In this document: positions 1-64,000 of the stretch, one piece after another | Position numbering within the stretch: position 1 is the stretch's first letter | Layout of the letters: the number at the start of each line of letters is the position of its first letter | Origin: a virus | Taxonomy: Duplodnaviria; Heunggongvirae; Uroviricota; Caudoviricetes | IMG/VR virus record: IMGVR_UViG_3300031999_000001 | Location: 136,058 to 200,057 of that record | DNA length: 64,000 nucleotides | Reading direction: 5' to 3' (one strand) | Translations under genes and position numbers: made by a program | Notes under the pieces: generated by a model | Databases searched by the model: none | What the model was told of the DNA's origin: nothing | Seen by the model: only the letters and a program-made list of their open reading frames with translations

Positions 1-1615
1 CTCCAGATTTTTCCAAATCTTGACCAATATCATGTTTAGCAACTTTTTTTGCTCCCCATCCTTTCGGAGCAGCAGGTAAATTTGCAATATCTTCATCTCC
101 ATATACTTCTTCTTCATTCATTGTTAGTTCATCTATTTTTGATAAATCATATTGCAAACCAATATAACCAATACTTGGATTCCATGACATTATATAACCA
201 TCTTTACGATATGTTTTATCAGCAGTTCCATGATTTTCTTCTTGTGAACCTTCATGTTCTCCGGGGTAATGCCATTGCTTCAAATATTCTAATGCAGCAT
301 CTTCACCTTCTCTATCAAGTCTTTCAAGTGCATCAAACGCTTCATCACCTTGTAAAAATACAACATTTTCATATTTATCATGATCTGTTGATTCATTAGC
401 ACTTATTTTAACTTTTTTTATTCTTATTTTCTTTTTCTTTGGATAATGTGTTTCTGGTTTAAATTCCTTACCAATAATATCTGGATAATCATTTGTTTTA
501 TTCGTATTTTCTAAAAACGGTTCAGCTTCTTTTGGAAATACTCTTCTTTTCTCAGGTGTTACGGGTTTTTCACCGATAAGTATATTAATTTCTCCCATCA
601 ACTCATTTATTGTTGGTGCATAATCAGGATTTCCTTTTCTTGTGATTATATTATCATATGCCTGCCAGATTATTTTTTTCTTTTTTTCATTTATTTTAGG
701 AACGGGTTCATCATCAACTTCTTTAGTATCATCAGTTGTTATTTGTGGAACTGTTATGGGTTGTTGCTGTGTTGCTTGTTTAAAACGTGCCAATTCCTGA
801 TTTATGATATCATCTTCTTCTTTATCCCATTCATTCAAATCAGCAATAACACTTTTGCCCGTAATTCTTTCAACCTCTGCTTTTAATTCTTGACTTGTCG
901 GTACATAATTAGAATTTGTATTTTTTGTAATTAAATTATCATATGCTGTATTAATAATCTGATAAGCCTTTGGTTTTGTAACACGTTGATTATCAAATTC
1001 ATCCATTTCATTAATATATTTTTCAAGTTCTTCTGCACTTACCCTTACATCTGGATTTGTTGGTTTTTCATCAGCATATGCTTTACCTGTTTGCATATTA
1101 TCCCTACCACCACCAAATGGATATGAATCAATTTTTTGTATTGCTTCTTCATAAAGACTATCAACAGGTTCTTCTTCTTCAATATCAATATATTCGTCAA
1201 TAATATCAAACAATTCATTATTATGCTGTGCATTAAATTGTTTTAATGCGTTTTCATCCATTTCAACACTATTTTCACTATTTGCATCATCAAATGTGAA
1301 ACTCATCATTATAACATTATCTATTTTATAAACACCTTCTTGATCTTGTTCGCTTGAAATTGTTTTAAACGTAAATGTTATATTATTTCCATTGTTGTCA
1401 ACACATAATAATTCAATAAAATTTTCATTATCTTTTGTTTGTGTATTACTGTGTTTTACTTTAAGATTACCACTTTTAAGTTCAGTAAATGCAACTTCAA
1501 GTACACTTTGGGGATTATAATTTTGTCCAAATGCTTCATTTAATTTAATTTTATTAACATTTTGAAACATTTCCAAAAATCTTTCCTTACTTCCTATTTG
1601 CTTATATATTTTCAT
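1..1615 (-). CDS. Large acidic protein (3'-truncated by window edge) with N-terminal KERFLEMF..KLNE leader; putative head-internal protein
   Basis: Absent from ORF track (no stop in window). Manual translation from ATG 1615: MKIYKQIGSKERFLEMFQNVNKIKLNEAFG..., apparently open to the edge; co-oriented with neighbours. Confidence 0.75.
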   Translation of the reverse strand, partial: MKIYKQIGSKERFLEMFQNVNKIKLNEAFGQNYNPQSVLEVAFTELKSGNLKVKHSNTQTKDNENFIELLCVDNNGNNITFTFKTISSEQDQEGVYKIDNVIMMSFTFDDANSENSVEMDENALKQFNAQHNNELFDIIDEYIDIEEEEPVDSLYEEAIQKIDSYPFGGGRDNMQTGKAYADEKPTNPDVRVSAEELEKYINEMDEFDNQRVTKPKAYQIINTAYDNLITKNTNSNYVPTSQELKAEVERITGKSVIADLNEWDKEEDDIINQELARFKQATQQQPITVPQITTDDTKEVDDEPVPKINEKKKKIIWQAYDNIITRKGNPDYAPTINELMGEINILIGEKPVTPEKRRVFPKEAEPFLENTNKTNDYPDIIGKEFKPETHYPKKKKIRIKKVKISANESTDHDKYENVVFLQGDEAFDALERLDREGEDAALEYLKQWHYPGEHEGSQEENHGTADKTYRKDGYIMSWNPSIGYIGLQYDLSKIDELTMNEEEVYGDEDIANLPAAPKGWGAKKVAKHDIGQDLEKSG

Positions 1616-1627
1616 ATCTATTTATTT

Positions 1628-2074
1628 TTATTCAAAAATTATTGGATTCGTCTTACCGAATTCTCTTAAAAAAACACCAGCAAGTGCATTTGCTTCATTT
1701 TCATGTTCACTGCCAGTATTGTTTGAATTCGATGTTAATTTACCCTCTTTATATTGCTTGTGATGTATTAATTCATGTGCTAATGTTCTTAATATGTCTG
1801 CTAAATTTCTATTTACTGCAACCACTCTTAATTCATTTGTTTCTGGTGTATATTTACCAAATGATTTCATATTTTCAGCTTCTTTATCATCATATGAAAT
1901 TTTTATATCTGGCATTTTATCACCTAAATTAAGCTGTTTATCGGCATATTCAACAAATTTGTTAATAACCTCATTTTTCTTTTCAACAGGAAGTACCTGT
2001 TCATTAAGATTATTAACTTTTTTCATCATTTCAAAAAGCCTTTCTTTTGAACCATATGAATAAAATATTTTCAT
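1628..2074 (-). CDS. HEXXH zinc metallopeptidase-like protein with N-terminal leader
   Basis: RTLAHELIHHKQ motif plus downstream ENEANALAG (third-ligand Glu); leader SKERLFEMMKKVNNLNE. Confidence 0.7.
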   Translation of the reverse strand: MKIFYSYGSKERLFEMMKKVNNLNEQVLPVEKKNEVINKFVEYADKQLNLGDKMPDIKISYDDKEAENMKSFGKYTPETNELRVVAVNRNLADILRTLAHELIHHKQYKEGKLTSNSNNTGSEHENEANALAGVFLREFGKTNPIIFE

Positions 2075-2076
2075 AA

Positions 2077-2616
2077 TTAACTTTCTGGTTCTCTACCCCT
2101 TAAATAAGGTGCTTCACTATCGTTTCCTGATTGATTTTTTGGTGTTTCTTGATTCCAAATTTCTTTTGCTTTATTATAAAAAGATTTTTCATCGCCAAAA
2201 TTTTCACCAATTACTGGAAATGCACCCATTTTTTCAACAAGATCAAAATCTTCAAGATGTTGAAGTTCTTCTGAACTCAACATTCCATCATAATCAGTTA
2301 AATCGCCATAATTATAAGCAATAGCATCTTTATAACCGGGTTTACCTGTCACTACATTATAATTAATCTGTAATCTTTCATATAATGCGTGCCAATCAAT
2401 TGAATTAAAATTACCAATACCTTGTTTATATTGTGGTCCGTCATCACGTTCTGGTTCATCTTGTGGGTCAAAAGCATCAGGTTGATACTCTGTTCCCATT
2501 GGTTCACCTGCATCGTTTTTTACGGTATTCCAACCTTCATTCAATTTTGGTTTAAATGTCGGGTCTATTTTTTGCATAACCTCAAAAAGTCTTTGTTTAT
2601 TGTCTTTTTTAACCAT
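2077..2616 (-). CDS. Hypothetical protein with KDNKQRLFEVM..KLNE leader
   Basis: Likely start ATG 2616 (MVKKDNKQRLFEVMQKIDPTF), directly after the upstream gene's stop at 2618. Confidence 0.7.
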   Translation of the reverse strand: MVKKDNKQRLFEVMQKIDPTFKPKLNEGWNTVKNDAGEPMGTEYQPDAFDPQDEPERDDGPQYKQGIGNFNSIDWHALYERLQINYNVVTGKPGYKDAIAYNYGDLTDYDGMLSSEELQHLEDFDLVEKMGAFPVIGENFGDEKSFYNKAKEIWNQETPKNQSGNDSEAPYLRGREPES

Positions 2617-2617
2617 T

Positions 2618-3343
2618 TTATACAATTTCATTAAAACTATCTTGGACATCTATTTTTGATTTTTGCGGTAAATCATCAAAATCAGCAACAAACGTACCAT
2701 CAGGTAATTTGTTTATGCCCTTTTCCATTTCTTTATTTCTTTTTTCATTAAACCAATTTCCTGACCAAAAATCATTTAAATTAAAATAATATGGATAAGA
2801 AACATTAGTTTTGCTCATAAGTTTTTCAGAATTGGTTGGTTCACGAACTTCTTCAACATCAGCATTTAATGTATCTAATTTTGCATTTAATCCCTGAACA
2901 GTACTATCCAAACTTTCTAATTTATCATGAATACTTTTCATGGCTTCGATATTATGTTTAATAATATCATTTTGAATATCATCAACTTGTTGTTCTGGCT
3001 CTGCTGATGGCATTGGTGCACCCATACCCATAGGGTCGGTTGCTGTCATATCTACAGGTGCTCCATTTGTTTTTGTATCACCAGTTTTATCAAATGCTGG
3101 TATAGGAGCATCCATACCAATAGGTTGATCATTCGAAGGTGCTGGGGGCACTTCACCGCCACCCGGTTTTTCAGCATCTTCTTGATCACCAGCTTCATTA
3201 GTTAACGGAGGAACATCATCATATTCCTCGCCATCATTTACTAATGGGCGATATTTGGGAGATTCGTTGATTATATAATCAACACGATGTTTAATCTTTC
3301 TTAAATGTTCTTTAGAAAGATTATTTTTCTTATCATTTTTCAT
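2618..3343 (-). CDS. Hypothetical acidic/Pro-rich protein with coiled coil, probably head-associated
   Basis: 241 aa ORF; INE|S-type site near the N-terminus; heptad segment IHDKLESLDSTVQGLNAKLDTL. Confidence 0.6.
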   Translation of the reverse strand: MKNDKKNNLSKEHLRKIKHRVDYIINESPKYRPLVNDGEEYDDVPPLTNEAGDQEDAEKPGGGEVPPAPSNDQPIGMDAPIPAFDKTGDTKTNGAPVDMTATDPMGMGAPMPSAEPEQQVDDIQNDIIKHNIEAMKSIHDKLESLDSTVQGLNAKLDTLNADVEEVREPTNSEKLMSKTNVSYPYYFNLNDFWSGNWFNEKRNKEMEKGINKLPDGTFVADFDDLPQKSKIDVQDSFNEIV

Positions 3344-3358
3344 TGTTAATGAATGTTA

Positions 3359-3550
3359 TTAATACCACTCTCTAAGTAATAGTTTTCCGTCCTTTGTTAT
3401 ATAAACTTTATCAACACGCTCGATAAGTCCTTCTCTTTCATCGAGAACAACTTTTTTTGCGTTTTCTTTTTTTGCTTTTTCTGCTAATTCTTCTTCAGTT
3501 TCAGGAGTTTCAACAAAATTTTCAAGTGCTTTTTCTACATTGTCTTCCAT
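3359..3550 (-). CDS. Small hypothetical protein
   Basis: 63 aa ORF preceded by a doubled GTATTTAT motif. Confidence 0.6.
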   Translation of the reverse strand: MEDNVEKALENFVETPETEEELAEKAKKENAKKVVLDEREGLIERVDKVYITKDGKLLLREWY

Positions 3551-3570
3551 AGCGTTATAATTTATTTAAT

Positions 3571-3589
3571 ATAAATACTCAATAAATAC
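3571..3589 (-). promoter_or_regulatory. Putative late promoter (GTATTTAT x2)
   Basis: ATAAATAC at 3571-3578 and 3582-3589 on + strand, 21 nt from the start codon at 3550. Confidence 0.6.
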
Positions 3590-3657
3590 ATAAATATTAT
3601 TTAGAAGCTGATAATCTTTTTCTATTTCCAATACCACCAATTTTTGTTTTTATTAAA

Positions 3658-4293
3658 TTATTTTGTCAGAATGACAACCATATATCTTTTAAGATACGAA
3701 AAATTTGGAAAGATTTTATATTGATTAAGATACATCTGCCCATCCATATCATTTATATAAACAGCAGAACGTATAGAAATTTCTTCTTTTATTTCATCAA
3801 TATTGAATTTAAAAAGGGAATACATATTTAAATTTACACCAATAATTTTATTTTCCGATAATACATAAATCATTTCATTTTTAAAATTATATGTAACATC
3901 AATTTGTTTGGGAATAACATCCATTAATCCTTGTATATCGGCAATTTGAAAAAAAACTGGGTCTAAATTAACATATAAATATTTTGGTTGAAAATAAAAT
4001 TGCGGTGCTAAATTTACAAAACTTTCAACACCTTTAACATGTGAAGATTTACTTTCTTCAAAATTAAATTCCCAATACAATTCATTAGTTACAATTTTCT
4101 TATGAAGAATATCTGCATGTTGTATTAATTCATTATTTGAATTACATGCTTTCATGAATGACCATCCAACATATAATGTTGGCAATGTTTTGTCGAGTTT
4201 TCGATATTCTGTTAATTCATTAATATAATTAACATACTCAACTTTTGTGTGATTTACCAGTTCCTTTTCATAAATAATGTTAGCAATTTTCAT
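3658..4293 (-). CDS. Hypothetical protein
   Basis: 211 aa ORF with normal composition. Confidence 0.65.
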   Translation of the reverse strand: MKIANIIYEKELVNHTKVEYVNYINELTEYRKLDKTLPTLYVGWSFMKACNSNNELIQHADILHKKIVTNELYWEFNFEESKSSHVKGVESFVNLAPQFYFQPKYLYVNLDPVFFQIADIQGLMDVIPKQIDVTYNFKNEMIYVLSENKIIGVNLNMYSLFKFNIDEIKEEISIRSAVYINDMDGQMYLNQYKIFPNFSYLKRYMVVILTK

Positions 4294-4549
4294 ATTGTGC
4301 TTTATAGTTATTCACATTTTCTCCAAATACTTTAATAATGGTTTTCAAGTCTTCAACTGAATCTGGACTAAAATAAAATGCTGCACCCATTAAAAAAATA
4401 TTATGGTCACTAAAATAATTCACCAAGCATGGAAATTTAAACCCATAAATATCCTTTTCTGTTATTTCAAGTACGTAATGCTCAATATCCACATTATATT
4501 TGAATCCTAATTCAGTTAATTCCTCTTTTGTTGGTTTATATTTTTTCAT
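4280..4549 (-). CDS. Hypothetical protein
   Basis: Probable start MKKYKPT at 4549; GTATTTAT at 4558-4565. Confidence 0.55.
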   Translation of the reverse strand: MKKYKPTKEELTELGFKYNVDIEHYVLEITEKDIYGFKFPCLVNYFSDHNIFLMGAAFYFSPDSVEDLKTIIKVFGENVNNYKAQYENC

Positions 4550-4596
4550 TATTAAACATAAATACTTCATCCACAACTTTTAACACCATATTCATA

Positions 4597-4884
4597 TTAA
4601 AGTTCCTCAATCCTTTTACTTTTATCGTCAATCAATAAATCATATGCTGGTTTTTGTCTCATAATTACATCATGAAACTTACAACCCCAATCAATTAATT
4701 GTTGTGCGGTTAACTCTGTCCAATTTATGCCAGTATTTTGTCCTCTGGCTGACCAATAAATTATTATATTACCCTCATCGTAAAGTTTATTAATTTTTGC
4801 AATATTCTTTGGAATTGGCTTTGCATTATCGTAACCCCCAACAGTCGTACATATTGTACCGTCTATGTCACAGTATATCAACAT
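4597..4884 (-). CDS. Minimal HAD-family phosphatase (capsule biosynthesis EcbF/BcbF-like)
   Basis: DIDGT motif I, SARG motif II, KP..D..IDDK motifs III/IV. Confidence 0.75.
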   Translation of the reverse strand: MLIYCDIDGTICTTVGGYDNAKPIPKNIAKINKLYDEGNIIIYWSARGQNTGINWTELTAQQLIDWGCKFHDVIMRQKPAYDLLIDDKSKRIEEL

Positions 4885-4896
4885 ATTCTAATTGTT

Positions 4897-5676
4897 TTAC
4901 TTAATTTTTTTTAAATCAACAATAACCACACCTCTTTGAGTTACCACCCAAGAAGCACATTTATTTGCAAATCGTATTGCTTCACAAATATCATTATTTT
5001 CCATGAATTTTGCAACAAGTGCTGCAAGAAAAGTATCACCAGCACCACTTAAATCCCTGACATTATGTTCATTTTCAATTGAAAATTTTTCAATTTTAAT
5101 TTCACCATCATCATTATAATTTAACATTGCACCATCTTTACCTAATGTTATAATAATATCATTTGGAAATTCATATGTTAAATATTCTTTATTTTCATTA
5201 TATTCTTTTTCATTAATTTTTATATATTTGATATTAAATGCCCATTTTCCAATTATTTTTTTTGTATCCATAAATATTAAAGGATGATTTTCTGCAATAT
5301 ATATAATATCATCATGACTTAAAAATCCTTTATTATAATCGGAAATTATAATTGCAACATATTGATTAAAATCAATTCCTTTCAATTCTTTTGCCCTTAA
5401 TGGTTTAATTTTATCATTTTCGTCAACCCTAAGTAACATTTGGTTTGAAACTTCATCAACATATCTCATTTTTACTGGTCTGATATCATTTGTAAAAATA
5501 TCACAATGAACACCTAATGCTTTGAGATTTTCATAAACATTTATTGCCATTCCACCATTACCAGTTGTTCTTAAGGGAAGAAAAATTGGTACGGGTGCTT
5601 CGGGACTTAATTTATCACATATTCCATATCTGAACACATCCTCACAACTATCGCCAATTACTAATACTTTTTTCAT
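4897..5676 (-). CDS. PfkB-family sugar kinase, HldE/RfaE kinase domain-like (heptose-7-phosphate kinase)
   Basis: VLVIGD, LSPEAPVP, ISDYNKG and DLSGAGDTF motifs. Confidence 0.85.
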   Translation of the reverse strand: MKKVLVIGDSCEDVFRYGICDKLSPEAPVPIFLPLRTTGNGGMAINVYENLKALGVHCDIFTNDIRPVKMRYVDEVSNQMLLRVDENDKIKPLRAKELKGIDFNQYVAIIISDYNKGFLSHDDIIYIAENHPLIFMDTKKIIGKWAFNIKYIKINEKEYNENKEYLTYEFPNDIIITLGKDGAMLNYNDDGEIKIEKFSIENEHNVRDLSGAGDTFLAALVAKFMENNDICEAIRFANKCASWVVTQRGVVIVDLKKIK

Positions 5677-7151
5677 TTCTTATTATATTTCTTTAATGCT
5701 ATTAATTGTTTTTTAATGTTTGATATTTCATAATCGGTTTCAAGCATTTTATTTAATGGTTTTTCCATACTAAATTCATTGATTTTTACTGATTTTTTAT
5801 ATACTTTTCTTATTGTTCTTAATAAATCACATTTATGTAAACCTTTAACACCAATTTGTGTAATAACATCAGAATTATCCCAATTTAACATTATTTTTTC
5901 GGCAATTTTACACCAAAACAATGTTGTAATACCATTCCAATAATAATTAACATAACCATTCACTTCTTCTTTTTCATCAACACTTAAAAACCAATCCAAT
6001 AAAGATTTATTTGAATTTAATTCATGCCCAATTATTGATGTTCTAATGATTTTGGTGTTCTTAAAATTATCAACAATTATTTTAGATATCTTAGCTTTAC
6101 TTTTACCATAATCATCATTAGCATCACGTTCATCGGTTTTTTTATATTTTTCTGGATATGGAATGTCTCCAGAAAATTCACAATCTGTTGAAGGATGAAG
6201 AACTTTTTTTCCGATAGATTCTAAAAATATTGGTAAATCAACATTAATTTTATCATAATCTTCTGATTTGTATTTTTTTTGCGGTATTGCACCAATACAA
6301 TTTATAATAAAATCAACATTACAATTAATTATAAAATCTTTAAATTCATTTGAATCCCATCTAAAATCACAGACATATACGATATATCTATTATTAAAAT
6401 ATTTATATACCATATTACCAAGCATTCCATTATGTCCCAATATCAGTAATTTTATACCTTCTTTTAATTTAAGTAATTCACGTTTTATTTTTGACATGTT
6501 TCTTATAATTCCATTCAGATTTTTACTTGTTACTGAATCATTATGTCTTCTTTTATAAGATAGAAATTCTGGTACGCCATCAAATGGTATGTTATAAATT
6601 GTTGATTTTATCATCCAATAATAATCTTCTGAAAATTTTAAATGTTCAGGAAATGGAAAATTTTTATAAACATATTTCGGAATGAAAATACCCGTAAATC
6701 CAATTCGTGATTTACACCAAATCGTTTCCTCAAATTTTTCAGAACTCATTTTTTTTGTTTCTCTCTTTTTTGTAATATTATTATCTTTATCAATTATCCA
6801 TGCATTATTATATAAAACAGATTTTGGAAATTTTTGCGCATATTCTATTTTTATTTTTAATAAATCTTTATCAAAATAATCATCTGCAGGACACCAACAC
6901 CAATAATCTCCATTACTTTCATCAAAACTTTTATTTATGATAACACCAACATTATCTTGTTTATCTAATTTAAAAATTTTAACCCTTTTATCATTTTCAT
7001 ATTCTTTAATTATATTTAATGAATCATCGGTGCTGCCATCATCATAAATGAGATATTCAAAATCCGTATAACTTTGATTTAAAACACTTTCTATTGCTTG
7101 CGCAATATATGAAGCATTGTTGTAATTAGATGTAAAAACCGATATTTTCAT
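5673..7151 (-). CDS. Fusion: GT2 glycosyltransferase + RmlD-like NDP-4-keto-6-deoxysugar reductase
   Basis: N-term YNNASYIAQAIESVLNQSY/DDGSTD/ADD/SEDY; C-term LILGHNGMLG, INCIG, HPSTDCEFSG, YGKSK. Confidence 0.85.
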   Translation of the reverse strand: MKISVFTSNYNNASYIAQAIESVLNQSYTDFEYLIYDDGSTDDSLNIIKEYENDKRVKIFKLDKQDNVGVIINKSFDESNGDYWCWCPADDYFDKDLLKIKIEYAQKFPKSVLYNNAWIIDKDNNITKKRETKKMSSEKFEETIWCKSRIGFTGIFIPKYVYKNFPFPEHLKFSEDYYWMIKSTIYNIPFDGVPEFLSYKRRHNDSVTSKNLNGIIRNMSKIKRELLKLKEGIKLLILGHNGMLGNMVYKYFNNRYIVYVCDFRWDSNEFKDFIINCNVDFIINCIGAIPQKKYKSEDYDKINVDLPIFLESIGKKVLHPSTDCEFSGDIPYPEKYKKTDERDANDDYGKSKAKISKIIVDNFKNTKIIRTSIIGHELNSNKSLLDWFLSVDEKEEVNGYVNYYWNGITTLFWCKIAEKIMLNWDNSDVITQIGVKGLHKCDLLRTIRKVYKKSVKINEFSMEKPLNKMLETDYEISNIKKQLIALKKYNKK

Positions 7152-7153
7152 AT

Positions 7154-7822
7154 TTATTTATTTATTAATTTTAAATTATATTTACTTACATTAAAATCAG
7201 ACCTACTACCTAATAATTTGGTCATATGAATATTATCACCATGTATTGTCAAAAGCACATTTAAATTATCTATTTTTATTCCTTTAATGAAAATTCCAAT
7301 ACTACCATGTGATTTTGAATATGGTATACATTTATATTCATCTTTTTTTTCCATAACTGAAATAAAACCACTTGTACCTGTTGCATTCCATGTTTTTTTT
7401 CCTTTTGTTATTATATTAATCATATCCATTTTTTTTATATCATAATAAAATGGAAATTCTGTTTCAATTATAGATTTATGAAGATTTTCAACAAAATCAT
7501 TACCCAAACAATTATCACTATCAATTCTTGTTGTTAAAACATATTCTTCATCAATAAGTTCCAGTAATTTCGGTAATATTTCTTTAAGAATTTTATTTGC
7601 TCCTGATGATTCAAGCAATAATTGATATTCATTACTAATTTTACCCACAGGTTCATATCCCCATAAAGTAACGAACTTAAAATTTTTATTAGTTTGCACT
7701 TCAATTGATGACCTTAATGTATTATTTAAAATATTAATTCTATTATTAAGCCAGACTTCATCTTTTGATTGTGGAAGCCATTTAATATTAACTCTACTAA
7801 CAATTAAATGTGTAAATTTCAT
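7154..7822 (-). CDS. Putative glycosyltransferase (putative rhamnosyltransferase-like, GT-A)
   Basis: WLNNR..SIEVQTNKNF and TTRIDSDN pattern. Confidence 0.6.
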   Translation of the reverse strand: MKFTHLIVSRVNIKWLPQSKDEVWLNNRINILNNTLRSSIEVQTNKNFKFVTLWGYEPVGKISNEYQLLLESSGANKILKEILPKLLELIDEEYVLTTRIDSDNCLGNDFVENLHKSIIETEFPFYYDIKKMDMINIITKGKKTWNATGTSGFISVMEKKDEYKCIPYSKSHGSIGIFIKGIKIDNLNVLLTIHGDNIHMTKLLGSRSDFNVSKYNLKLINK

Positions 7823-7825
7823 ATT

Positions 7826-8827
7826 TTACTTTATTAAAAAACCACCCTCAAATAATAATTCACGTAAATAATTTTTATCCTTTATATTATCTGCCGATGA
7901 AAATGTTTTAAAATTTACTTTTTTATGATTATTTAAGTACGTATATTCTTTATTTATTTTTATTGATGGTAATATAATATAATAATTTTCATAAAATTTA
8001 TATGAATTCACTGATTCGTGTTCAGATATTAATATTTCATGTACTTTCTCACCCTCTCTAATGCCAATCTCTTCAATTTTTGTATCTGAATTTCCATAAT
8101 ATTCAATCAACACCTTTGCTAAATCACTAATATAAAATGATGGCATATTCATTACAAAAGTTTCACCACCAATGCTATGTTCAGCAGCTTCAAATAATAA
8201 AAAAATTGCTTGAGATAATGTAAGAAAAAATCTGGTCATTGTCTTATCAGTAATTGTTACTTTATTTTGTGTTTTAATTTGATTAATAAAATGTGGAACA
8301 ACACTACCATTTGAACCCAAAACATTACCACCCCTAATACAAACAAAATCAGTATTATTTGTTAAATTATTTGCCTGAATTGTAAGTTTTTCACCAACCG
8401 ATTTTGTCATTCCATATAAATTCGTTGGTGAAACCGCTTTATCTGTTGAAATATCAACAAACTTTTTAACTCCATACTTAATAGCAGAATTAATTAAATT
8501 TATTGTTCCAATAATATTAGTTTTTATTGCTTCTTGTGGTTGATTTTCACAAACAGGAACATGTTTTAATGCTGCGAGATGAAAAACATAATTAATATTT
8601 TTATGATTAAATAATCTATCAACAGCATCCGCATCACGAACATCACCAATAATATATTCAATTTTATTATTATTAAATTTTCTCAGCATGTTTACTTGTG
8701 CAAGTTCACCACGAGAATATATAATTATTTTTTTTGGGTCTTTCTCCAAAAGTTGTAATGTTAATTCATTTCCCCATGAACCCGAACCACCATCAATTAA
8801 AATTATTTTGTTTTCAAACATAATCAT
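7826..8827 (-). CDS. UDP-GlcNAc 4,6-dehydratase/5-epimerase (FnlA/CapE/PseB family)
   Basis: GGSGSWG, GDVRD, FHLAALKHVP, STDKAV.P.NLYGMTK, GNVLGSNGSV, MTRF, GIREGEK. Confidence 0.9.
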   Translation of the reverse strand: MIMFENKIILIDGGSGSWGNELTLQLLEKDPKKIIIYSRGELAQVNMLRKFNNNKIEYIIGDVRDADAVDRLFNHKNINYVFHLAALKHVPVCENQPQEAIKTNIIGTINLINSAIKYGVKKFVDISTDKAVSPTNLYGMTKSVGEKLTIQANNLTNNTDFVCIRGGNVLGSNGSVVPHFINQIKTQNKVTITDKTMTRFFLTLSQAIFLLFEAAEHSIGGETFVMNMPSFYISDLAKVLIEYYGNSDTKIEEIGIREGEKVHEILISEHESVNSYKFYENYYIILPSIKINKEYTYLNNHKKVNFKTFSSADNIKDKNYLRELLFEGGFLIK

Positions 8828-9462
8828 TTATTAATTTTTATCATTCTTATTATTTTAAATGACTCAGCATATTCCAAATTAGATGAAAAACCACGAATAT
8901 TTGAATAACTCATTAATAGTTCTTTTGGTCTAAATTTTCTTACTTGTGATTTATGTAATTTATATGCATTTATTTTATTTTCAATATCAATTTCTTCAAA
9001 ATAATTTGGTTGAAATTCATTTTCACCCCAAAGTAAATATTGTTCAACCTCATAAACAAACACATTTGGTACAAAATAATTTAAATCATGTGGTCTTAAT
9101 GCAACAATACAAGCATCATAAACTTCTTTATGATCTTGATTGTATGAAAAATTTGGAATAAAAATTTCATTTGGTTTTAATTCATTAATAATATCAGTAA
9201 TTTCATTAATTATCATTTCTTTTTTATAATTATTTACTTGATTAGTACCTATTCGATATTCAAAATTTAAAAATTTCGATACTGCATCAACTTCTTTAAT
9301 TCTTTCATCTCTTCTCACAACATGAAATAAATCAATACCTAAATAATAAACAAAAGAACAATTATTATTTTTTCTATTATTTAAAATTCCAGCACAACCC
9401 AATACTTCATCATCACAATGTGGTGATATTATTAATGTTTTATATGTCTTTTTCATATTCAA
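8824..9462 (-). CDS. PIG-L/LmbE-family N-acetyl sugar deacetylase
   Basis: SPHCDDEVLG, NQDH, HKSQ, AESF motifs. Confidence 0.85.
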   Translation of the reverse strand: MNMKKTYKTLIISPHCDDEVLGCAGILNNRKNNNCSFVYYLGIDLFHVVRRDERIKEVDAVSKFLNFEYRIGTNQVNNYKKEMIINEITDIINELKPNEIFIPNFSYNQDHKEVYDACIVALRPHDLNYFVPNVFVYEVEQYLLWGENEFQPNYFEEIDIENKINAYKLHKSQVRKFRPKELLMSYSNIRGFSSNLEYAESFKIIRMIKINK

Positions 9463-10105
9463 TAATTTTTAATATAATTTTTCCAGTTTTACAATTAATA
9501 TAACATTCTGGATATGGTTTTTGTAACGAACGTACTTTATTATAAAAATATTCAGCATCGTTATTTAAAAAATCTTCTGGTTTTATTTCAGAATTATTTG
9601 GCTTTAAACGTTTGTATGTTGTAGCTTCTTCCTTATTTTGTTTTATCCATAATATTGAATCATTCTTATAATTTTCAATAAAATCTTTTGTTCCTATAAT
9701 ACCAAAATTTTCTATTTTTTTTAATATTATATCTAAATATCCGTTTAATTCAAAATCAACCTGATAATATATATCACCATCATCTAATCCCTTTTCCATT
9801 TTAAATATTGTAACTGCTGAAAATTTTTCCCCTGCAATTATTTGATTTTGTATTGGTGTTCCGCCTCTATATTTGGGTAATTTTGATGGATGTAAACATA
9901 AACAAATATAAGAATCAACAATTTTCTGAGACACCATCCAACTCCAACCATAAAAAAATATAACATCTGGATTTATTATATTAATAAAATCAATTGTACA
10001 TAATTTTTTATTTGTAATAAGTATATATTCATCTTCCAATGAAGATATTTCCTTAAAAATATTAATTGCCCAATCTCTATATGCAAAAAATAAAAATCTT
10101 TTCAT
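9440..10105 (-). CDS. Formyltransferase (Fmt-like, probably sugar N-formyltransferase)
   Basis: LHPSKLPKYRGGTP, LDDGDI, VRSLQKPYP. Confidence 0.85.
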   Translation of the reverse strand: MKRFLFFAYRDWAINIFKEISSLEDEYILITNKKLCTIDFINIINPDVIFFYGWSWMVSQKIVDSYICLCLHPSKLPKYRGGTPIQNQIIAGEKFSAVTIFKMEKGLDDGDIYYQVDFELNGYLDIILKKIENFGIIGTKDFIENYKNDSILWIKQNKEEATTYKRLKPNNSEIKPEDFLNNDAEYFYNKVRSLQKPYPECYINCKTGKIILKIIEYEKDI

Positions 10106-10863
10106 ATTTTTTTATGTTTTTCACCTTCCTGAAAATGATACACAATAGAATCATTTGAATTTATATGTTTTACACCAATTGAATTTAGTCTAACAAAAAA
10201 TTCAGTATCACCAGTTCTTGATATTATATTATATTTTCCATTATGTAAATTTCCTTCTGGATAATATCCAACCTTTTCAATAATATCTTTATATAGCATT
10301 ATTGGCATAAAAAGATTTCCAATTGAAATACTATCATTTTTTATTTCATTTACTTTTTTTAGAAACGCTTCTTCGTTAAAATTTTTTATTGTTTGTCCAA
10401 AATCATAATGTTCACAAACAGATAAATTAATTGGATTGGTAAATCTATGATGAGGCTGTATTATTTTTGAGGAAACCACAACTTCACGTGTTAATCTCTT
10501 TTTTAAATTAACTAACCAATCTGGTGAAAATGCATTATCGCTATTAATCAACATTATTATTGGATTATTAGACATTCTAATACCATAATTATATCCAGCA
10601 TATACTCTACTTATATATTCTGGATATGCAAATCCCATATTAAATAATTCTTGTTCTGTACGCTTAATATTATTATTTATAAAATGTGGATAATTTTTTT
10701 CTTTTAGAAGTTTTAATACATCATCAGTTGCATCATTAGCAACAAAATAAAATTCTGCTTCATCGCAATTAAGTTCAGGTGTGTGTTTTATGAGATTATT
10801 ATATACAAACTCGGCATATTCAACAGATTGATATATTAATGATATGATTGATATTTTTTCCAT
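10102..10863 (-). CDS. GT2-like glycosyltransferase
   Basis: INSDN DxD-like motif, VGYY, GD..F, VYHFQEGE. Confidence 0.7.
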   Translation of the reverse strand: MEKISIISLIYQSVEYAEFVYNNLIKHTPELNCDEAEFYFVANDATDDVLKLLKEKNYPHFINNNIKRTEQELFNMGFAYPEYISRVYAGYNYGIRMSNNPIIMLINSDNAFSPDWLVNLKKRLTREVVVSSKIIQPHHRFTNPINLSVCEHYDFGQTIKNFNEEAFLKKVNEIKNDSISIGNLFMPIMLYKDIIEKVGYYPEGNLHNGKYNIISRTGDTEFFVRLNSIGVKHINSNDSIVYHFQEGEKHKKI

Positions 10864-10867
10864 AATT

Positions 10868-11551
10868 TTATTTCTTTGGTATTAACATTATTGAACATCT
10901 TGGCACATAATGAACTTTAGTATTATATAAAATTTTATTATTAATTTTATCATTTTTTTTCATTAATTGACATATATACATATCTGGTAGATCAGTCATA
11001 TATTCAACATCATATTTATCAAGAATATTATTATAATAATATAATTGTTCCGAATATGTTTTTTTATTAAAATCAAACCAGTCATGAATAAAAATACATT
11101 TACTATGATTAATTAAATTTAAAAAATTTTCATTTATGAATTTTGCCATTTTGGTAGAATGTTCACAATCAATCAAGAACATATCAAATTCGTTATTTTT
11201 AATAAACTTTTGAATTACATCATATTGTTCATAAAGATTAATTTTTTCATATTTTATATCATAAAATATTGGTTGTAATGCAAAACTTGTGCGTTTAATT
11301 CCTAAACTATCAATAAATTTACTTGAACTTCCAGCACCGAATTCAACAACATTTGTTATATTATTTTCAAATATAAACCTTTTTAATATAAATAAATCAA
11401 ATGGATTTATGCCGAAATTTTGTCCGATTAATTTTACAATATCATCTAATCTATATTCATCAATAAAATTAAAAATCTTATTGAAAATATTCTGATAATT
11501 ATATTTATAATTATTTGAATTTGATATTATTATTCCCCATTCATCTCCCAT
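10868..11551 (-). CDS. Class I SAM-dependent methyltransferase
   Basis: VVEFGAGSSS, FLIDCEH, IFIHD. Confidence 0.7.
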   Translation of the reverse strand: MGDEWGIIISNSNNYKYNYQNIFNKIFNFIDEYRLDDIVKLIGQNFGINPFDLFILKRFIFENNITNVVEFGAGSSSKFIDSLGIKRTSFALQPIFYDIKYEKINLYEQYDVIQKFIKNNEFDMFLIDCEHSTKMAKFINENFLNLINHSKCIFIHDWFDFNKKTYSEQLYYYNNILDKYDVEYMTDLPDMYICQLMKKNDKINNKILYNTKVHYVPRCSIMLIPKK

Positions 11552-11552
11552 T

Positions 11553-12386
11553 TTACATATTATTTATATAATTTTCCCATAAAATTTTGCCCGTATATCT
11601 GTCCCATTGTTTTTCGAAAATAACATCTCTTGGATTATCACCCGCTTCAAAATCTTTTTCAATATTTAAAATTTTTCTTTGTTTAAGATTACATGCCATT
11701 CCTTCATATTCAATAATATAATAGGGTCTTAAAAGACTGACAGATAATTGAAAATCAGCACAATTCATCAATTCTACCATTTTTTGTTGATTTATTAATA
11801 CGTGTTGTTGACCATATCCATTAAAATCACCCTTATTTGGATACCAAACAATAATCCAATAAATGCTCGGATTCTCATTTGCATATTTTTGAACATGTTG
11901 AAATCCTTTCATTGGATGTGTTGTTCCACACCAAAAACCAATTTCTTTATTTAATGGAACACCATATTTTAATTTTAAATTATATTTTTCTTCATCTGAA
12001 TACGATTTAAATAAATCAGTATTAACACAAATAGGTAATATATCAACTTTACCATACGGTTCATAAAATGGTACTGCAAATTTTGATGATACAACTCTTC
12101 TGTTGGCTGCTTTTGCAGTTTGATATGTTACATTAATAACACCATCCCAATGATTAACATTAAAAACTTCTTTCATTTCAGGATATAATTCCCAACATAA
12201 AGCAATTACATTTGCTGGCATTGCATTTAACGGTCCTGCAGTTGAATATCTTAAAACAGTATCATTTTCATTATATTGTAAAGGAAGTTTAAATGATGTG
12301 TTTTCAAAAACTTTTTCAAACCACACCCAAAATGTTTCTTCTCCATATGCACATTTTAATCCATGTATTGGTGATAAATATATCAT
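11553..12386 (-). CDS. GT-B (GT4-like) glycosyltransferase
   Basis: VNTDLFK, HPMKG, LMNCAD, EGMACN. Confidence 0.7.
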   Translation of the reverse strand: MIYLSPIHGLKCAYGEETFWVWFEKVFENTSFKLPLQYNENDTVLRYSTAGPLNAMPANVIALCWELYPEMKEVFNVNHWDGVINVTYQTAKAANRRVVSSKFAVPFYEPYGKVDILPICVNTDLFKSYSDEEKYNLKLKYGVPLNKEIGFWCGTTHPMKGFQHVQKYANENPSIYWIIVWYPNKGDFNGYGQQHVLINQQKMVELMNCADFQLSVSLLRPYYIIEYEGMACNLKQRKILNIEKDFEAGDNPRDVIFEKQWDRYTGKILWENYINNM

Positions 12387-12922
12387 TTTTTTAAAAATTT
12401 TAATGTTCTTCTATCATTATCCCTACAAACAATTGTAATTCCAGCAACTCCAATTGGAAGTGTGATTAAATTTAATTCTGGATGATTTTCTTTAATCCAA
12501 TCATGCATTTTATATGAATCACTACAATACATTTGTTCTAAATACTTTTCTTCAAATGGGTCTGTATCATGAAGAAGAATAATACCATGAATATTTAAAC
12601 ATTTTAACGAATTTTCAAAATCTCTTTTCACTTGTTCAAAACGATGATCAGCATCAATAAAAATAATATCAGCATATCCAATAAAATCTTTAAAAAACTC
12701 ATCAGTTGTTTTTAAATGAAACTCAAAATTTCTAAAAAGTAATTTATCATCAATATCAACACCAATACACCTTTTAGAATATTTAGTAATTTCCTTAATG
12801 TTTAATCCTTGTAACACACCCAATTCCAAATAAGTTTCACATCCGGTTAATTCAACAATTTTAGATATTAACGTTGGATGTAATTCAAATTTACTATAAT
12901 TATATGCAAATCTGTTTATCAT
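12383..12922 (-). CDS. Class I SAM methyltransferase (Methyltransf_24-like)
   Basis: YLELGV, IFIDADH, GIILLHD. Confidence 0.85.
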   Translation of the reverse strand: MINRFAYNYSKFELHPTLISKIVELTGCETYLELGVLQGLNIKEITKYSKRCIGVDIDDKLLFRNFEFHLKTTDEFFKDFIGYADIIFIDADHRFEQVKRDFENSLKCLNIHGIILLHDTDPFEEKYLEQMYCSDSYKMHDWIKENHPELNLITLPIGVAGITIVCRDNDRRTLKFLKK

Positions 12923-12961
12923 ATTTTTCCAATTAATATATTAATTAAACAATAATTTTTA

Positions 12962-13822
12962 TTAAGGATTAATATTTTTATTTTTTAATAAATTTCCTAA
13001 CACATTGTTTGGTAAATTCGTTAAACCACCATTAGTTTCTTGTAAAAATTTTCCAGATAATGCACAACCACCATACCAATGAATGCCAATTGTATTTGTG
13101 GTAATTTTTGGTTTTGCTCCATTGTATATCTCCGTTTTATTTGCTGCACCCATTGAATAAACAGCATCATCACCAATATCTGCCACAGAAGAAATTTTAT
13201 TAATTAATTGTAATGTTCGATAATTTTTATTCCACAACAATGAACCAATTGTCTGATACATTTTTTTATTATATACTCTTTTTGCTTCTTCAATTAATAT
13301 TTTATAAAAATCATTATTTCCTGCACTCATAAGAAATCCAATAGAATGTCCATGCGGTGAAATACAAACAAATGTTTCAATATTTTTATTATTTTCTATG
13401 TTCACCGTTAAGCAATTAATTGGTCTAAAATAAAGAATATCCATATCAGACCATACTCCACCAATCGTTGATAAAATTTCAAGTCTTATAAAATCCGATT
13501 TATGTACTTCAGATACATCATTACTAAATCCATAATTATTAAAGTCAGTTGGAATCATTTCTATTGGCAAGTTTTTTAGTTCTTCTATGTAATCATCACA
13601 CGAAAATTCTTGTTCTTGTTCTTTGGTATTCCAAGTAACAATAGTTTTTGATGGATATTTAGGATACCAAAACATAACTTTCCATTCTGGATTTTTTAAC
13701 ATAAATGAACGTATGGTCATAAATCTGAGATACGAAAATATTCCAGTACCCCAATAAATATGAAAAATTTTTGGAACTTTTAAATGCCATACATTATTTA
13801 ATGAGTTAATATATTGTTCCAT
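12962..13822 (-). CDS. GT32-like (DXD sugar-binding) glycosyltransferase
   Basis: VPKIFHIYW, KSDFIRL, GGVWSDMD, IHWYGG. Confidence 0.8.
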   Translation of the reverse strand: MEQYINSLNNVWHLKVPKIFHIYWGTGIFSYLRFMTIRSFMLKNPEWKVMFWYPKYPSKTIVTWNTKEQEQEFSCDDYIEELKNLPIEMIPTDFNNYGFSNDVSEVHKSDFIRLEILSTIGGVWSDMDILYFRPINCLTVNIENNKNIETFVCISPHGHSIGFLMSAGNNDFYKILIEEAKRVYNKKMYQTIGSLLWNKNYRTLQLINKISSVADIGDDAVYSMGAANKTEIYNGAKPKITTNTIGIHWYGGCALSGKFLQETNGGLTNLPNNVLGNLLKNKNINP

Positions 13823-13823
13823 T

Positions 13824-14477
13824 TTAATATATATATGTTAATTCCATATAATTAATTAAATTTTTATTTTTATACTCTATAATATATGGTAGTATTGCCA
13901 TATTTAATGCGGTATATCCTTTATCAATTTTTGTTCGTACCATTAAACCCGTCCATGATGATGGAGATTTAAGAAAATATTTAATAAATCCATTAACATT
14001 AATTAAATTATAATCATAAAATGGAATCCCCGCATATTGACAATCATGATATAAAATCAAATCAAATTTATCATAAAGAGCATTAATTGATAGTGTTCTA
14101 CATGCTGTAAATTGATCAACAAACAATAGATTTGGTTTTAATTCTGGAATAACTAAATTATGATAATAATTAAAAATTTCAAATTTTTTATCATCGGATA
14201 ATTCTTTAAGATGTGTAAATATTTTAACTTCATTTAAGTCATGATAAATTACATCAATATTTTTATATTTATTTCTAATGTGGTCAATCCATTCCTTATC
14301 ACTTTCAACACCTAATAATTTGGTTTTATAATTAAGAAAAACGGGTGTTGAATTATCTCCGATTCCTAATTCAAGTACAAATGCTGGTGTATACAATTCC
14401 ATTACCGCTTTTATTATTGGTTGATGTGTTGACCATTCATAACCATTATTGATATTCATATTACTTTTATTTTCCAA
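13824..14477 (-). CDS. Putative SAM-dependent methyltransferase
   Basis: STHQP, VLELGIGDNST, LLFVD, ILYHD. Confidence 0.6.
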   Translation of the reverse strand: MENKSNMNINNGYEWSTHQPIIKAVMELYTPAFVLELGIGDNSTPVFLNYKTKLLGVESDKEWIDHIRNKYKNIDVIYHDLNEVKIFTHLKELSDDKKFEIFNYYHNLVIPELKPNLLFVDQFTACRTLSINALYDKFDLILYHDCQYAGIPFYDYNLINVNGFIKYFLKSPSSWTGLMVRTKIDKGYTALNMAILPYIIEYKNKNLINYMELTYIY

Positions 14478-15534
14478 TTAATATATTAATTACTGTATCT
14501 GAAACATTTTCAACCAAATAATCATTAGGTACATACCATTTATTTCCTCTATTAATTGCCGAATAAAATGCTTCAACAATATTTTCCGTCTTAATACCAC
14601 ACAATATATTTGAACCACACTCGATTGTTTCTTGTCTTTCAGTACTTTCTCTTATTGTTAATGTTGGTACACCAAAAATACAACATTCTTCCTGTACAGT
14701 TCCACTATCAGAAATAACACACATTGCATTTTTTTCTAATTTAATAAAATCAAAAAACCCTAATGGATGTGAAACAAGTATATTTTTATTTAAAATAATA
14801 TTAAATTTTTCAAGTTTATTTTTTGTTCTTGGATGTAATGAAAAAACAACACAATAATTTTCCGAAATTTCATTAATTGCATTAATTATGCTTTTTAAGG
14901 ATTCTTTATTATCAACATTTTCTGTTCTATGTGCTGTTACCAACACAAATTTACCATCTTCTAAATTCCACTCATGCATTATAACGCTTTTATTAATATC
15001 ATTCTCAAACTTATTTAATACTTCAAATATTGGATTACCAATTTTAAACACATAATTTTTATGATGTCCTTCATTTAAAAGATTTTGTTTGCTGTTTTCA
15101 GTATATGGTAAATTATATTTGGAAATACTATCAATAATTCTTCTATTTGCTTCTTCTGGTAATCTTTCATCATAACACCTATTTCCAGCTTCCATATGAT
15201 ATACTGGAATTTTATATTTTTCGGCAACAATTGATAATAATCCCGAATTTGTATCTCCCAATGTTAATATCTTATCTGGTTTTTCGACTTTCAATACTTT
15301 TTCAAATTCTAATATTGCATTTCCTAAAAAATCACCAAATGACTGACTTTCTTTTTCAAAATAATAATTAGGTTTTCTTATTTTCATTTCATCAAAAAAT
15401 CTACCACTTAAATTATAATCATAATTTTGATTTGTATATATTAAGACATGATTAACCAACATATTTAATTTTTCAATTATTATGCTTAACCTAATTAATT
15501 CAGGTCTTGTTCCAGTTATTGTTAATATTTTCAT
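14467..15534 (-). CDS. wecB: Non-hydrolysing UDP-N-acetylhexosamine 2-epimerase (WecB/FnlC/WbjD family)
   Basis: GTRPE, LGDTNS, HMEAGNR, PEE.NR, TAHR.EN, SDSGTVQEE, TERQE. Confidence 0.9.
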   Translation of the reverse strand: MKILTITGTRPELIRLSIIIEKLNMLVNHVLIYTNQNYDYNLSGRFFDEMKIRKPNYYFEKESQSFGDFLGNAILEFEKVLKVEKPDKILTLGDTNSGLLSIVAEKYKIPVYHMEAGNRCYDERLPEEANRRIIDSISKYNLPYTENSKQNLLNEGHHKNYVFKIGNPIFEVLNKFENDINKSVIMHEWNLEDGKFVLVTAHRTENVDNKESLKSIINAINEISENYCVVFSLHPRTKNKLEKFNIILNKNILVSHPLGFFDFIKLEKNAMCVISDSGTVQEECCIFGVPTLTIRESTERQETIECGSNILCGIKTENIVEAFYSAINRGNKWYVPNDYLVENVSDTVINILIGK

Positions 15535-16322
15535 TAAATAATAATTTTATTTGGATTTGCTTTAATTATATTTTCTTTTGCTGTTGTTTCTGCATATAAA
15601 TTATGATTAATATTTCTCAGTTTATTAGAATTTTTATTATTATATGAAAATTGTTCGTGTGTTTGATGAATTACCACAACACTATCAACAAACACAACAT
15701 TCATTTTTTTTCTTCTTACTCTTTCTAAAAATTCAACATCATCCCTTTCAATACCATATGCATATCTTTCATCAAAACCATTTAATTCAATTAAATCTTC
15801 TTTTGTAATTGCGGTACAAAAATTTATTGCTGCAGGTCTAAATATTCTATGAGCATACCATTGACCATCATTATTATCATTAATATTAATTTTAATTAAT
15901 TTATTGATTTCAAAAGAATAATTATTATTCCAATTAATTTTTTTTAGGACATTTACAACATTTTTATTTATTACTGAATACACCAAATATTTATTTTTTT
16001 CAATATTGTTAATAACGTGTTGAAAAACATCATCATAATGAAAACATTCAGGATTTTGTAATATAAAAATATCACCAGAACAATAACCAAAAGCAATATT
16101 AAATGGAATACATGGATTTGTATGTTTTTTATTTTCTTTATCAATTCGAATTGTTTTTAAAAACTTAAATTGTTTTTCCAAATCATCAATTCTATGTTCA
16201 TCATCACTCCCATCATCAACAATAATTACCTCAAAATCTTTATATACACTCTTATTTATACTATGAAGCGTATTAATTAAATGTTGTTTTCGATTATAAT
16301 ATGCCATTGCTACTGATATCAT
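15534..16322 (-). CDS. GT2 glycosyltransferase
   Basis: VIIVDDGSD, NGFDERY..DD. Confidence 0.85.
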   Translation of the reverse strand: MISVAMAYYNRKQHLINTLHSINKSVYKDFEVIIVDDGSDDEHRIDDLEKQFKFLKTIRIDKENKKHTNPCIPFNIAFGYCSGDIFILQNPECFHYDDVFQHVINNIEKNKYLVYSVINKNVVNVLKKINWNNNYSFEINKLIKININDNNDGQWYAHRIFRPAAINFCTAITKEDLIELNGFDERYAYGIERDDVEFLERVRRKKMNVVFVDSVVVIHQTHEQFSYNNKNSNKLRNINHNLYAETTAKENIIKANPNKIII

Positions 16323-16333
16323 TAAATATTTTT

Positions 16334-17209
16334 TTAGTTAAAATAATTTTTACATAATTTACAAAAAAGATAATTATAATTTAAATAATTATTATGATTT
16401 AATAAATTATTAAATTTTTGCGCCACACCGCCACCAGCATACCAATGATATCCAATTGCATTTTCAGGAAAATCAGTAATATTTATTGCACAATTCTGAT
16501 GAAAACAATCACCAATATTTTTATTATTATAATGATATACTACATCCATTGGTAAATTAAAAAATTTTAAATGTGGATATTTTTCAATTGCAAACGGTAA
16601 AATTTTTTGCCCATAACAACCATATGATTTATATAAATCATATACATTTAAAACACCATATGCTTGATATGCATAATGTTTTTCAAATTTAAATGTATTA
16701 TAAAAAATATCTTTAAAAAAATCGTTTTCGGATGTAGATGCCATTAAGCCAATTGATATATATTTGGTTTGACAAATAACAACATTAATATTTTCTTTAT
16801 TCCATTGATTATATAATTCATCTATTGGTTTAAAAAATAAAATATCCATATCTGAATATATTCCCCCATTTTTATACAACTGATACCATTTAAATAAATT
16901 ACTTTTTCCAGATGGTGTAATGTTTTTAAATCTATTAAGTTCAACTTCTTCAGTATTCCATTTTATTATATTAATATTTAATTCTTTTATTTTTGAAAAA
17001 TAATCTAAACCTTCATAAAACCAAAAATCCTGTCTACGTCCTGCTTTAATAAAATCAGGAGTTAATTCAGGAGTTAAAACAGTTTTTTCATTACAATATA
17101 AATCCATTTGCCAATCTGGATTCATTTTTCTAAATGAAAATAAGGTCATATATCTCATCCAAGACAATTTATCATTTTCCCAATAAAAAAATATTCGTTT
17201 GGGTATCAT
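16334..17209 (-). CDS. GT32-like glycosyltransferase (paralog of 12962..13822)
   Basis: IPKRIFFYW, GGIYSDMD, YHWYAG. Confidence 0.8.
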   Translation of the reverse strand: MIPKRIFFYWENDKLSWMRYMTLFSFRKMNPDWQMDLYCNEKTVLTPELTPDFIKAGRRQDFWFYEGLDYFSKIKELNINIIKWNTEEVELNRFKNITPSGKSNLFKWYQLYKNGGIYSDMDILFFKPIDELYNQWNKENINVVICQTKYISIGLMASTSENDFFKDIFYNTFKFEKHYAYQAYGVLNVYDLYKSYGCYGQKILPFAIEKYPHLKFFNLPMDVVYHYNNKNIGDCFHQNCAINITDFPENAIGYHWYAGGGVAQKFNNLLNHNNYLNYNYLFCKLCKNYFN

Positions 17210-17784
17210 AGTTTATTTATTTTTCTTGCTAAATACCAATTCCATTTTTTATTTATTTTCATAATTTCAAAACCAACATTTTCTAAAAGCAATAATGATG
17301 TTTTTGTTAATTCAATCCAATCAGGATTTTTTCTATCATGAAAACTAATTGTTATTTGATCAATATTTTTAAAATCTTTTATATCCAAACTATGTAATAA
17401 CGGATATTCAGCACCCTCAATATTAATTTTTAATATTGAAATCTGATTAATATTATATAATTTACAAAAATTTTTCCAAGAAAGTACAGGAAATTCGATA
17501 CCGTCTTTATTATTAAGAAAAACCGATGAAGAAAATCCAATATCTTTTATAAGTGTTTTACCATCAAATGCACCAATCAATCCCTTAAATAATTCAACAC
17601 CAATAATTTCATTTTCAAATGGGTCAACACCAATAATTCTTTTTTTTCCAATAAAAAAAGAAGACCAATCCCAATTTAAGCATCCAATATCAATAACACA
17701 TCCATTGTGTTCAAAAACTCTTGAATCAATTGTTGAATAATCACGTCCCTTTATGGTTTGAATTAAAGTGTTTTTATTTTCCAT
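17206..17784 (-). CDS. FkbM-like methyltransferase
   Basis: VIDIGC, LKINIEGAEY, QITISFH. Confidence 0.75.
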   Translation of the reverse strand: MENKNTLIQTIKGRDYSTIDSRVFEHNGCVIDIGCLNWDWSSFFIGKKRIIGVDPFENEIIGVELFKGLIGAFDGKTLIKDIGFSSSVFLNNKDGIEFPVLSWKNFCKLYNINQISILKINIEGAEYPLLHSLDIKDFKNIDQITISFHDRKNPDWIELTKTSLLLLENVGFEIMKINKKWNWYLARKINKL

Positions 17785-17802
17785 TATTTATAAAATAATT
17801 TT

Positions 17803-18387
17803 TTATATAGTTTTTATTTTTTTTAGAATTAACAAAACGCCCTTCCATCCATTATCTATATTAAATTCTTTATTAATTAAGAAATATTTTAAAATAGCTT
17901 CTTTTATTGGAATAATATTTTCGGTATCAAACACTTCATATTTTCCTGCACGCTGTATTGCTAATTCCAGAAAAAAAACACCATTGGGTTTTAATATTCG
18001 ATTAGTCTCTTTTAAAAAAACATCTAAGTACAATACATGATCAATGGCATTGCAAAAAGCAAAATCAAATATATAATCAGGAAATTTTAATTGATGGAAA
18101 TCACCATATAAAACATGTTCATTTTTTTCCCCCGGTTCAATATCAATACCAATGGCAAGTGCATTTAATTTTTTAAATGCACGAACCTCCCCACCCAATC
18201 TGGCAGCAAGACAAATTATACTTTTTTCTTTAAAATCAAACAAATTTTTATATCTATCTAACACAATTTGTTCATAACGTTTATCATTTCTTATAATTTC
18301 CTTCAAATGAGTATGTAATTTATCTGATTGATGTTCTATATAACTCTCATAATTTAAATATTCTCTCTTTTTTATATTGTCTGTCAT
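17803..18387 (-). CDS. SAM methyltransferase (Methyltransf_11-like)
   Basis: CLAARLGGE, GIDI, GDFH..F.D..FD, RILKPNG. Confidence 0.8.
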   Translation of the reverse strand: MTDNIKKREYLNYESYIEHQSDKLHTHLKEIIRNDKRYEQIVLDRYKNLFDFKEKSIICLAARLGGEVRAFKKLNALAIGIDIEPGEKNEHVLYGDFHQLKFPDYIFDFAFCNAIDHVLYLDVFLKETNRILKPNGVFFLELAIQRAGKYEVFDTENIIPIKEAILKYFLINKEFNIDNGWKGVLLILKKIKTI

Positions 18388-18426
18388 TAATATTATTTTA
18401 AAACACCTTTTATTTTATAATTTTAA

Positions 18427-18981
18427 CTAAAATTTAAAAACATATATTATTCGTCTGCGATTTGTATGATTAACTAAAAGAATTTTTTTTGGCATTATAT
18501 TGTTAGTCCACTTTCTTATTATTTCATCATCAATATTATGATGATTCAAATCATTTGGTGAATTCCATTTATATGGAAACGATAAAATTGCATTTTTACT
18601 TATTCTCATAATTTCATTAAAGACTTTACTTTGTTTTTTATTTTCAAAATGTTCAAATACCTGCAATGCCACAAAAACATCATAATATTTATCAGATATG
18701 TTCCAAGGTAAAGATGTAGCATCTTGAATATAATTTTTATTTTTTAAATTTTTGGTGTCAATATATTCTAATTGTAAATCCATATTATCACTAATATTTG
18801 TTAAATTAATTTTATATGCTCCAAGTTCAAGAATTGTTTGGGGATTAAGTTTTCTAATTTCGTTAATTACAGGATACATATATTTCCATCGACCCGACCA
18901 TGAATTATTCCAATAATCATCATTTAATAGATTCATTTTATTTATTAACGATGTTCTACATAAATATTTAATATTCAACAT
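18427..18981 (-). CDS. SAM methyltransferase-like protein
   Basis: ILELGA, DAT.LPW, VALQVFEH. Confidence 0.7.
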   Translation of the reverse strand: MLNIKYLCRTSLINKMNLLNDDYWNNSWSGRWKYMYPVINEIRKLNPQTILELGAYKINLTNISDNMDLQLEYIDTKNLKNKNYIQDATSLPWNISDKYYDVFVALQVFEHFENKKQSKVFNEIMRISKNAILSFPYKWNSPNDLNHHNIDDEIIRKWTNNIMPKKILLVNHTNRRRIIYVFKF

Positions 18982-19895
18982 ATGTATTTACTATTTTATT
19001 TATTTTAATGCTTTGATTATTACCAATTAATTTCTTATATTCTTTTCTTATTTCAGAATTTGCCCCAAATAAAATATTTTGAGTTAAACTATCTTGATGC
19101 ATTCGTCTGTAAAATAATGGTTTGTTTATTAATTTTTCCTTTATTATAGATAAACCCCTTTTTAATAATTCGGTGTCTGCAGCACACATCCAAGATTCAT
19201 ATCCACCCAATTTATTATATAATGATAATTTAAATAATCCAACACCATGTGGATATCTGATAAAATTTATGTTTTTTTGAATAACATTTTTAATTAGTAT
19301 TAAATATTTAAATCTAATAATATTATAATTATCAACAAAATACATTATTTCATTAATCATTTCTGGTTTCATAATATCATCACCATCAAAACGAATAATA
19401 TTCTCATTTTTTATAATATCCAATAACGTGTTTGATGTAATATATGTGCCCATGTTATTATCCATCATAAATATCCTAAGATTTCTATATTTATGTTTGA
19501 TTTCAAGCAATTTATTTAATGTGTCCTGACAAGCATCGACACCCACCAATACCTCAAAATTATTATTATTAATAAAATATGTCTGATTTTCAATTGAATT
19601 TAAAGTTTCTTCAATATACTTTTGTGTTTGATATGCTGATATTATTATTGATATTGGTTTTTTATTTTCTAAAATTGGAAGACATCCGTTGTCCATAATA
19701 CCTAATCTTCGTTCATTACGACCAAACAAATTAAGATTAATTTGTTTTTTATTCTCATCACCATGAATTCTTAACTTATCTCTTTCATTCATTAATTTAA
19801 TTATTTTATTTTTTTTTTTCAATAAAAACAAGTTGCCGATGTCTTAATTCGATTCTTTTTTTTACTTCATTAATGCTTATTTTTTGTTTTTTCAT
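18968..19895 (-). CDS. GT2 glycosyltransferase, 5' end interrupted by an A11 tract
   Basis: GT2 motifs (ISIIISAY, RFDGDD, LGGY..AD). An ATG-initiated 29-codon ORF (19806..19895) would fuse in frame if the tract were A10. Confidence 0.7.
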
Positions 19896-19903
19896 TCTAA
19901 AAA

Positions 19904-20611
19904 TCAATATTTCATAACATTATAATTAATGTTTTGTCGTGAACTAAAATATTTGGGGTATTTTTTTAATTGTAAATTCAAATTTAATTCAGGAAATGCA
20001 TCAATATGCACAACACGATAATTTTCAATTTTTTTTAATAAATATCCATTTTCTCTTATTCTTTTATTTAATTCAAAATCCCAAAAAATTTTTGTATTGG
20101 GTTCGGTAATCCAGAAATTAATTTTATCAACAATGCTTCTTCTATGCATATTTACACAAGTTGCTTTATCAACATCACCAAAAACAATTCCATTATATTC
20201 TTGTTTATTACGAATTTCCAATACATTCCAAACACCATTCCTTTTTAACATTAATTGACCAATTTGTGGAAAATTATCCATTATTTCAACCATTTTTTTT
20301 AAAAAATGCGGTGTTATTGGTGGACAATCATTATCCCATTGCATTGTATATTCACAATCTTCATCGAGATTTTCATAACCGAGCTTAGTACCACCAAAAT
20401 CACCAAGATTTTCATTAGAATATATTGGTTTGATTTTATAATAGCTTTCTTTTACTAAAGATTTTATCCATTGTCCAGTACCATCTGTTGATGCTTGATC
20501 AATTACCATCATTTTATAATTATCATATCCAGCCAAACGATCAATTTCACGAATTGTTAATGTTGTATATTCAAGACGATTAAATGCCCTAATTATTATA
20601 TTAACTTTCAT
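19904..20611 (-). CDS. GT2 glycosyltransferase
   Basis: IIIRAFNR, IDQASTDGT, WDND. Confidence 0.8.
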   Translation of the reverse strand: MKVNIIIRAFNRLEYTTLTIREIDRLAGYDNYKMMVIDQASTDGTGQWIKSLVKESYYKIKPIYSNENLGDFGGTKLGYENLDEDCEYTMQWDNDCPPITPHFLKKMVEIMDNFPQIGQLMLKRNGVWNVLEIRNKQEYNGIVFGDVDKATCVNMHRRSIVDKINFWITEPNTKIFWDFELNKRIRENGYLLKKIENYRVVHIDAFPELNLNLQLKKYPKYFSSRQNINYNVMKY

Positions 20612-20623
20612 TTTCTTTTTATA

Positions 20624-21310
20624 TTAAAAATTATTCACCAAACCTTGATTATAATCAACATATCCACCACCAACATCACTATATCCTGCTTTTGGTTTCA
20701 CTAATGTTGGTAAAAAAACATATGCTTTATATATATTATGACTTTGTAATAATGGCTGTAATATATCTGCTGGCTCTTTCCATATTTTTAATCTTTCTAA
20801 AAAATCAACAAAAATATTACTATTATAACCCAAAGCATATGCACATTGTGTCCATTTGGTTTTAATTAATTCATAATCAAAAGTATTGTAATTTTGTTTT
20901 GTTATTTTAATTGTTTTGTCTCCCGTTATCATTTCAAAACTACCCCAATCAAATTGGTTATTTCCACCCAAATACAATAAATTCCAATTATCGGGTAAAT
21001 ATTCAATTTTTTTCCAAAATCTTTCATTTATATTATCATTTAAATGAACATCATCCTCAAAAATCAATATACTTTTATATTTTTTTAATATTGCATCTTC
21101 GAAAATTTTAATATTTGTTAATAAATTACCATATGCACCAGCATGTCGATTTAAACCGGGTTGAAAAATATCTTTTCCGTTAATTGCTTCAAATCTTTCA
21201 ACCGTTAAAAAATGTTTTAGAAATTCTTTGCTCATTTCTTCCCATCTATCAGTTCTGTGTGTTAGATTCAAACAATAAATATGATCAAAAAAATTATTAA
21301 GTGTTTTCAT
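20624..21310 (-). CDS. GT25 (LPS-biosynthesis type) glycosyltransferase
   Basis: YCLNL..RTDRW, ERFEAING, ILIFEDD, LLYLGG. Confidence 0.85.
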   Translation of the reverse strand: MKTLNNFFDHIYCLNLTHRTDRWEEMSKEFLKHFLTVERFEAINGKDIFQPGLNRHAGAYGNLLTNIKIFEDAILKKYKSILIFEDDVHLNDNINERFWKKIEYLPDNWNLLYLGGNNQFDWGSFEMITGDKTIKITKQNYNTFDYELIKTKWTQCAYALGYNSNIFVDFLERLKIWKEPADILQPLLQSHNIYKAYVFLPTLVKPKAGYSDVGGGYVDYNQGLVNNF

Positions 21311-21322
21311 ATTTATATATAG

Positions 21323-21961
21323 CTACAAATTATGTTTTTTTCTAATTGCCATTATTGCATCTATTTCACTGTTTGTATTAGAAGTGATGCCTTCGTCTAT
21401 ATAATATGCAAAAAACTCATTATTTTGCACCGCAACTCCCTTATCACCATTTTTTAGCATAGTTAGCCAAAGGTCATAATCTTGAAGCCGTTTTAAATTT
21501 TCATCAAATCTTGGAAATTTTTCTCTGCGAATTAATGACATTGTTGAAATATAATTTGTTACTTTTAGTCTTTCGACATTAAATGGTATTGTTGGTATTA
21601 TAAAATTTTGTTTCAGTGGATGATTAACACTATCAACAACAATTCCAATATACCCGCTATAAGCATATGCTGCATTTAAATTTTTATTTAATGCATCCAA
21701 TAATTTTTCAAGATAATTTTTTGGTAAAAGTATATCATTATCACAAAAAAATACAAATTGTTGTGTTGATCTATCAAAACCATTATTTCTTTTTTTTGGT
21801 GCACCACCTAAATCATCATTAATAATTATTTCAATTGGCTGATTTGCCTCAATTAAAGGAAATACATAATTTTCAAAAAAATCTTTTCTCAACTTATCTC
21901 TTGTTGTTGGAATTATTACAGATATTGGTAATCCATCATTATATTTTATAATATCAATCAT
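21323..21961 (-). CDS. GT2 glycosyltransferase
   Basis: ISVIIP, KRNNG, FCDND, FDENLKRLQDYDLWL. Confidence 0.85.
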   Translation of the reverse strand: MIDIIKYNDGLPISVIIPTTRDKLRKDFFENYVFPLIEANQPIEIIINDDLGGAPKKRNNGFDRSTQQFVFFCDNDILLPKNYLEKLLDALNKNLNAAYAYSGYIGIVVDSVNHPLKQNFIIPTIPFNVERLKVTNYISTMSLIRREKFPRFDENLKRLQDYDLWLTMLKNGDKGVAVQNNEFFAYYIDEGITSNTNSEIDAIMAIRKKHNL

Positions 21962-22502
21962 TTTTCCACATTTTATTTCTAATTATTCTTGAAATGCTTA
22001 TTTCAGACACACCATATTTTCTCGCAAGAAATTGATAACCATCTTTTTTCAATATGTTGTTAAATTTAAACATACGAATTTCTTGTACTTGAATATTATT
22101 TAATTTAGCATTTATATTATTTTCACCACACATATTTAGACCATTTAAATGCCCCTCGACTTTTCTGGCAAGATTATAAATTTTATTGCTGAAATATTTA
22201 AAATAATAATCCAAATATTGTTGTTCAACATCATGTAATTGATTTTTATCAAAAATTTGAACAATTATTGAAAACATAAAATTCTGCGAACCATATTTAT
22301 TCCAAGCATGCTGTAAATAAATATTATAATGCTTATTATTATTTAATAAATGTATATGATGACTCCAACGATTTTTATAATCATAAGCACTGCCAATATA
22401 AAACTTACCATCTACCAAATTTAATATTTGATATATTGAACGTGGACTTGCTTCAAAATAATCAGGAAAATCATTTTTTATTCTAATTGCATTAGATTTC
22501 AT
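21954..22502 (-). mobile_element. Free-standing GIY-YIG homing endonuclease with C-terminal HTH
   Basis: SIYQI.N...FYIGSA...RW..H, EQ..LD, YN; C-term GENNINAKL...LARKYGVS..SISRI. Confidence 0.85.
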
Positions 22503-23197
22503 TCTTCATACGTAATTGGCAATTCATCTTTATATTTTTCAACAAATTGTTGTCTGTTTTTTTCCCATTCTTCATTTGTTGCACCCACAGATTCATGTAG
22601 TATTCTTATATCTGTTATAACACCAATATTACAACCCTCAAGGTAATTATTAAAAACCATCGGAATTTCATAAAAATGAAACCCTTTAAATTCTTCATCA
22701 AACTTATGCTCAATATTATTACAATCAACAGCCATAAATAATCCATCAATTAATATTACTGGTTTAATATATCCTTTTCTTGGTGGTGCATATTCACTTA
22801 CCCATGTTGAAATGCCATTGGTGTGCTCTACGACTCCATACATTTTAGTTCTGTCAGTCCACCAGCAACCATTATCGGCAAGATATGTTGTACCAGCTAC
22901 GCCAATTATTGAAAAATTCGAATAATTGAATTTATTAAGCAATATTTTACCCCAATTAGATGTTTTTATGGTTATGTCTGGATGAGAAAACACCATAATT
23001 ACATTATCTCCGTTATGTTCAGCAATTGCTCTATTATAAACTTCAGAAAGTGAATATTGGTTATAATTAACATAACACACAACATCATAATTTACGCCAA
23101 TTGTTTTATGAATATGATTAATAAATTCATTATTTTTTTCATCACCTAAATGTGAAGAAAATACAACAACTATTTTATTTTTTAAATTTTTTTTCAT
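22499..23197 (-). CDS. GT2-like glycosyltransferase (Glyco_tranf_2_5-like)
   Basis: LSEVYN, FSHPD, IIGVAG, IDGLFMA, FDEEFKGFHFY, ILHES.G. Confidence 0.8.
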   Translation of the reverse strand: MKKNLKNKIVVVFSSHLGDEKNNEFINHIHKTIGVNYDVVCYVNYNQYSLSEVYNRAIAEHNGDNVIMVFSHPDITIKTSNWGKILLNKFNYSNFSIIGVAGTTYLADNGCWWTDRTKMYGVVEHTNGISTWVSEYAPPRKGYIKPVILIDGLFMAVDCNNIEHKFDEEFKGFHFYEIPMVFNNYLEGCNIGVITDIRILHESVGATNEEWEKNRQQFVEKYKDELPITYEE

Positions 23198-23202
23198 AAT
23201 TA

Positions 23203-23367
23203 TTATTTACATCTGCAAAAATTTTGAAAACCAGCATAATTTAAATCATAAGGACTTACGTTTTTTGGCATTATTTTTAATCCACAACAAGGACATTCAT
23301 TTGTAAATCCACCAACTTCATTCAAATCATAAGGATTTATGTGTTTTGGTTTTTTTCTATATTTCAT
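23203..23367 (-). CDS. 54-aa Cys-containing protein with internal duplication
   Basis: Manual translation: MKYRKKPKHINPYDLNEVGGFTNECPCCGLKIMPKNVSPYDLNYAGFQNFCRCK. Confidence 0.55.
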   Translation of the reverse strand: MKYRKKPKHINPYDLNEVGGFTNECPCCGLKIMPKNVSPYDLNYAGFQNFCRCK

Positions 23368-23372
23368 TTTAA

Positions 23373-23531
23373 TTAAATGTCAAATGGAATATTCATTTTA
23401 TTAGGGTCGATTTCCATATTTTGAAGGAAATGTTCTTTTTCTCTTTCAAGTTTTTCCATTTCTTCTTTAAACTTTTTACTTTTAAGAAAATTTTTAATTT
23501 TCCCTTTTGTTCGCAATGTTAATTTTTTCAT
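23373..23531 (-). CDS. 52-aa hypothetical protein
   Basis: Manual translation MKKLTLRTKG...NIPFDI; TAATG coupling to upstream ORF. Confidence 0.45.
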   Translation of the reverse strand: MKKLTLRTKGKIKNFLKSKKFKEEMEKLEREKEHFLQNMEIDPNKMNIPFDI

Positions 23532-23626
23532 TATTTTGTAATTACTTCAACAACAATAATAAAAACAACAATAATAACAATTGTTAAACCAATAACAAAC
23601 CAATCCCAAAAATCATCCTTTTTCAT
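23531..23626 (-). CDS. 31-aa single-TM peptide
   Basis: MKKDDFWDWFVIGLTIVIIVVFIIVVEVITK. Confidence 0.45.
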   Translation of the reverse strand: MKKDDFWDWFVIGLTIVIIVVFIIVVEVITK

Positions 23627-23768
23627 TTTTTTCCTGAATTATATATTTTTTACCTTTAAATACTTTTTCAAATTCTTCACGCTCATGATTTTTTCTACGT
23701 TCTTCATCTTGTTTTATTCTCATAGCTTCTTTTTCCCAATAACTATAATATTCTTCAAAAGTTGGCAT
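23613..23768 (-). CDS. 51-aa hypothetical protein
   Basis: MPTFEEYYSYWEKEAMR...; lies downstream of a Bacteroidota-type promoter. Confidence 0.45.
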   Translation of the reverse strand: MPTFEEYYSYWEKEAMRIKQDEERRKNHEREEFEKVFKGKKYIIQEKNEKG

Positions 23769-23810
23769 ATTTATTTTTTTATTAATTTAATAAAATAATT
23801 TTTACAATCG

Positions 23811-23841
23811 CAAACCTAATAAAATTAAATTAAAATGTCAA
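23811..23841 (-). promoter_or_regulatory. Bacteroidota sigma-A type promoter
   Basis: TAGGTTTG (-7, 23811-23818) with TTG 20 nt upstream. Confidence 0.6.
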
Positions 23842-23844
23842 GGA

Positions 23845-24159
23845 TTATTGTTTTTTGTATGCAATTAATAATGCTTCATAATCCGCTTTGACTTTTGTGA
23901 GTGGAAATGGTATTCTTATTAATGCACCATCAGGTATATCAAATTCTGATACATAATTACCATTTGCATATAAAATAAGAAAATCATAAAATGGATTTCC
24001 ATAATACTTTTGTGATAATTTATCCATTCTGCTAAATTCAGAATTCCAATACTCATATTTATCACTTGAATTTACAGGTAATTTAACAAACGGCATTGAA
24101 TCTGTTGTTCCATCACCATTTTTTAATATTGAATATCTATTATAATCTATATATGGCAT
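23845..24159 (-). CDS. Baseplate wedge/LysM-like (gp53/tail X-like) protein
   Basis: RMDKLSQKYYGNP....ILYAN...IPDG..IRIP pattern; position after hub gene. Confidence 0.7.
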   Translation of the reverse strand: MPYIDYNRYSILKNGDGTTDSMPFVKLPVNSSDKYEYWNSEFSRMDKLSQKYYGNPFYDFLILYANGNYVSEFDIPDGALIRIPFPLTKVKADYEALLIAYKKQ

Positions 24160-24173
24160 AATTATTATTTTAT

Positions 24174-27100
24174 TTATTCGAATGATTCTACTTTACCCAA
24201 ACCCACCTTGGTTTCATATGCTGCAAGCAAATTCTTTTGTTCTGTTGTTAATATACCATCAATATAACTTTTTTGATCATCAGCAACTTTTGAAGGTAAT
24301 TTATACATACCACTATTACTAAATGTAGAATTTGCATAATAATTAAATGATACTGCATTCTGCAGAGCATCGATAGGTCCTTTCAACGACTGACCACCAA
24401 TTATTTTTATTTGTAACGTAACTTTAGCAATCATTGGCTGCATACCAAAACCCTCTGGGTTCATATCCCATGTGGTTTCATTATAATCAATTGTAACATT
24501 TTCAATAATTATTTTTGTATAGAAAAAATCCCCAATTCTTAAAATACAAATAGGTTGACGACCAAAAACAGAATTTTTTGCCCTTAATATACCATTATTA
24601 TCAACAGTTGTAGTATTTCTTATAGCTGAACCCTGTCTTGTACATTGCTGTAAAAAAGTTAATCTTTTATGAAAATCTTCTGGTGTTTGTGAATGAAATA
24701 CAGGATAATAATAATTACCACCAACTGATTGAAATCCATGAAGAATTCCAGTATCACCAGCACCATTTTCATCAACACTTCCTCTTTCCTGATATATGCA
24801 AGAATTATTTTGTTTTTTTAATTCTCTAATTTTTGTTCTAATTGCATTAAGTTCTATTGTTATATTTTCAATTGTTGTTATGTCATCAGATGATAATTCT
24901 GGTTTTTTTGATTCTGATTTTCTTTCATTTTTTCTAATTTCAATCAGAGAATATCTTTCATTTTTAGTATCTTCTTCAGGAATTGCTGCTGCAGTTGCAT
25001 TACTATCGCTTGCTTTTTCATCACCAGTACTTGCCGTTACGTCATAAGTAACTTCAATTCCCAATTCATTAATATTTTTACTAAACATTGCTTCCAGTCT
25101 TTTTTCAACTAAAATTTTTGTAGCATCTGCTCTTCTTTTACCCAACGCCAAATTATATTCACTACCTTCTATCTTATCTTTTGCATTTGCTTCAGTATAT
25201 AATTTAGATGCACCACCAACAATATAAACACTATATAATGGTCTATTTTTTTCATCATTAAAAAATCTAAAAAGTTCGTTATTTAATTTAGAATTACCAA
25301 ATTCATCATTTAATCCAACTTGATTATATTGTGAAAAATTTGCTGGTAATAATGAGGGATTAAGTATCCAAATAGTTTTACCTAAAATTGTTCCATTATC
25401 TGTAAGACCAGTTATAAAAAATATGTCTCTATTTAAATGATAACACGTAAAATCACCACCAGATGCACATCCATCATATATTTCATAATGATATTTTATA
25501 TATAAATCATCAATAATGGTATTAAGATTATCTCCTATTCTTGGAATATCATTTGGAAATGCTATTCTTATTGAAGATGGAGCAATATTTTCAGGTTCAA
25601 CAATTTCCATACTTCCTTTAATATCTTCAATTTGTTTTAAAAGTGCAGTTTCTCTTGCTTCATAATTTTCAACCGAAACAAATTTATCAACATAATTATC
25701 ACCACCAAATGCAAAAAATTCAGCAATTTCTCTTTGTTTATCAATACCTTTATAATTTTTTAAATGTTGTGGATAATCAACAAGCAATGTAAAGGTAATT
25801 GTTGCACTTCTTTCTGAATTTATATAATTATACATTGGTTCATTTCTACCAACCATAACAGTTGGTTCAAATTTAGCTGTTGCTGTTTCATTTAACTCTA
25901 AATTATATGGAGGAAACCACATAATTCGTCCATTGAACGGTCCGACTTCACACGCTGAAATTGGTGAACCATATTCATCATCAATAATACCATAAGCACC
26001 TTTACTTATAACTCTAACAGCAAGATTTTCAATTGAAAACATTAAATTTTTATTATCAATATTTCCAGTTTTTTTATTTATTGTGGGATGAATACGTGGC
26101 AATACTGTATTATAAATTACCGAATTTTCATTTCCACCATAAACTTTATTACCATTAAATCTAATTGCTTTTGCAAATCTATCATATTGATCTAATACCG
26201 AATGTTGACGAATACCCCTTTTACCTGAAATTTGAGCATCCTGCGCATATTTACTATTATTTGCTTTCCATAAACCAGCACCATTAAAACCAACTAAATT
26301 ATTATTGCGTGTAAATGCTTTTCTTGTAATATCAACAACAGCACCTTCGGTTGCATTTAATAAATTTCTGGTATATTCCAATAAACCACTTCTTAAATTA
26401 AACGGATTAAAATATGATAAATCACCAGAAATATTATTATTACCAACATTAATATCATCACCACGAAATTGTTTTATTTTTTCAGTTGCTTCTGGTGAAA
26501 TACCATCACGACCCCAAATAAGTTTATTTTCAATATTATTATTAGTAAATTCAAGAGTACTACTAATCCAATCATTTTCCAATTCACTATTAAATGCTGA
26601 AATAAATGTTTTATTTGTTGTTCCCAAATAAAATTTAATAAAATCATTATCTGGTGCATATTCTGAAGAATATGTTTCATCAATAATTAATGAATTAATC
26701 ATATTTTTATTTGCATCAATAATTGAATTTGATTTTAATAAACTAATATTAAATATTGTATAGGGATTAAAAATTTTATTATTAAAATCAAAAAACTTTT
26801 TATCATCCTTACCACTACCAATTTTTTTATCTTTACCACCTAATATAACACTTCTACTAAAAATTTCTGTATCAGCCTTTTCAGCATAATCATAAAAAGT
26901 TTTATCGGTATTATTTTTTCCTTGTTTAAATATATTTTTATTAATTGCTGAATATAAAAAACCTAATTGTCCCGTACCAGTATTTTTAATAAAATCACTA
27001 TTACTTGGGTCTTTACTAAATGGATAATCTTTTATTGGATATGTATAAAATATTTTATCAAGAAAATTTTCAAATATTATATCATCAGCTTTCTTCGTAA

Positions 27101-27497
27101 TTCTCATATCGTTATATAAAGTAAAAAGTTTAGTATTTTTATTTTTATCAAATAAATTACTAACTTTAATAACTGGAAATGTTTGCTGTGCAAGATGCGA
27201 CATTGAATTTAATGCAAACTGTTTACCTAACATAATAAGACCAACTTCTGTTAATGGTGTTGGTGTTGTTATAAGTCTACCATAAACAGTATTTTTAAGA
27301 TTATATGATTTAAATGGTGTAATTCCAGCAATAATACTATTAATAGCACCAACAACTTTATCTACACTTCTTGCATTCTGAAGAGGATATTCAACATCGG
27401 GAGTATATAAATTACGTGAATATAAAACATTTCTAATATTATTTGAATTTGTTAATAACCTTGAAGTAGTAATACCATTAATATTATCCGATGCCAT
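24174..27497 (-). CDS. Large baseplate hub/tube-initiator-like protein with internal OmpA-like motif
   Basis: Follows tape measure; WFPPY...GRNEP.Y.Y..SER and PICILRIGDF..TKIII repeats; YNLALGKRRA motif. Confidence 0.6.
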   Translation of the reverse strand: MASDNINGITTSRLLTNSNNIRNVLYSRNLYTPDVEYPLQNARSVDKVVGAINSIIAGITPFKSYNLKNTVYGRLITTPTPLTEVGLIMLGKQFALNSMSHLAQQTFPVIKVSNLFDKNKNTKLFTLYNDMRITKKADDIIFENFLDKIFYTYPIKDYPFSKDPSNSDFIKNTGTGQLGFLYSAINKNIFKQGKNNTDKTFYDYAEKADTEIFSRSVILGGKDKKIGSGKDDKKFFDFNNKIFNPYTIFNISLLKSNSIIDANKNMINSLIIDETYSSEYAPDNDFIKFYLGTTNKTFISAFNSELENDWISSTLEFTNNNIENKLIWGRDGISPEATEKIKQFRGDDINVGNNNISGDLSYFNPFNLRSGLLEYTRNLLNATEGAVVDITRKAFTRNNNLVGFNGAGLWKANNSKYAQDAQISGKRGIRQHSVLDQYDRFAKAIRFNGNKVYGGNENSVIYNTVLPRIHPTINKKTGNIDNKNLMFSIENLAVRVISKGAYGIIDDEYGSPISACEVGPFNGRIMWFPPYNLELNETATAKFEPTVMVGRNEPMYNYINSERSATITFTLLVDYPQHLKNYKGIDKQREIAEFFAFGGDNYVDKFVSVENYEARETALLKQIEDIKGSMEIVEPENIAPSSIRIAFPNDIPRIGDNLNTIIDDLYIKYHYEIYDGCASGGDFTCYHLNRDIFFITGLTDNGTILGKTIWILNPSLLPANFSQYNQVGLNDEFGNSKLNNELFRFFNDEKNRPLYSVYIVGGASKLYTEANAKDKIEGSEYNLALGKRRADATKILVEKRLEAMFSKNINELGIEVTYDVTASTGDEKASDSNATAAAIPEEDTKNERYSLIEIRKNERKSESKKPELSSDDITTIENITIELNAIRTKIRELKKQNNSCIYQERGSVDENGAGDTGILHGFQSVGGNYYYPVFHSQTPEDFHKRLTFLQQCTRQGSAIRNTTTVDNNGILRAKNSVFGRQPICILRIGDFFYTKIIIENVTIDYNETTWDMNPEGFGMQPMIAKVTLQIKIIGGQSLKGPIDALQNAVSFNYYANSTFSNSGMYKLPSKVADDQKSYIDGILTTEQKNLLAAYETKVGLGKVESFE

Positions 27498-27512
27498 TAA
27501 TATTTATTTTTT

Positions 27513-27520
27513 ATAAATAC
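27513..27520 (-). promoter_or_regulatory. Putative late promoter GTATTTAT
   Basis: 16 nt from the start codon at 27497. Confidence 0.65.
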
Positions 27521-27713
27521 TTGCAAATTAAATTTATTAATTCTAATTTTACCTTGGGAAAATATACCCTTTTCAATATAAAATTTTATATTATTATATA
27601 AAATAATTATTGGGTGATAAGTTAAATGAAAAAAAATAAATAAAAAAATAAATAAAAAATTTAATAATTTCTTTTAAATTAAGTAATTAAAATATATCTT
27701 TGAATAAATAATG

Positions 27714-27826
27714 AAATTTCGGAGAAATTTAAATATAGTTATCCTATAAAACAAGTTTTGATTAAATTCGAAGAAATTAATCACAAATCATTGTAAATTT
27801 GTTTTTTGTTTCGAAGAAACGAAGAA
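27714..27826. repeat. Three TTC-GRA-GAAA mini-hairpins in a 420-bp AT-rich intergenic region
   Basis: aaatttc-gga-gaaattt (27714-30); gattaaattc-gaa-gaaattaatc (27760-82); gtttc-gaa-gaaac (27808-20). Confidence 0.6.
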
Positions 27827-27849
27827 AGAGTTTTTGGAAAAAAACTTGT

Positions 27850-27880
27850 CAAAGTTACAATATTTTAAATTAGAAAACAA
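27850..27880 (-). promoter_or_regulatory. Bacteroidota-type promoter
   Basis: TAACTTTG (27850-57) with TTG 20 nt upstream. Confidence 0.5.
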
Positions 27881-27919
27881 GTGTTTTTAATTTATGTTGA
27901 AAAATAAATATTAATTTTA

Positions 27920-30412
27920 TTATACTGCTTGACCTGTTCTTGCACGTTCTGTTTTTTGAATTGCAGCATTAACATTATAAGTTTTTTGCATAAATTTTTG
28001 ACCATCAATATTTAATGTAATATCATTTACAACAGCTAAACGTTTATCAGCAAATTCTACTTTTAATGGAGTTTTCATAAGATTAGCTAAATCACTTAAC
28101 ATACTACCGCCTTTAATATTCATATTTGATATAGATGCAATTGCATTTTCTACAGCAATAAAATCATTTTTACTTCCAGATAGAACAGTTTTAATATTAT
28201 TAAATGCTAAACCTATTTTTTCAATACCTTCTGAATGTTTTGTCATTCTTGCCAGTGAATTATTAAAAGCAAACATAGATACAATACCACCAGCACCCAT
28301 TGCTAATGTAATTGCACCAACACCAGCAGCAACACCAAGTAATTGTTTTCCAGCACCAGTACCAGATTCATTCATTTTTCCAATGCCTTCAGCCATTTTA
28401 CCAATACCAACTGTTGCTAATCTAATACCAAAACCAATACCAACTATGGCAGCACCTACTGCTAATATTGGTATTGCTGCTCCAGCAGATGCTGTTCCAA
28501 CTGCAGCTAATCCAATTGCTGCAAGTGGAAAAGTAATTGCAAGTGTTTTTGCAATACTTGCTAATGATTTTGCTTGTTCAGGTGTTAATTTAGCCATTGA
28601 ATCAGCAAGTTTACTAATTCCTTGTGCTGCAAACATAATACCAGCACCAGTACCAGCCATTGCTGCACCAATACCAGCACCAGTACCAAGTGCTTTCATT
28701 CCTTTACCTTTTGCAAGTGCACCAGCACCAATACCTTTACGTTGTTCAAATAAACCACTTCCGCTTTCAGCAGTTTTTTTAAGAGTAGTAATACCTTTAC
28801 CACGACCTAAAATACTTGGTAATGAACCAATTAAACCACCTACTACTTTTTGAAGTCCCAAAGTAATAGTTTTCCACATTACACCAGCACCAATAAATAA
28901 TGCAATTACTTTTATCCAACCAGCAGGTCCTTTGGTAATTGCTTCAGTGAATTTAATTATATATGGTCGTGCCCAAACTAATACACTATTTACTGATTTA
29001 AGTATAGGTAATAATGCGGTTTTTAATTCCGCAATTGTTGCTTTAAATGCTTCATCAAATGTTTGTGCAGATTTTGCACGTTCTTCTAACAATATATGTT
29101 CTTTAGTAAAAGCATTTGCTTGTGTTTTTGTTAAACTGGTAATATCTTTCATTTGACCAGCAAGTTGAACTTCAAATCTACCAGTTTCTTTATTAAATAT
29201 AGCTGCACCTTCAATTAATTCTTTTTCTTTATCACTTAAACCCATACCACCCATTTGTTGACGCATTCTTTGTATTTCTGCTTGTCTTTCAGCCATTTCA
29301 GTTAATGCACCTGTTTCCATTCCAAGAGATTTAGCTACTGCAGCAATTCTATCTCGATCAGCAGGACTTATGAATTTTTCAAATACTGTTTTTCCAGCAC
29401 TATCAGTTACTTTTCTAAATGAAACAACACCTTTAGTCATATCAGCAATTTTTTCAGTAAATTTAGCTGGATCATTACGAGATAAGAATAACATTTGAAA
29501 TGGGTCAGTTTTTGCAAATTCACCACCCATAATTTGTAGATTTGCAGCTAAATCAATAGCACCTTCAAGAGTTTTTGCAATATCAGCAGCATTAAGTGCC
29601 TGACTTATATCAATTCTAAACTTTTCAGCATACATTGCCATTTGTGCAAAACCTTTAACACCTTGTTGAAAAGTATAAGTATTTAATCTTTTAAAATTAT
29701 CATTAACGTTTTTAAGAACTTTTGTTGTATTAACACCCATTCTTTCTGATGTATCAACAACACCTTGAACATAATTCATTGTAGCTTTTGCATCAAAACC
29801 CATTAATTCAAATTGTGCACCAAGTTTTGTTGCCTGTTCAATGCCAAGTCCAGTACCTTTACCAATTGCAGTAATATCTTTAACCATATCCGCAGATAAA
29901 ACACGTGCCCTGCCAGTTTCATCAGCATAGCCACCCATAATTGTTCCAATATCTTCAAGGCTACCACCCAATCTTGCCACAAATCCAGCAGATTGTTCGA
30001 ATGATGTTCGCATTAATTCAGCTTTAGTACCTGACATTCCAAGACTAAGAATTGTACTTTTTATTATTTTATCGGATTGCATTAAATATTGCCATCCAAT
30101 TTTTAATTGATTATTAAAATAACCTAAAACACCAAGTAATGCACGTCTTGTTTTTTGTTCTTTAGTTAACTCAACATTAATGTTTTGTTGTGTTTTTTCA
30201 AGTTCTTTTAATATTTTTTCTTCTTCATCAGATAAATCATTACCTTTAGTTTTTAATTCATTAATTAATTTCTGATTATTAGTATTAATTTCTGATTGTC
30301 TTGCTCTGGCAGTATCATAATCTGTAACAGCAATAGAAAGTTGTTTTTCTTGCTCAAGCAATCTATTTAATTCTCTAAGTTGTTCTATTATTTTTTTATT
30401 ATCATCAGCCAT
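27920..30412 (-). CDS. Tape measure protein
   Basis: 830 aa, helical, Ala/Gly-rich with hydrophobic C-terminal half; lies between chaperone and baseplate hub. Confidence 0.85.
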   Translation of the reverse strand: MADDNKKIIEQLRELNRLLEQEKQLSIAVTDYDTARARQSEINTNNQKLINELKTKGNDLSDEEEKILKELEKTQQNINVELTKEQKTRRALLGVLGYFNNQLKIGWQYLMQSDKIIKSTILSLGMSGTKAELMRTSFEQSAGFVARLGGSLEDIGTIMGGYADETGRARVLSADMVKDITAIGKGTGLGIEQATKLGAQFELMGFDAKATMNYVQGVVDTSERMGVNTTKVLKNVNDNFKRLNTYTFQQGVKGFAQMAMYAEKFRIDISQALNAADIAKTLEGAIDLAANLQIMGGEFAKTDPFQMLFLSRNDPAKFTEKIADMTKGVVSFRKVTDSAGKTVFEKFISPADRDRIAAVAKSLGMETGALTEMAERQAEIQRMRQQMGGMGLSDKEKELIEGAAIFNKETGRFEVQLAGQMKDITSLTKTQANAFTKEHILLEERAKSAQTFDEAFKATIAELKTALLPILKSVNSVLVWARPYIIKFTEAITKGPAGWIKVIALFIGAGVMWKTITLGLQKVVGGLIGSLPSILGRGKGITTLKKTAESGSGLFEQRKGIGAGALAKGKGMKALGTGAGIGAAMAGTGAGIMFAAQGISKLADSMAKLTPEQAKSLASIAKTLAITFPLAAIGLAAVGTASAGAAIPILAVGAAIVGIGFGIRLATVGIGKMAEGIGKMNESGTGAGKQLLGVAAGVGAITLAMGAGGIVSMFAFNNSLARMTKHSEGIEKIGLAFNNIKTVLSGSKNDFIAVENAIASISNMNIKGGSMLSDLANLMKTPLKVEFADKRLAVVNDITLNIDGQKFMQKTYNVNAAIQKTERARTGQAV

Positions 30413-30432
30413 AATAAAATATTATATTTAAT

Positions 30433-30440
30433 ATAAATAC
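30433..30440 (-). promoter_or_regulatory. Putative late promoter GTATTTAT
   Basis: 21 nt from the tape measure start. Confidence 0.65.
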
Positions 30441-30455
30441 AAAAGACAGTGTTTT

Positions 30456-30674
30456 TTATTTTCTTGATTTAAAATTAAATTTACTTTGTGCTTGTTCTTG
30501 TAACTTTTTAATTTCATCATTTTCTCTTTCAAGTAAAAATAAAAAATGTCGTCTGCGATATATTGGTAGATTTTCTATATAATCTGCTTGAAACTTAGCA
30601 TGTTTGGTCAATATATATATTTCTTCATTGACCATTTTTTTATACTCACCTGCTAAGTGCTTGGGAAAAAAAAA
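30456..30674 (-). CDS. Tail assembly chaperone 'T' segment reached by -1 frameshift (also has own ATG at 30635)
   Basis: -1 frame from the T9 slippery run reads FPKHLAGEYKKMVNEEIYILTKHAKFQADYIENLPIYRRRHFLFLL...SRK*. Confidence 0.7.
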   Translation of the reverse strand, partial: FFFPKHLAGEYKKMVNEEIYILTKHAKFQADYIENLPIYRRRHFLFLLERENDEIKKLQEQAQSKFNFKSRK

Positions 30675-31570
30675 TCTAAGCCGAGTGTTAAATAAGCATC
30701 AAATTTATAACCATCTTTAGTAGTAAATTCATATTTCATATCAACATCAGGACTAACATCCATTATTTTTCTGCGAATAGTAAGTGCATCCAGAGCTGGC
30801 ATTGCATCAACAAATTTATCAATATATAATCTGTCGGTTTTTTCATTAATTGCAATAATATGTGCTTTTAATTTCATTGTACTATATTGACTAAAATCCT
30901 CACCATATGCTTCTTTAATTGATTCGGCTTTTTTAAATAAAAGATTATCATCACCAGAACTAATTAATTTAAAAGTAATTATTTTTTTACGCATTGGTAA
31001 TTCAACTTTAAAAAAACCTAATTCATCGGGTAATTCTTTAACTTCTTTATATTTAAGTTTTAATAAATCAACTTTAGTTGGAAAAGCAACACCAGTCCTT
31101 GGATCACTTACTTGTACACTATATTCCGGACCATAACTTGAAGTACGAAGAAATAAAATAATAGCATTTCTATCACCAGCTAATAAATCTTCAACAACAA
31201 CGCCTTGTGTTTTAATTTTTCTTTTTAATAAAATATCTAAAATAATACCACTATCAAGTAATGATGGTGTAGTAAGCATGTCTTCATCTCTCGATGTCAT
31301 ATATTCAACATTAACTTCAGATAATCCATTTAGATAAAATAAACCTTTTGATGGTAATTTAATAATTTCATATGATGTCATTAAATCAGGGTCTGTTTCT
31401 CTTAACATTGTTTTTTCAAATTCCTGCGGATTAAAATGAGTTGGTTTTGGTATTGCATTAGCACTTATAATTGGATTATTTTTTCCAGTAATATTACCAG
31501 TTCCTTCTTTATATTTTTTTAATATATCAGAAATTTTTTCTTTTGGTGGTAATTGTTCTTCTTGTCCCAT
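30653..31570 (-). CDS. Tail assembly chaperone / T4 gp26-like baseplate hub assembly protein
   Basis: IKLPSKGLFY, MTSRDED.LT, LLAGDRNAI..FLR..YG.EY; C-term DFFFP. Confidence 0.75.
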   Translation of the reverse strand: MGQEEQLPPKEKISDILKKYKEGTGNITGKNNPIISANAIPKPTHFNPQEFEKTMLRETDPDLMTSYEIIKLPSKGLFYLNGLSEVNVEYMTSRDEDMLTTPSLLDSGIILDILLKRKIKTQGVVVEDLLAGDRNAIILFLRTSSYGPEYSVQVSDPRTGVAFPTKVDLLKLKYKEVKELPDELGFFKVELPMRKKIITFKLISSGDDNLLFKKAESIKEAYGEDFSQYSTMKLKAHIIAINEKTDRLYIDKFVDAMPALDALTIRRKIMDVSPDVDMKYEFTTKDGYKFDAYLTLGLDFFFPST

Positions 31571-31607
31571 TTTTTATAAATTTTTATATTTTATTATTGT
31601 TTTTTTA

Positions 31608-31615
31608 ATAAATAC
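31608..31615 (-). promoter_or_regulatory. Putative late promoter GTATTTAT
   Basis: 38 nt from the start codon at 31570. Confidence 0.6.
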
Positions 31616-31726
31616 TATAAAAAAAATTTTATTTAATTCAAGATTTTTATTTTAAACTCGTATTAATATATATGGTTGATAATATTTTATATACTTACTC
31701 TTTTTTAATGTAAAAATTTAAATAAA

Positions 31727-32014
31727 ATGATGGAAAAAAATTTAATAATTGTAATTTATGTTGGTGTTGCTGGTGTTAGAAGTGAAGATATTCCTCATTT
31801 TGTAGAAAAAATAACAAAAAAAATTGCACCATCAACATTTGAAGGTGAATTAATTATTATTCCAACACAATCACTTGATACTAAAATTGAATGTATTAAT
31901 CCTAAATATATTACAAACGAAGAATTAATTAAGGAACACACAGAAATGGTGAAAAATTTAAAAGAACAACTTCAATTTAGATTAGATATTTTAAAAGATA
32001 AAAATAATGAATAA
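31727..32014 (+). CDS. Hypothetical protein
   Basis: 95 aa ORF at the head of the + strand operon. Confidence 0.6.
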   Translation: MMEKNLIIVIYVGVAGVRSEDIPHFVEKITKKIAPSTFEGELIIIPTQSLDTKIECINPKYITNEELIKEHTEMVKNLKEQLQFRLDILKDKNNE

Positions 32015-32756
32015 ATTAAAAATAGGAATTGATATTAATGAAGTATTAAGAGCCAAGTGGCTTCAGTTTGATAAATTTTATGTACAGGAATTCGGAGAAG
32101 AAGGTGTTCCTAAAGAACAACCATATGTTTATGATTTTTTTAATACTTATAAGTGGAATGACAGGGTGGAAATCATTAAAGAATTAAAAGAACCAGAAGA
32201 TATGCCAGATGATATTAATCCAATTCATTATAAAATTGATGAAAATACTGGCGAAGCAAATGCAGATATTTTTTTATTTAAAAAAAATGAAGAAATTAAA
32301 TTAAGTGCAAAGGAAGTATATAATCGTTTTATGTATGAAGACTTTACATTCGAAATTTTCGGTAGTGCATCAATGATGTATAAAAACATGGACCTTCATG
32401 TTAATAAGTTCATTGAAAAATATAAAAATACTGTAGATTTTATTATTTTTTCAAAGGAAAATCAATTCAGTGTGCCATCAACACTATTTTTCTTAAGTAA
32501 AATAAGAAGTAGATTCAATAACTATCGTTTTGTTGAAAACAATGGGGAAATCTGGGATAATGTTGATGTATTCATAACAACAGACCCGGAATTTCTACAA
32601 TTAATTCCTGAAGGAAAATGGGTAATTAAATTAAAAAGACCATATAATGAAAATTTAGGTAATGATTCAATCATTTCTGTACTTCAATTACATGATTTAT
32701 TTGAAAATGAAGAATTTGAAAAATTAATAAATTATATAAAACCAATAATAAAATGA
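32007..32756 (+). CDS. HAD/5'(3')-deoxyribonucleotidase-like protein
   Basis: IGIDINEVLR motif I variant, DVFIT, K..RPYN. Confidence 0.6.
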   Translation: MNKLKIGIDINEVLRAKWLQFDKFYVQEFGEEGVPKEQPYVYDFFNTYKWNDRVEIIKELKEPEDMPDDINPIHYKIDENTGEANADIFLFKKNEEIKLSAKEVYNRFMYEDFTFEIFGSASMMYKNMDLHVNKFIEKYKNTVDFIIFSKENQFSVPSTLFFLSKIRSRFNNYRFVENNGEIWDNVDVFITTDPEFLQLIPEGKWVIKLKRPYNENLGNDSIISVLQLHDLFENEEFEKLINYIKPIIK

Positions 32757-33961
32757 GTGAAGAACTATTAAATAATGAAGCACAAAAAGCTGAATTAGAA
32801 AAAATTGAAAAGATTAAAATATCTTTAGATAAACTTGTAAATAAGAAATCAAAATTCTTATTCTGTATGCCAGAATCTCAAAGTCCTGTTGCAAGTATAT
32901 ATGAAATTTATTTTCATGCAACAATTGTAAAAAATATGGGTTATGATGTTTTTATTTTAGTTGAAAAGGGCGACTATGTTGTACCAACTTGGATTGAAAA
33001 AGAACTTACAAATCATAAATTTATTTCAATGAGTGATCCAAAATTAACGGTAGGTCCTGAAGACATTATGATTATTCCTGAAATATATTCAAATGTAATG
33101 GAACAAACAAAAAATTTACCTTGTGTTAGAATTGGCTTACTTCAATCTGTTGATTACATGATAAATGCTTTAATTCCGGGAACTGATTGGAAATCTTTTG
33201 GTATTAATGATATAATTACAACATCATTAACACTTAAAGAATGGATTGAAACATTTTATGGTAAAAATAAATTTAATATTAAAACATATAATGTGGGCAT
33301 TCCCGAATATTTTGAAAAATCAAAAATACCACAAAAACCAATAGTGTCTATTATTGGTAGAAATGCTAACGAAATTTCAAAACTCGTAAAATTATTTTTT
33401 AACAGATTTCCACAATATAGTTGGATAACATTTGACCCTATGCTTACTAAAAGTAAACCACCACAAGCAATGAGAAGGGTTGATTTTGCAAAAAGATTAC
33501 AAGGTAATTTTGCTGCAGTTTGGATTGACAGAATAGCATCATTTGGCACTTTTCCTCTTGAGTGTATGAAATCAGGTGTTGTTCCAATTTCTTTAAAACC
33601 CGATATTATACCAGAATATATACTTGAAAGAGATGAAAACGGCACTGTTATTAAAATTATTGAAAATGCTGGTGTTTGGGCAAATAATTTTTATGATCTA
33701 CCAATACTCATTGGTGAAATAATAATTAAATTTTTAGACGATAATATTATTCCTGAATTATATGAATCAATGGAAAAAATTGCATCTAAATATACACAGG
33801 AAATATCTGAAAATAAATTAACTGAAATTTATCAGGAATTTATTACTGAAAGAATTAATTTATTTCAAAGTGTGCTTCAATCTACACAATTATCTCTAAG
33901 CACACCAATACCAACTGAACCCCAACAACAAATTAATTTTACAGAACCACCAGTTGCATAA
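32753..33961 (+). CDS. GT-B (GT4-like) glycosyltransferase
   Basis: IIPEIY, SFGTFPLECMKSG (E-x7-E-like region). Confidence 0.7.
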   Translation: MSEELLNNEAQKAELEKIEKIKISLDKLVNKKSKFLFCMPESQSPVASIYEIYFHATIVKNMGYDVFILVEKGDYVVPTWIEKELTNHKFISMSDPKLTVGPEDIMIIPEIYSNVMEQTKNLPCVRIGLLQSVDYMINALIPGTDWKSFGINDIITTSLTLKEWIETFYGKNKFNIKTYNVGIPEYFEKSKIPQKPIVSIIGRNANEISKLVKLFFNRFPQYSWITFDPMLTKSKPPQAMRRVDFAKRLQGNFAAVWIDRIASFGTFPLECMKSGVVPISLKPDIIPEYILERDENGTVIKIIENAGVWANNFYDLPILIGEIIIKFLDDNIIPELYESMEKIASKYTQEISENKLTEIYQEFITERINLFQSVLQSTQLSLSTPIPTEPQQQINFTEPPVA

Positions 33962-33993
33962 TAAAAATAAGTTTAAAATAAAAAAATATAAAA

Positions 33994-34806
33994 ATGAATA
34001 TTTCAATAATAATTCCAATAATTGAGTGTGACGATAAAGTTACGCCTTTATTAACAAAAGCAGTAGAATCAATAGTAAAACAAGAAAATGTCGATTCGTT
34101 ACCAACAATTTATATTGTATTTCCAAATGTAATTGAAGCCAGTGTTGTTGGATTTAGAGATTCAATGATACGTCTATATCAAGATAAATTAAGTTTTGTT
34201 TTAATTAAAAATGATAACAAAACAGATTATCAATCACAAGTTAATTTGGGTGTTGATACAATAACTACCGATTATTTCTCAGTACTTGAATTTGATGATG
34301 AATATAGTACAACATATTTTAGAAATGCTCTTAAATATGTTGAAACATATCCAGAAATTGATGTATTTCTGATAATGATGATTGAGGTTAATGATAAAAA
34401 TGAAGGAATTAAACTAACAAACGAAATCATTTGGTCACAACAATTTGTTGGCGAAAATGGTGAAATGGGTTATTTAAATACATCAGCATTAAAACAATAC
34501 ACAGATTTTAAATTGTCAGGTGCAATTATTAAAAAATCAGAATTCATAAATCTTGGTAGATATAAATCAAATATTAAATTGACTTTTATGTATGAGTTTT
34601 TGCTTAGAGCATTAAATAATGCATGTAAGGTATTTTCAATTCCAAAAATTGGTTATAAACATCTTGTAACCAGAGAAGGAAGTTTATTTGATATATATCA
34701 AAAAACAATGCCAATTGATGAAAGGAAATTTTGGTTTGAAATTGCAACAAAAGAAGCAAATTTTCCAACCGACAGAGTAATTGATATATCAATATTACAA
34801 AAATAA
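33994..34806 (+). CDS. GT2-like glycosyltransferase
   Basis: ISIIIP, QVNLG, LEFDDEY, EFLLR, IGYKH. Confidence 0.75.
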   Translation: MNISIIIPIIECDDKVTPLLTKAVESIVKQENVDSLPTIYIVFPNVIEASVVGFRDSMIRLYQDKLSFVLIKNDNKTDYQSQVNLGVDTITTDYFSVLEFDDEYSTTYFRNALKYVETYPEIDVFLIMMIEVNDKNEGIKLTNEIIWSQQFVGENGEMGYLNTSALKQYTDFKLSGAIIKKSEFINLGRYKSNIKLTFMYEFLLRALNNACKVFSIPKIGYKHLVTREGSLFDIYQKTMPIDERKFWFEIATKEANFPTDRVIDISILQK

Positions 34807-34829
34807 TTAATATTTTTTGATTATGAAAA

Positions 34830-35699
34830 ATGAAAGAAAATGAAGAAAACGAACCCTATTTTGCGGAAAGGGAAGAACAAGCAGTTATAAATTACATTAA
34901 TTCAAATTCTTTAGAAGAAAAAAATAGAATTTATAATGAAATTTTAATTGAACCTTTTCGAAAAATGATACAATCAATATTAAGACGATATCCAATACAT
35001 ATTGGAAATTATAATATTCAAGAAGTAGAATCTAATGCTCTTACTCATTTAATTGAACATATGGTTAAATATAGACCATTTATTATTGAATATAATAAAA
35101 ATGATACTCCAAAATGGATTAAATCAAATATTTATAAGTATTTTCATATTGAAGAAGCTAATGAAAAATTAAAATCTTTAATTGAAGAAGGTAATAATAA
35201 TTATAATTATAGAATATTTAATTCCAAATCATTCAGTTATTGTCAAACAATAATTCGAAATCATTATAAAGATCATAGTAAAAAAAGTTATACTGAAAAA
35301 AAAATTAATTTATCTTTTGATGATTATGTTGATGAAATTAATGAAAATATTGAATATTCATATGAAATTGAAATGGAAACCCAACATCAATTTGAACAAT
35401 TAATTAATACTGTTGTTGAAAAAATTGAAGATAAAATTGATAATGACCTCATAATGAAGAAAAATGAGATTATTGTTGGTGATGCAATTGTAAATGTTTT
35501 AAAAAATTGGCATGTATTATTTATGGAAGAGAGTCCTAAAGGCAAATATAATAAAAGAGTGACTAATAAATTTGCAAAAAATAAAATTTTACTTTTTTTG
35601 AAAGAACAAACAGGATTATCAACAAAAGAAATACGAATTGCAATAAAACCATTTAAAGAAATATATTTTATTGAAAAAATTGATTATCTTGATGAATAA
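34830..35699 (+). CDS. Putative phage late sigma factor (gp55-like, sigma70 region 2)
   Basis: YF...E.AV..Y, RIYN, KSFSYCQTIIRNHY resembles the region 2 helix; inference only. Confidence 0.5.
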   Translation: MKENEENEPYFAEREEQAVINYINSNSLEEKNRIYNEILIEPFRKMIQSILRRYPIHIGNYNIQEVESNALTHLIEHMVKYRPFIIEYNKNDTPKWIKSNIYKYFHIEEANEKLKSLIEEGNNNYNYRIFNSKSFSYCQTIIRNHYKDHSKKSYTEKKINLSFDDYVDEINENIEYSYEIEMETQHQFEQLINTVVEKIEDKIDNDLIMKKNEIIVGDAIVNVLKNWHVLFMEESPKGKYNKRVTNKFAKNKILLFLKEQTGLSTKEIRIAIKPFKEIYFIEKIDYLDE

Positions 35700-36186
35700 A
35701 GTATATCAAACTATTGTAGATAGAAGACATGGCAATTGCACACAAGCTGCAATTGCAAGTTTATTTGAATTACCACTTGAAGCCGTACCTAATTTTAATT
35801 CATTTGGACAGAAATGGTTTGAAGTATTCTATAAATTTATTCGTGAGCAAGGATATGAATATGATGGTTGCCTTTATAATTATAATCAATGGCGTATAAT
35901 TAACAAAAGAGAGGGCAAACCAATGGCTAAACTAAGAAATAGATTACATAAAATAAAGAATATGTATGGTGTTAAAGATTATTTTTATGCCAGTGTTTAT
36001 TCTCCAAAATATTATGACTCAAATGATAAACCACCAGTAACACATGCAGTTATTATTGATAAAAATTTTAATATTGTACATGATGTTAATCCCGAAAATA
36101 TTAATATTATTAATTATCCAGAAGCAAAAGGGTTAAAATATAATGGAATTCTGGATATTTATATGATAAATCCTATTTCCAAATAA
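35692..36186 (+). CDS. Hypothetical protein, papain/C39-like Cys-His motif
   Basis: GNCTQAAIASL ... THAVII ... HDVNP. Confidence 0.5.
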   Translation: MNKVYQTIVDRRHGNCTQAAIASLFELPLEAVPNFNSFGQKWFEVFYKFIREQGYEYDGCLYNYNQWRIINKREGKPMAKLRNRLHKIKNMYGVKDYFYASVYSPKYYDSNDKPPVTHAVIIDKNFNIVHDVNPENINIINYPEAKGLKYNGILDIYMINPISK

Positions 36187-36189
36187 CAC

Positions 36190-36197
36190 GTATTTAT
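36190..36197 (+). promoter_or_regulatory. Putative late promoter GTATTTAT
   Basis: Lies upstream of the 36279-39667 structural operon. Confidence 0.55.
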
Positions 36198-36278
36198 ATG
36201 TACTAAAACTATAAAATGAAATTAAGTCGTGTATTAGTAAAATTATAAATAATAGAAAAAGAATTAAAATTTATTAAG

Positions 36279-36659
36279 ATGTGCCCCCGTCCAACCAGAA
36301 AAAAACTAAAATTTGATGAAGATAGTGTAAATAAATTACTTCAGGAAATTTATGATGAATCATGTAATGTTAAAGCAAAAATCATTCGCCTATTTACAAA
36401 ATGGGAATTAAAAGTAAAAGAAGGCGGTGAAATTGCTGCAATTGGTGATCAGATTGTTAAACTTATTGCTGCAGAAGCAAAAAATCAAGATCAAAAAATT
36501 ATGCTTCTTAAATATTTAAAGGAAGTTGTATTTGAAAAGAAAACAAATCCTGATGATACCCCAGAAGAAAGCGGTAATGTAACAACCGAAAGAAGAAATC
36601 AATTATTACATATGGTTCAAGAAGAAATTGATAAAAAAGAAAGGAATAAAAAAGAATAA
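36279..36659 (+). CDS. Hypothetical helical protein
   Basis: 126 aa ORF. Confidence 0.6.
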   Translation: MCPRPTRKKLKFDEDSVNKLLQEIYDESCNVKAKIIRLFTKWELKVKEGGEIAAIGDQIVKLIAAEAKNQDQKIMLLKYLKEVVFEKKTNPDDTPEESGNVTTERRNQLLHMVQEEIDKKERNKKE

Positions 36660-37960
36660 TGAGTTTAAGTGATGATAAAAAAAATATATTTACTACTATT
36701 GGTGCATATACTTCTTTAAAACAAGAAAGGAATTTGCCCGATACGACCAATTTATTTTCATCAATTAATAATAAAAAAGATGTTGTACCCTTTTTACTTG
36801 ATATTCTTAAAACTGTTGTTGGTACTGATGCCTTAAAACAACTTACTGGTCAATTATTTACTGATTTTATTGATAATGTTGAACCAAAAATAAAAGCAGC
36901 ATTAAACAAACAAATGATTCAATATAACGCAGGTGATGAACTTCCAACATGCTTTATAACAGGAATTTTAGTACCAGTAAAAGATATTGATATATTTGGT
37001 AAATTAAAAACAAATCCAAATTCGGCAGAAGGTAGTTTATTATATGGTTCAACAATTAATTTTGATAAGATTGCTTATCAGGCAATTTTAAATGCTGGAA
37101 CAGATACTTCATATTATAATTTATATATTAATTATAATGAAGCAACAGATAGTTTCATTTTTAAACCAAAACTTGATATTGTACCAAATCCAACAATTGG
37201 AGAATGGCTTGGAAATTTCATTAACGATACTGTTATTATTAATAAAAAAGAATTTTTAAGCAACGTAATGAATGCTATTTATGGTAGTATTACAACAAAT
37301 CAAAATAAAACTGTTGAACAAATATATAATGAATTACAAATAAGCAAATTAATTGAACAATTAATTGATGATAATGATAGTTTTGAAATAACACAAAATG
37401 AATTTGATGCATTACTACAACAAGCACAAGCATTGATTAATGGTGTTATTTACTATGATATGGGGTGTGGTGTTATTGGAGCTACGTTACCATTAAGTGG
37501 TATGACTAAATTAATTTCAGAAATATCTGGTTCAACAGATTCTTTTGTTGTTGGAAATGCTATTGAAGCAACAATTAATGAAAGTACTGCTGATGTGCAA
37601 GAAACTGCAGCAGAAAATAAACAAACAATAAAAGACGGATTTTTTCAGAGACTAATAAAAATAATTCAACAAATGTTGGCACAACTAATGACAACATCAC
37701 CACAAATTCGAGCACTTCTTGCAATAATAAGTGCTTTTGAAAATAATGGCATTGTTCAAATTGGAAATCCAAAAGATGATCTGAAAAAATTTAAAATATT
37801 TTTAAAATGTATAATAAAAGAAGCAACAAAAATGATAAATGAATTTATTTTTAATCTTGTGATTACATTTTTGGTTGCATTGCTTGCACCAATAATAAAA
37901 AAAATAATCAGAGAAAAAATTAATCAATACACAGATATTATTAAGAGTTTAATTATTTAA
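36659..37960 (+). CDS. Hypothetical (probable baseplate/virion) protein
   Basis: 433 aa, in operon with the gp5-like gene. Confidence 0.6.
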   Translation: MSLSDDKKNIFTTIGAYTSLKQERNLPDTTNLFSSINNKKDVVPFLLDILKTVVGTDALKQLTGQLFTDFIDNVEPKIKAALNKQMIQYNAGDELPTCFITGILVPVKDIDIFGKLKTNPNSAEGSLLYGSTINFDKIAYQAILNAGTDTSYYNLYINYNEATDSFIFKPKLDIVPNPTIGEWLGNFINDTVIINKKEFLSNVMNAIYGSITTNQNKTVEQIYNELQISKLIEQLIDDNDSFEITQNEFDALLQQAQALINGVIYYDMGCGVIGATLPLSGMTKLISEISGSTDSFVVGNAIEATINESTADVQETAAENKQTIKDGFFQRLIKIIQQMLAQLMTTSPQIRALLAIISAFENNGIVQIGNPKDDLKKFKIFLKCIIKEATKMINEFIFNLVITFLVALLAPIIKKIIREKINQYTDIIKSLII

Positions 37961-37964
37961 AATC

Positions 37965-38162
37965 ATGATAGTAGATCAAAAATTAAATAAACAATTTGTG
38001 GGTATTTATCTTATTGATGGGGATATTGATGGTACACAACTTGCAACAACAATTAAACCAAATTGGTTCAGAATATTGATAACCAAATGGTTTTTGGGTT
38101 GGAAATGGATAAGTATAAAAAAATTAAAAATTGAACAAGAAACACAAAAATTAAAAAAATAA
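37965..38162 (+). CDS. Small hypothetical protein
   Basis: 65 aa; KPNWFR..LGWKW. Confidence 0.55.
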   Translation: MIVDQKLNKQFVGIYLIDGDIDGTQLATTIKPNWFRILITKWFLGWKWISIKKLKIEQETQKLKK

Positions 38163-38163
38163 A

Positions 38164-38571
38164 ATGGCTATTGATTTTAATAATATTGATGCTATTGTTG
38201 CTGGATTTAATAAAATATTAAAACTCTCTACAATTGGTGGTCCACCACCAGTTCCAGTACCACTCATATTAGTTGGTGTAATGAAACGACCCGGATTATC
38301 ACCAATAAAGATTGCTTCACGTATTATTGCCAGAAAAAGTGAAGCAGGATTACCCGTTGGTACATTACCATCAGGTGGTGTTTCCCCTGATGAAATTATG
38401 GAAAGAATTAGAATTGAAGAAATTGTAAAAGCACTTCAACAAGATGCTGTAATTACAGTTGCAATTCCACCCGGAATTACAATAACTGCAGCAGGTATTT
38501 CACCAACAGGACCTGTTTCGGTGTTTGGTTCAACAATATATTATGCTAAAGGATATGGAGTTATACAATAA
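38164..38571 (+). CDS. Hypothetical baseplate/spike-associated protein
   Basis: 135 aa, Pro/Gly-rich; GP V-type beta C-terminus. Confidence 0.55.
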   Translation: MAIDFNNIDAIVAGFNKILKLSTIGGPPPVPVPLILVGVMKRPGLSPIKIASRIIARKSEAGLPVGTLPSGGVSPDEIMERIRIEEIVKALQQDAVITVAIPPGITITAAGISPTGPVSVFGSTIYYAKGYGVIQ

Positions 38572-38777
38572 TGGAAGATTTATCAAAATATACACCAACA
38601 GAATTGTTAAAATTAATTAATGATGTTAAAATAAAACATGAGATATTAAGACAAGAAATTATTAATCATACTCTTGAAGTCGATGAACTTGAAAGAATAA
38701 TTAATGAAAAATTAGAAATTTTAACCGAATTCGAAAAAAATTATGTTGTATTAATTGAAGAAATGAATAAGAAATAA
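38571..38777 (+). CDS. Small coiled-coil protein
   Basis: 68 aa, translationally coupled on both sides. Confidence 0.55.
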   Translation: MEDLSKYTPTELLKLINDVKIKHEILRQEIINHTLEVDELERIINEKLEILTEFEKNYVVLIEEMNKK

Positions 38778-39667
38778 TGTCATTTGATAAACCCATATTA
38801 CATAAAAGTAATCCATATAAACCTGTTGGACAAACAGATATTGTAACCAGAACAATATATTATGGTGAAGTAACTTCTATTGAAGACCCAACTGATGGTG
38901 GAAGAATAAAAACAAGAATTGCTGGATTAGATAATAGAACAGCAAATATTGACTTACCTTGGTGTTATCCATTAATGCCAAAATTTTTTCATGTTTATCC
39001 ACAAGTTGGTGAAATGGTTAGAATTTTTATTGAAGATATTAAATATCCAGAAAGAAGCAGATTTTGGCTTGGTAGTATTATATCACAACCACATAAAATC
39101 GGATTTGATTCAACATATACCGCATTATCAACAACAAATATGACACTCATAGTACCAGAACCTGCACCAACAACATTTCCCGATGCAGATGGTATATATC
39201 CCTTAAAAACAGATGTGGCAATTATTGGTAAGGTAAATACTGATATTATTTTACGTATAAATGAAGTGCATATTAGAGCTGGTAAACATGAAAATGATAA
39301 TGTTTTAAAATTAAATGTTAAAAATCCTGCAGAAATAAGTCTTATTTATGAACAAAAAAAAGAAAGTGATACATATTATACTAATACTATTATAACAAGT
39401 GATAAAATTGCTTTAATTTCACATTCGGGAATCCCACAATTTAAAGCAGTAAGATTAGAATCAAAAGACAGGGAAAGAATATTTAAAGAAGGTCATCCAG
39501 TTGCAAGGGGAGATGTTTTGGTTGAAGCATTAAATATTATTCGTAATGCATTAATTAATCATATTCATGGATATTTAAATCTTCCTGCAGATAAAAATGC
39601 AATTATTAATAATTTAGAAAAAATTAATTTTGAGTCAATTTTACAAAAAAACATTGTAACAAATTAA
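38777..39667 (+). CDS. Baseplate central spike (gp5/VgrG-like N-terminal OB fold)
   Basis: GEV.SIEDP.DGGRIK.RI..LD, LPWCYP, P.VGE.V; C-terminal NHIHGY metal-binding tip. Confidence 0.8.
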   Translation: MSFDKPILHKSNPYKPVGQTDIVTRTIYYGEVTSIEDPTDGGRIKTRIAGLDNRTANIDLPWCYPLMPKFFHVYPQVGEMVRIFIEDIKYPERSRFWLGSIISQPHKIGFDSTYTALSTTNMTLIVPEPAPTTFPDADGIYPLKTDVAIIGKVNTDIILRINEVHIRAGKHENDNVLKLNVKNPAEISLIYEQKKESDTYYTNTIITSDKIALISHSGIPQFKAVRLESKDRERIFKEGHPVARGDVLVEALNIIRNALINHIHGYLNLPADKNAIINNLEKINFESILQKNIVTN

Positions 39668-39683
39668 TATTTATATATCTTTG
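39654..39683 (+). promoter_or_regulatory. Bacteroidota-type promoter
   Basis: TTG-19nt-TATCTTTG upstream of ATG 39690. Confidence 0.55.
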
Positions 39684-39689
39684 TTATTA

Positions 39690-40481
39690 ATGGATTCAAA
39701 ATTATCAATACCCAGCGAATTATTTACAACATTTAATGATATTACGTTTTATGATGAACCACATAAATATTTTCTTAATAATAAAGAACTGATTTCAGTA
39801 ACAACTTTAATACATAAATATCAAGAAGAATTTCAAGAAGATTATTGGTCAAACTATAAAAGTGAGCAATTTCATATTAGTCAGAAAGAGATTTTAAGGG
39901 CATGGAATTTCATTAACAAGAAAGGGATTATAAAAGGGTCAGCTATTCACGATTATGCCCAGAATCTCTTTGAAAATAAGAAATTTGAGTATCCGAGTGA
40001 CATAATAGTTAAAGAATTTGGTTTTGACCCTGTAATTAATGAATATAATATTACAAAAAAACATGTTGATAAGTTTTATAATGATGTTCACGGTAAATTA
40101 ATACCAATTCGAACAGAAATGATTGTTTATGATAAAGAATCATTAATTGGTGGAATGCTTGATATATTATTTTATAACATAAAAGCAAAGGAATTTCAGA
40201 TTTGGGATAATAAAACCAACAAAGATTTTACATTTGAAATGAAAAGCAGACATTTACTTAATGAATTATATGTGTTAGAAGATTGTGATTTGGAATTATA
40301 TTCATTACAACTTGGTTTATATAAATATATTATTGAAAAAAATATTTCAATAAAACTTGGTAAATCATATATTATTTGGTTTTCACATAATAATTCAACA
40401 TATCAAATTATCGAAGCAAAAAATAGATCATATTATGTTGATATTATTGTAAAAAACAGAATTAATGAATTACAAACATAA
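39690..40481 (+). CDS. PD-(D/E)XK exonuclease-like protein
   Basis: H.Y...SVTT, G..IH, E..V, GMLD, WDNKT, YSLQL..Y. Confidence 0.8.
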   Translation: MDSKLSIPSELFTTFNDITFYDEPHKYFLNNKELISVTTLIHKYQEEFQEDYWSNYKSEQFHISQKEILRAWNFINKKGIIKGSAIHDYAQNLFENKKFEYPSDIIVKEFGFDPVINEYNITKKHVDKFYNDVHGKLIPIRTEMIVYDKESLIGGMLDILFYNIKAKEFQIWDNKTNKDFTFEMKSRHLLNELYVLEDCDLELYSLQLGLYKYIIEKNISIKLGKSYIIWFSHNNSTYQIIEAKNRSYYVDIIVKNRINELQT

Positions 40482-40527
40482 TATATTTGTCCAAAACAAT
40501 TTATTTTGACTCCTTTTTTTAATTTGA

Positions 40528-41019
40528 TTACAGGTTCAAAATACATCTCCACGGTTGAATTTCTAAAACTATGTTTGTTAATTCATCATTCGTATAATCA
40601 TTGTCTTGAAAATCAATTGATGTAATCATACATTGTTCCAAAAACCATTTTTCAACTTCAATGCCAACCGGGTCTAATGCTTTTAATAAAATGTTTTTAG
40701 CATATCCTGCTTTATAACCCATACGACCAGTAAGTGATTCAGCATGTAAACGAACCCATTCCATAAGTTGTTGTGATGTTGATGGACCTATCGGGTCAAG
40801 AAATGTAATTTGCATTGTATCCCAAACATATCTTCCAGCAACATAATTTTGTTCGTTCATAAACATAATCGGAACTGAATTTATTTTTAATGATGGTCTT
40901 TTAAATTTTTGAACTTTCCAAACTTCAATGCCTAATTCATCAGCAAATTCAGCAAAGAATCTATTAACTCTTTTTGGTTCATATTCGAACGGAATCCCAC
41001 GAATCATTTCCCCTGCCAT
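40528..41019 (-). CDS. Tail tube protein (gp19-like)
   Basis: EPKR.NRF, YVAGR..W, F.DPIGPS, EW, G.EVEKW.L; directly downstream of sheath. Confidence 0.85.
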   Translation of the reverse strand: MAGEMIRGIPFEYEPKRVNRFFAEFADELGIEVWKVQKFKRPSLKINSVPIMFMNEQNYVAGRYVWDTMQITFLDPIGPSTSQQLMEWVRLHAESLTGRMGYKAGYAKNILLKALDPVGIEVEKWFLEQCMITSIDFQDNDYTNDELTNIVLEIQPWRCILNL

Positions 41020-41080
41020 AATATTTATTATTAAATAATGTTATTCTTTGTAATATATTATCTTTGTAATATATTTTTAT

Positions 41081-41088
41081 ATAAATAC
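41081..41088 (-). promoter_or_regulatory. Putative late promoter GTATTTAT
   Basis: Upstream of tail tube gene. Confidence 0.6.
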
Positions 41089-41167
41089 TGTGTATTATAA
41101 AAAATATTAATAAAAAGAAACTAATTGATTATTTTACCATAAATAATAAATCTGGATATAAAACAAA

Positions 41168-41202
41168 AAAAAGCCACTAAAAATAAATTTAATGGCTTTT
41201 TT
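41168..41202 (-). terminator. Intrinsic terminator after sheath gene
   Basis: aaaaagcca-N-tggcttttt inverted repeat. Confidence 0.55.
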
Positions 41203-41213
41203 AAAAATTTTAA

Positions 41214-43940
41214 TTATGCACCAACATCGGCAAATGATGCACCAGTGGGTGTAATTGTAAATGTAATACCAATAAATTCAAGAGCACGTGTTGGTTTTAA
41301 GAATAATTCACCATACAATTCGTTTCTATCCATTGATTCTGTACTATTATTACTATCGTCCATTTTTATTCTGAACTCATATAAACCTCTTTCTCTTTTA
41401 ATACTATCAAGTATTGGAGTTGCTTTTTGTAAGAATTGGTCAATAGTTGTTTGATCGTTCTGGTCAAATACAAGTCTGATTGCAATATTTGCAATAAGTA
41501 CTTTAATCTGAAGTAATAATCTTCGAACATTGATTCTGTCAAGAGCACTTTCTTTAACCTGAAGTGTTTTTTGTCCGAATATTGCTGTTCCCGCATCTGC
41601 AAAATCAGCCATTGGGTTAATTCTTCCAGCATATAACACATCACGAGCATCTTGTGATAATTTATATTTTGATTTTCTTGCATCAGTTACACCACGTTGT
41701 AAACCAGCAGGTGCAAACCAAGGAAATTTTGTATTATCAGTAAATGCCATTGCTTTTACAACTTCACCAGTTGGTGGAAGATAAACATTTACATTATTCT
41801 GTGTATCTCTTATTTGAATCCAAGGAAAATATGTGCAAGAATAGCTGCTATCAATATCTGCTGTGTCAAGTAAATCAACAACATCCTCTGCATTAATAAC
41901 ATCAGTTTTTGCTTCACCAACAACCTGTGGCATTCCGATATCTGGAGAATCAATAATATATAATGTATCGGTTCTTTCTGTTTCAATCATTTCAATAGTA
42001 TCTTGAATTAAAATATTTTGGTCGCTCCAATTAATACCCGGAGTTGCAAAAAGATTAATTGTTATTTCTTCAGGATTTGCAAATGTATTAATTGCAGTTT
42101 CCCATGCTTGGAAATCATTTAATGGTGTAACATTAGGGGCAACACCGTCATAAATTCCGCCTTGACGATATGAATCACCATATGAACGTACAATTCTATG
42201 AACATCCCATCCATCAAAACCACCTGCAGGAACTAATGTGAACTTTCTTGAATTTAATTCATAATATGAATTTGTTGGGTCAGCAATATCACTAACTGTT
42301 TGGAATCGACTCTCACCAACTTCAAATTGAAATCCATTATATGTTCCAGTTGCACCAGAATCCATATGAAATCCTTTTGTATTAACAAAACCACCATACC
42401 CAATAAAATTAAAGAAGTTTTGATTAACGCCACTTCCAAGTAAGGTACTGTCAGCACTATTATATCCCTTTTCAGAAATACCCAAATATACTTTTCTAAT
42501 TTTTTCTGTTGATGTATAACTTGTTTTATAGAAAATTTTTGGTGCAACACCAGTAAATCCACTATACTGATTAAATAAATATCCTTCAAAACCTGCAGGA
42601 AATACATCTGGTGCAAGTTCGGGCGCAAGTTCAATCATTATATATTTGCTTTGAAGATCATATTCACCATTAGTTGTGCCAATACGTTGTGCAATATAAC
42701 CAGTTGTGCCTTTTATCATATTACATCTTGAGAAAGTTTCTAATACTTTTACATTGTTATCAGTATCATTAAAATCACGAACCACAACATCAAATTCTAA
42801 TGATTCTGGATTAATATTAGCAATACTGATTTTAATTTCTTGATTTGCAGCATCACCATCAGAAATACTGATAAATTTAAACAATTTATCTACAGTACTA
42901 CCTTTTATTTGTGATACAACCCAAGGTGTTTCGGGTGTTCTAAATGCAACACCACCTGCTGCTGGTCTATAATCGGTGAATACATTGGTATTACAATTAA
43001 GCAATGTTGAATTAATACCATAACCAATACCATCAGCATCTAATTTTTTAATTAAATCTGGATAAACTGCCTGAACCCATATTTTATTGCTCTTATCTTT
43101 TGGTTCAAAACCAATTACATTTGGTAAGAAATTACTTGAATTTGGATTTAATGATGCGGTATATGTTTCTACTGATGTACCAGATAATGCAACCAATTTA
43201 AATTGTCCAAATAAATCACCACTACCAATAACCGTTGTATTTGCTGAAACAGGTAATGTGAGATTAGTTGTCCAGAATTCTGTATCAGGTGCTGCATTTA
43301 CAATATCAGATACAGTTGCTCTGCTTCTAACAACAGCAAGCACCATATTTTCATATTCAGTAAGTGAAGTACCCGTTAATACAGTTACAAGATCAGTAAC
43401 AGTACCGCCAGTAAGAGTTATTGTTGTTGCAGTAAATTCATGTAAATAACCTTCAAAATCAGTAGTATTTATTTTAGTATATCCACTAAATGCACTACCA
43501 GTATCACCAGTAATATATAGTGCAACACCTAAATACATACCATTAGTAAATGACACACCAGTATATATACTTGATGTTGATCTACCAGTTGTTGCTGGGT
43601 CAACACCAGCACTTAATGTAAGTGCCCATGCTGTTCCTGCTTCATATCCCGATAAACCCAATACTCTGGTCACCCATAATTGATTTGTTTCGTCTAAATA
43701 TGCATTTCCAACATAAGGTAATTGATATTGAAGTAAACCACTTGAAAATCTTTTTGCACTTTGTGCACCAAATCTTTGTGCAAATTGTGTTTTATCCTGA
43801 ACAAAAACAGGTTCAAATGCAGGACCTTTTAATGTTTCACCAACCAATCCTAAAGTTGTTATACCCACATTACGTGTTACAAAAGTTAAATCACGTTCTT
43901 TAAATTTCGCCCCCGGAGAGGTAAATACAAATTCTGCCAT
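41214..43940 (-). CDS. Contractile tail sheath protein (gp18-like)
   Basis: FTSPG...E.D, GET.KGPAFEP, WFAPAG..RG, LYAGRINP, GQKT, LDRINVRRLL, KPTRALEFI. Confidence 0.95.
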   Translation of the reverse strand: MAEFVFTSPGAKFKERDLTFVTRNVGITTLGLVGETLKGPAFEPVFVQDKTQFAQRFGAQSAKRFSSGLLQYQLPYVGNAYLDETNQLWVTRVLGLSGYEAGTAWALTLSAGVDPATTGRSTSSIYTGVSFTNGMYLGVALYITGDTGSAFSGYTKINTTDFEGYLHEFTATTITLTGGTVTDLVTVLTGTSLTEYENMVLAVVRSRATVSDIVNAAPDTEFWTTNLTLPVSANTTVIGSGDLFGQFKLVALSGTSVETYTASLNPNSSNFLPNVIGFEPKDKSNKIWVQAVYPDLIKKLDADGIGYGINSTLLNCNTNVFTDYRPAAGGVAFRTPETPWVVSQIKGSTVDKLFKFISISDGDAANQEIKISIANINPESLEFDVVVRDFNDTDNNVKVLETFSRCNMIKGTTGYIAQRIGTTNGEYDLQSKYIMIELAPELAPDVFPAGFEGYLFNQYSGFTGVAPKIFYKTSYTSTEKIRKVYLGISEKGYNSADSTLLGSGVNQNFFNFIGYGGFVNTKGFHMDSGATGTYNGFQFEVGESRFQTVSDIADPTNSYYELNSRKFTLVPAGGFDGWDVHRIVRSYGDSYRQGGIYDGVAPNVTPLNDFQAWETAINTFANPEEITINLFATPGINWSDQNILIQDTIEMIETERTDTLYIIDSPDIGMPQVVGEAKTDVINAEDVVDLLDTADIDSSYSCTYFPWIQIRDTQNNVNVYLPPTGEVVKAMAFTDNTKFPWFAPAGLQRGVTDARKSKYKLSQDARDVLYAGRINPMADFADAGTAIFGQKTLQVKESALDRINVRRLLLQIKVLIANIAIRLVFDQNDQTTIDQFLQKATPILDSIKRERGLYEFRIKMDDSNNSTESMDRNELYGELFLKPTRALEFIGITFTITPTGASFADVGA

Positions 43941-44004
43941 TTTAATTAATTATTAATGTTTTTATTTATTATTTTCTGCTATTAGCTTTCGCCACATTTT
44001 TTTA

Positions 44005-44012
44005 ATAAATAC
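44005..44012 (-). promoter_or_regulatory. Putative late promoter GTATTTAT
   Basis: Upstream of the sheath gene; divergent partner at 44221. Confidence 0.6.
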
Positions 44013-44220
44013 TAAAAAATAATGCAAAAGGTATTTCTTTTTAATTATTATCATACTGTATTTCTTGTTCATAAATTCAAATTTTTATCTTTTTTATTTT
44101 TTTTATCTCAGATTTTTAAGATTTTTTAATTTTTTACTTTAAATTCTCTCAAATTTTTATAAAAAAATATTTTACTTTTTTTGAAAATATTTTTTTATTG
44201 ATAAGGAATTCTTAATATTA

Positions 44221-44228
44221 GTATTTAT
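44221..44228 (+). promoter_or_regulatory. Putative late promoter GTATTTAT
   Basis: 17 nt before ATG 44245. Confidence 0.6.
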
Positions 44229-44244
44229 GAAAAAGATATTTTTT

Positions 44245-46371
44245 ATGAACAAATCACAACGAATTCGATTAGATGTTAATGCATTAAATGAAGATAAACA
44301 TATAAAAGTTCAACTTGAACAAAATGTTAATACTCTTGAATTTTTATCAATGAGTATTGATATAAAAGATGTGTATCAGGATTTTAATGCAGATTATGGT
44401 GTTTTGGTTGGAAGAGTTATTGCTAATGGTGGTATTGGTATTCCAAATGCCAAAATAAGCATATTTATACCACTTACAGACGAAGATACTGAAAACAGTG
44501 AAATATATAGCATTTATCCATATAAAACGCTAAGAGACAAGAATAATGAGGGAAAAAGATATAATTTATTACCACGAGTCGGAAAAAAAGACTTAATGAC
44601 AGGAATTATTTCACCAAAACAACCATTTGGTTCATTTCCAATTAAAGAAGAAATTGTAACAAATGAACCATTTTTAAATGTCTATAAAAAATATTATAAA
44701 TATACGGCATTAACCAATAATGCAGGTGATTATATGATTTTTGGTGTGCCAATTGGAACACAAACAGTTCATTTAAGTGTTGATATTACCGATATTGGTA
44801 AATATAGTATGACACCAGCAGCAATGGTTACAAATCTTGGATATTCTCCAAATTTATTTACCGATAATAACACAAAAATAAAGCCAAGTAATGATTTGAA
44901 TGATTTACCACATATTGAAACACAAGAAATTAGTGTTGATATTATGCCATTCTGGGGAGATACCGAAAATTTCACAATTGGTATAACACGTCAGGATTTT
45001 AGAATTAGGTCTGTTCTCACCAACACATTTGTGCTTTTTGGAAGCGTGTTTACTGATGGTAACAATACCATGTGGAGTGCTGAGTATACAACTGAAGAGA
45101 GAATCAGCGAGTATTTCAGAGCCAGCCATCCATCACAGACATTGCATGGGGTCTACAATAAACGGATTGGAATAGTTACAGAAAAAATTTATTATTATCC
45201 AGCAAATATTAGTGATACTGAAATCGATACGGGTCAGGCTAAAAATGATGGTAGTGATATGAAACTTCTGGATAAAAGCGAGTATTCTGTATATAAACGT
45301 GATGGTGATTTCGTGGTTATTGTTAGTTGTAATAGAAATAAAATCATTACCAATGAATTGGGAAACCCCGTACCTGTGGATAATAATAGTGTTGAGGGAA
45401 TATTTACAAAATTCAGGGGATTTATAACATTAGAACTCAGTAAAGAAATTGTTTCATTAGATTTTAGCACAAATGTAGGTCAGAATGTTGATATTGTACC
45501 ACTAAGATATAAACTAAAATTTCCACAATACGCCAATCAAAATCAGGGATTTGAGCCACCTGATGAATCAAGTGGTGTTGACTCCACCAGAACCAATAAT
45601 TGGAGAAAACAACATAAGGTTTTTGAAGGTGGAAAATATTATAGTGTTGCTAAGTTTCACGGAATTACTTTCAATAATTGGGGAGGTAATGATAACCAGC
45701 AAACTGATAGTAATGGATTTTTTATAAAGGACACACATAATAATCTCACTTGTGATGATCGTAATAATAATGTTGGTATTTTAGTAACAGAAACTGATGG
45801 GATTTATCCCAATGGCAATTATCAGTTTCCAAGTAATGGTGTAACAACAGGTTCGTTAAATGCGTTTGGTGCTGCATGGTTAAATCTAACAGTTCATCTT
45901 CCACAAGTGGGAAAGTCAATAGATGGTTGGGAAAAAATGGATTATGTAAGAACGAATGACAACTTCAGTCATCAAAAAAGAGAAAATGATAACAGATATA
46001 ATTATTTAAACGGTTATTATGTGGGGGATAATCAACAAATAATTGCTGCACAGCAATTTAATACAAAATGGTTTGCTCGTTCTGATGTACATTGGACTGA
46101 TATTATTGAAGTTCCAGTCACAGATATAATTGCAATGAAAGCTCTTGATACAAAAGGATTCACAAACTCAAATATACCAACAGTAACAGGTATTGAATAT
46201 CGTAATGGTGACTATAAACCTTCAAATTGGACAGTAACTGTAGCAGCACCATTAAATGGTCAGAAGAAGAATGGTATTCCTACTGCTAATAGTGATGCAA
46301 CTAAATATTTTTACAAGGGATGGGGTCCGTCCGATTGTATTAAATATTTGGAAGAACTCGGAATAATATAA
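44245..46371 (+). CDS. Probable virion structural protein (N-terminal carboxypeptidase-regulatory/Ig-like domain)
   Basis: YGVLVGRVIAN.G.GIPNAKISIF, TNNAGDYMIFGVP.G; late promoter; likely start MNKSQR. Confidence 0.6.
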   Translation: MNKSQRIRLDVNALNEDKHIKVQLEQNVNTLEFLSMSIDIKDVYQDFNADYGVLVGRVIANGGIGIPNAKISIFIPLTDEDTENSEIYSIYPYKTLRDKNNEGKRYNLLPRVGKKDLMTGIISPKQPFGSFPIKEEIVTNEPFLNVYKKYYKYTALTNNAGDYMIFGVPIGTQTVHLSVDITDIGKYSMTPAAMVTNLGYSPNLFTDNNTKIKPSNDLNDLPHIETQEISVDIMPFWGDTENFTIGITRQDFRIRSVLTNTFVLFGSVFTDGNNTMWSAEYTTEERISEYFRASHPSQTLHGVYNKRIGIVTEKIYYYPANISDTEIDTGQAKNDGSDMKLLDKSEYSVYKRDGDFVVIVSCNRNKIITNELGNPVPVDNNSVEGIFTKFRGFITLELSKEIVSLDFSTNVGQNVDIVPLRYKLKFPQYANQNQGFEPPDESSGVDSTRTNNWRKQHKVFEGGKYYSVAKFHGITFNNWGGNDNQQTDSNGFFIKDTHNNLTCDDRNNNVGILVTETDGIYPNGNYQFPSNGVTTGSLNAFGAAWLNLTVHLPQVGKSIDGWEKMDYVRTNDNFSHQKRENDNRYNYLNGYYVGDNQQIIAAQQFNTKWFARSDVHWTDIIEVPVTDIIAMKALDTKGFTNSNIPTVTGIEYRNGDYKPSNWTVTVAAPLNGQKKNGIPTANSDATKYFYKGWGPSDCIKYLEELGII

Positions 46372-46376
46372 AAAAA

Positions 46377-46399
46377 AACCCTCTCGATTTGAGAGGGTT
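46377..46399. terminator. Bidirectional intrinsic terminator
   Basis: aaccctctc-gattt-gagagggtt between convergent genes, with A/T-rich flanks. Confidence 0.75.
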
Positions 46400-46403
46400 A
46401 GTT

Positions 46404-46877
46404 TTATTTTTGTAGAGTATAAACCCCATTATCAGGCAGGTAAACACCCCCCATGTTTGCATCAGTTAATTTCAATACGAGTATTTTATTTGCCCTGTCA
46501 AAACTCTCCACATCAAACTTACACACAAAAATTCCACCATTCTTCAATACAAGTTTCCCAGCATTCCTATCATAATCCACCGTATTACCATATGTTTCTA
46601 ATGATGTACACTCACTATCCAATGTCCATTCAGAACCAATATTGAGTGATATGAGCATTAAATCACCAGCCAAGACATCACCATTGGTGGAAACTGAAAG
46701 TTCGGAACACTCATAATACGTTTTATCGTAATCATATTGTGTGGAAATCCATATACCCTGTAGTTCATCAAGAGTAATTGCTCCATCAGTAACAATAGGG
46801 TCATCATCTTTTTCACAATTGGTGCTTATAAGAACCATTGCAAACATTAGTGCGAATAAATAAATTACTTTTTTCAT
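46404..46877 (-). CDS. Bacteroidota-type surface lipoprotein (lipocalin-like)
   Basis: MKK + hydrophobic core + STNC lipobox, then EKDDD; L.G.W lipocalin-like motif. Confidence 0.75.
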   Translation of the reverse strand: MKKVIYLFALMFAMVLISTNCEKDDDPIVTDGAITLDELQGIWISTQYDYDKTYYECSELSVSTNGDVLAGDLMLISLNIGSEWTLDSECTSLETYGNTVDYDRNAGKLVLKNGGIFVCKFDVESFDRANKILVLKLTDANMGGVYLPDNGVYTLQK

Positions 46878-46958
46878 TTTTTCTATTTTTTAGTTAAACA
46901 TATCTTATTATACGAATTAAATTTAAAAATGTTACAAAAAACATAAAATATTTTTAAG

Positions 46959-46966
46959 GTATTTAT
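46959..46966 (+). promoter_or_regulatory. Putative late promoter GTATTTAT
   Basis: 16 nt before GTG 46982. Confidence 0.6.
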
Positions 46967-46981
46967 AGTAAACAACAAAAA

Positions 46982-48145
46982 GTGGAAATATTACTCAATA
47001 GTCTTAAAAATATTAATTCTGTTAATACTGATATGTTTGAAAAAGTTGAATTACTTAATGAACCAGCATTAATTAATGAGTATGATATTCGTAATGTGCT
47101 TAGTGTCACCGAAATATTTGATGCAGAAAGAGAAGCAAATGAAATTTATAGAATTTATGGTAAAATTGAATATATATCATTATTAAATGGATTAAAATCA
47201 CAATATATTCAATTTGAAGACTTTTTTTCACCACAAACAACAGGAAATTATAAAAACATATTAAATTCTTTTGATTTTTATTTAGTTAAGGCAGGAACAG
47301 GATATACACAAATTATTAGTGGTGGTAGTACCATATTATGGACAAGATATTTTGAAGTAATTGCAACTCCAAGTGAATTTGATATCTATCCTATTGGATT
47401 TTCAAACAATGTTTATGGAGAACAAGCATATGGATTTAATTTTAATATTGATATTAATGTTGCAAATTTTCTTGATAATTTTAGATTTCCAGCAACTGAA
47501 TTATTTTTATATGCACAATATAAACCAACAACAATTCCAAATCCGATTGAAATACTTTCTGGCACAATATGGTCACCAACAGGAAATGATACCCAATTTC
47601 CATTTGAACCAATATATTTAAATATAGGTGATTATGTTAAATCATTTTTTGATGTAAAAATTGGTGATTTAATTGAATATTCTAAATCAAATTTTTTACA
47701 AATACAACACACACCACAAACATTTCGCATACAAACACCATATAATGAAGGTCGTTTGATATGGAAATATAATCCATTTATTCCATTTAGACTTAGATAT
47801 TTCGCAAATGAATTAAATAAAGAAAATATTAGTGGTACATCATACGAACAAACATCTTCAATACCATATTATGCAACAGAATATCCCCTTGGTACTGGAA
47901 ACTATGTTTGGAGAAACATTTTATCACAGGGATATATTGACCCATTAACTGGTATTGGTGTTGATTATCCGTTTATTAATAAAAGAAGATATTTATTTTC
48001 AAATATAGTTTTTGATGTAATTCCAGATTTAAATGATAATCAAACACTTGAAGCATTTAAAGAAATATGGTTTAGTCGATATTCAACAAAAATAAATGTT
48101 ACGCCAATGGGTGATATTAATAACATAGGAAAACCATGTCAATAA
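46982..48145 (+). CDS. Probable virion structural protein
   Basis: Late promoter; FD.ER..YR.YGKI, YVWRNIL..G.ID...GVDYPF. Confidence 0.6.
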   Translation: MEILLNSLKNINSVNTDMFEKVELLNEPALINEYDIRNVLSVTEIFDAEREANEIYRIYGKIEYISLLNGLKSQYIQFEDFFSPQTTGNYKNILNSFDFYLVKAGTGYTQIISGGSTILWTRYFEVIATPSEFDIYPIGFSNNVYGEQAYGFNFNIDINVANFLDNFRFPATELFLYAQYKPTTIPNPIEILSGTIWSPTGNDTQFPFEPIYLNIGDYVKSFFDVKIGDLIEYSKSNFLQIQHTPQTFRIQTPYNEGRLIWKYNPFIPFRLRYFANELNKENISGTSYEQTSSIPYYATEYPLGTGNYVWRNILSQGYIDPLTGIGVDYPFINKRRYLFSNIVFDVIPDLNDNQTLEAFKEIWFSRYSTKINVTPMGDINNIGKPCQ

Positions 48146-48972
48146 TTAAAGAAAGGGTAAGATTTAATAGCAATTTAATTGGAATTAGTGGTAATACAAA
48201 TATTATTACTGGTAATACAATAAATTTCAAATTTTCTTTGGGATTAAAAGATAATTTTATTGGATATCAGCAAGAAATTGATAGTTTAACATCATTTACT
48301 ACAATTGATTTGGTAAATCCTGTTGTTGATGAAGAAAAAAGAAAATTTAAATTAAATCCATTACCTGATTCAACAATAACACTTCAATTTAAATTTTATA
48401 GCGGAACATCATCTCCCCCATATCAAACTTCATTTAAAAATGCGGGTTTTACTGATAATGAAATTAATCAAAATAATTTTAATTTACTTAATAGTTTTTT
48501 TATTTTGGATTTTTATAATACATATGATATTAATACACAAATAAAAATATTTACAACATATTTAACGAAAAAAGGAGCAACACCCATATATTCAATTAAT
48601 GCAAATATTAATAATCAATTATATTATTGGTATGTTCCAATATCATATATGACAGGTACAACTGCTATTGGTTATGTTAAATTTAGTTTTTTTAATGCAA
48701 AAACTGGAAAATTAACATTATTTTATAATGAAAACAATATTACACCAGAAACCGCAGAAAAATTATTTTTCAAAGTTGAATTAAATCAGGTTAATAAAAC
48801 TTGGAAGTTTTTAACTTCACAATATCCAATAATAAATGCAAAAGAATTTATTAATAGTACTCAATACATTAATAGAATTAATAATACTTATGATAAATTT
48901 GATAATTTAAGTCAAACATATCCAACGGGAAATACATTTAATTATTTAGAAGGTAATTATTTTACAACATAA
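48136..48972 (+). CDS. Probable virion structural protein
   Basis: NSFFILDFY, YVKFSFFNAKTG; coupled to the previous gene. Confidence 0.6.
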   Translation: MSIIKERVRFNSNLIGISGNTNIITGNTINFKFSLGLKDNFIGYQQEIDSLTSFTTIDLVNPVVDEEKRKFKLNPLPDSTITLQFKFYSGTSSPPYQTSFKNAGFTDNEINQNNFNLLNSFFILDFYNTYDINTQIKIFTTYLTKKGATPIYSINANINNQLYYWYVPISYMTGTTAIGYVKFSFFNAKTGKLTLFYNENNITPETAEKLFFKVELNQVNKTWKFLTSQYPIINAKEFINSTQYINRINNTYDKFDNLSQTYPTGNTFNYLEGNYFTT

Positions 48973-49721
48973 CCAATTCTTGGTCTTCTTGTGGTTTTAA
49001 CAATTTCAAATTCTTTTTCATCTTGAATAAAACCAAGAATTTTTAAAGCATATTTTGATACAAAAAATCTATCACCATCAATATTTTCAATTGGATTTGC
49101 TTCAGCAAATCCTTCAAAAAGTAATGGAAGTGGATTTCCTTTAATAACAATATATTCCTGACGTGATGCAAAATTTTTAAGCACTTGCTCATCATAAAGA
49201 TTAACATCAACTCTATATTTGGTAAATAAAGCAACTTCATATATCAAATCAACATTTGTTGGTTCTGGCATTCTAAATTGAAGATATATTACTTCACCAT
49301 TATCCAATATCGGAACATTCATATATCTGAACTTACGTGGTTGTGGAATACGATATTTAGTACCAAGTCTTGTACCAATCCGTTTATCAATACGTCTGAC
49401 TGTAATATATGGTGTTGGAACGTTTTTATCATTATCCATAAATTTCCAAGTCTTACTGAATTCACCCCATCTGTCATTGTCCAAATAGAATGTTGGAACA
49501 ATTTTATTATCAATTATAGCTTTCATGCCATCACGATTTACATAATTAAAAACTGCTTGGTCTAAATCCTCAAGTAAGATTGTTCTTGGAAGATATTTGG
49601 TTTTTGAATCAGTTAAACGCATTAATTCTTCAATCCTATCCAAACCATATTTAAGATATTCAGTACCAATTTTAGGTGGATTAGTATCAAGTGTTAGTTT
49701 TGTTTTCTTTGGAAATGACAT
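48957..49721 (-). CDS. Tail completion/terminator-like protein (gp15-like)
   Basis: LP....EDLD, DRW, PYITVRR, P..VDL.YEV; late promoter at 49736-43. Confidence 0.55.
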   Translation of the reverse strand: MSFPKKTKLTLDTNPPKIGTEYLKYGLDRIEELMRLTDSKTKYLPRTILLEDLDQAVFNYVNRDGMKAIIDNKIVPTFYLDNDRWGEFSKTWKFMDNDKNVPTPYITVRRIDKRIGTRLGTKYRIPQPRKFRYMNVPILDNGEVIYLQFRMPEPTNVDLIYEVALFTKYRVDVNLYDEQVLKNFASRQEYIVIKGNPLPLLFEGFAEANPIENIDGDRFFVSKYALKILGFIQDEKEFEIVKTTRRPRIGYVVK

Positions 49722-49735
49722 TTGAACTTTTTTAT

Positions 49736-49784
49736 ATAAATACTTATGTGTTATTTATATTTACTATAAATGATGTGTATTTAT
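49736..49784. promoter_or_regulatory. Divergent pair of GTATTTAT motifs
   Basis: - strand 49736-43 and + strand 49777-84. Confidence 0.55.
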
Positions 49785-49831
49785 TTGGTAAAGATTGTTT
49801 AATACCTCTAAGAATATTGTTATATTATTAA

Positions 49832-50170
49832 ATGATAATAGTAAGACCCAAAATATTAAAATTTTTATCTGATGATAATGTAATTAGAGCAATAGCTATA
49901 TTTCCCTTTATAATATTAGCTACGGAAAGTGATCGTAATTGCTTATGGTTGATTAACCATGAATCAATACATCTCAGACAACAAATTGAATTATTAATAA
50001 TACCGTTTTATATTTGGTATTTTTTGGAAAATATTATCCGACAAATTATTTATAAAGATAAGGTAAAAGCATATAGAAATATAAGTTTTGAAAAAGAAGC
50101 TAACTATAATGAGCATAATTTATCTTATTTAAAAAAAAGAAAACTATTTTCATTCATAAAATATTATTAA
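49832..50170 (+). CDS. Small membrane-associated HEXXH protein
   Basis: INHESIHLRQQ, AYRNISFEKEA. Confidence 0.7.
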   Translation: MIIVRPKILKFLSDDNVIRAIAIFPFIILATESDRNCLWLINHESIHLRQQIELLIIPFYIWYFLENIIRQIIYKDKVKAYRNISFEKEANYNEHNLSYLKKRKLFSFIKYY

Positions 50171-50186
50171 TAAAATTTAAAATTTC

Positions 50187-50217
50187 TTTGAATTTAATAT
50201 TAAATTTATTAGATTTG
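50187..50217 (+). promoter_or_regulatory. Bacteroidota-type promoter
   Basis: TTTG-19nt-TAGATTTG upstream of 50235. Confidence 0.65.
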
Positions 50218-50234
50218 TCAATCAAATCATTAAA

Positions 50235-50600
50235 ATGTTAATTGAACGCAAAGAAATTTTAAATGAAGATAGTAGTATTGGGTATATAGAATCAGTATTT
50301 GAATCAGATAATGTTCTTAAATCCACATATTTTCCCAACAATCAAAGACTTTACATAGCATTTAGTCGTGGTGATACATATTCATATGGTAATGTTGATT
50401 TAGAAACATATGAAGAATTTGAAAATGCCGAATCACAAGGTAAATTTTTTTATAAACATTTCAATAAAAATAAAAAATACCCGTATCGTAAAGAATTCAC
50501 TTTATATCCTAATGAAGTAATAGAATTAAAAGAAATTGTAGAAACAAAAAAATTATCTCAATTTGAGAAAGATCAAATAACAAAAGAGGAATATGAATAA
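50235..50600 (+). CDS. KTSC domain protein
   Basis: SDNV....Y.....LYIAF..G.TYSY.NV....Y..F..AESQGKFF. Confidence 0.8.
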   Translation: MLIERKEILNEDSSIGYIESVFESDNVLKSTYFPNNQRLYIAFSRGDTYSYGNVDLETYEEFENAESQGKFFYKHFNKNKKYPYRKEFTLYPNEVIELKEIVETKKLSQFEKDQITKEEYE

Positions 50601-51132
50601 CGAAGAAAATAAAAATTTGGAATTGGAATCATCTGTATATGACCCAAACACAATTACATTTTCATTTAACAATCCACCAGAAGAAATATTAAGAATTAAC
50701 AAAGAAGGTTTTTTTTGGAAGGGTAAATTAATTGAAGAAGATAAAGAAATTTATTTAAGATTTAAAGAATGGCTTGATAAAGCACATGCTTTAGAAGTAA
50801 AATCTGAACCAGAAAATTTAAATAATATTAAGGAAGATAAAAATGTAATTGAATTACTTAAAGAAGCATTAAAATTTTATGCAGATGAAAATAATTATGT
50901 TGATAATCATAGTGTACATTATGAATTATTTTCACTTATTGAAATGGATAAAGGTTCACAAGCCAGATTTGCACTTAAAATAACAAAGGAATTATCTGAA
51001 AGAAATCAAAAAATAGAAGAAGATTTTGTAAAAAATCTAAAAACCTCAATTGTAAATTATGAAACTCCTGAATATATGTTAAAAATAATTGAAGAATTTA
51101 GAAAAATAAACATTAATGATAAAAACATTTAA
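50593..51132 (+). CDS. Hypothetical protein
   Basis: 179 aa; LKEALKFYAD. Confidence 0.6.
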   Translation: MNNEENKNLELESSVYDPNTITFSFNNPPEEILRINKEGFFWKGKLIEEDKEIYLRFKEWLDKAHALEVKSEPENLNNIKEDKNVIELLKEALKFYADENNYVDNHSVHYELFSLIEMDKGSQARFALKITKELSERNQKIEEDFVKNLKTSIVNYETPEYMLKIIEEFRKININDKNI

Positions 51133-51490
51133 TGAATATCAAAAAGAAGCAAATTTTTTGAAAATATCTATGGATAAATTCATGGAATTACATCCCCATA
51201 CACCTGATGATGTGAAATTATTACTTGCACTTACTTATGATGGTTTGGGTATGGGTGAAGCTGGTGAAGTACAGGGTAAAATAAAAAAAGTAATTAGGGA
51301 TAATGGTGGTATTATTACCAAAGAACATATTGAAGCGATAAAAGGTGAATTATCAGATATTTTGTGGTATATTGCATCAATGTGTGATACACTCGGTATT
51401 AAAATGGAAGATATTGCAACATATAATATTAATAAATTAAAATCTCGTAAAAACAGAGGTGTGTTAAGTGGAAATGGAGACAATAGATAA
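51116..51490 (+). CDS. MazG-like nucleotide pyrophosphohydrolase
   Basis: FNEYQ, GEAGEV..KIKK, ELSDILWY, N..KL.SR..RG.L.G.GDNR. Confidence 0.9.
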   Translation: MIKTFNEYQKEANFLKISMDKFMELHPHTPDDVKLLLALTYDGLGMGEAGEVQGKIKKVIRDNGGIITKEHIEAIKGELSDILWYIASMCDTLGIKMEDIATYNINKLKSRKNRGVLSGNGDNR

Positions 51491-51585
51491 TTGGAGATTT
51501 TTTGGGGCACTTTCAAATCTTCAACCATTAGAAGCAAAAGAAAATTTATATAAAAATAATAGATATAAAAATTAAAATCAAAATT

Positions 51586-51789
51586 ATGAAAGGTGGAACT
51601 GGAATCAAGAGCAGAAGAGATCGTGCTAAAAAAATGCTTGAAGCACAACTTCAAAGAGGCACTAAACCTGAAAAAATTAATGGTAAAACAACAGCTAATA
51701 TAATACCATTGACAGAATTTGACAGGAAACGTATCAATAAAGAAATTGACATATTAAATAATCCCAAAAAGAAAACATCAACAACATAA
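51586..51789 (+). CDS. Small basic hypothetical protein
   Basis: 67 aa ORF. Confidence 0.55.
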   Translation: MKGGTGIKSRRDRAKKMLEAQLQRGTKPEKINGKTTANIIPLTEFDRKRINKEIDILNNPKKKTSTT

Positions 51790-51961
51790 TGGAAAAAATA
51801 ATTACAATAAGAAATTTATTTGTGTGTTATAAAAACATTGATAATTATTTACCACAAGAAATTCTGGATTTAGTATGTGGTAACAGATTTTATGATAAAA
51901 AATACATGAAAATCAAGGAATTTTTCAAAAATTATATAATTCAGAAAATGATTATAACAAC

Positions 51962-52624
51962 ATGAAACTAATTAAACCATATTATAAAATTTTAACATCA
52001 ATTAACGGTGAAGAAATATTAAAAACAATTGAAATGGTAGCAAGAACTTGTTATAAATCTGAAGACAAAATAACTGAAGATTCTGCAAAAAAAATAGTTC
52101 AATCTCTTATATCAAAAGGTCATGAAGCAATGATTGAATTTTTTGATATAACAGTTAAATTTGTTTGTGATAGGGGGGTTTCACACGAGATTGTAAGACA
52201 TAGAATTGCAAGTTATGCACAGGAAAGTACACGCTACAATAATTACTCGAAAGATAAATTTGACAATCAACTTACCTTTATTATACCTTGTTGGATTAAG
52301 GATATTGAAGAAGGAGAATATAAATCTATGGAAAGTTATTTAATAATGAAAGGAGCAGATCAATGGTTTCAATCAATGTTTTCTGCTGAAGCAACATATA
52401 ACTATTTAATAGAAAATGGATGGCAGCCACAACAAGCACGTTCAGTACTTCCAAATTCTCTAAAAACCGAAATTAATGTAAAAATGAATTTAAGAGAATG
52501 GAAACATTTTTTTAAATTAAGAACGTCATCAGCAGCACATCCTCAAATGAGAGAAATTGCAATACCATTATTAGATGAATTCAAAAATAAAATACCAATT
52601 ATTTTTGATGATATTAATTGTTAA
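51962..52624 (+). CDS. thyX: Flavin-dependent thymidylate synthase
   Basis: ARTCYKS, GHEAMIE, SHEIVRHRIASYAQESTRY, ARSVLPN, AHPQMRE. Confidence 0.95.
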   Translation: MKLIKPYYKILTSINGEEILKTIEMVARTCYKSEDKITEDSAKKIVQSLISKGHEAMIEFFDITVKFVCDRGVSHEIVRHRIASYAQESTRYNNYSKDKFDNQLTFIIPCWIKDIEEGEYKSMESYLIMKGADQWFQSMFSAEATYNYLIENGWQPQQARSVLPNSLKTEINVKMNLREWKHFFKLRTSSAAHPQMREIAIPLLDEFKNKIPIIFDDINC

Positions 52625-52632
52625 TTAATTGA

Positions 52633-52869
52633 ATGGTAATATTATATATATTGATAATATTATTAATTGTAATAATTCTGTTTCTTGCTCTGACATTATA
52701 TTATTTTACAAAAAAAAGTATATATATTTCAGATAAAGAAAAAGAATTTATTGTATTTGTTATTGATATATTTGTACAATATGGTGATGAATTAGGAATT
52801 CAATCAAAAGACCAACATGAAAAAATTGTTAAAGAGCTTGAAAAAATAAAAAAGAAACATTTTAGTTAA
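52633..52869 (+). CDS. Small membrane-anchored protein
   Basis: N-terminal hydrophobic helix. Confidence 0.6.
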   Translation: MVILYILIILLIVIILFLALTLYYFTKKSIYISDKEKEFIVFVIDIFVQYGDELGIQSKDQHEKIVKELEKIKKKHFS

Positions 52870-52907
52870 TAAAATGTTTTATAATTAAACATACGAATTC
52901 CAACAAT

Positions 52908-52930
52908 AAAAGGGGGTTTAACCCCCTTTT
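52908..52930. terminator. Bidirectional intrinsic terminator
   Basis: aaaagggggt-tta-accccctttt, perfect 10-bp stem between convergent genes. Confidence 0.8.
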
Positions 52931-52970
52931 ATATTGTGGATAAACATAAATTTATTTATTGCCCAAAATC

Positions 52971-53111
52971 TTAGAATACTAAGTTTTGTACCGCTAAATT
53001 ACGTACTAATATTGCTGCAAGAGCTGCTGTGATTGCTGCACCATTTGCATATCCAGTTTCGTTAATACCTGTTCTAAGCCAGAGTTTATAAGTTTTCTTT
53101 GTTAACAACAT
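52971..53111 (-). CDS. 46-aa late protein (missed by ORF track)
   Basis: MLLTKKTYKLWLRTGINETGYANGAAITAALAAILVRNLAVQNLVF; own GTATTTAT (53148-55) and terminator. Confidence 0.6.
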   Translation of the reverse strand: MLLTKKTYKLWLRTGINETGYANGAAITAALAAILVRNLAVQNLVF

Positions 53112-53195
53112 GGTTTCTTTTTTTTATGTAATTAATGTTATTTTAATATAAATACTAAGAATAATAAGAATGTTCTTAATTAAAATAATTTTTAT

Positions 53196-53747
53196 TTAAT
53201 TTCCTTTTGTTTCGTTTAAAAATGGAACAACATCCTCTTTTACTGGCACACCAGTTACTCGTTTCCAATATGATTTAAATCCACCAATCGTTTTATTTGT
53301 AGTATCTGTTACATTATTAGCACTTTCAACTTCATAATATCTGTTTTTTTGACCACTAATATTATATTCAATAACATCACCACGGTCAATTTCTATTTGT
53401 TTTTCTTCCAGTTCTTTAAGATAAACACCAAATATAATATTTCCACTATCATCACGTGCAATACCACCCTGATATCCACCATAATTTTCCTGTTTACCAT
53501 CTTCAACTGTAATCATTACACTAATTCTAATTGGTAACATGTATTTTTTGTCTTTTGTTTTTGCCTGACCATATAAATTATGTGATTTTGTTTCAATTAA
53601 ATTGATTTTATGCAAAATAATTTCTTGAGCATTATCTGTTTGTAAAAAATTTCTACCGTACATCACATCTAATTCAAAAGAATTTTCTGTCATAAATAAA
53701 CCCATTCTGTTATTTTCAAGGTCAATTATTTGTTTTTTCTTTTTCAT
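53196..53747 (-). CDS. Head completion/neck protein (gp14-like)
   Basis: NLYGQA..K.Y..P, FGVY..ELEE....I.RGD, YYEV; follows the neck gene. Confidence 0.55.
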   Translation of the reverse strand: MKKKKQIIDLENNRMGLFMTENSFELDVMYGRNFLQTDNAQEIILHKINLIETKSHNLYGQAKTKDKKYMLPIRISVMITVEDGKQENYGGYQGGIARDDSGNIIFGVYLKELEEKQIEIDRGDVIEYNISGQKNRYYEVESANNVTDTTNKTIGGFKSYWKRVTGVPVKEDVVPFLNETKGN

Positions 53748-54595
53748 TAATCAATTATTTTAAAGCCATCTGGTTCAAGTAAATTTACATCATTGGTAAA
53801 TATTTGATATTGTTTGTCAATTACCCAATCTGGAACATTTGATCTATCAATACCATTTTCAATATCTTTTTTTATTCTTTCTTTTGCAATTTCAGGACTA
53901 ACACTAAATATTTTAGCAAAACCTTCAAATGGCATATCAACATGAACTTTCATATAATCCATAAGCGATTTTCTATTTTTTGATTTAATATTTGTAGCAT
54001 CAAAAATCACATCTTTACCAATATTTAGTACATCTGCAGTTTTTTTCATTGCCAATGCAAATACTTCATTATTTTTTGTTTGATCTGATATGTTTCCTGT
54101 TAATTCTTTTCTTATTTTATCTGGCGAAACAATAATAGTATTTGAATTTTGCATTGATTTAATCCACATAGATTTACCACTTCCTGAAATACCAACTGGA
54201 ATAATTAATTTTGGTTTTTTTGTTTTTATTTCTTCTGCTATTTCAGTACCAATTTCATGTCCATTATCATCAAATTTATTTGGAAATTTTATTTTCCAAT
54301 CAAAAAGTTTTTGCACGCCTTTATTATTTACAACCCCAATTTTTTCATCAATATTAATGTTTTTTCTAATTAATTTTTTCGCATCTTCTAATGTGAATTT
54401 TATAACACTTGGGTCACCATATTTTACACGATAATCGCATGTGTTGATACCATGTTGGTCTATTGATGTTACAAAACATTTACCATATCCACGTGATATT
54501 CGAAATATTGCCCATGTATTATCAATTGAATTTGAAAATTCTGGATTAAGTCTTTCCATCATTTCAAAAAGTCGTTGTTTGTTGTCTTTTTTCAT
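53747..54595 (-). CDS. Leader-tagged P-loop kinase (AAA_33 / polynucleotide-kinase-like C-terminal domain)
   Basis: MKKDNKQRLFEMMERLN leader; GISGSGKS Walker A, SPD.IR, VIFDATN, R..VP..VI. Confidence 0.8.
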   Translation of the reverse strand: MKKDNKQRLFEMMERLNPEFSNSIDNTWAIFRISRGYGKCFVTSIDQHGINTCDYRVKYGDPSVIKFTLEDAKKLIRKNINIDEKIGVVNNKGVQKLFDWKIKFPNKFDDNGHEIGTEIAEEIKTKKPKLIIPVGISGSGKSMWIKSMQNSNTIIVSPDKIRKELTGNISDQTKNNEVFALAMKKTADVLNIGKDVIFDATNIKSKNRKSLMDYMKVHVDMPFEGFAKIFSVSPEIAKERIKKDIENGIDRSNVPDWVIDKQYQIFTNDVNLLEPDGFKIID

Positions 54596-54596
54596 A

Positions 54597-55715
54597 TTAA
54601 ATTGCTATTATTGGGAACATTGGTGGTTGATAACCACGTTCTTTATTAACATTTTCAGCAATTTTAGCACGTTCTTCAGTAAAAGTAACCTGACTTAATT
54701 TATCTAATTGTTCTAATAATAATTTTTCAGTATCTTCTTTCAATTTAGTGCCTTCTTCAAGCAAATGACGATAATCCATTGTTAATTGTTTTTCAGTAAC
54801 ACCAAGTTCACCACTATAGAAACCTCTAATACCACCAATTACAATTTTTACTTGTGCAATAAGTAAATTACGAATTTGCTGATGTGCAACATCATTTATT
54901 TTGCTCCATTCTAATACTTTTGCTGGTGGGTCTGATGGTAATTTAATAACATCTGAATTTTCTTCTAAACATTTATCTCTACCTGTTTGATTAGTATCAT
55001 AATACCAATACCAAACTTTTCTACCAGCATAATGTTTACCCCACACACCTTGAATTTCATCACGAGAACCGGGTATTGGATACAAATGTAATAATTTTTC
55101 ACCACTTGCCAAACCAGTAACACGATATGTTAATATTGATTGTAATACTCTTTGTTTCATTCTTCTATCCTGTGCAGATAATAGTGTTGAAAATGTTGGT
55201 TGTACATACATTGCGGGACGACCAAGATATGCCCATCCAACCATACCGGGTGACCATGCATTCAATGCAAAGGGGTCAACCAAACCACCATCAATTTGTG
55301 GTGGTGTTTCCCACAATACTTCATTTATTTCACGACCCGCAGGAATTAAGTAATGTTGTGTACTTGCCTGAGTTACAATAAAATCACGTTTAAGTTCCCA
55401 TCCAGTAGCAGCAGGTGCATTTGTTCCCAATCCTACTTGTCTTGAATATGCATATGTATAGGATTCCATATAAGTGTTTGATTTTGTAGTAAACGCCGAT
55501 AAGAAATCGCTATTTTCTTTACTTAAACCTTCTAACCCAATCCATTGCTGATGAATAAACCAATTATTTACTATTGATGAATAATCCTCAACAACCATTT
55601 CAAGATATGAATCCATCATTTCATCCTTTATTTCAAAAGGTCTTAATGGAAATCCCAATACATGTTTAACATGAAGGAATAATTTATTTTTATCAACTGT
55701 TGTTATTAGTGCCAT
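54597..55715 (-). CDS. Neck/head-tail adaptor protein (gp13-like)
   Basis: LGFPLRPFE, LHLYPIP, IR....A..K...G.IRG..SG, MDY..L..EG. Confidence 0.65.
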   Translation of the reverse strand: MALITTVDKNKLFLHVKHVLGFPLRPFEIKDEMMDSYLEMVVEDYSSIVNNWFIHQQWIGLEGLSKENSDFLSAFTTKSNTYMESYTYAYSRQVGLGTNAPAATGWELKRDFIVTQASTQHYLIPAGREINEVLWETPPQIDGGLVDPFALNAWSPGMVGWAYLGRPAMYVQPTFSTLLSAQDRRMKQRVLQSILTYRVTGLASGEKLLHLYPIPGSRDEIQGVWGKHYAGRKVWYWYYDTNQTGRDKCLEENSDVIKLPSDPPAKVLEWSKINDVAHQQIRNLLIAQVKIVIGGIRGFYSGELGVTEKQLTMDYRHLLEEGTKLKEDTEKLLLEQLDKLSQVTFTEERAKIAENVNKERGYQPPMFPIIAI

Positions 55716-55720
55716 ATATA

Positions 55721-56425
55721 TTAACTTCTACTTTGTGCTTTTTCACCAAAATAAACATATTTAAATTCAACGGGTTTTAGTAAATGATTACCTGCTGCAA
55801 GTTCATACACTCTACTAACAAACAATTTTCTTGTTGGAAATGGTGATGAATCTGTTCTTTGAGGTGGAAAAAATGGTTTAATTTCTTCAAAATCTGTTAC
55901 AATTCTATAATTAGGAGGGTTTTTTAATCCTTCAATACCAGCATTTATATCATAAATAGCATATGTTGATTTACCAAAACCTTGTGGTAAAATTGTGAAA
56001 TAATCACCATCAGGACCCGATTCAACATATTTCATATCAGGATGTTTCACTAATGAAGTTTGTCTGTTTAGGTCTGGTGTCCAATTCGGGTCGAATTTTT
56101 TCATTTTGTTTGAATATAATTCACCAAAACTAAATGAATACCAACTACTTTTAAATATGATAGCATGGTCAAATATTTCACTATACATTGGATTTTTTAT
56201 TGCGTTTTTGCCTCTTCCCTCTAAATTTTTATTAATTTTTACGGGTGCACAATAATAAACAAATGCTACACTTCCTAATTTAGGATTTATTGCAAGAAAA
56301 TCAAAAAAATCTTCAACTGTCGTTATTTGTTTGGCTTCACTGATATAATTTTCAATGAGCCTATACTCATTATCAATAATTGACATCACTTCCTGAAGTC
56401 TTTGTTTGTTAATCTCTGTTTTCAT
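55721..56425 (-). CDS. Hypothetical protein with NKQRLQEVM..LIE leader
   Basis: MKTEINKQRLQEVMSIIDNEYRLIENYISE; late promoter at 56442-49. Confidence 0.7.
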   Translation of the reverse strand: MKTEINKQRLQEVMSIIDNEYRLIENYISEAKQITTVEDFFDFLAINPKLGSVAFVYYCAPVKINKNLEGRGKNAIKNPMYSEIFDHAIIFKSSWYSFSFGELYSNKMKKFDPNWTPDLNRQTSLVKHPDMKYVESGPDGDYFTILPQGFGKSTYAIYDINAGIEGLKNPPNYRIVTDFEEIKPFFPPQRTDSSPFPTRKLFVSRVYELAAGNHLLKPVEFKYVYFGEKAQSRS

Positions 56426-56494
56426 GATGTAATGTTTTCTAATAAATACTAAAAAGTTTTTTTAAAAATATGTTTCAATCTGAAAAAATTGTTA

Positions 56495-56502
56495 TATATT
56501 TG
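56495..56502 (+). promoter_or_regulatory. Bacteroidota-type -7 element
   Basis: TATATTTG upstream of the helicase operon; -33 imperfect. Confidence 0.45.
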
Positions 56503-56527
56503 TGATTGTCAATATAAAATATGGTTT

Positions 56528-56989
56528 ATGAATAAAATTGAATATGAAATTAAATTAAATGAATCTGGAAGACCCTGTATTGAATTATCAAAAGATTATG
56601 AAGATAAACCAGAAGATAAATTTTTTTCAATTGAATTGGCAAGATATGTATTACAACAAGTATATGCTCGAAGAAGTGCAGAATTTGACCAAGAAGCCTC
56701 TAAATCAATTGAGAATGGTATTGCATTACTTGGACAAATTGGTGATGAAATTGCGAATCTTTTATGGGAAAATATGAAAAATGTGGGCGATATGTCTTTT
56801 CATATTAATAAAAATTATCATATTATAGTAAATACCATAGAAGAAAGAGATAATTTAAATCCTGAAGGCATTCTTCAAGGTAATAGACTTTATTTACGAC
56901 AAGAAGGTTTAAAAGTTTTTGTTACCTCTGAAAATAAAATATATGAATTAAAAAATGGAATTACTAATGAAAATTGGAAGGAGATATAA
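56528..56989 (+). CDS. Hypothetical protein
   Basis: Likely start MNKIEYEIKLN. Confidence 0.6.
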   Translation: MNKIEYEIKLNESGRPCIELSKDYEDKPEDKFFSIELARYVLQQVYARRSAEFDQEASKSIENGIALLGQIGDEIANLLWENMKNVGDMSFHINKNYHIIVNTIEERDNLNPEGILQGNRLYLRQEGLKVFVTSENKIYELKNGITNENWKEI

Positions 56990-57225
56990 TTATGATACAC
57001 AAAATTGAACTCAATATTAATTTAGATGTTATAGGACTTTCCCTTGAAAAATTGCTTCAAATAACAGATAATCTTGTTAGTTGTGATGGTAAAATAAGTT
57101 TTGATGAACTGAATAAGATATTTATTATATCAGATAGACCTTATCATGTATCATCAATTGATTTTCCAAAACTTGATAGTGATGATTTTTCAATAAAAAC
57201 AACTAAAATTGAAATTGTAGGATAA
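56974..57225 (+). CDS. Hypothetical protein
   Basis: 83 aa ORF coupled to the helicase. Confidence 0.5.
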   Translation: MEGDIIMIHKIELNINLDVIGLSLEKLLQITDNLVSCDGKISFDELNKIFIISDRPYHVSSIDFPKLDSDDFSIKTTKIEIVG

Positions 57226-58712
57226 TGAATCACAAACCAACAAGCGAACAGGAAAGAATTTTTTTATTTGTGAAGAAAAGACCCGAAAATATTCTTATTA
57301 AAGCATACGCCGGGACAGGAAAAACAAGTACAATTGTTGAAGCTGTTAAATTATTACCAAAAGACAAAAATATTATGTTTTTGGCATTTAATAAACATAT
57401 TCAAGAAGAATTAAAAATTAAATTACCAGAATATGTTCGATGCTATACAACATATGGTCTTGGTACTGCTGCAATTAAAAGAAAATATGGTGATAAAATT
57501 GAGTTTGATGAATTTAAAGCAGATAAAATTATATTGAAAAAATCCAAATCTTGGAATTTACATGAAGAATTAAAAAACGATGAAGAAATTGATTTTTATT
57601 TAAATTCAATAAAAAAATTAGTAAATTTATGTAGATTAACATTAACATTAAAGCCAGAATATATACCATATGTTGCAGAAAAATATGATGTAAATACCAA
57701 TAAACCAAAGGATATTAAAAGGGTACTTAAAGTATTAGATGAAATGACTACAGATAGAAAAACATTTGATTATACCGATATGGTTTACTTACCTGCAGTT
57801 GATAATGGTATCTGGATGTTTCCACAAGATTATGTGTTTGTCGATGAAGTGCAGGATACTAATAGATGTCAAATTAAAATAATTGAAAAAATATTAAAAA
57901 GAGATAAAATTAGTGGAAAAATTACAGGTAGATTAATTACAGTAGGGGATTTTTTTCAGGGAGTTTATGGTTTCAACGGAGCTGATGATAAGTCTTTCGA
58001 ATGGTTTGAAAAATTTCCGAAAACAAAAATACTACCCCTTTCAGTATCATTCAGATGTTCAAAAAATGTTATAAAAAAAGCACAGGAAATTGTGCCAGAC
58101 ATAAAAGCACTTGATGATGCACCTGATGGTATTGTGAGAGATGGTGATGTTCTTACAGAAGCACAAAGCGGTGATTTTATTCTTTGCAGAACAACAATGC
58201 CATTAGTAAAATTATTTTTTGAATTTCTTACACAAGGAAAAAAAGCAATTATTAAGGGAAGTGATATTGGTATACATCTAATTGAATTAATTGGTAAAAT
58301 AAATAATATACCAAAACTTATATCGTTTTGGGAATCCGAATTAGCAACCTTTAGAAAAGATTTAAAATTAGATGGTGTTTTAAATCCACATGAACACAGT
58401 GGATATGTTACACTTGAAGATAAAGTAATGACATTATTATTTTTAGCTAAACTTTCAGACAGTATTCCTGATTTAAAAAATAAAATTAAAACAATTTTTA
58501 CCGATGAAATTCAAGGTATTTGTTTAAGTACAGTACATAAAATTAAAGGATTAGAAGCAAATCGTGTATTTATCATACGACCAGATTTATTACCAATGAA
58601 AAATGTAAAAAATTGGCAATATATTCAGGAGAAGAATTTGGAATATGTTGCTATCACAAGAAGTCGTTTAGAATTAATATATGATCGCAATTGGACTAAT
58701 GAAGAAGAATAA
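57225..58712 (+). CDS. SF1 UvrD/Rep-like DNA helicase
   Basis: AYAGTGKT, LAFN, VDEVQD, VGD.FQ.VYGF.GA, SFRC, STVHKIKGLEA, YVAITR. Confidence 0.9.
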   Translation: MNHKPTSEQERIFLFVKKRPENILIKAYAGTGKTSTIVEAVKLLPKDKNIMFLAFNKHIQEELKIKLPEYVRCYTTYGLGTAAIKRKYGDKIEFDEFKADKIILKKSKSWNLHEELKNDEEIDFYLNSIKKLVNLCRLTLTLKPEYIPYVAEKYDVNTNKPKDIKRVLKVLDEMTTDRKTFDYTDMVYLPAVDNGIWMFPQDYVFVDEVQDTNRCQIKIIEKILKRDKISGKITGRLITVGDFFQGVYGFNGADDKSFEWFEKFPKTKILPLSVSFRCSKNVIKKAQEIVPDIKALDDAPDGIVRDGDVLTEAQSGDFILCRTTMPLVKLFFEFLTQGKKAIIKGSDIGIHLIELIGKINNIPKLISFWESELATFRKDLKLDGVLNPHEHSGYVTLEDKVMTLLFLAKLSDSIPDLKNKIKTIFTDEIQGICLSTVHKIKGLEANRVFIIRPDLLPMKNVKNWQYIQEKNLEYVAITRSRLELIYDRNWTNEEE

Positions 58713-58731
58713 TAATTAATATAAGTAAAAT

Positions 58732-58965
58732 ATGAAAAAAATAATAAAAAAACATGAAAAAACAATAGAAGAACTCGAACAAGAATTAGATAAATTGAAA
58801 GAATCAAATAGAGCATCTTGGGAGAGATATGGTAGTGAACTTTGTGCTGGCGAAATGATTGCCAAAGAAGAAGCGTTGGAAAATCAGATATTAAAACTAA
58901 AAATTAAAGAAGATTTTGAAAAAAATAAATTTGTTGAAAACCCATCACAAATTATCGATAATTAA
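58732..58965 (+). CDS. Hypothetical coiled-coil protein
   Basis: 77 aa; W..YGSELCAG. Confidence 0.55.
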   Translation: MKKIIKKHEKTIEELEQELDKLKESNRASWERYGSELCAGEMIAKEEALENQILKLKIKEDFEKNKFVENPSQIIDN

Positions 58966-58977
58966 TAAATTATATAT

Positions 58978-59262
58978 ATGGAATGGATAGTTAAAATTGA
59001 AAATCAACCAAATCAGAGAATTTTGGTTAAATTCGACCCAAAAAATGAAGTATTATTATTCATTGGACAATATAAACCACATAATAAAGAATGGGTAAAT
59101 TTTAGTGAAGAATCACATTCAATGAAAATTGATTTGGAAACAATTCAGGATTCGCTTTATAAGACATATAAAAAAATGAAAGAAAGACTTGATACATATG
59201 AAAATATTGCAGAAGGTTTTTCGGTAATTAAATTAATTGAAATAAAGGAAGAATTGTATTAA
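58978..59262 (+). CDS. Hypothetical protein
   Basis: 94 aa ORF. Confidence 0.55.
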   Translation: MEWIVKIENQPNQRILVKFDPKNEVLLFIGQYKPHNKEWVNFSEESHSMKIDLETIQDSLYKTYKKMKERLDTYENIAEGFSVIKLIEIKEELY

Positions 59263-60986
59263 ATTTCTTCAAAAATAAAATATTCTACATACCAAGGTTT
59301 ACCAGTTTTTATTTCAATTTGTTTTCTTTTAAATTTACTTTCTAAAATAATATCGGGATAAGTATTCTGAATGTGTATTGTCAATATACCTGATTTATTA
59401 ACATAATCCGAAAAACGTTTATTCGTTTTTTTACAAATTGCAAAATATTTAATTGATTTATTAAAAAAAGAAAGATTTTTATTTGAATTATTTTTTATTA
59501 TTTTATTTAATGTCGAATAATTTATGGAATATTTATTAGATAATTCACGTATTGATATATGATTTTTATTAAAGTCAATAACCATTTTATTAATTTCTTC
59601 TGCATCAAAATTATTAATTGTTATTATGTTTTTCTTTATGTGTTTAGGGATTGTATTTGAAATATAATCAGTCTCATAGCACCAAATTATATTTGTTAAT
59701 TGTTTATTGCGACCAGAACACATTCTTAATATTGATTGCATTGATAAATTATCACGATTCATTCTACCAGCGTTTGCTAATGATTCATATCTCTCCAAAA
59801 TTATTTTTTTGTCATTATCTACTTTAATAACAGGTTTACTGATTTTTAATATTCTTTTTTTAATCCACAAATCATTTTGTTTAACATTTTTTCTAATGTT
59901 TGATAATTTTATTATTGTTTCAGAATTGGCTATTGAGTTTTTACCCCCAAATTCAATATTATATCCCAAGTTTCTATTAGTAGTATTATGTTCAAAAATA
60001 TATCTAATTTCCTTATAATTTAATTCATCTATTGTTTGTGCAGTATCGATAATAGTAAATTCAAAATTATCAAATCCATATTTATCAAATGCTTTTAAAA
60101 TATATGGATTACAACATTTGGCTCTATTTTTATATTCATTATATCTATCGTTTAAACTTCTTGTGGTTTGTCCAACATATTTTTTATTATTAATTTTATT
60201 ATCTATTAAATAAATTACTCCAACAATTTCATTATTTTTTTTAGGATATTGTAATATTAAATGACCAATACTTTTTAAAAACATTTTATTTTCATTTTTA
60301 TTTCCAATAAAATAAAAGTATCTTCTTTTTCTATATTGCTGTAAAAATATTGCATTTGGATATTTTTGTAATATAACATCTCTTTTTATTGTTCCGAATT
60401 CTTTTCTAATTGAACGTGAGTGTTTTAGTTTGCCATTAATAAAAACAGAAAATCTTTTAGTTTCTTTACCATTTTTTCCATAATTACCACTCATTAAACC
60501 AACATAATACCAATTTAATGATTGATATATTATTCCAATTTCACCTGCTGCGGGGTCTACAGTTGCAGTAATTATTTTATAATTAGTATTTTTTTTCAAC
60601 CAATCAATTGTTTTGCCAATAAAATAAGAAGCAGTATTTTTTGGTGTCCACCATAAACAAACACCTCTACTTAACAATATTATTTTATTTGTAAATCCAA
60701 ATTTATCCCATGTAGTTGCTTTATTTGCTGAATATTCTTCAGAATAAATAACAACACCACCCAAATAATCATTACCTTCAATACTAAAATATATTCCAAA
60801 ATAAAATTTATTAAATAGTGGCATTGATTTAAGCCATTCATATTTTAATATTATTTCTTTTGCAATATTTGAATCAATTAATTTTATTGTCGTGTTTTTT
60901 AATAATATATTATTTTTATTAAAAGGAATTGTATTTCTTTCAAGAATTTCTTGTTCTTTTCTTATTTTATATTGATATGCTTCCAC
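59259..60986 (-). CDS. Fusion: Mom-like (GNAT-fold) DNA-modification domain + GIY-YIG endonuclease + HTH/NUMOD-like tail
   Basis: IILKYEWL, LSRGVCLWWTPKNTASYFI, TATVDPAAGEIGIIYQSLNWYYVG, KRRYFYF; then GVIYLI.N.INNKKYVGQT..R, E..YI, GYN. Likely GTG start at 60986. Confidence 0.75.
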   Translation of the reverse strand: MEAYQYKIRKEQEILERNTIPFNKNNILLKNTTIKLIDSNIAKEIILKYEWLKSMPLFNKFYFGIYFSIEGNDYLGGVVIYSEEYSANKATTWDKFGFTNKIILLSRGVCLWWTPKNTASYFIGKTIDWLKKNTNYKIITATVDPAAGEIGIIYQSLNWYYVGLMSGNYGKNGKETKRFSVFINGKLKHSRSIRKEFGTIKRDVILQKYPNAIFLQQYRKRRYFYFIGNKNENKMFLKSIGHLILQYPKKNNEIVGVIYLIDNKINNKKYVGQTTRSLNDRYNEYKNRAKCCNPYILKAFDKYGFDNFEFTIIDTAQTIDELNYKEIRYIFEHNTTNRNLGYNIEFGGKNSIANSETIIKLSNIRKNVKQNDLWIKKRILKISKPVIKVDNDKKIILERYESLANAGRMNRDNLSMQSILRMCSGRNKQLTNIIWCYETDYISNTIPKHIKKNIITINNFDAEEINKMVIDFNKNHISIRELSNKYSINYSTLNKIIKNNSNKNLSFFNKSIKYFAICKKTNKRFSDYVNKSGILTIHIQNTYPDIILESKFKRKQIEIKTGKPWYVEYFIFEEI

Positions 60987-61027
60987 AATTATAAATGTTT
61001 TGATTTTACGCCAAAATGTAAAGATAA

Positions 61028-61057
61028 AAAAAGAGTTGGAATATTCCAACTCTTTTT
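61028..61057 (-). terminator. Terminator after the major capsid gene
   Basis: Perfect 30-bp palindrome aaaaagagttggaat|attccaactcttttt. Confidence 0.8.
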
Positions 61058-61078
61058 AATTATTTATTCAATCATTGA

Positions 61079-62752
61079 TTATTGTAAATCACCAATTCCA
61101 AAAGTCTGAAGACCATCGCAGAAAATTCTACCATAGTAACGATTAAGAACCATTTTCTTTGCATATCTGGTCATAATTCCACGAATAGGTGTAAAGTCAA
61201 ATGGATTGTACATTACCGGAGTTAATTGCATTGGTACGTAAGGAGCGTAAATGTAGCCAGTCTCCAAAATACTTGTTCCTTTATGACCAACCAATACTGT
61301 ATTAGCTGGTGCATATGGGTCACGATATACAATATAACGACCACTTAATGTACCTATTTTTTCAATACCCATGTTATACTTATCCTGTTCGGGAGCAGCA
61401 TTACTTACATGGAAATATTCAAGGTCATCGAATACTGCACTTACTTCAGGAGATACAACAACCCAAGAAGCACCACCACGAAGGGTAGACTTATGAATTT
61501 GTGCTGAAATCTGGTTGATTTTTGTAACCAATGTCTGATTCCAGTCTTTTTGTACACCATAATAAGTGTTAGTTCCTTTACGAAGTCCGTTCCAATCCCA
61601 ACGAGCTGTCCAAGCAGCACCACGTCTAAGATCACGAAGAATTTCACGGTCAATTTCAGCAGCCATTTGTTCTGACAATAAAGCAGTTAATTCAGCTTCA
61701 GCGTCAATGTTATGAAATGCTGATACGTCTTGTGCAAGTTCAGGTGTCCACATAGCACGCATTTTACGTGTTTCTACGGATACTGTTACTTGGTCAAGTA
61801 CAAAAGTAACTTCTGCCATTTGTGAATCTTCTTCAAGGTCACTGTATGCTCTATACGTTGCTGTAAAAGTAACTGCAGATGTTGCAGCACTTAATGCCTG
61901 ATAACCATTAGCACCCGGATATTGCAAGTCAGCAATAAGAATAATTTGTCCAGCACTATTAACAATTGCTTGTCCATATTTCTGAACTTTTACGTTGAAA
62001 GGAAGTGAATTACCAGCAGTAATGCTTTCGCTTGCATAAGGAGCAGGAGCATCCAAATCAGTATCGCAAACTATTCTTAAACCAGCAAGAAATGATTCTG
62101 TGTCCATTGGAACACCAGCAGGACCAATTAATTTACCTTGGTCGGTAAATGAAAAACCACCTACTGTTAAAGTAGCGAATTTATCAGTACCAACTGTAAA
62201 AGGTAATGCAGCAGTTAAACCAGTTACTGATATAACTGTTATTTCACCTTTTGAACGATCAAACAATGATGTACCTTCTTCAGAATAACTATTTGCATAG
62301 AATGCATCATATAATGAACGGCTTTCAAATTGTGTTCTTGCTGATAATGCAAGGTTGGCAGCATTTTGATATGCACCATTTGGTGATGTATGTTCAAAAC
62401 CAGCAGGAGCAACCCTAATACTGGCTTTTGGATTGATGTAGTACAATTTACCAATCGGTAAGTTAAGTGCCTGTACAGACACTATGTCGTTTGCTAAAAG
62501 TTTAGCAAATACTCTACGGATTACGGGAAATGCAACGGTTTCGAATTGTCCACTTGCTGTTGAATCTGAAGATTCATTAATCATATGTGACAATTGGTTT
62601 TCGAATAACTGCGCACAGTTTTCTTTTACATTGCCTTCCAAACCCTCTAACAAACCGATTTTTTCCCAACGGTTTGTTGTTATTTCTCTTTGTTCACGAA
62701 GTTGTTTTAAACCAATATTTCCAACTTCGGCACTTTCCATTAAAAATCCCAT
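61079..62752 (-). CDS. gp23: Major capsid protein (T4 gp23-like)
   Basis: FPVIRRVF..L.ANDIVSVQ, TRKMRA.WTPELAQD...H.IDAEAEL, EIDREI, YAPYVP, P.RGIMTRY. Confidence 0.95.
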   Translation of the reverse strand: MGFLMESAEVGNIGLKQLREQREITTNRWEKIGLLEGLEGNVKENCAQLFENQLSHMINESSDSTASGQFETVAFPVIRRVFAKLLANDIVSVQALNLPIGKLYYINPKASIRVAPAGFEHTSPNGAYQNAANLALSARTQFESRSLYDAFYANSYSEEGTSLFDRSKGEITVISVTGLTAALPFTVGTDKFATLTVGGFSFTDQGKLIGPAGVPMDTESFLAGLRIVCDTDLDAPAPYASESITAGNSLPFNVKVQKYGQAIVNSAGQIILIADLQYPGANGYQALSAATSAVTFTATYRAYSDLEEDSQMAEVTFVLDQVTVSVETRKMRAMWTPELAQDVSAFHNIDAEAELTALLSEQMAAEIDREILRDLRRGAAWTARWDWNGLRKGTNTYYGVQKDWNQTLVTKINQISAQIHKSTLRGGASWVVVSPEVSAVFDDLEYFHVSNAAPEQDKYNMGIEKIGTLSGRYIVYRDPYAPANTVLVGHKGTSILETGYIYAPYVPMQLTPVMYNPFDFTPIRGIMTRYAKKMVLNRYYGRIFCDGLQTFGIGDLQ

Positions 62753-62773
62753 TTTATTATTTTTTTAGTTTTT

Positions 62774-64000
62774 TTAAAGATTATTTTTTTTACCTCTATG
62801 CTCAATGGTTTCGATAATTTTCCTCATTCTCTGAAGATGTTTATCGTTTGCATAAGCTGTTTTTTCCACTACTTCATCAAGTTTTTGCTTTGAAGATGAT
62901 TGTATTGAGGTTGTTACTTTTTCTTCAACACTTTCAGTCAAAGTTTTCTTACTTTCTTTCATTTCACTTAAGACAGTTTTATACTTTGTCTGTGATGCAG
63001 CAATGCTATCAATTTTTTTAAAATCATTGATAATTTTAATTTTATCTTCTTGAGTTAACGCCAATTCTTCATTTACCAATAAGTTATTAACATGTGCCAA
63101 ATTGGTATTAAAAACTGCCATTTCTTTCAATTGGTTTCTATACTTTTCCAAAGCGGATTTGTATCCTTCAACCAACGTACTCACAGATTCTTTATGTTTT
63201 TTAGTTTCGTTTAATTTTTTGGTTAACTTTTTGTTTTCCCCAATTAAACTACTAATCTTTTTCTTTGATTCCTGTACCCATTCAGGTGATTGATCTTTTT
63301 CACCCTGACTTAGATAATCAGGTGCGGGTAGATGTCTGCCAGTAACATTTCTTCTCTTAGCATAATCAACACCATGTGATTCTCCAACAGGTTGTTCAGT
63401 CTTACCACCTAATACTGCTTCAATATCAGCATCAGTAATTGGATTTTCTTCATCAATTAATTTATCGGTAGGACCTTGACTGTGTAATGCATTAACTTGA
63501 CTTGTATCGCCAAATGTTGTAGCACCATCAGTAGCACCTGCATTATGCATTTCATCAACTGATTTTTCATCAATTAATTTTTCATCATAAGTACCTTGAT
63601 GCATTTTATTAAGATCAAACTGACCTTGATGCATTTCATCAACACCAGCACCTTTAATCATTTCATCAAGTTGATTTCTCATTTGAACAAGTTGGTCAAA
63701 CGCAATACCCTTATTACCTTTATTCATATATGATGGTGATGATGTTGCAGCAACATCAGTAAGTCTTTCATCCAAACCTTTCATGTTAGATATTTCTTTT
63801 TCAATATTTTCCATAGTAAGTATTTCATCATCTTCACCAGCACTTTCAATGGCAGACCCAACGTTACCAGAATCAAGTCCTGTTACGTCAAATTCTTCTG
63901 TTTGAAGTGGTTTTTTTGCTTTTTTATCGAATGGTTTACCTTCACCAGCAGCTTCTTCAACTTTCTGACCTTTTTTTGCTTCTTTATCAAATGGGTCGCC
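62774..64000 (-). CDS. Prohead scaffold/core protein (5'-truncated by window edge)
   Basis: Frame open beyond 63814 to the edge (GDPFDKEAKK...); acidic, C-terminal coiled coil, many [LIV]xE sites; directly upstream of MCP. Confidence 0.75.
   Translation of the reverse strand, partial: GDPFDKEAKKGQKVEEAAGEGKPFDKKAKKPLQTEEFDVTGLDSGNVGSAIESAGEDDEILTMENIEKEISNMKGLDERLTDVAATSSPSYMNKGNKGIAFDQLVQMRNQLDEMIKGAGVDEMHQGQFDLNKMHQGTYDEKLIDEKSVDEMHNAGATDGATTFGDTSQVNALHSQGPTDKLIDEENPITDADIEAVLGGKTEQPVGESHGVDYAKRRNVTGRHLPAPDYLSQGEKDQSPEWVQESKKKISSLIGENKKLTKKLNETKKHKESVSTLVEGYKSALEKYRNQLKEMAVFNTNLAHVNNLLVNEELALTQEDKIKIINDFKKIDSIAASQTKYKTVLSEMKESKKTLTESVEEKVTTSIQSSSKQKLDEVVEKTAYANDKHLQRMRKIIETIEHRGKKNNL

What the first reader, a model, noticed from the sequence alone, without database searches (positions are those of the whole stretch)
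1..56425. Shared N-terminal leader on unrelated proteins: putative capsid-targeting sequence for packaged/injected cargo
Seen: five otherwise dissimilar ORFs start with [SN]K[EQ]R[LF][FLQ]E[MV][MF]xx[VIL][ND]: 1615 (GSKERFLEMFQNVNKIKLNE), 2074 (GSKERLFEMMKKVNNLNE), 2616 (DNKQRLFEVMQKIDPTFKPKLNE), 54595 (DNKQRLFEMMERLN) and 56425 (INKQRLQEVMSIIDNEYRLIE). Four are followed closely by an [LI]xE site like the MCP MINE|S junction, and the scaffold ends in a loosely similar helix (HLQRMRKII). Known: T4 internal proteins use a short CTS removed by gp21 protease after [LI]xE. Inference: a modular tag loads a metalloprotease, a kinase and unknown proteins into the head for delivery at infection, possibly as anti-defence effectors.
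Basis: partly seen in the sequence, partly recalled or inferred. Interest (0 to 1): 0.8.

Follow-up and report, generated by a model that had tools for sequence, protein, structure and literature searches.

The report
Capsid-loading leader tag on phage proteins
An uncultured giant T4-like phage puts the same ~25-residue N-terminal tag on unrelated proteins; it most likely works like phage T4's capsid-targeting sequence, loading them into the head for delivery with the DNA, so it is a new variant of a known trick, not a new kind of system.

Summary
A loose motif, K[EQ]R[LF]xE[MV][MF], hits exactly five places in the whole 200-kb record. All five lie 8-18 residues into an ORF, and shuffles give none.

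The record is a 61%-complete contig of an uncultured jumbo phage clade (320-365 kb) with a T4-type capsid protein. Complete relatives encode a T4 gp21-type prohead protease directly upstream of scaffold and capsid genes.

A leader HMM finds about 50 further copies in relatives, always at N-termini, on 26 unrelated body families. A profile search finds at least 627 protein clusters in public metagenomes.

Most leaders end in [LI]-N-E. This is the same site that is invariant at the capsid protein's propeptide junction in 80 of 80 relatives.

Recognisable cargo:
- a Pnk-type polynucleotide kinase
- an HExxH peptidase
- a DUF5661 protein
- in relatives, an ART-PolyVal ADP-ribosyltransferase

Some metagenome proteins carry a second internal copy or a C-terminal copy, so the tag acts at protein level.

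Best reading (about 0.7): a T4-like capsid-targeting and processing leader. Packaging, cleavage and injection are inferred, not shown.

The scan noted this same leader in an overlapping window of this genome. It has found the same kind of tag, with other sequences, on other T4-like phage DNA.

The parts
1..1615 (-). Tagged protein (a), 831 aa. The gene runs off the left edge of the window (record 135177-137672). The leader is its first 27 aa (window 1535-1615) and ends in K-L-N-E. The body holds DUF5661.
   Evidence: 23.8 bits; DUF5661, 41 bits against a cut-off of 27. Leader-bearing homologues are syntenic in G001 and G003.
1628..2074 (-). Tagged protein (b), 148 aa, an HExxH metallopeptidase. 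The leader is its first 25 aa (2000-2074) and ends in N-L-N-E.
   Evidence: Peptidase_M78, 22.3 bits against a cut-off of 22; phrog_87 metallo-protease, 1.2e-7; 30.6 bits. Conserved in 4 of 4 genomes.
2077..2616 (-). Tagged protein (c), 179 aa from the ATG at 2616, with an acidic body of no known family. The leader is its first 27 aa (2536-2616) and ends in K-L-N-E. It is the best match to the family consensus.
   Evidence: 45.7 bits.
53747..54595 (-). Tagged protein (d), 282 aa. Order: leader (first 20 aa, 54536-54595), unknown ~70-aa beta domain, disordered linker holding I-A-E, then a Pnk-type polynucleotide 5'-kinase domain. There is no [LI]xE straight after the leader.
   Evidence: AAA_33, 1.9e-18; C. 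thermocellum Pnkp kinase, 4e-10; AF2; Foldseek 4GP6, 1.8e-8; T4 Pnk, hhalign 90%; Walker A, D159 and R162 conserved.
55721..56425 (-). Tagged protein (e), 234 aa, no known family. It has a divergent leader (first 25 aa, 56351-56425) ending in R-L-I-E.
   Evidence: 26.4 bits; homologues carry a weaker leader.
61079..62752 (-). T4 gp23-type major capsid protein. The N-terminal 60-aa propeptide (62573-62752) ends in I-N-E|S.
   Evidence: Pfam Gp23, 1.6e-65; [LI][NK]E invariant in 80 of 80 relatives; propeptide homologous to the T4 delta piece.
62774..64000 (-). Scaffold protein, cut off by the end of the contig (full length is 430-680 aa in relatives). The protease gene that follows it in relatives lies beyond the contig end.
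54597..55715 (-). Conserved 372-aa core gene (p372) lying between tagged genes (e) and (d). Its gp13-like neck identity is not established.
   Evidence: 57 homologues; hhalign vs T4 gp13, E 0.18.
53196..53747 (-). Conserved 183-aa core gene (p183). The slot between p372 and p183 varies from -20 to 2427 nt among relatives and holds leader cassettes.
2618..3343 (-). Conserved 241-aa protein just upstream of (c). It has its own ~26-aa N-terminal helix ending in I-x-E-[ST]-P. It is a probable further protease substrate, not a leader-family member by HMM.
   Evidence: no HMM hit; I-x-E kept in 4 of 4 genomes.

Best explanation
The shared N-terminus is a capsid-targeting and processing leader of the T4 type, in a new sequence form.

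Anatomy. The tag begins with Met plus 3-8 residues. An amphipathic helix follows (consensus K-Q-R-L-F-E-V-M-x-K-V-D-x-x-F), then a short spacer, then in most copies [LI]-N-E.

Proposed mechanism (inferred by analogy with T4):
1. The helix binds the scaffolding core while the prohead assembles, so any protein carrying it is enclosed.
2. The gp21-type serine protease cuts the capsid protein at I-N-E|S and degrades the scaffold.
3. The same protease clips the leader at [LI]-N-E and frees the cargo inside the head.
4. The cargo leaves with the DNA at infection.

Copies without a site, such as the kinases, would be packaged with the leader left on, or cut elsewhere, for example at the I-A-E in the kinase linker.

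What is shown: the motif, its strict N-terminal position, its spread over unrelated bodies, the match of its end to the MCP site, and the presence of the protease in relatives.

What is inferred: binding to the core, cleavage, packaging, injection, and any role of the cargo.
For: 1. Non-random and N-terminal. There are five hits in 200 kb, all at ORF starts, and none in shuffles. The leader HMM gives 53 hits above 10 bits among 21,071 stop-to-stop segments of four genomes and 77 loci, and all are at ORF starts. 50 lie 1-8 aa after a Met; for two HExxH homologues and one stub no ATG lies upstream. The best non-N-terminal hit scores 7.5 bits.

2. Portable. The 52 tagged ORFs fall into 26 body families. 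At least 627 protein clusters match at E<=0.01 against 5.8 billion proteins.

3. T4-type head. The MCP matches Pfam Gp23 at 1.6e-65 and its propeptide is homologous to T4's. Peptidase_S77 sits next to scaffold and MCP in 5 of 5 complete relatives, with H85 and S140 of T4 gp21 conserved. The scaffold carries 3.7 [LI]xE per 100 aa, the 98th percentile of the proteome.

4. Matching cut site. 27 of 49 leaders have [LI]xE 16-24 residues after the Lys, against 16% of control N-termini (p=4e-10), and 23 of them are exactly [LI]NE. Among the 122 database hits, 98 have the site and 94 are exactly [LI]NE. The MCP junction is [LI][NK]E in 80 of 80 relatives, and INE in 75.

5. Selection acts on the protein. 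Identical residues often use different codons. The motif holds in genomes of 26-40% G+C. About 15 proteins carry a second, internal leader, mostly without a Met before it. Three carry a copy at the very C-terminus.

6. The leader is a free appendage. In the AF2 model of the kinase it is a lone helix at pLDDT 45-48, apart from the folded domains. It is amphipathic, with muH 0.35-0.50 against a control median of 0.23.

7. Cargo loci are hypervariable slots between conserved genes. In one relative they lie next to the terminase and T4-type portal genes.

8. Cargo types fit injected proteins. ART-PolyVal scores above Pfam's cut-off in a relative. HExxH peptidase and DUF5661 are in the window. Alt of T4 and the polyvalent proteins are the published precedents (PMC5512222).

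9. T4 precedent. Propeptides of 10-19 aa target internal proteins to the core and are removed by gp21, and targeting survives loss of cleavage (PMC9026906). [quoted passage not shown]
Against: - There is no direct evidence that any tagged protein is in a virion or is cut.
- The record itself holds no protease or portal gene. This fits a contig that ends inside the scaffold gene and is 61% complete, but the protease is shown only in relatives.
- About 45% of leaders in relatives, including the window's kinase, have no [LI]xE after the helix.
- The leader has no sequence likeness to T4's MKTYQEFIAE and is more than twice as long.
- The first tagged cluster continues downstream into recombination and replication genes, so expression timing is unknown.
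- The upstream GTATTTAT motif also precedes non-structural genes.
- The fifth protein (e) is a weak member.
Confidence: 0.7

Rival explanations
1. The leader is a recognition tag for a different enzyme that modifies or cuts it. One candidate is a RiPP-like maturase. Another is the leader-bearing HExxH peptidase (b) acting as a dedicated leader peptidase. Under this reading it is not a capsid address.
For: An earlier case in this scan (e1-127136) showed that a shared phage N-terminal tag can belong to a radical-SAM system. The HExxH peptidase is conserved in 4 of 4 genomes next to tagged protein (a), so a tag-specific peptidase is conceivable.
Against: Each complete relative has one Radical_SAM ORF. 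It lies at least 98 kb from any leader gene in G004 and at least 140 kb in G001, and the window's record has none. The leader's end matches the invariant MCP junction, which points to the head protease. The peptidase itself carries the tag, like the other cargo.
Confidence: 0.08
2. The leader addresses proteins to another assembly or place, not the head interior. Examples are the neck, tail or baseplate, or a site in the infected cell.
For: Two tagged genes flank conserved genes that first-stage notes call neck genes. Many leaders lack a cut site and could be permanent anchors.
Against: The neck identity of p372 and p183 could not be confirmed. The [LI]NE end equals the MCP maturation site, and that protease acts inside the prohead in T4. 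The leader has no hydrophobic stretch like a secretion signal.
Confidence: 0.1
3. The shared N-terminus is a generic oligomerisation or regulatory helix, or a relic of cassette exchange by recombination at a conserved 5' end. It has no sorting role.
For: Cargo sits in hypervariable slots where cassette exchange clearly happens. Fused double modules exist.
Against: Amino acids are conserved through synonymous change and across 26-40% G+C. Internal and C-terminal copies exist. The strong enrichment of one specific protease site after the helix is not expected of a recombination relic.
Confidence: 0.07
4. The conservation lies in the mRNA or DNA, for example a translation start element, and the peptide is incidental.
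For: The motif begins within a few codons of the start codon in nearly all cases.
Against: Nucleotide identity between leader pairs is 0.51-0.73, with 1 in 8 to 5 in 10 identical residues encoded by different codons. Internal copies without a start codon and C-terminal copies exist.
Confidence: 0.02

Closest known systems
Capsid targeting sequence (CTS) of phage T4 internal proteins IPI, IPII and IPIII, with the related propeptides of Alt, gp67 and gp68
   Same: Both are N-terminal peptides shared by otherwise unrelated proteins of a phage with a gp23-type capsid, a gp22-type scaffold and a gp21-type protease. Both end in [LI]xE. Cargo is diverse and sits in plastic loci. Targeting and cutting are separable in T4 (PMC9026906, PMC3012670, PMC5694885). 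The T4 record does hold two ORF starts encoding MKTYQEFIAE.
   Different: There is no sequence likeness. The leader is 20-27 aa rather than 10-19 and has two parts, a helix and a spacer ending in LNE. It occurs in a jumbo lineage whose MCP is only about 28% identical to T4's over the aligned part. It is found on at least 627 protein clusters, including enzymes. Some proteins have internal or C-terminal copies. About half of the copies in relatives lack the cut site. Nothing has been shown experimentally.
Propeptides of head and ejection proteins of phiKZ-like giant phages (phiKZ, SPN3US), removed by the S80 prohead protease
   Same: These are giant phages in which many internal and ejected proteins carry N-terminal propeptides cut at x-x-E motifs by a gp21-related protease. 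Two SPN3US paralogues share an identical 15-residue N-terminus (PMC5694885).
   Different: The protease family differs (S80, not S77), and so does the site (S/A/G-x-E). No single leader shared by dozens of unrelated proteins has been described there.
Polyvalent proteins and MuF-fused effectors of phages (Iyer et al. 2017, PMC5512222)
   Same: The predicted purpose is the same: proteins carried in the head and injected with the DNA. Cargo domains overlap: ART-PolyVal and a zincin-like peptidase.
   Different: In polyvalent proteins many domains are strung in one giant polypeptide or fused to a head protein. Here most cargo proteins are separate small genes, each with its own address tag, and only occasional two-module fusions are seen.
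Cargo-loading peptides of encapsulins (from general knowledge, not tested here)
   Same: A short portable peptide on unrelated enzymes docks them inside an HK97-fold shell.
   Different: Encapsulin peptides are usually C-terminal, bind the shell protein itself and are not removed. They are not phage systems.

Membership tests
T4-type capsid targeting sequence system | A short terminal peptide shared by otherwise unrelated proteins of one phage | tested here: met
   Five in the record and none by chance. 52 tagged ORFs fall in 26 body families in relatives.
T4-type capsid targeting sequence system | T4 gp23-type capsid protein with a cleavable N-terminal propeptide | tested here: met
   Pfam Gp23 at 1.6e-65. 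The propeptide aligns to the T4 delta piece. The [LI][NK]E junction is invariant in 80 of 80 relatives. Cleavage itself is not shown.
T4-type capsid targeting sequence system | gp21-type (Peptidase_S77) prohead protease encoded by the phage | tested here: inconclusive
   Absent from this 61%-complete record, which ends inside the scaffold gene. Present directly upstream of the scaffold in 5 of 5 complete relatives, with His85 and Ser140 kept.
T4-type capsid targeting sequence system | Leader ends in the protease site [LI]-x-E | tested here: met
   4 of 5 in the window. 27 of 49 in relatives against 16% of controls, p=4e-10. 98 of 122 database hits. Not met by the kinases.
T4-type capsid targeting sequence system | Sequence likeness to the T4 CTS (MKTYQEFIAE) | tested here: not met
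   Compared by eye, the consensus xxKQRLFEVMxKVDxxFKPKLNE shares nothing with MKTYQEFIAE; no alignment was run. The 27-mer has no tblastn hit in 50,697 cultured phage records at E<=10. The T4 system is defined by function, not homology, so this lowers kinship, not mechanism.
T4-type capsid targeting sequence system | Tagged proteins are enclosed in the prohead, the tag is removed, and the tag suffices to load a foreign protein | not testable with these tools
   Needs virion proteomics or a leader-reporter packaging assay.
Polynucleotide 5'-kinase (Pnk/Pnkp kinase domain), for cargo (d) | P-loop kinase fold with Walker A plus the Asp and Arg that act on the 5'-OH end (T4 Pnk D35, R38; residue roles from general knowledge) | tested here: met
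   AAA_33 at 1.9e-18. C. thermocellum Pnkp kinase at 4e-10 by sequence and 1.8e-8 by fold. hhalign to T4 Pnk at 90%, with GxxGSGKS, D159 and R162 invariant. There is no phosphatase domain, and activity is untested.
Radical-SAM/RiPP-like tag system (rival) | A maturase gene encoded close to the tagged genes | tested here: not met
   One Radical_SAM ORF per complete relative, at least 98 kb (G004) to 140 kb (G001) from any leader gene. None in this record.
Sec/Tat or lipoprotein signal peptide (rival) | Hydrophobic core of about 10 or more residues after a basic N-end | tested here: not met
   The leader's mean hydrophobicity is -0.15 to -0.35, and charged residues occur every 2-4 positions.

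The most novel reading that the evidence does not exclude
The tag marks the whole set of proteins that this uncultured jumbo-phage clade injects with its DNA, hundreds of families. Its commonest recognisable cargo is a Pnk-type 5'-kinase. This kinase is delivered ready-made to mend RNA cut by host anticodon or other RNA nucleases before any phage gene is expressed. Such a counter-defence is not known to be virion-borne. Tandem tag-cargo fusions are cut into separate effectors inside the head.
Probability: 0.2. Interest if true: 0.7.

Novelty: new variant of a known kind. Interest (0 to 1): 0.45.

Why it matters
If the tag is a capsid address, a simple profile search lists the probable injected proteome of a large, uncultured clade of 320-365-kb phages. 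That proteome is mostly proteins of no known family, plus kinases, a peptidase and an ADP-ribosyltransferase. This would give candidates for early host take-over and counter-defence functions.

It would also give a second, longer loading peptide that could be tried for packing foreign proteins into T4-type heads.

It also shows that the T4 strategy of a conserved tag on diverse cargo extends far beyond the T-even phages, and at much larger scale.

Tried and rejected
- Complex prediction of the leader (alignment A2) with the window's scaffold fragment (alignment A3): score 0.00, no verdict. This is neither support nor evidence against binding.
- AF2 model of the conserved 372-aa neighbour: too poor to search (pLDDT 56).
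- Neck-gene identity. hhalign of that protein against T4 gp13 gave E 0.18, probability 0.3%. The 183-aa neighbour shows no likeness to T4 gp14. The 'neck gene' label of first-stage notes is therefore unconfirmed.
- Protein (e): the Atlas look-up and the PDB sequence search gave nothing.
- Leader-region search with a single protein: only 6 hits. The profile search was needed.
- megablast of the region and tblastn of the 27-mer leader against cultured phages: no match.
- GTATTTAT upstream motif as a late-gene marker: rejected, because it precedes structural and non-structural genes alike.
- Radical-SAM linkage: rejected.
- Literature search for the motif strings: no relevant paper.
Full report
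**Observation.**
- A loose regular expression for the core, K[EQ]R[LFIMV].E[MVIL][MFIL], hits five places in the six-frame translation of the window, and the same five in the whole 200,057-bp record. All lie 8-18 residues after the preceding stop codon. Fifty shuffles gave none.
- Four of the five are followed by [LI]xE. The kinase is not.
- The third ORF most likely starts at the inner ATG (2616). That gives the family's usual Met plus 3-8 residues and removes an overlap with the upstream gene.

**What the genome is.**
- The window is the last 64 kb of an IMG/VR contig rated 61% complete.
- Its major capsid protein (61079-62752) matches Pfam Gp23 at 1.6e-65. It is 28% identical to T4 gp23 over the core.
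- Its first 60 residues are homologous to the T4 propeptide (…W.…LLEG…FENQ…).
- 156 IMG/VR contigs encode a relative of this MCP; the 80 kept are 74-89% identical. Complete ones are 320-365 kb, and two have terminal repeats.
- The nearest cultured phages are only 30-43% identical in MCP. This is an uncultured jumbo branch of the T4-like phages.
- The contig ends inside the scaffold gene. In relatives the next gene upstream is a Peptidase_S77 (T4 gp21) protease. It scores 1.1e-18 in L003, is present in 5 of 5 complete genomes, and keeps His85 and Ser140 of T4 gp21.
- The scaffold of L003 has 20 [LI]xE sites. That is 3.7 per 100 residues, the 98th percentile of that genome's ORFs.

**The leader as a family.**
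- I built an HMM from the 20 conserved columns. I searched it against all 21,071 stop-to-stop segments of the record, three complete relatives and 77 loci.
- It gave 53 hits above 10 bits, all at ORF starts: 50 lie 1-8 residues after a Met, and for three (two HExxH homologues, one stub) no ATG was found upstream. The best hit elsewhere scored 7.5 bits.
- Each complete genome has about 6-10 copies.
- The 52 tagged ORFs fall into 26 body families.
- A profile of 45-residue N-termini found at least 627 protein clusters at E<=0.01 against 5.8 billion proteins, of 80-2000 residues (the 120 listed: 84-533).
- The consensus is xxKQRLFEVMxKVDxxFKPKLNE.
- There is a second subtype, GSKER[FL][LF]EM[FM]QxVNKVKLNE. 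It sits on the conserved large protein (a) and on the HExxH peptidase (b).

**Link to the protease.**
- In 27 of 49 non-identical leaders, an [LI]xE has its Glu 16-24 residues after the Lys. The figure for control N-termini is 16% (p=4e-10). Twenty-three of the 27 are exactly [LI]NE.
- Among the 122 database proteins, 98 have the site and 94 are [LI]NE.
- The MCP junction is INE in 75, LNE in 2 and LKE in 3 of 80 relatives.
- So the leader's end and the capsid protein's maturation site are the same tripeptide.
- T4 gp21 cuts after [LI]xE, for example ITE-6 and LTE-619 in Alt (PMC5694885).

**Protein-level function.**
- Leader pairs within the record are 51-73% identical in DNA. Between 1 in 8 and 5 in 10 of their identical residues use different codons.
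- The motif holds in genomes of 26-40% G+C.
- About 15 metagenome proteins carry a second, internal leader, mostly with no Met before it. These are fused tag-cargo modules.
- Three proteins end in a leader-like helix at the very C-terminus.
- Two kinases are fused to a second cargo through an I-N-E junction.
- These facts exclude an mRNA-level explanation.
- In the AF2 model of the kinase, the leader is a lone helix at pLDDT 45-48, separate from two folded domains.
- Its hydrophobic residues (L4, M8, V11, F15) line one face of the helix.

**Cargo.**
- (d) is a Pnk-type kinase. Kinases make up 21 of the 122 best database hits. The other ~100 have no significant Pfam family apart from four single weak hits.
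- (b) is an HExxH peptidase.
- (a) holds DUF5661.
- Relatives add ART-PolyVal (above Pfam's cut-off), GP88, DUF4313 and a cupin.
- An ADP-ribosyltransferase and a zincin-like peptidase are typical of proteins thought to be injected with phage DNA (PMC5512222).

**Gene context.**
- Tagged genes occupy a slot between two conserved genes, p372 and p183. The spacing of these two genes ranges from overlapping to 2.4 kb. Ten of 15 ORFs in the slot carry the leader.
- On a 100-kb relative contig, four tagged genes lie within 10 kb upstream of the terminase and T4-type portal genes.

**Comparison with what is known.**
- T4 internal proteins carry 10-19-residue propeptides that target them to the scaffolding core and are removed by gp21. 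An Asp at position 10 blocks cutting but not targeting (PMC9026906).
- Internal proteins of T-even phages are diverse, with only the CTS conserved (PMC3012670).
- The present leader works like this on every testable count. It differs in being unrelated in sequence, longer, far more widely deployed, attached to enzymes, and present in tandem and C-terminal forms.
- No paper in the library holds the motif.
- The scan itself noted this leader in an overlapping window of the same genome. It has reported analogous tags with other sequences on other T4-like phage DNA.
- One such earlier case turned out to be a radical-SAM tag. I tested that rival here and found no linkage.

**Limits.**
- No experiment bears on packaging or cleavage.
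- The protease is shown only in relatives.
- Nearly half of the leaders in relatives lack the site.
- Expression timing is unknown.
- The complex prediction gave no verdict.

**Verdict.** This is a new variant of a known kind, with confidence 0.7 in the capsid-targeting reading.

Noticed in passing
Relatives G002 (about 214260-215930) and G005 (about 29167-30717), not in the window: The Peptidase_S77 match is split into two pieces inside one open frame of about 600-650 aa, against about 233 aa elsewhere. This suggests an insertion in the prohead protease gene, such as an intein or a homing-endonuclease domain.
   Followed up: no
window 2618-3343 (-): The conserved 241-aa protein has its own N-terminal helix (…HLRKIKxRVxY…) ending in I-x-E-[ST]-P in 4 of 4 genomes. 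It is probably another substrate of the head protease, though not a leader-family member by HMM.
   Followed up: partly
window 53196-55715 and the matching stretch of 47 relatives: The spacing between the conserved genes p372 and p183 varies from -20 to 2427 nt. The slot is filled mostly by leader-tagged cassettes, making it a hypervariable cargo locus like the T-even ip loci.
   Followed up: yes
metagenome proteins P0007-P0021, P0086, P0037, P0043: Some proteins have two leaders, one N-terminal and one internal. Some have a leader-like helix at the very C-terminus. Some kinases are fused to a second cargo through an I-N-E junction.
   Followed up: partly
window 54250-54330 (-), residues 99-125 of the kinase: The disordered linker between the unknown N-domain and the kinase domain holds I-A-E. 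It is L-S-E, L-G-E or I-G-E in four of five relative variants. This is a possible internal protease site that would free the kinase.
   Followed up: partly
whole record; for example window 56442, 3571, 3582, 44005, 41081, 27513: GTATTTAT lies mostly 11-40 nt upstream of about 40 gene starts on the sense strand. These include the sheath, tube and baseplate genes and the heads of both tagged operons, but also non-structural genes. It looks like a general promoter-like element.
   Followed up: partly
window 1628-2074 homologues in G001 (116434) and G004 (171006): The HExxH peptidase homologues have the leader but no ATG upstream of it in the open frame, so they may use another start codon.
   Followed up: no
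window 4597-23197 and 59259-61049: A long glycosyltransferase and sugar-nucleotide island, and a large ORF after the capsid gene that first-stage notes call Mom-like plus GIY-YIG, were seen in the ORF lists and earlier notes but not studied here.
   Followed up: no

What the first reader, a model, noticed from the sequence alone, without database searches (positions are those of the whole stretch)
4597..23197. Phage-encoded autonomous glycan-building island downstream of the baseplate operon (candidate virion glycosylation system)
Seen: about 25 contiguous co-oriented genes comprising 12 glycosyltransferases (GT2, GT4-like, GT25, GT32), 6 SAM methyltransferases often alternating with GTs, nucleotide-sugar enzymes, a heptose kinase and a phosphatase. 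Two more GTs (32753-34806) sit inside the structural module. I recognise no flippase, polymerase, ligase, initiating phosphoglycosyl transferase or multi-TM protein, so this is not an O-antigen/capsule export locus. Known: giant viruses (Mimiviridae, chloroviruses) and some mycobacteriophages glycosylate virion proteins with their own GTs. Inference: the phage builds a complex, O-methylated cytoplasmic glycan on its virion (or DNA), at a scale that seems unusual for a bacteriophage.
Basis: partly seen in the sequence, partly recalled or inferred. Interest (0 to 1): 0.85.

Follow-up and report, generated by a model that had tools for sequence, protein, structure and literature searches.

The report
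Hypervariable glycan island of jumbo phages
An uncultured giant bacteriophage carries about 25 soluble sugar-building enzyme genes directly behind its baseplate genes, at a spot where each of 17 related phages holds a different set, so these phages probably make strain-specific sugar chains, most plausibly on their own particles, although the target is unproven.

Summary
Window 4597-23197 (minus strand) holds 25 tightly packed genes. Ten are firm glycosyltransferases and one is borderline. Four are firm SAM methyltransferases and one is weak. There is also a UDP-GlcNAc to L-6-deoxy-HexNAc enzyme trio, a de-N-acetylase, a formyltransferase, a PfkB sugar kinase, a mini-HAD and a GIY-YIG homing endonuclease. 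None has a transmembrane segment.

The contig is a partial (61%) T4-like jumbo phage from sediment. At least 156 IMG/VR contigs are relatives; complete genomes are 320-365 kb. In all 17 large relatives examined, the same locus holds a 6-24 kb insert made of different glycan genes. The locus lies between a baseplate-wedge-like gene and a conserved 211-aa gene. The insert always runs in the same direction as the baseplate genes and nearly always starts with the same glycosyltransferase. Two further glycosyltransferases 9 kb away are conserved in 17/17.

No lipid-carrier transferase, flippase, polymerase or ABC exporter was found in any genome searched.

Best reading (about 0.5): cytoplasmic assembly of a strain-specific, methylated glycan on a conserved phage acceptor, probably virion proteins. 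Remodelling of host LPS or surface glycan remains a serious rival; DNA glycosylation is unlikely. The gene count is not unprecedented (cyanophage P-SSM2 has 24 such genes). This scan has noted similar phage islands on other DNA.

The parts
30653..31570 (-). Baseplate hub gene (305 aa). Upstream structural context.
   Evidence: PHROG 150 'baseplate hub' E 1.7e-7. Pfam T4_baseplate PF12322, 29.0 bits against a 24.5 cut-off.
24174..27497 (-). 1107-aa conserved upstream flank gene of unknown family, presumed structural.
   Evidence: Present in 17/17 relatives at 32-60% identity, always on the island's strand. No Pfam or PHROG hit.
23845..24159 (-). 104-aa baseplate-wedge-like protein. This is the conserved gene immediately before the island.
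   Evidence: PHROG 7145 'baseplate wedge subunit' E 1.1e-4. Present in 17/17 relatives at 45-83% identity.
23198..23844 (-). Spacer with four ORFs under 60 aa, one of them a 31-aa hydrophobic peptide. Function unknown.
   Evidence: Read directly from the sequence.
22499..23197 (-). Head glycosyltransferase (232 aa, Glyco_tranf_2_5). First gene of the island and clade-conserved. Candidate for the first, conserved transfer step.
   Evidence: PF13712 E 1.5e-24. Present in 16/17 relatives. In 8 relatives it is the N-terminal domain of a 443-704 aa protein; a second GT2 or GT4 domain was detected in 7 of them.
21954..22502 (-). GIY-YIG homing endonuclease (182 aa).
   Evidence: PF01541, 27 bits. 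A 70%-identical homologue sits at the same place in G001.
21323..21961 (-). GT2 glycosyltransferase (212 aa).
   Evidence: PF00535 E 9.7e-12. Found in 8/17 relatives.
20624..21310 (-). GT25 glycosyltransferase (228 aa).
   Evidence: PF01755 E 1e-11. No homologue in the 17 relatives' islands.
19904..20611 (-). GT2 glycosyltransferase (235 aa).
   Evidence: PF00535 E 2.8e-11.
18968..19831 (-). GT2 glycosyltransferase (287 aa).
   Evidence: PF00535 E 3e-12.
18427..18981 (-). SAM methyltransferase (184 aa).
   Evidence: Methyltransf_11, 24.4 bits against a 21.2 cut-off.
17803..18387 (-). SAM methyltransferase (194 aa).
   Evidence: Methyltransf_11 E 5.3e-9.
17206..17784 (-). FkbM-family methyltransferase (192 aa).
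   Evidence: Methyltransf_21 E 9.5e-9.
16334..17209 (-). GT32-type glycosyltransferase (291 aa).
   Evidence: Gly_transf_sug E 2.3e-9. Paralogue of 12962-13822, 28% identity, E 7e-20.
15534..16322 (-). GT2 glycosyltransferase (262 aa).
   Evidence: PF00535 E 2.3e-16, plus Glyco_transf_7C.
14467..15534 (-). WecB-family UDP-HexNAc 2-epimerase (355 aa).
   Evidence: PF02350 E 1.8e-91. TIGR00236 wecB 268 bits against a 210 cut-off.
13824..14477 (-). 217-aa protein, unassigned.
   Evidence: No hit in Pfam, NCBIfam, PHROG or PDB. No homologue in relatives.
12962..13822 (-). GT32-type glycosyltransferase (286 aa).
   Evidence: Gly_transf_sug E 5.5e-8.
12383..12922 (-). SAM methyltransferase (179 aa, TylF/MycF-like family).
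   Evidence: Methyltransf_24 E 1.4e-11.
11553..12386 (-). 277-aa protein, unassigned.
   Evidence: Only sub-threshold hits. A 76%-identical homologue lies in G005's island.
10868..11551 (-). Possible methyltransferase (227 aa). Weak assignment.
   Evidence: Methyltransf_24, 20.9 bits against a 26.3 cut-off.
10102..10863 (-). GT2-like protein (253 aa). Borderline assignment.
   Evidence: PF00535, 23.2 bits against a 23.3 cut-off.
9440..10105 (-). Formyltransferase (221 aa). Inferred to N-formylate a sugar amine.
   Evidence: Formyl_trans_N E 2.1e-14. Resembles Fmt and the ArnA N-domain, below cut-offs.
8824..9462 (-). PIG-L/LmbE-family de-N-acetylase (212 aa).
   Evidence: PF02585 E 2.6e-10.
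7826..8827 (-). UDP-GlcNAc 4,6-dehydratase/5-epimerase of the PseB/FnlA/CapE type (333 aa).
   Evidence: Polysacc_synt_2 E 2.5e-98. PseB model 313 bits and FnlA model 241 bits, both below equivalog cut-offs. PDB 6bwc, FlaA1, CapE and 4j2o at E 1e-65 to 3e-69.
7154..7822 (-). Putative rhamnosyltransferase-family GT (222 aa).
   Evidence: PF11316, 28.2 bits against a 23 cut-off.
5673..7151 (-). Fusion of a GT2 domain (residues 4-147) with an RmlD-like 4-reductase (residues 234-377).
   Evidence: PF00535 E 1.5e-25 and PF04321 E 1.2e-10. Elsewhere, RmlD-like homologues are fused to the dehydratase, the 2-epimerase or GT25 (P0016, P0020, P0083, P0077).
4897..5676 (-). PfkB-family sugar kinase (259 aa), closest to HldE domain I.
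   Evidence: PF00294 E 1.2e-19. TIGR02198 119 bits against a 345 cut-off.
4597..4884 (-). 95-aa mini-HAD-like putative phosphatase. Weak assignment.
   Evidence: HAD_PNKP, 18.2 bits against a 27.6 cut-off, with a DxDGT motif at the N-terminus. 95-aa homologues occur in 4 relatives.
4280..4576 (-). 98-aa ORF, unassigned.
   Evidence: No family hit. No homologue in relatives.
3658..4293 (-). 211-aa conserved gene that closes the island. Fold unknown.
   Evidence: Present in 16/17 relatives. AF2 pLDDT 89.9, but no PDB match by Foldseek or VIA (Z at most 6.8).
2618..3343 (-). 241-aa conserved downstream flank gene.
   Evidence: Present in 17/17 relatives.
32753..33961 (+). Clade-core GT-B (GT4-like) glycosyltransferase (402 aa).
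   Evidence: Present in 17/17 relatives at 41-80% identity. AF2 model pLDDT 83.8. Top PDB match 8xsg, E 6e-13, TM 0.64/0.74. Nearest Atlas clusters are viral.
33994..34806 (+). Clade-core GT-A (GT2-like) glycosyltransferase (270 aa).
   Evidence: Present in 17/17 relatives, always next to the GT-B gene. Orthologues reach up to 36.7 bits on PF00535. EFDDE motif invariant.

Best explanation
The stretch is a hypervariable glycan-assembly island of an uncultured T4-like jumbo phage.

Shown:
- About 25 soluble enzymes are encoded head to tail directly after a baseplate-wedge-like gene.
- The locus is fixed across the clade, but its content differs in every relative.
- It starts with a clade-conserved glycosyltransferase, which in many relatives is fused to a variable second GT.
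- The phage genomes searched contain no lipid-carrier or export parts.

Inferred mechanism:
1. Late in infection the phage makes its own donors. From UDP-GlcNAc, the PseB/FnlA-like dehydratase, the RmlD-like reductase and the WecB-like 2-epimerase give a UDP-2-acetamido-2,6-dideoxy-L-hexose (L-RhaNAc, L-QuiNAc or L-FucNAc type).
2. The deacetylase and the formyltransferase convert an N-acetyl group to an N-formyl group.
3. The kinase and HAD feed or modify a phosphosugar.
4. The conserved head GT, possibly with the two core GTs at 32753-34806, puts the first sugars on an acceptor that is conserved across the clade.
5. The nine or ten variable GT-A enzymes extend the chain and the four or five methyltransferases O-methylate it.

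The whole process takes place in the cytoplasm. I take the acceptor to be one or more exposed virion proteins (tail fibres, sheath decoration or capsid). Each phage strain would then carry its own glycan 'serotype', as Megavirinae fibrils and glycosylated mycobacteriophage capsids and tails do.
For: Gene content.

No membrane or export parts:
- No transmembrane segment in the island.
- No multi-pass protein on the coding strand of 17 relatives' islands.
- No Bac_transf, Glycos_transf_4, Wzx or Wzy in the own contig or 4 complete relatives, with positive controls ringing.
- No ABC2 exporter in any of the 18 genomes.

Fixed locus, variable content:
- 6.1-24.2 kb between the same two flanks in 17/17 relatives, always on the strand of the 1107-aa flank gene, which lies between the baseplate hub and wedge-like genes.
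- The relatives' 263 island ORFs are again GT2 (42), Glyco_tranf_2_5 (16), methyltransferases and varied NDP-sugar enzymes.

Conserved first step:
- The head GT is present in 16/17 relatives. In 8 it is the N-terminal domain of a larger protein; 7 of these carry a detected C-terminal GT2 or GT4 domain.
- A core GT-B plus GT-A pair is present in 17/17.
- The GT-B fold is closest to AmGGT. That enzyme is over 50% identical to ApAgt, which extends protein-linked glucose in the cytoplasm (PMC12159676).
- The GT-B family's nearest Atlas clusters are viral.

Structural context: baseplate hub and wedge-like genes lie immediately upstream, and no terminator-like site occurs on the coding strand of the island.

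Pathway linkage: Rosetta-stone fusions join reductase, dehydratase and epimerase.

Precedents: Megavirinae clusters of 6-33 genes are clade-specific and include the homologous Mg534-536 L-RhaNAc/QuiNAc enzymes and methyltransferases (PMC10117803). Mycobacteriophage capsid and tail glycosylation is cited in PMC12619734.

No tyrosine integrase was found, so classical lysogenic seroconversion is unlikely.
Against: - There is no direct evidence for any acceptor.
- None of the known protein-priming GT families I thought of (NGT/HMW1C, BAHT, GtfA/SdgB-type, Maf, FlmG-like TPR-GT) appeared in the Pfam or NCBIfam hits. I ran no search aimed at them.
- GT2, GT25 and GT32 enzymes and a heptose-type kinase are equally typical of LPS/LOS core synthesis. 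That pathway needs no dedicated exporter beyond host MsbA.
- Similar cyanophage clusters have been read as LPS genes.
- The virion proteins show no extreme Ser/Thr tracts. The maximum is 56% S+T in 25 residues, and it occurs in tail-fibre-like proteins where such composition is common.
- Expression timing is unknown. The T4 late-promoter motif is not enriched.
- The host is unknown.
Confidence: 0.5

Rival explanations
1. Host envelope remodelling. The soluble phage GTs and MTs act at the inner face of the host membrane on host lipid-linked intermediates (lipid A-core, or Und-PP-linked O-antigen or capsule units). Host MsbA, Wzx or ABC transporters then export the altered glycan. This would change the infected cell's surface, for example to block superinfection or to stop progeny adsorbing to debris.
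For: - GT25, GT2 and GT32 families and an HldE-domain-I-like kinase are typical LPS/LOS genes.
- LPS-core assembly needs only peripheral GTs plus host MsbA (established knowledge). The absence of membrane genes therefore does not exclude this reading.
- P-SSM2's 24 comparable genes were interpreted this way (PMC1079782).
- Hypervariability resembles that of bacterial O-antigen/LOS loci.
Against: - None of the 18 islands carries an initiating transferase, flippase, polymerase, ligase or ABC exporter. Wzx and Wzy are normally specific for their own unit.
- The head GT and the core GT pair are conserved across a clade whose other island genes are shuffled, which points to a phage-constant acceptor.
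- The GT-B's nearest Atlas clusters are viral, and the sampled distant relatives of the head GT come from unnamed metagenome contigs.
- No tyrosine integrase was found.
- The island sits inside a block co-oriented with the baseplate genes.
Confidence: 0.28
2. Another cytoplasmic acceptor. The enzymes could build a free or protein-bound intracellular glycan that is not part of the virion. Examples are a polymethylated storage- or decoy-type polysaccharide, glycosylation of host proteins for takeover or anti-defence, or a secreted glycoconjugate released at lysis.
For: - All enzymes are soluble.
- The core GT-B's fold neighbours include the mycobacterial methylmannose-polysaccharide mannosyltransferase and small-molecule GTs such as BshA.
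- There are many methyltransferases.
Against: - No precedent in phages is known to me.
- Placement in the structural block, and strain-level hypervariability, are easier to explain for a surface-exposed product.
Confidence: 0.12
3. DNA hypermodification. Some or all of the GTs glycosylate hydroxylated pyrimidines in phage DNA to evade restriction, as in T4, RB69 and the metagenomic GT clusters of Pyle et al.
For: - Phage DNA can carry mono- to tri-saccharides, including HexNAc and heptose, and such clusters can lie near structural genes (abstract of 10.1101/2023.12.21.572611; PMC13326640).
- A long thymidylate-synthase homologue exists in 12/18 genomes of the clade.
- A Mom-like DNA-modification gene lies in the window.
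Against: - No thymidylate-synthase homologue was found in the own contig or in complete relatives G003, G010, G011 and G012, which still carry 11-24 kb islands.
- No C5-methyltransferase was found in the own contig, G001, G010 or G004.
- No Tet/JBP hit was found, although the control was silent.
- Eleven GTs, five MTs and a rare-sugar pathway far exceed any known DNA glycan.
- The DNA assembles at even depth from ordinary libraries. This is weak evidence.
Confidence: 0.06
4. Artefact. The island is bacterial DNA joined to a phage contig by misassembly or contamination.
For: - The gene content looks bacterial.
- Related contigs have been binned into bacterial MAGs.
Against: - The same locus is occupied by glycan genes in 17/17 related phage genomes, six of them with direct terminal repeats.
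- Island G+C (23-27%) matches this low-G+C phage (28%).
- Contigs from the likely source run tile the island and both junctions at an even depth of about 24.
- Two other sediment runs hold it with 0-2 differences per contig.
Confidence: 0.01

Closest known systems
Megavirinae (Mimivirus, Moumouvirus, Megavirus) fibril glycosylation gene clusters (PMC10117803)
   Same: Both are virus-encoded clusters that combine nucleotide-sugar pathways, several GTs and sugar methyltransferases. Both have no membrane machinery. Content is lineage-specific at a comparable size (6-33 genes). The same three-enzyme type (4,6-dehydratase/5-epimerase, reductase, 2-epimerase; Mg534-536) makes L-RhaNAc/QuiNAc.
   Different: Those are eukaryotic giant viruses, with chemically proven glycans on fibrils. 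Here the virus is a tailed phage, the acceptor is unknown, and variation is at strain level at one fixed locus flanked by baseplate genes.
Mycobacteriophage virion glycosylation (Che8, Corndog, Myrna; Freeman et al. 2023, as cited in PMC12619734)
   Same: Phage-encoded soluble GTs are thought or shown to decorate the phage's own capsid and tail proteins in the cytoplasm.
   Different: Mycobacteriophages have, to my knowledge, only 2-4 GTs and no nucleotide-sugar pathway. Their acceptors are C-terminal tails of capsid and tail-tube subunits. No such acceptor was identified here.
'LPS' gene clusters of T4-like cyanophage P-SSM2 (PMC1079782)
   Same: [quoted passage not shown]
   Different: The P-SSM2 genes lie in two clusters and were interpreted as host-surface modifiers. 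Their function was never tested. I did not examine their membrane content or locus conservation.
Bacterial UDP-L-QuiNAc / UDP-L-FucNAc pathways (WbvB-WbvR-WbvD; FnlA-FnlB-FnlC/CapE-F-G) within O-antigen loci
   Same: The same enzyme families occur: PseB/FnlA/CapE-like dehydratase (PDB CapE, 4j2o and FlaA1, E 1e-65 to 4e-68), RmlD-like reductase and WecB-like 2-epimerase. The locus is hypervariable and bracketed by conserved genes.
   Different: The phage encodes no Und-P transferase, Wzx, Wzy, WaaL or ABC exporter. The reductase is fused to a GT2. The models score below the equivalog cut-offs, so the exact sugar is not assigned.
Actinobacillus NGT/Agt cytoplasmic protein N-glycosylation; AmGGT structure 8xsg (PMC12159676)
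   Same: The clade-core 402-aa GT-B is structurally closest to AmGGT. AmGGT belongs to the Agt family, which extends a protein-linked glucose in the cytoplasm.
   Different: Sequence identity is only 17%. No NGT/HMW1C-type priming enzyme was found. AmGGT itself prefers free oligosaccharides. GT4 folds are generic.
Phage DNA-glycosylation gene clusters (Pyle et al., 10.1101/2023.12.21.572611; RB69/DLP3 arabinosylation, PMC13326640)
   Same: Phage GTs related to LPS enzymes, sometimes near structural genes. Heptose and HexNAc are used.
   Different: Those clusters depend on a thymidylate-synthase homologue, or on a C5-MT plus TET-like enzyme, and add one to three sugars. Here those partners are missing from several genomes, and the enzyme set is much larger.

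Membership tests
Bacterial O-antigen/capsule export locus (Wzx/Wzy- or ABC-dependent) | Initiating polyprenyl-phosphate sugar transferase (Bac_transf PF02397 or Glycos_transf_4 PF00953) | tested here: not met
   No match in the own contig or in 4 complete relatives. Controls rang in 10 and 12 of 14 genomes.
Bacterial O-antigen/capsule export locus (Wzx/Wzy- or ABC-dependent) | Flippase (Wzx), polymerase/ligase (Wzy_C) or ABC-2 permease (Wzm) | tested here: not met
   PF01943 and PF04932 are absent from 5 genomes. PF01061 is absent from all 18. No multi-pass ORF was found in any island.
UDP-2-acetamido-2,6-dideoxy-L-hexose pathway (WbvB/R/D, FnlA/B/C type) | UDP-GlcNAc 4,6-dehydratase/5-epimerase | tested here: met
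   7826-8827: Polysacc_synt_2 E 2.5e-98; PseB model 313 bits and FnlA model 241 bits, both below equivalog cut-offs; PDB CapE, FlaA1 and 4j2o.
UDP-2-acetamido-2,6-dideoxy-L-hexose pathway (WbvB/R/D, FnlA/B/C type) | C-4 reductase of the RmlD/WbvR type | tested here: met
   The C-terminal half of 5673-7151 matches RmlD_sub_bind at E 1.2e-10. Homologues elsewhere are fused to the dehydratase or the 2-epimerase. This is a family-level assignment only.
UDP-2-acetamido-2,6-dideoxy-L-hexose pathway (WbvB/R/D, FnlA/B/C type) | WecB-family 2-epimerase | tested here: met
   14467-15534 scores 268 bits on TIGR00236 against a 210 cut-off.
UDP-2-acetamido-2,6-dideoxy-L-hexose pathway (WbvB/R/D, FnlA/B/C type) | Identity of the product sugar (L-RhaNAc, L-QuiNAc, L-FucNAc or L-PneNAc) | not testable with these tools
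   Requires an enzyme assay with NMR or LC-MS.
ADP/GDP-heptose pathway (GmhA, HldE/HddA, GmhB, nucleotidyltransferase) with heptosyltransferase | Heptose-7-phosphate kinase | tested here: inconclusive
   4897-5676 scores 119 bits on TIGR02198 against a 345 cut-off. It is a PfkB-family member; its specificity is open.
ADP/GDP-heptose pathway (GmhA, HldE/HddA, GmhB, nucleotidyltransferase) with heptosyltransferase | Nucleotidyltransferase and GT9 heptosyltransferase | tested here: not met
   No CTP_transf_like hit among the window's island ORFs, though 5 occur in relatives. GT9 is absent from the own contig. It passes the cut-off only in G004. GmhA was not searched.
Phage virion self-glycosylation system (mycobacteriophage / Megavirinae type) | Virus-encoded soluble GTs clustered in or next to the virion structural genes | tested here: met
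   The island directly follows baseplate hub and wedge-like genes on the same strand in 18/18 genomes. A core GT pair is present in 17/17 relatives.
Phage virion self-glycosylation system (mycobacteriophage / Megavirinae type) | Glycan covalently bound to virion proteins | not testable with these tools
   Needs glycoproteomics of particles or reconstitution.
Phage virion self-glycosylation system (mycobacteriophage / Megavirinae type) | Recognisable acceptor tract (Ser/Thr-rich tail or repeat) on a virion protein | tested here: inconclusive
   No pure Ser/Thr tract was found. Tail-fibre-like proteins at genome 97-121 kb have 21-26% S+T and a 3- to 6-fold excess of [ST]-G-x-[ST] over shuffles. 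This may be fibre architecture.
Phage DNA glycosylation cluster | Enzyme making a hydroxylated pyrimidine (thymidylate-synthase homologue, or C5-MT plus TET/JBP) | tested here: not met
   PF00303 is absent from the own contig (61% complete) and from complete relatives G003, G010, G011 and G012. PF00145 is absent from the own contig, G001, G010 and G004. PF12851 gave no hit, but its control was silent.
'Moraphage' lineage (PMC12619734) | Heat-shock (DnaK/HSP70) genes present in all members; genomes of 200-307 kb | tested here: not met
   No HSP70 in the own contig or in 4 complete relatives. Complete genomes here are 320-365 kb.

The most novel reading that the evidence does not exclude
A widespread clade of sediment and freshwater jumbo phages carries a serotype-like locus. 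A conserved priming GT and two core GTs start a glycan on exposed virion proteins. A shuffled cassette of up to about 25 enzymes then finishes it into a strain-specific, bacterial-type, O-methylated and N-formylated heteroglycan. Homing endonucleases may help spread the cassettes. This would be a phage counterpart of bacterial O-antigen diversity and of giant-virus fibril glycans.
Probability: 0.4. Interest if true: 0.8.

Novelty: new variant of a known kind. Interest (0 to 1): 0.6.

Why it matters
If these phages coat themselves with strain-specific glycans, then virion glycosylation is not a curiosity of a few mycobacteriophages and giant viruses. It would be a diversifying trait of abundant environmental phages. 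That bears on adsorption, on particle stability, on recognition by grazers or host decoys, and on how 'auxiliary metabolic' GT genes in viromes are interpreted.

The fixed, bracketed locus, with over 150 natural variants, is a ready-made comparative system. Covariation of cassette type with structural genes or with hosts can test the acceptor question without culturing the phage.

The island is also a compact source of soluble enzymes for rare sugars (L-6-deoxy-HexNAc, N-formyl and O-methyl sugars).

Tried and rejected
1. Megablast of the island and tblastn of the 1107-aa flank against 50,697 phage records found no match. No isolated relative exists in that collection.
2. A pattern search with the GT2::RmlD fusion in viral contigs found nothing.
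3. The T4 late promoter TATAAATA occurs 26 times against 26.4 expected. Sigma-70 and terminator scans are at or below shuffle level in this AT-rich DNA. Timing could not be inferred.
4. The 'moraphage' identity is rejected: no HSP70 and larger genomes.
5. The 211-aa island-end protein has a confident model but no fold match. The Atlas gave no usable hit.
6. Proteins 11553-12386 and 13824-14477 have no Pfam, NCBIfam, PHROG or PDB assignment.
7. NCBIfam gave no equivalog for any GT, so no linkage or donor can be assigned.
8. Host inference failed. Clade contigs sit in MAGs labelled Paceibacterota, Bacteroidales and Terriglobales. This is inconsistent and probably reflects mis-binning.
9. No RNA holder is listed among the public runs.
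The mixed alignment A6 was too divergent for a genome scan. Cluster look-up gave only unnamed metagenome sources, one from a Tara viral-size fraction.
11. Freeman et al. 2023 is not held in the library.
12. Misassembly is rejected.

Full report
WHAT IS THERE

The window is the last 64 kb of a single 200,057-bp IMG/VR viral contig. The contig has 28% G+C and a CheckV completeness of 61%. It is a tailed phage. The evidence is a tail sheath (41214-43940, PHROG 23, E 1.6e-64), a T4-type major capsid protein (61079-62752, PHROG 138, E 8e-66), a baseplate hub (30653-31570; PHROG 150 and Pfam T4_baseplate) and a helicase.

ORF calling shows 25 co-oriented minus-strand genes from 23197 down to 4597. 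Twelve junctions overlap by 1-23 bp, and no gap exceeds 72 bp.

Pfam and NCBIfam assign the following:
- ten firm glycosyltransferases (GT2 x5, one of them fused to an RmlD-like reductase; GT32-type x2; GT25; Rhamno_transf; Glyco_tranf_2_5)
- one borderline GT2
- four firm SAM methyltransferases and one weak one
- a PseB/FnlA/CapE-type UDP-GlcNAc 4,6-dehydratase
- a WecB-family 2-epimerase (above the equivalog cut-off)
- a PIG-L de-N-acetylase
- a formyltransferase
- a PfkB kinase nearest HldE domain I (119 bits against a 345 cut-off)
- a 95-aa HAD-like protein
- a GIY-YIG homing endonuclease

Two proteins (277 and 217 aa) remain unassigned. None of the 26 ORFs has a hydrophobic 19-residue window (Kyte-Doolittle mean above 1.6). 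By the same measure, 33 of 216 ORFs genome-wide do.

The two GTs said to lie 'in the structural module' are real. An AlphaFold2 model of 32753-33961 was built on 18 orthologues (pLDDT 83.8, pTM 0.82). It is a GT-B/GT4 fold. Its best PDB match is 8xsg (E 6e-13, TM 0.64/0.74), followed by BshA, GtfA, SdgB, PimA and PglA. 33994-34806 is GT-A-like: its orthologues pass the GT2 cut-off, and an EFDDE (DXD-like) motif is invariant.

IT IS NOT AN ASSEMBLY ARTEFACT, AND IT IS NOT ALONE

The capsid protein finds 156 IMG/VR contigs; the best 80 are 74-89% identical. Several are complete genomes of 320-365 kb with direct terminal repeats. I examined 17 large relatives.

In all 17, homologues of the 1107-aa gene (24174-27497) and the 241-aa gene (2618-3343) bracket an insert of 6.1 to 24.2 kb. 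Ours is 20.8 kb, the second largest. In 17/17 the insert's genes lie on the strand of the 1107-aa gene.

The ends are conserved:
- the 104-aa gene before the island is in 17/17 (PHROG 'baseplate wedge subunit', E 1e-4)
- the head GT (22499-23197) is in 16/17
- the 211-aa gene that closes the island (3658-4293) is in 16/17

The interior is a mosaic.
- G005 shares the kinase, the GT2::reductase fusion, the dehydratase, the borderline GT2-like gene (10102-10863), the 277-aa protein, a methyltransferase and the epimerase, at 60-81% identity. It also has weaker matches to further GT2 genes. It lacks the deacetylase, the formyltransferase, both GT32 genes and the three-methyltransferase block.
- G001, whose capsid is the closest, shares only the two ends of the island.
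- Nine genes in the window have no homologue in any of the 17 islands.

The 263 island ORFs of the relatives are again glycan genes:
- 42 GT2
- 16 Glyco_tranf_2_5
- 13 Methyltransf_24
- 10 Methyltransf_11
- 10 Epimerase_2
- 8 Polysacc_synt_2
- 8 DegT aminotransferases
- 12 RmlD-like
- 6 PfkB
- 5 cytidylyltransferase-like
- GNAT and hexapeptide acyltransferases
- GDP-mannose dehydratases
- LAGLIDADG and HNH endonucleases

No coding-strand ORF in any island has more than one hydrophobic window.

Island G+C (23-27%) is that of the phage. Unitig contigs of the likely source run tile the island and both junctions at an even depth of about 24. Two other sediment-metagenome runs hold it with 0-2 differences per contig.

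NO EXPORT ROUTE OF ITS OWN

Bac_transf, Glycos_transf_4, Wzx and Wzy/ligase families are absent from the own contig and from four complete relatives. They ring in most control genomes. The ABC-2 permease family is absent from all 18 genomes. GT9 heptosyltransferase passes its cut-off only in G004. No tyrosine integrase was found.

WHAT THE ENZYMES IMPLY (INFERENCE)

The dehydratase, the RmlD-like reductase and the WecB-like epimerase are the enzyme types of the WbvB/WbvR/WbvD and FnlA/B/C routes. Those routes run from UDP-GlcNAc to UDP-L-RhaNAc, L-QuiNAc or L-FucNAc. The same types occur as Mg534-536 in Megavirus (PMC10117803).

Their functional linkage is supported by natural fusions among homologues: reductase plus dehydratase (P0016), GT2 plus reductase plus dehydratase (P0020), and reductase plus epimerase (P0083). 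No aminotransferase is present here, which argues against a pseudaminic-acid route.

The adjacent de-N-acetylase and formyltransferase suggest exchange of N-acetyl for N-formyl. The kinase and mini-HAD pair has no nucleotidyltransferase or GT9 partner in this window, so 'heptose kinase' is not established. No GT could be assigned a donor or linkage.

WHICH ACCEPTOR?

The strongest structural clue is the pattern of conservation. The head GT is constant. In eight relatives it is the N-terminal domain of a 443-704 aa protein, and in seven of those a C-terminal GT2 or GT4 domain was detected. The GT-B/GT-A pair is core to the clade. A constant first enzyme followed by variable later ones implies an acceptor that is constant across phages whose glycans differ.

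The GT-B family is abundant: at least 825 clusters. Its nearest Atlas clusters are viral. Its best structural neighbour, AmGGT, is over 50% identical to ApAgt, which extends protein-linked glucose in the cytoplasm (PMC12159676). At 17% identity this is only suggestive.

Three things make virion proteins the most economical acceptor. The island is placed right after the baseplate genes. Proven precedents exist in Megavirinae and mycobacteriophages. And the phage has no export parts of its own. I give this reading about 0.5.

The main rival (about 0.28) is remodelling of host LPS core or other lipid-linked glycans, using host MsbA or host exporters. GT25, GT2, GT32 and HldE-like genes fit that reading equally well, and P-SSM2's 24 genes were read that way (PMC1079782).

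DNA glycosylation (about 0.06) is weak. Thymidylate-synthase homologues are missing from the own contig and from complete G003, G010, G011 and G012. C5-methyltransferases are missing from G001, G010 and G004. G010 nevertheless has the largest island.

Candidate acceptors remain speculative. Tail-fibre-like proteins at genome 97-121 kb are 21-26% Ser+Thr. They show a 3- to 6-fold excess of [ST]-G-x-[ST] over composition-matched shuffles. This may simply be fibre architecture.

COMPARISON AND NOVELTY

Phage- and virus-encoded glycan clusters are known. This scan's own notebook holds several hundred notes on phage GT/MT islands, including look-alikes of this L-HexNAc trio on other DNA. New here is a bracketed, O-antigen-like hypervariable locus in a large clade of uncultured jumbo phages. 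It has a conserved priming end and homing endonucleases inside, and the genomes searched lack membrane machinery. I did not find this clade or locus described in the searchable literature. It is not the 'moraphage' lineage. I class it as a new variant of a known kind, interest 0.6. The function is unproven.

LIMITS
- The host is unknown.
- No expression data are available.
- The contig is incomplete.

Noticed in passing
window 21954-22502: A GIY-YIG homing endonuclease sits between the conserved head GT and the next GT2. In 8 relatives the head GT is the N-terminal part of a larger ORF, and 7 of these carry a detected second GT domain. The relatives' islands also contain LAGLIDADG, HNH and another GIY-YIG gene. 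Homing endonucleases may drive cassette exchange at this locus.
   Followed up: partly
window 23198-23844 (minus strand): The only sizeable 'gap' before the island holds four ORFs under 60 aa. One is a 31-aa hydrophobic peptide. Another is a 54-aa Cys-rich peptide with a duplicated xPYDLN motif.
   Followed up: no
genome 97-121 kb (L116, L117; outside the window): A cluster of large tail-fibre-like proteins has 21-26% Ser+Thr and a 3- to 6-fold excess of the motif [ST]-G-x-[ST] over shuffled controls. The 642-aa member matches annotated tail fibres of Methylophilales and Synechococcus phages.
   Followed up: partly
L118-L120; P0126, P0216: Contigs of this phage clade, including a complete 362,763-bp genome, are deposited inside bacterial MAGs labelled Candidatus Paceibacterota, Bacteroidales, Terriglobales and Dojkabacteria. 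The inconsistent labels suggest mis-binning rather than a host signal.
   Followed up: partly
window 59259-61049: A Mom-like DNA-modification domain is fused to a GIY-YIG endonuclease directly after the capsid gene (PHROG 1384, E 3e-25; PHROG 7168, E 1e-20).
   Followed up: no
G001:162605-163660 and equivalents in 12 of 18 genomes: An unusually long (278-388 aa) thymidylate-synthase-family gene lies near the capsid gene in most relatives and inside the island in G014. It is absent from the own contig. It could be an ordinary ThyA or a pyrimidine hydroxylase/hydroxymethylase.
   Followed up: partly
window 3658-4293: The conserved 211-aa protein closing the island gives a confident AlphaFold2 model (pLDDT 90) with no convincing match in the PDB. 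It may be an undescribed fold or an accessory factor of the island.
   Followed up: partly
G016 (IMG/VR record of L032): One relative is classed 'provirus' by IMG/VR although no integrase was found. The bacterial-looking glycan island may have misled the provirus boundary call.
   Followed up: no

Follow-up and report, generated by a model that had tools for sequence, protein, structure and literature searches.

A short sequence pattern, a hydrophobic residue followed by Ser or Thr, Gly, any residue and Thr, is specifically enriched, some 5 to 8 times above chance, in the tail sheath, the tail fibers and several unrelated particle proteins of a clade of uncultured ~330-kb phages (jumbo phages), and the enrichment is clade-wide, spans several families and is restricted to particle proteins. 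We propose, with a probability of roughly 0.4, that hydrophobic-[Ser/Thr]-Gly-x-Thr is a surface-turn motif marking the sites at which soluble enzymes encoded by the phage O-glycosylate its virion proteins in the cytoplasm. If that is true, this candidate sequon may be the first known attachment signal for phage self-glycosylation.

The window, by which we mean the whole 64,000-nucleotide stretch of the contig that was analyzed, had been the subject of an earlier note, which described a recurrent [S/T]-G-x-[S/T] motif in "exposed tail proteins" and read it as the acceptor signal for a glycosyltransferase (GT) island of the phage. The proteins concerned are as follows.

36659..37960, plus strand: p433, with two copies (SGMT and SGST) and weak enrichment
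41214..43940, minus strand: tail sheath, 908 aa, a T4 gp18-type core with a large clade-specific insertion at residues ~100 to 600 (PHROG 23, E = 1.6e-64)
44227..46371, plus strand: p714, a negative example inside the range given by the earlier note, with no copies versus 0.99 expected
46982..48145, plus strand: p387, which overlaps the start of p278 and has three copies (TGYT, SGGS and SGTS)
48136..48972, plus strand: p278, a beta-sandwich protein of 278 aa, with five copies

The tetrapeptide counts in that note were all correct, each at the gene to which it had been assigned: 10 in the sheath, 7 of them at residues 118 to 253; 5, 3 and 2 at 48136-48972, 46982-48145 and 36659-37960; one TGLT each in the major capsid protein (MCP; 61079-62752) and a 1107-aa protein (24174-27497); and none in the Gly-rich 830-aa protein. 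Its guess that chance would give the sheath ~1 to 2 copies also holds, composition giving 2.1. In the comparison with shuffled sequences that it had proposed, the 20 copies in the four carrier proteins of the window stood against 3.3 to 4.4 expected, and 0 of 5,000 shuffles reached 20, whether these were global, within 40-aa blocks or within 20-aa blocks. Structural proteins were likewise enriched relative to the others, the proteome outside the carrier proteins showing the motif at 0.98 to 1.14 times expectation. The description of the carriers as exposed tail proteins fared less well; the sheath is indeed a tail protein, but nothing marks the products of 46982-48145, 48136-48972 or 36659-37960 as tail proteins.

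Most of the signal comes from parts of the contig beyond the window, at 59 to 66 kb, 95.7 to 121.2 kb and 133.6 to 135.1 kb. The motif had been picked post hoc by eye, and this upstream fiber block provides an out-of-sample replication: ~14 fiber-type proteins contain 145 [ST]GxT tetrapeptides versus 25.2 expected (Poisson P = 3e-60). The fibers are mosaic paralogues whose visible repeats carry the motif, and part of their signal resides in structural repeats, namely, an 18-aa F..Y[ST]GTT[AV]P.TY repeat and TGHTH motifs. After de-duplication, 145 flank-independent contexts remained versus 30.8 expected, and the flanks were nearly information-free. The fibers also show that the original definition, although it captured a real enrichment, was too broad; the enriched form has Thr, not Ser or Thr, at position 4 and tends to follow a hydrophobic residue, [ST]-G-x-S reaching only ~1.2- to 1.3-fold in the four main fiber blocks (2.7-fold in a small set of three proteins at 59 to 66 kb).

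Overall, the motif is enriched 3- to 8-fold in the fibers, the sheath insertions, p278 and p387, and it is carried by at least eight protein groups that have no BLAST relation to one another. Rearrangements of the motif with the same composition were found at ~1-fold (range, 0.65 to 1.7), and the control variants N/A/D-G-x-[ST] and [ST]-G-x-N/A were found at 0.4- to 1.6-fold. Codon usage within the motif is the same as outside it, which argues against a codon-level cause, and a spacing of 3 occurred in just 7 of ~200 intervals, showing that the motif is nonperiodic. Collagen-like (Gly-X-Y)n repeats, with Gly at every third residue for at least four triplets, account for merely 12 residues contig-wide. 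The signal is weaker in the window proteins, where the strict motif occurs 5 times in the sheath (1.3 expected), 4 times in p278 (0.28 expected; P = 2e-4), twice in p433 (0.23 expected) and once in p387 (0.2 expected). The capsid and tail tube are not enriched, and the most exposed protein of all, the MCP, has one copy versus 0.84 expected.

The assignment of the sheath is secure, in that a PDB profile of the T4/KP1 sheath matches residues 604 to 905 (gp18 chains; E = 2.5e-32) and Foldseek finds T4 gp18 with a probability of 1.00. Nine of its 10 [ST]G.[ST] copies, 5 of which are [ST]G.T, fall inside the insertion. The enrichment recurs in 50 to 55 orthologues; across 50 of them, [ST]G.T is found at 4.7-fold at residues 100 to 330 and 4.2-fold at residues 330 to 600, with 0 versus 5.8 expected at residues 1 to 100 and 0.37-fold in the core. 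As modeled, the sheath sites are thus confined to clade-specific outer insertion domains. In the AlphaFold model, 3 of the 10 sites are inside strands, the other 7 being at hairpin turns or where loops meet strands, and in the AF2 model of p278 (pLDDT, 71.5), all 5 sites are in coil, those at residues 18 and 25 with a pLDDT of <50. For these two models together, 12 of 15 sites appear to fall in a loop, a hairpin turn, the edge of a strand or the flexible N-terminal extension. The positions of many sites are conserved across the clade in the sheath, p278 and a LamG-like family. The sheath sites turn over among 60 alignment columns, and a divergent sheath clade (42% identity) has sites of its own (11 versus 2.6 expected).

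Pooled orthologues of p278 have [ST]G.T at 9.4-fold, with 0 to 7 copies each, and those of p387 have it at 8.6-fold, with 0 to 8 copies. Two of the p278 copies sit in an N-terminal extension built from motif copies, which is present in only 4 of 26 orthologues, and its carriers are not monophyletic. Together with the 60 sheath columns, the range of 0 to 8 copies in p387 and p278 orthologues indicates that, as far as alignments can tell, the motif is not required by the folds that bear it. The motif loads of p387 and p278 co-vary after phylogenetic contrasts (r = 0.47, P ~0.01); this adjacent pair alone survived, other cross-protein co-variation being mostly lost on phylogenetic correction. For p433, the window copy is enriched at a P of ~0.02 to 0.05, and its orthologues have [ST]G.T at 4.8-fold and [ST]G.S at 0.73-fold. 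In p714 orthologues, [ST]G.[ST] is found at 1.55-fold and its load does not co-vary with that of other proteins. PHROGs, Pfam, PDB profile and fold searches gave no fold or family match for p278 and no usable identity for p433, and PHROGs, Pfam and structure searches gave no family or structure match for p387.

All six clade genomes examined (five besides this contig) show the enrichment, with 4 to 13 proteins per genome at P < 1e-3. In contrast, the outgroup myoviruses T4, ValKK3, S-CAM7 and Mel-JY01 showed no motif signal once collagen-like repeats had been masked; three of the four have no protein at P < 1e-3, and the single one in ValKK3, a 170-aa protein with 2 copies, is spurious. Triplet arrays (G-A-T and G-S-S) in the fibers of S-CAM7 and Mel-JY01 match [ST]G.[ST] as well, and T4 gp36/gp37 have a mild 2- to 3-fold excess. 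Possession of GTs does not by itself predict the motif, since Mel-JY01 has two GT2 genes yet lacks the signal. GT genes were detected in 12 of 12 relatives tested at E <= 0.001, 11 of them above the Pfam cutoff; the relative G008 has only a subthreshold GT2 match but carries a sugar island at the same hotspot. Because every member of the clade has GT genes, the co-occurrence of motif and GTs is uninformative within it.

The putative modification genes are as follows.

4597..21961, minus strand: hypervariable sugar-synthesis and glycosyltransferase island (Pfam matches)
21954-22502: GIY-YIG endonuclease gene
22499..23197, minus strand: soluble PF13712 (Glyco_tranf_2_5) glycosyltransferase at the baseplate-proximal edge of the island (Pfam E = 1.5e-24)

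The island encodes GT2 proteins, GT25, DXD-type GTs, a PseB/CapD-like dehydratase, a UDP-GlcNAc 2-epimerase, a PIG-L deacetylase, a formyltransferase and many methyltransferases, the FkbM and TylF types included, among nucleotide-sugar enzymes. Its genes run in the same direction as the late structural genes among which it sits. Transmembrane-like segments were found in 0 of 25 island proteins versus 32 of 215 on the contig, making the island wholly soluble. The same hotspot holds ~9 kb in the relative G002 and ~6 kb of different content in G008. The PF13712 GT is constant by comparison: 9 of 9 complete relatives have it, as do 2 of 3 partial ones, at 49 to 72% identity and sometimes within a frame of 505 to 561 aa, and all nine complete relatives also carry the motif. 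It has no transmembrane-like segment; more than 120 metagenome homologues match it at >=59% identity, and none was found among 50,697 cultured-phage records, T4, ValKK3, S-CAM7 and Mel-JY01 included. We consider it a candidate initiating protein O-glycosyltransferase. Late in infection, this enzyme, encoded beside the baseplate genes, would place the first sugar on the motif Ser or Thr displayed on loops and beta-hairpin turns of the outer sheath insertions, the tail fibers and a small number of other particle proteins. Enzymes of the island, which differ between strains, would afterwards supply unusual nucleotide sugars, lengthen the glycan and methylate it.

That the motif is the acceptor signal for the island, as the earlier note had it, is only partly upheld. 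The specificity of the enrichment, its restriction to particle proteins and to this clade, the clade-constant soluble GTs, the position of the island beside late structural genes and the precedent of Ser-Gly sites in TibA all support the acceptor reading, and the many unrelated carriers suit a trans-acting reader better than one fold. The lack of enrichment in the MCP weakens it, as do the loss of most co-variation after phylogenetic correction, the part of the fiber signal that lies in structural repeats, and the cytoplasmic phage enzymes, in which the motif is not avoided (0.98-fold) as a promiscuous cytoplasmic transferase might impose. So, too, does the pattern itself, in which a hydrophobic residue, Ser/Thr, Gly, any residue and a beta-branched Thr follow one another as they would in a tight beta-turn that leads into a strand. 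It is quite possible, if short of an even chance, that the motif is purely structural, a beta-turn or strand-cap element of the clade's fiber, jelly-roll and beta-sandwich modules that was spread by module shuffling and retained for its part in folding or in the assembly of trimers, while the sugar island acts on something else or on other sites of virion proteins. The preference for Thr over Ser at position 4 fits beta-strand propensity, the sheath sites are largely at junctions and turns with three in strands, many sites keep their positions within the clade, the repeats of the mosaic fibers bear the motif, and the excess in T4 gp36/gp37 arises without protein glycosylation. However, the beta-rich structural proteins of T4, ValKK3, S-CAM7 and Mel-JY01 have no comparable enrichment, nor does the remaining proteome of this phage; at least eight unrelated families would need the same idiosyncratic turn, in 145 independent contexts with nearly information-free flanks; orthologues with no copies fold as the same proteins; and the N-terminal extension of p278, made of motif copies, is predicted to be disordered.

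The variety of carriers, the restriction to particle proteins and the clade specificity would apply equally to another trans-acting reader, such as a fiber or sheath assembly chaperone, a kinase, a methyltransferase or a hydroxylase, or to weak binding sites for host surface polysaccharide. The island is rich in methyltransferases, and functional methylation of a tail protein is reported in a mycobacteriophage (PMC13445384). We nevertheless think such a reader unlikely: no candidate was found, the FkbM- and TylF-type enzymes of the island are typical of sugar methylation, and Gly-flanked Ser/Thr hydroxyls are classic substrates of O-glycosylation and phosphorylation, no kinase being found in the regions scanned. 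The island and the motif might instead be unrelated neighbors, the former acting on DNA or host envelope glycans, in keeping with the DNA glucosylation and serotype conversion for which phage GTs are best known (PMC12619734). This we hold improbable, since the island has no membrane protein, flippase, polymerase or initiating phosphoglycosyltransferase, which makes lipid-linked glycans of the envelope an unlikely product, and shares the strand of the late structural genes around it. For DNA, the sole thymidylate-synthase-family gene in the relatives is an ordinary ThyA (325.9 bits versus a cutoff of 327) and no hydroxymethylase was found, so nothing points to DNA glycosylation by way of hydroxymethylated bases. 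An artifact of chance, composition or repeats might be suspected of a motif chosen post hoc by eye, and collagen-like repeats do give a spurious signal in other phages, but its probability is close to nil; it is refuted by the block shuffles, the rearranged-motif controls, de-duplication and the out-of-sample replication (P ~1e-60). Masking as collagen-like removed only 12 residues of the contig, and five further clade genomes replicate the signal.

As a candidate acceptor signal, the motif can be compared with several known systems. The Bacteroidota D-[ST]-[AILMVT] sequon is likewise an O-glycosylation signal of three to four residues, in the phylum proposed as the host, but that system is periplasmic and lipid linked, and its sequon is not enriched here (0.94-, 1.02-, 1.44- and 0.63-fold in the four fiber sets). 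Bacillus BclA is glycosylated on a Thr two residues after Gly in collagen-like Gly-X-Thr repeats; this spacing, shared with collagen-like phage fibers, is that of the present motif, which differs in being nonperiodic. The Megavirinae (Mimivirus group) encode nucleotide-sugar pathways and GTs of their own, in clusters that vary between lineages, and decorate their surface fibers; these too are large viruses with variable sugar/GT clusters, but they are giant viruses of eukaryotes, and we know of no acceptor motif defined for their fibrils.

In certain mycobacteriophages, phage-encoded GTs act within the cytoplasm of the host on the capsid and tail proteins of the phage itself (Freeman et al. 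2023, as summarized in PMC12619734). Those are siphoviruses with a few GT genes, and the glycans are reported on the C termini of capsid and tail-tube subunits, the same text describing no short internal sequon; here, the sheath and fibers are enriched, the capsid and tube are not, and the island has ~25 genes. The autotransporter heptosyltransferases of the BAHT family (AAH and TibC, whose substrates are AIDA-I and TibA) are soluble cytoplasmic enzymes that hyper-O-glycosylate many sites of Ser followed by Gly at turns between the short strands of a beta-rich surface adhesin, TibA being heptosylated at N-S-G-G and V-S-G-T in beta-helix turns (PMC4358343). The BAHTs are GT-B enzymes that form iron-containing dodecamers, use ADP-heptose and modify Ser only. 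In the phage, the candidate is a small PF13712 GT-A-like protein, and no heptosyltransferase (BAHT-like) family was found among 23 island proteins searched against Pfam, which matched GT2, GT25, DXD-type GTs and PF13712. The proposed targets are phage particle proteins, Thr would be required at +3, and the glycan is probably complex and strain variable. The resemblance is thus mechanistic only, and it lies in the BAHT acceptor being a structural turn and a recognition site together, as we propose for the motif.

The contig that ends in the window is 200,057 bp long and 61% complete (CheckV), with the window as its final 64 kb, and has a GC content of ~25-28%. It comes from a T4-like jumbo myovirus, and because related contigs of 299-365 kb were found, several of them with terminal repeats, we assign it to a widespread uncultured clade. 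The particle and candidate particle genes considered here, called by a simple greedy ORF rule, are listed with observed copies of [ST]-G-x-[ST] and the numbers expected from per-protein composition.

Particle and candidate particle genes of the window
41214-43940, minus strand: gp18-type sheath (PHROGs, PDB profile, Foldseek); 10 copies vs 2.1 expected
48136-48972, plus strand: candidate particle protein p278; 5 copies vs 0.43 expected
46982-48145, plus strand: candidate particle protein p387; 3 copies vs 0.38 expected
36659-37960, plus strand: candidate particle protein p433; 2 copies vs 0.38 expected
40528-41019: tail tube candidate, from position and size
61079-62752: gp23-type major capsid protein (PHROGs)

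The earlier note had listed tetrapeptides of this form in exposed tail proteins, and we found every one of them in place. The 20 copies compare with a combined 3.3-4.4 in shuffles of whole proteins or of 40- or 20-residue blocks, and none of 5000 shuffles reached 20. The note's impression that enzymes carry few copies was borne out, those in window enzymes being mostly Walker-A-like (e.g., TGKS, SGKS, and TGKT). The host-type sequon D-[ST]-[AILMVT], from which the note had set the motif apart, occurs at the expected frequency, like N-x-[ST]. The claimed absence from the tape measure agrees with the count in an 830-aa protein (27920-30412, minus strand; 10.7% Gly; 0 copies vs 1.3 expected), a protein whose identity as tape measure found no PHROGs match.

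Because the motif had first been picked by eye, proteins that had played no part in its choice offered the stronger test. Fibre-type genes clustered at 95.7-121.2 kb of the contig, not seen when the motif was proposed, contained 167 copies vs 43 expected, and the load was similar in more proteins at 59-66 kb and 133.6-135.1 kb; across the contig's other 192 proteins [ST]-G-x-T stood at 0.98x expectation, and the major capsid protein was not enriched. Several of the loaded upstream proteins were recognised by PHROGs and Pfam as tail fibres or virion structural proteins, and one of them has a Peptidase_S74 intramolecular chaperone. In cultured phages the fibre shafts that carry the motif had no homologue, matches being confined to the C-terminal S74 chaperone domain, and p278, p387, p433, and the other singletons drew no usable identity from PHROGs, Pfam, PDB sequence profiles, Foldseek, VIA-align, or the ESM Atlas (the best VIA-align match for p278, Z 5.2, was a generic beta-sandwich).

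Two motif-rich proteins, one on this contig and one in relatives, have features of their own. A 606-aa tail fibre (G000:C1:107299-109119, equivalent to L004:10300-12120, minus strand) contains 18-residue repeats of the form F..Y[ST]GTT[AV]P.TY, a Cys/Gly-rich block, a C-terminal Peptidase_S74 chaperone that matches PDB 6f45, and two T-G-H-T-H motifs, which show the His-x-His pattern known from T4 gp37-type fibres. A protein of 626-710 aa, encoded far from the fibre blocks in the relative G008 (G008:C1:40477-42357, equivalent to L089:477-2357, minus strand) and with orthologues in G002, G003, G006, and G009, is among the most enriched per genome (9-13 copies vs 0.6-1.2 expected); by eye its C terminus (IGGIQKLRIYDxAL) resembles LamG, and the protein had no Pfam or PHROGs match.

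A scan of all residue triplets across five spacing patterns defined the signal more closely. SG.T (83 vs 12) and TG.T (96 vs 18) stood out at z ~20, with no other triplet above z ~11; position 4 was Thr in 82% of instances and position -1 was L, I, Y, or V in 56%, the remaining flanks being nearly information-free. Fibre blocks from three genomes had [ST]-G-x-T (the strict motif) at 5.0-8.0x expectation, rising to ~8x with a preceding hydrophobic residue, whereas [ST]-G-x-S reached 1.2-1.3x in the four main blocks and 2.7x in the small three-protein set at 59-66 kb. Rearranged motifs of the same composition gave 0.45-1.8x, and N/A/D-G-x-[ST] and [ST]-G-x-N/A were at or under expectation.

The signal is not a generic property of sheaths and fibres: T4 gp18 (0 copies vs 1.3 expected), gp34 (1 vs 3.3), and gp12 (1 vs 2.0) lack it, T4 shows a mild excess in gp36/gp37 only, and Vibrio phage ValKK3 was without signal. 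When the whole genomes of ValKK3, cyanophage S-CAM7, and Microcystis phage Mel-JY01 (whose sheath is the closest among cultured phages) were scanned, the latter two initially gave a huge signal, which came from collagen-like G-X-Y arrays of spacing 3 and was gone after masking. These long (Gly-X-Y)n proteins (S-CAM7, stretches L136-L146, 12914-15874 and 169499-173626; Mel-JY01, stretches L126-L135, 635-3052 and 9444-9986) are rich in G-A-T or G-S-S triplets and must be masked in any survey of the motif. After masking, the ratios for each outgroup's twelve proteins richest in S/T/G were 0.87-1.44, no better than rearranged motifs, and the clade genomes still gave 3-4x. The strict motif marked 4-13 proteins at Poisson P<1e-3 in each of six clade genomes, with 5.6-8.3x enrichment within them; three of four outgroups had no such protein, and ValKK3 had one spurious case (2 copies in 170 aa).

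The motif-rich proteins fall into at least 8 groups without BLAST-detectable kinship, namely a mosaic fibre family of eleven members and seven singletons that include the sheath, p387, and p278. When contexts sharing at least 6 identities in sixteen flanking residues were collapsed, 145 independent contexts remained vs 30.8 expected. The unrelated groups and independent contexts together rule out a single repeat family or paralogy, and codon usage was the same inside and outside the motif, which excludes a DNA-level cause. We concluded that the enrichment is real, specific, and clade-restricted, and is not an artefact of repeats, paralogy, composition, or DNA sequence; we regard chance or artefact as exceedingly improbable, even for a pattern first noticed by eye.

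All 55 sheath orthologues carried 4-14 copies vs 2-3 expected, spread over 60 alignment columns and densest at residues ~100-260 of the window protein. Site 899 was the sole near-universal one; some others were well conserved (a T-G-[DQ]-T / S-G-F-T pair and an [ST]-G-[TS]-S ahead of YxEYENM), and a divergent subclade (~42% identity) had its own set. Pooled over 50 orthologues, and hence from non-independent counts, [ST]-G-x-T occurred 0 times vs 5.8 expected in residues 1-100, at 4.7x in residues 100-330, at 4.2x in residues 330-600, and at 0.37x in the gp18-like core; by homology with the architecture of T4 gp18, the insertion at residues ~100-600 would lie on the outer face of the sheath.

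Similarly pooled, p387 and p278 gave 8.6x and 9.4x, and because individual genomes ranged from 0 to 8 copies, neither fold needs the motif. Four of 26 p278 orthologues, which are non-monophyletic on the sheath-core tree, bear an N-terminal extension that consists nearly entirely of motif copies and is otherwise unrelated in sequence. One orthologue (L060:4418-5302, minus strand) has a Ser/Thr-rich and then Cys-rich tail (...SCCSCCCCC), absent in the other 25. Motif load co-varied across genomes (p387-p278, rho 0.60; sheath-p278, rho 0.51), with rearranged-motif controls not significant, but these correlations were largely lost under independent contrasts, where p387/p278 alone persisted (r 0.47, p ~0.01), and that pair is weak evidence because the two genes are adjacent.

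In the predicted structure of p278 (mean pLDDT 71.5, confident beta-sandwich core), none of the five sites fell in a regular secondary-structure element, and two were in the N-terminal extension at pLDDT <50. In the sheath model (mean pLDDT 67.5; residues 100-320 of the insertion ~85-90), 7 of 10 sites were at loop-to-strand junctions or hairpin turns and 3 within long strands. This modelled placement fits accessible turns and, equally, a structural turn motif.

Beside the baseplate genes lies a hotspot of sugar genes between conserved neighbours, ~18 kb here, ~9 kb in the relative G002, and ~6 kb in G008.

Sugar genes of the window (Pfam)
4597-23197: GT2, GT25, and DXD-type transferases
4597-23197: PseB/CapD-type dehydratase, UDP-GlcNAc 2-epimerase, PIG-L deacetylase, formyltransferase
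4597-23197: RmlD-like reductase fused to GT2; many methyltransferases
22499-23197, minus strand: PF13712 transferase, at the baseplate-proximal edge
21954-22502, minus strand: GIY-YIG endonuclease, at the island edge between two conserved glycosyltransferase genes (22499-23197 and 21323-21961)

None of 25 island proteins had transmembrane-like segments vs 32 of 215 on the contig, and the pathway is cytoplasmic, without lipid-carrier machinery. The GIY-YIG gene may be a homing element that adds to hotspot turnover.

What is new here is the conserved PF13712 transferase predicted at the island edge. It was found in 9 of 9 complete and 2 of 3 partial relatives (49-72% identity) and has more than 120 unnamed metagenome homologues, some with added PF13439 or PF00535 domains, and no match among 50,697 cultured-phage records. 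In G001, G003, G004, G007, and G011 it lies within a 505-561-aa frame and is not free-standing (~230 aa); the G001 frame is broken by one TAA stop. If one transferase initiates a glycan that others then elaborate variably, such a pairing of one conserved enzyme with a hypervariable neighbourhood would be expected. The earlier note had proposed asking whether motif density and glycosyltransferases co-occur, a comparison with no negative control inside the clade, because all 12 relatives examined had a GT2-family match (E<=0.001; 11 over the Pfam cut-off). G008 fails as a glycosyltransferase-free control: its GT2 match is weak, yet it has a different sugar island with a GT31-type transferase and a sugar C-methyltransferase/reductase fusion. 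Outside the clade the comparison through PF13712 fails, since cultured phages have no homologue.

The simplest explanation for the independent enrichment of this motif across many mutually unrelated particle proteins of a single clade is a shared reader, as also argued by the motif's dispensability for the folds, its avoidance of the buried sheath core, and its formation of motif-only extensions. As judged from their genes, the only clade-specific, conserved, soluble candidates for such a reader that we identified were glycosyltransferases. The earlier note's inference that the motif is the acceptor for O-glycosylation thus has the specific enrichment and the soluble transferases on its side, and the unenriched capsid protein and the lack of motif avoidance by cytoplasmic enzymes against it; we put its probability at roughly 0.4. 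Some other trans-acting reader would explain the same distribution and seems to us unlikely. A purely structural role is a serious rival, somewhat doubtful as the whole explanation: the pattern is a textbook turn-plus-strand signature, and part of the fibre signal lies within evident structural repeats. Considered separately, action of the island on DNA or envelope glycans instead of virion proteins is quite improbable; we found no hydroxymethylase pointing to glycosylated DNA (relatives have just one gene of the thymidylate-synthase family, an ordinary ThyA), which leaves other DNA routes.

With marginally less confidence than for the acceptor role itself, we propose that these phages run their own sequon-directed cytoplasmic O-glycosylation, in which case the motif would be the first acceptor defined for virion glycosylation in a bacteriophage. 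The PF13712 transferase would start a glycan at hydrophobic-[ST]-G-x-T turns of the sheath outer domains and fibres, and the hypervariable 6-18 kb island would elaborate strain-specific, heavily methylated glycans, coating the tail with a swappable glycan. Virion glycosylation would then be predictable from sequence across a globally distributed clade of ~330 kb phages, the hypervariable island beside the baseplate genes would be accounted for, and an [ST]-G-x-T-rich peptide with one small soluble enzyme would make a compact tag for cytoplasmic glyco-engineering. If the motif is structural only, the clade's particle proteins are nonetheless marked by a highly specific turn signature that has gone unreported and that can serve to annotate structural genes otherwise unidentifiable.

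To our knowledge, phage self-glycosylation has been demonstrated essentially only in mycobacteriophages, and we know of no acceptor rule for it; our literature searches turned up neither a phage sheath or fibre described as glycosylated nor any S/T-G-x-T acceptor. A direct precedent for the chemistry that the motif would offer, a Ser/Thr next to Gly in a turn, is TibA, which undergoes cytoplasmic heptosylation at N-S-G-G and V-S-G-T (PMC4358343). Because the TibA acceptor is itself a structural turn, the acceptor and structural readings are not exclusive.
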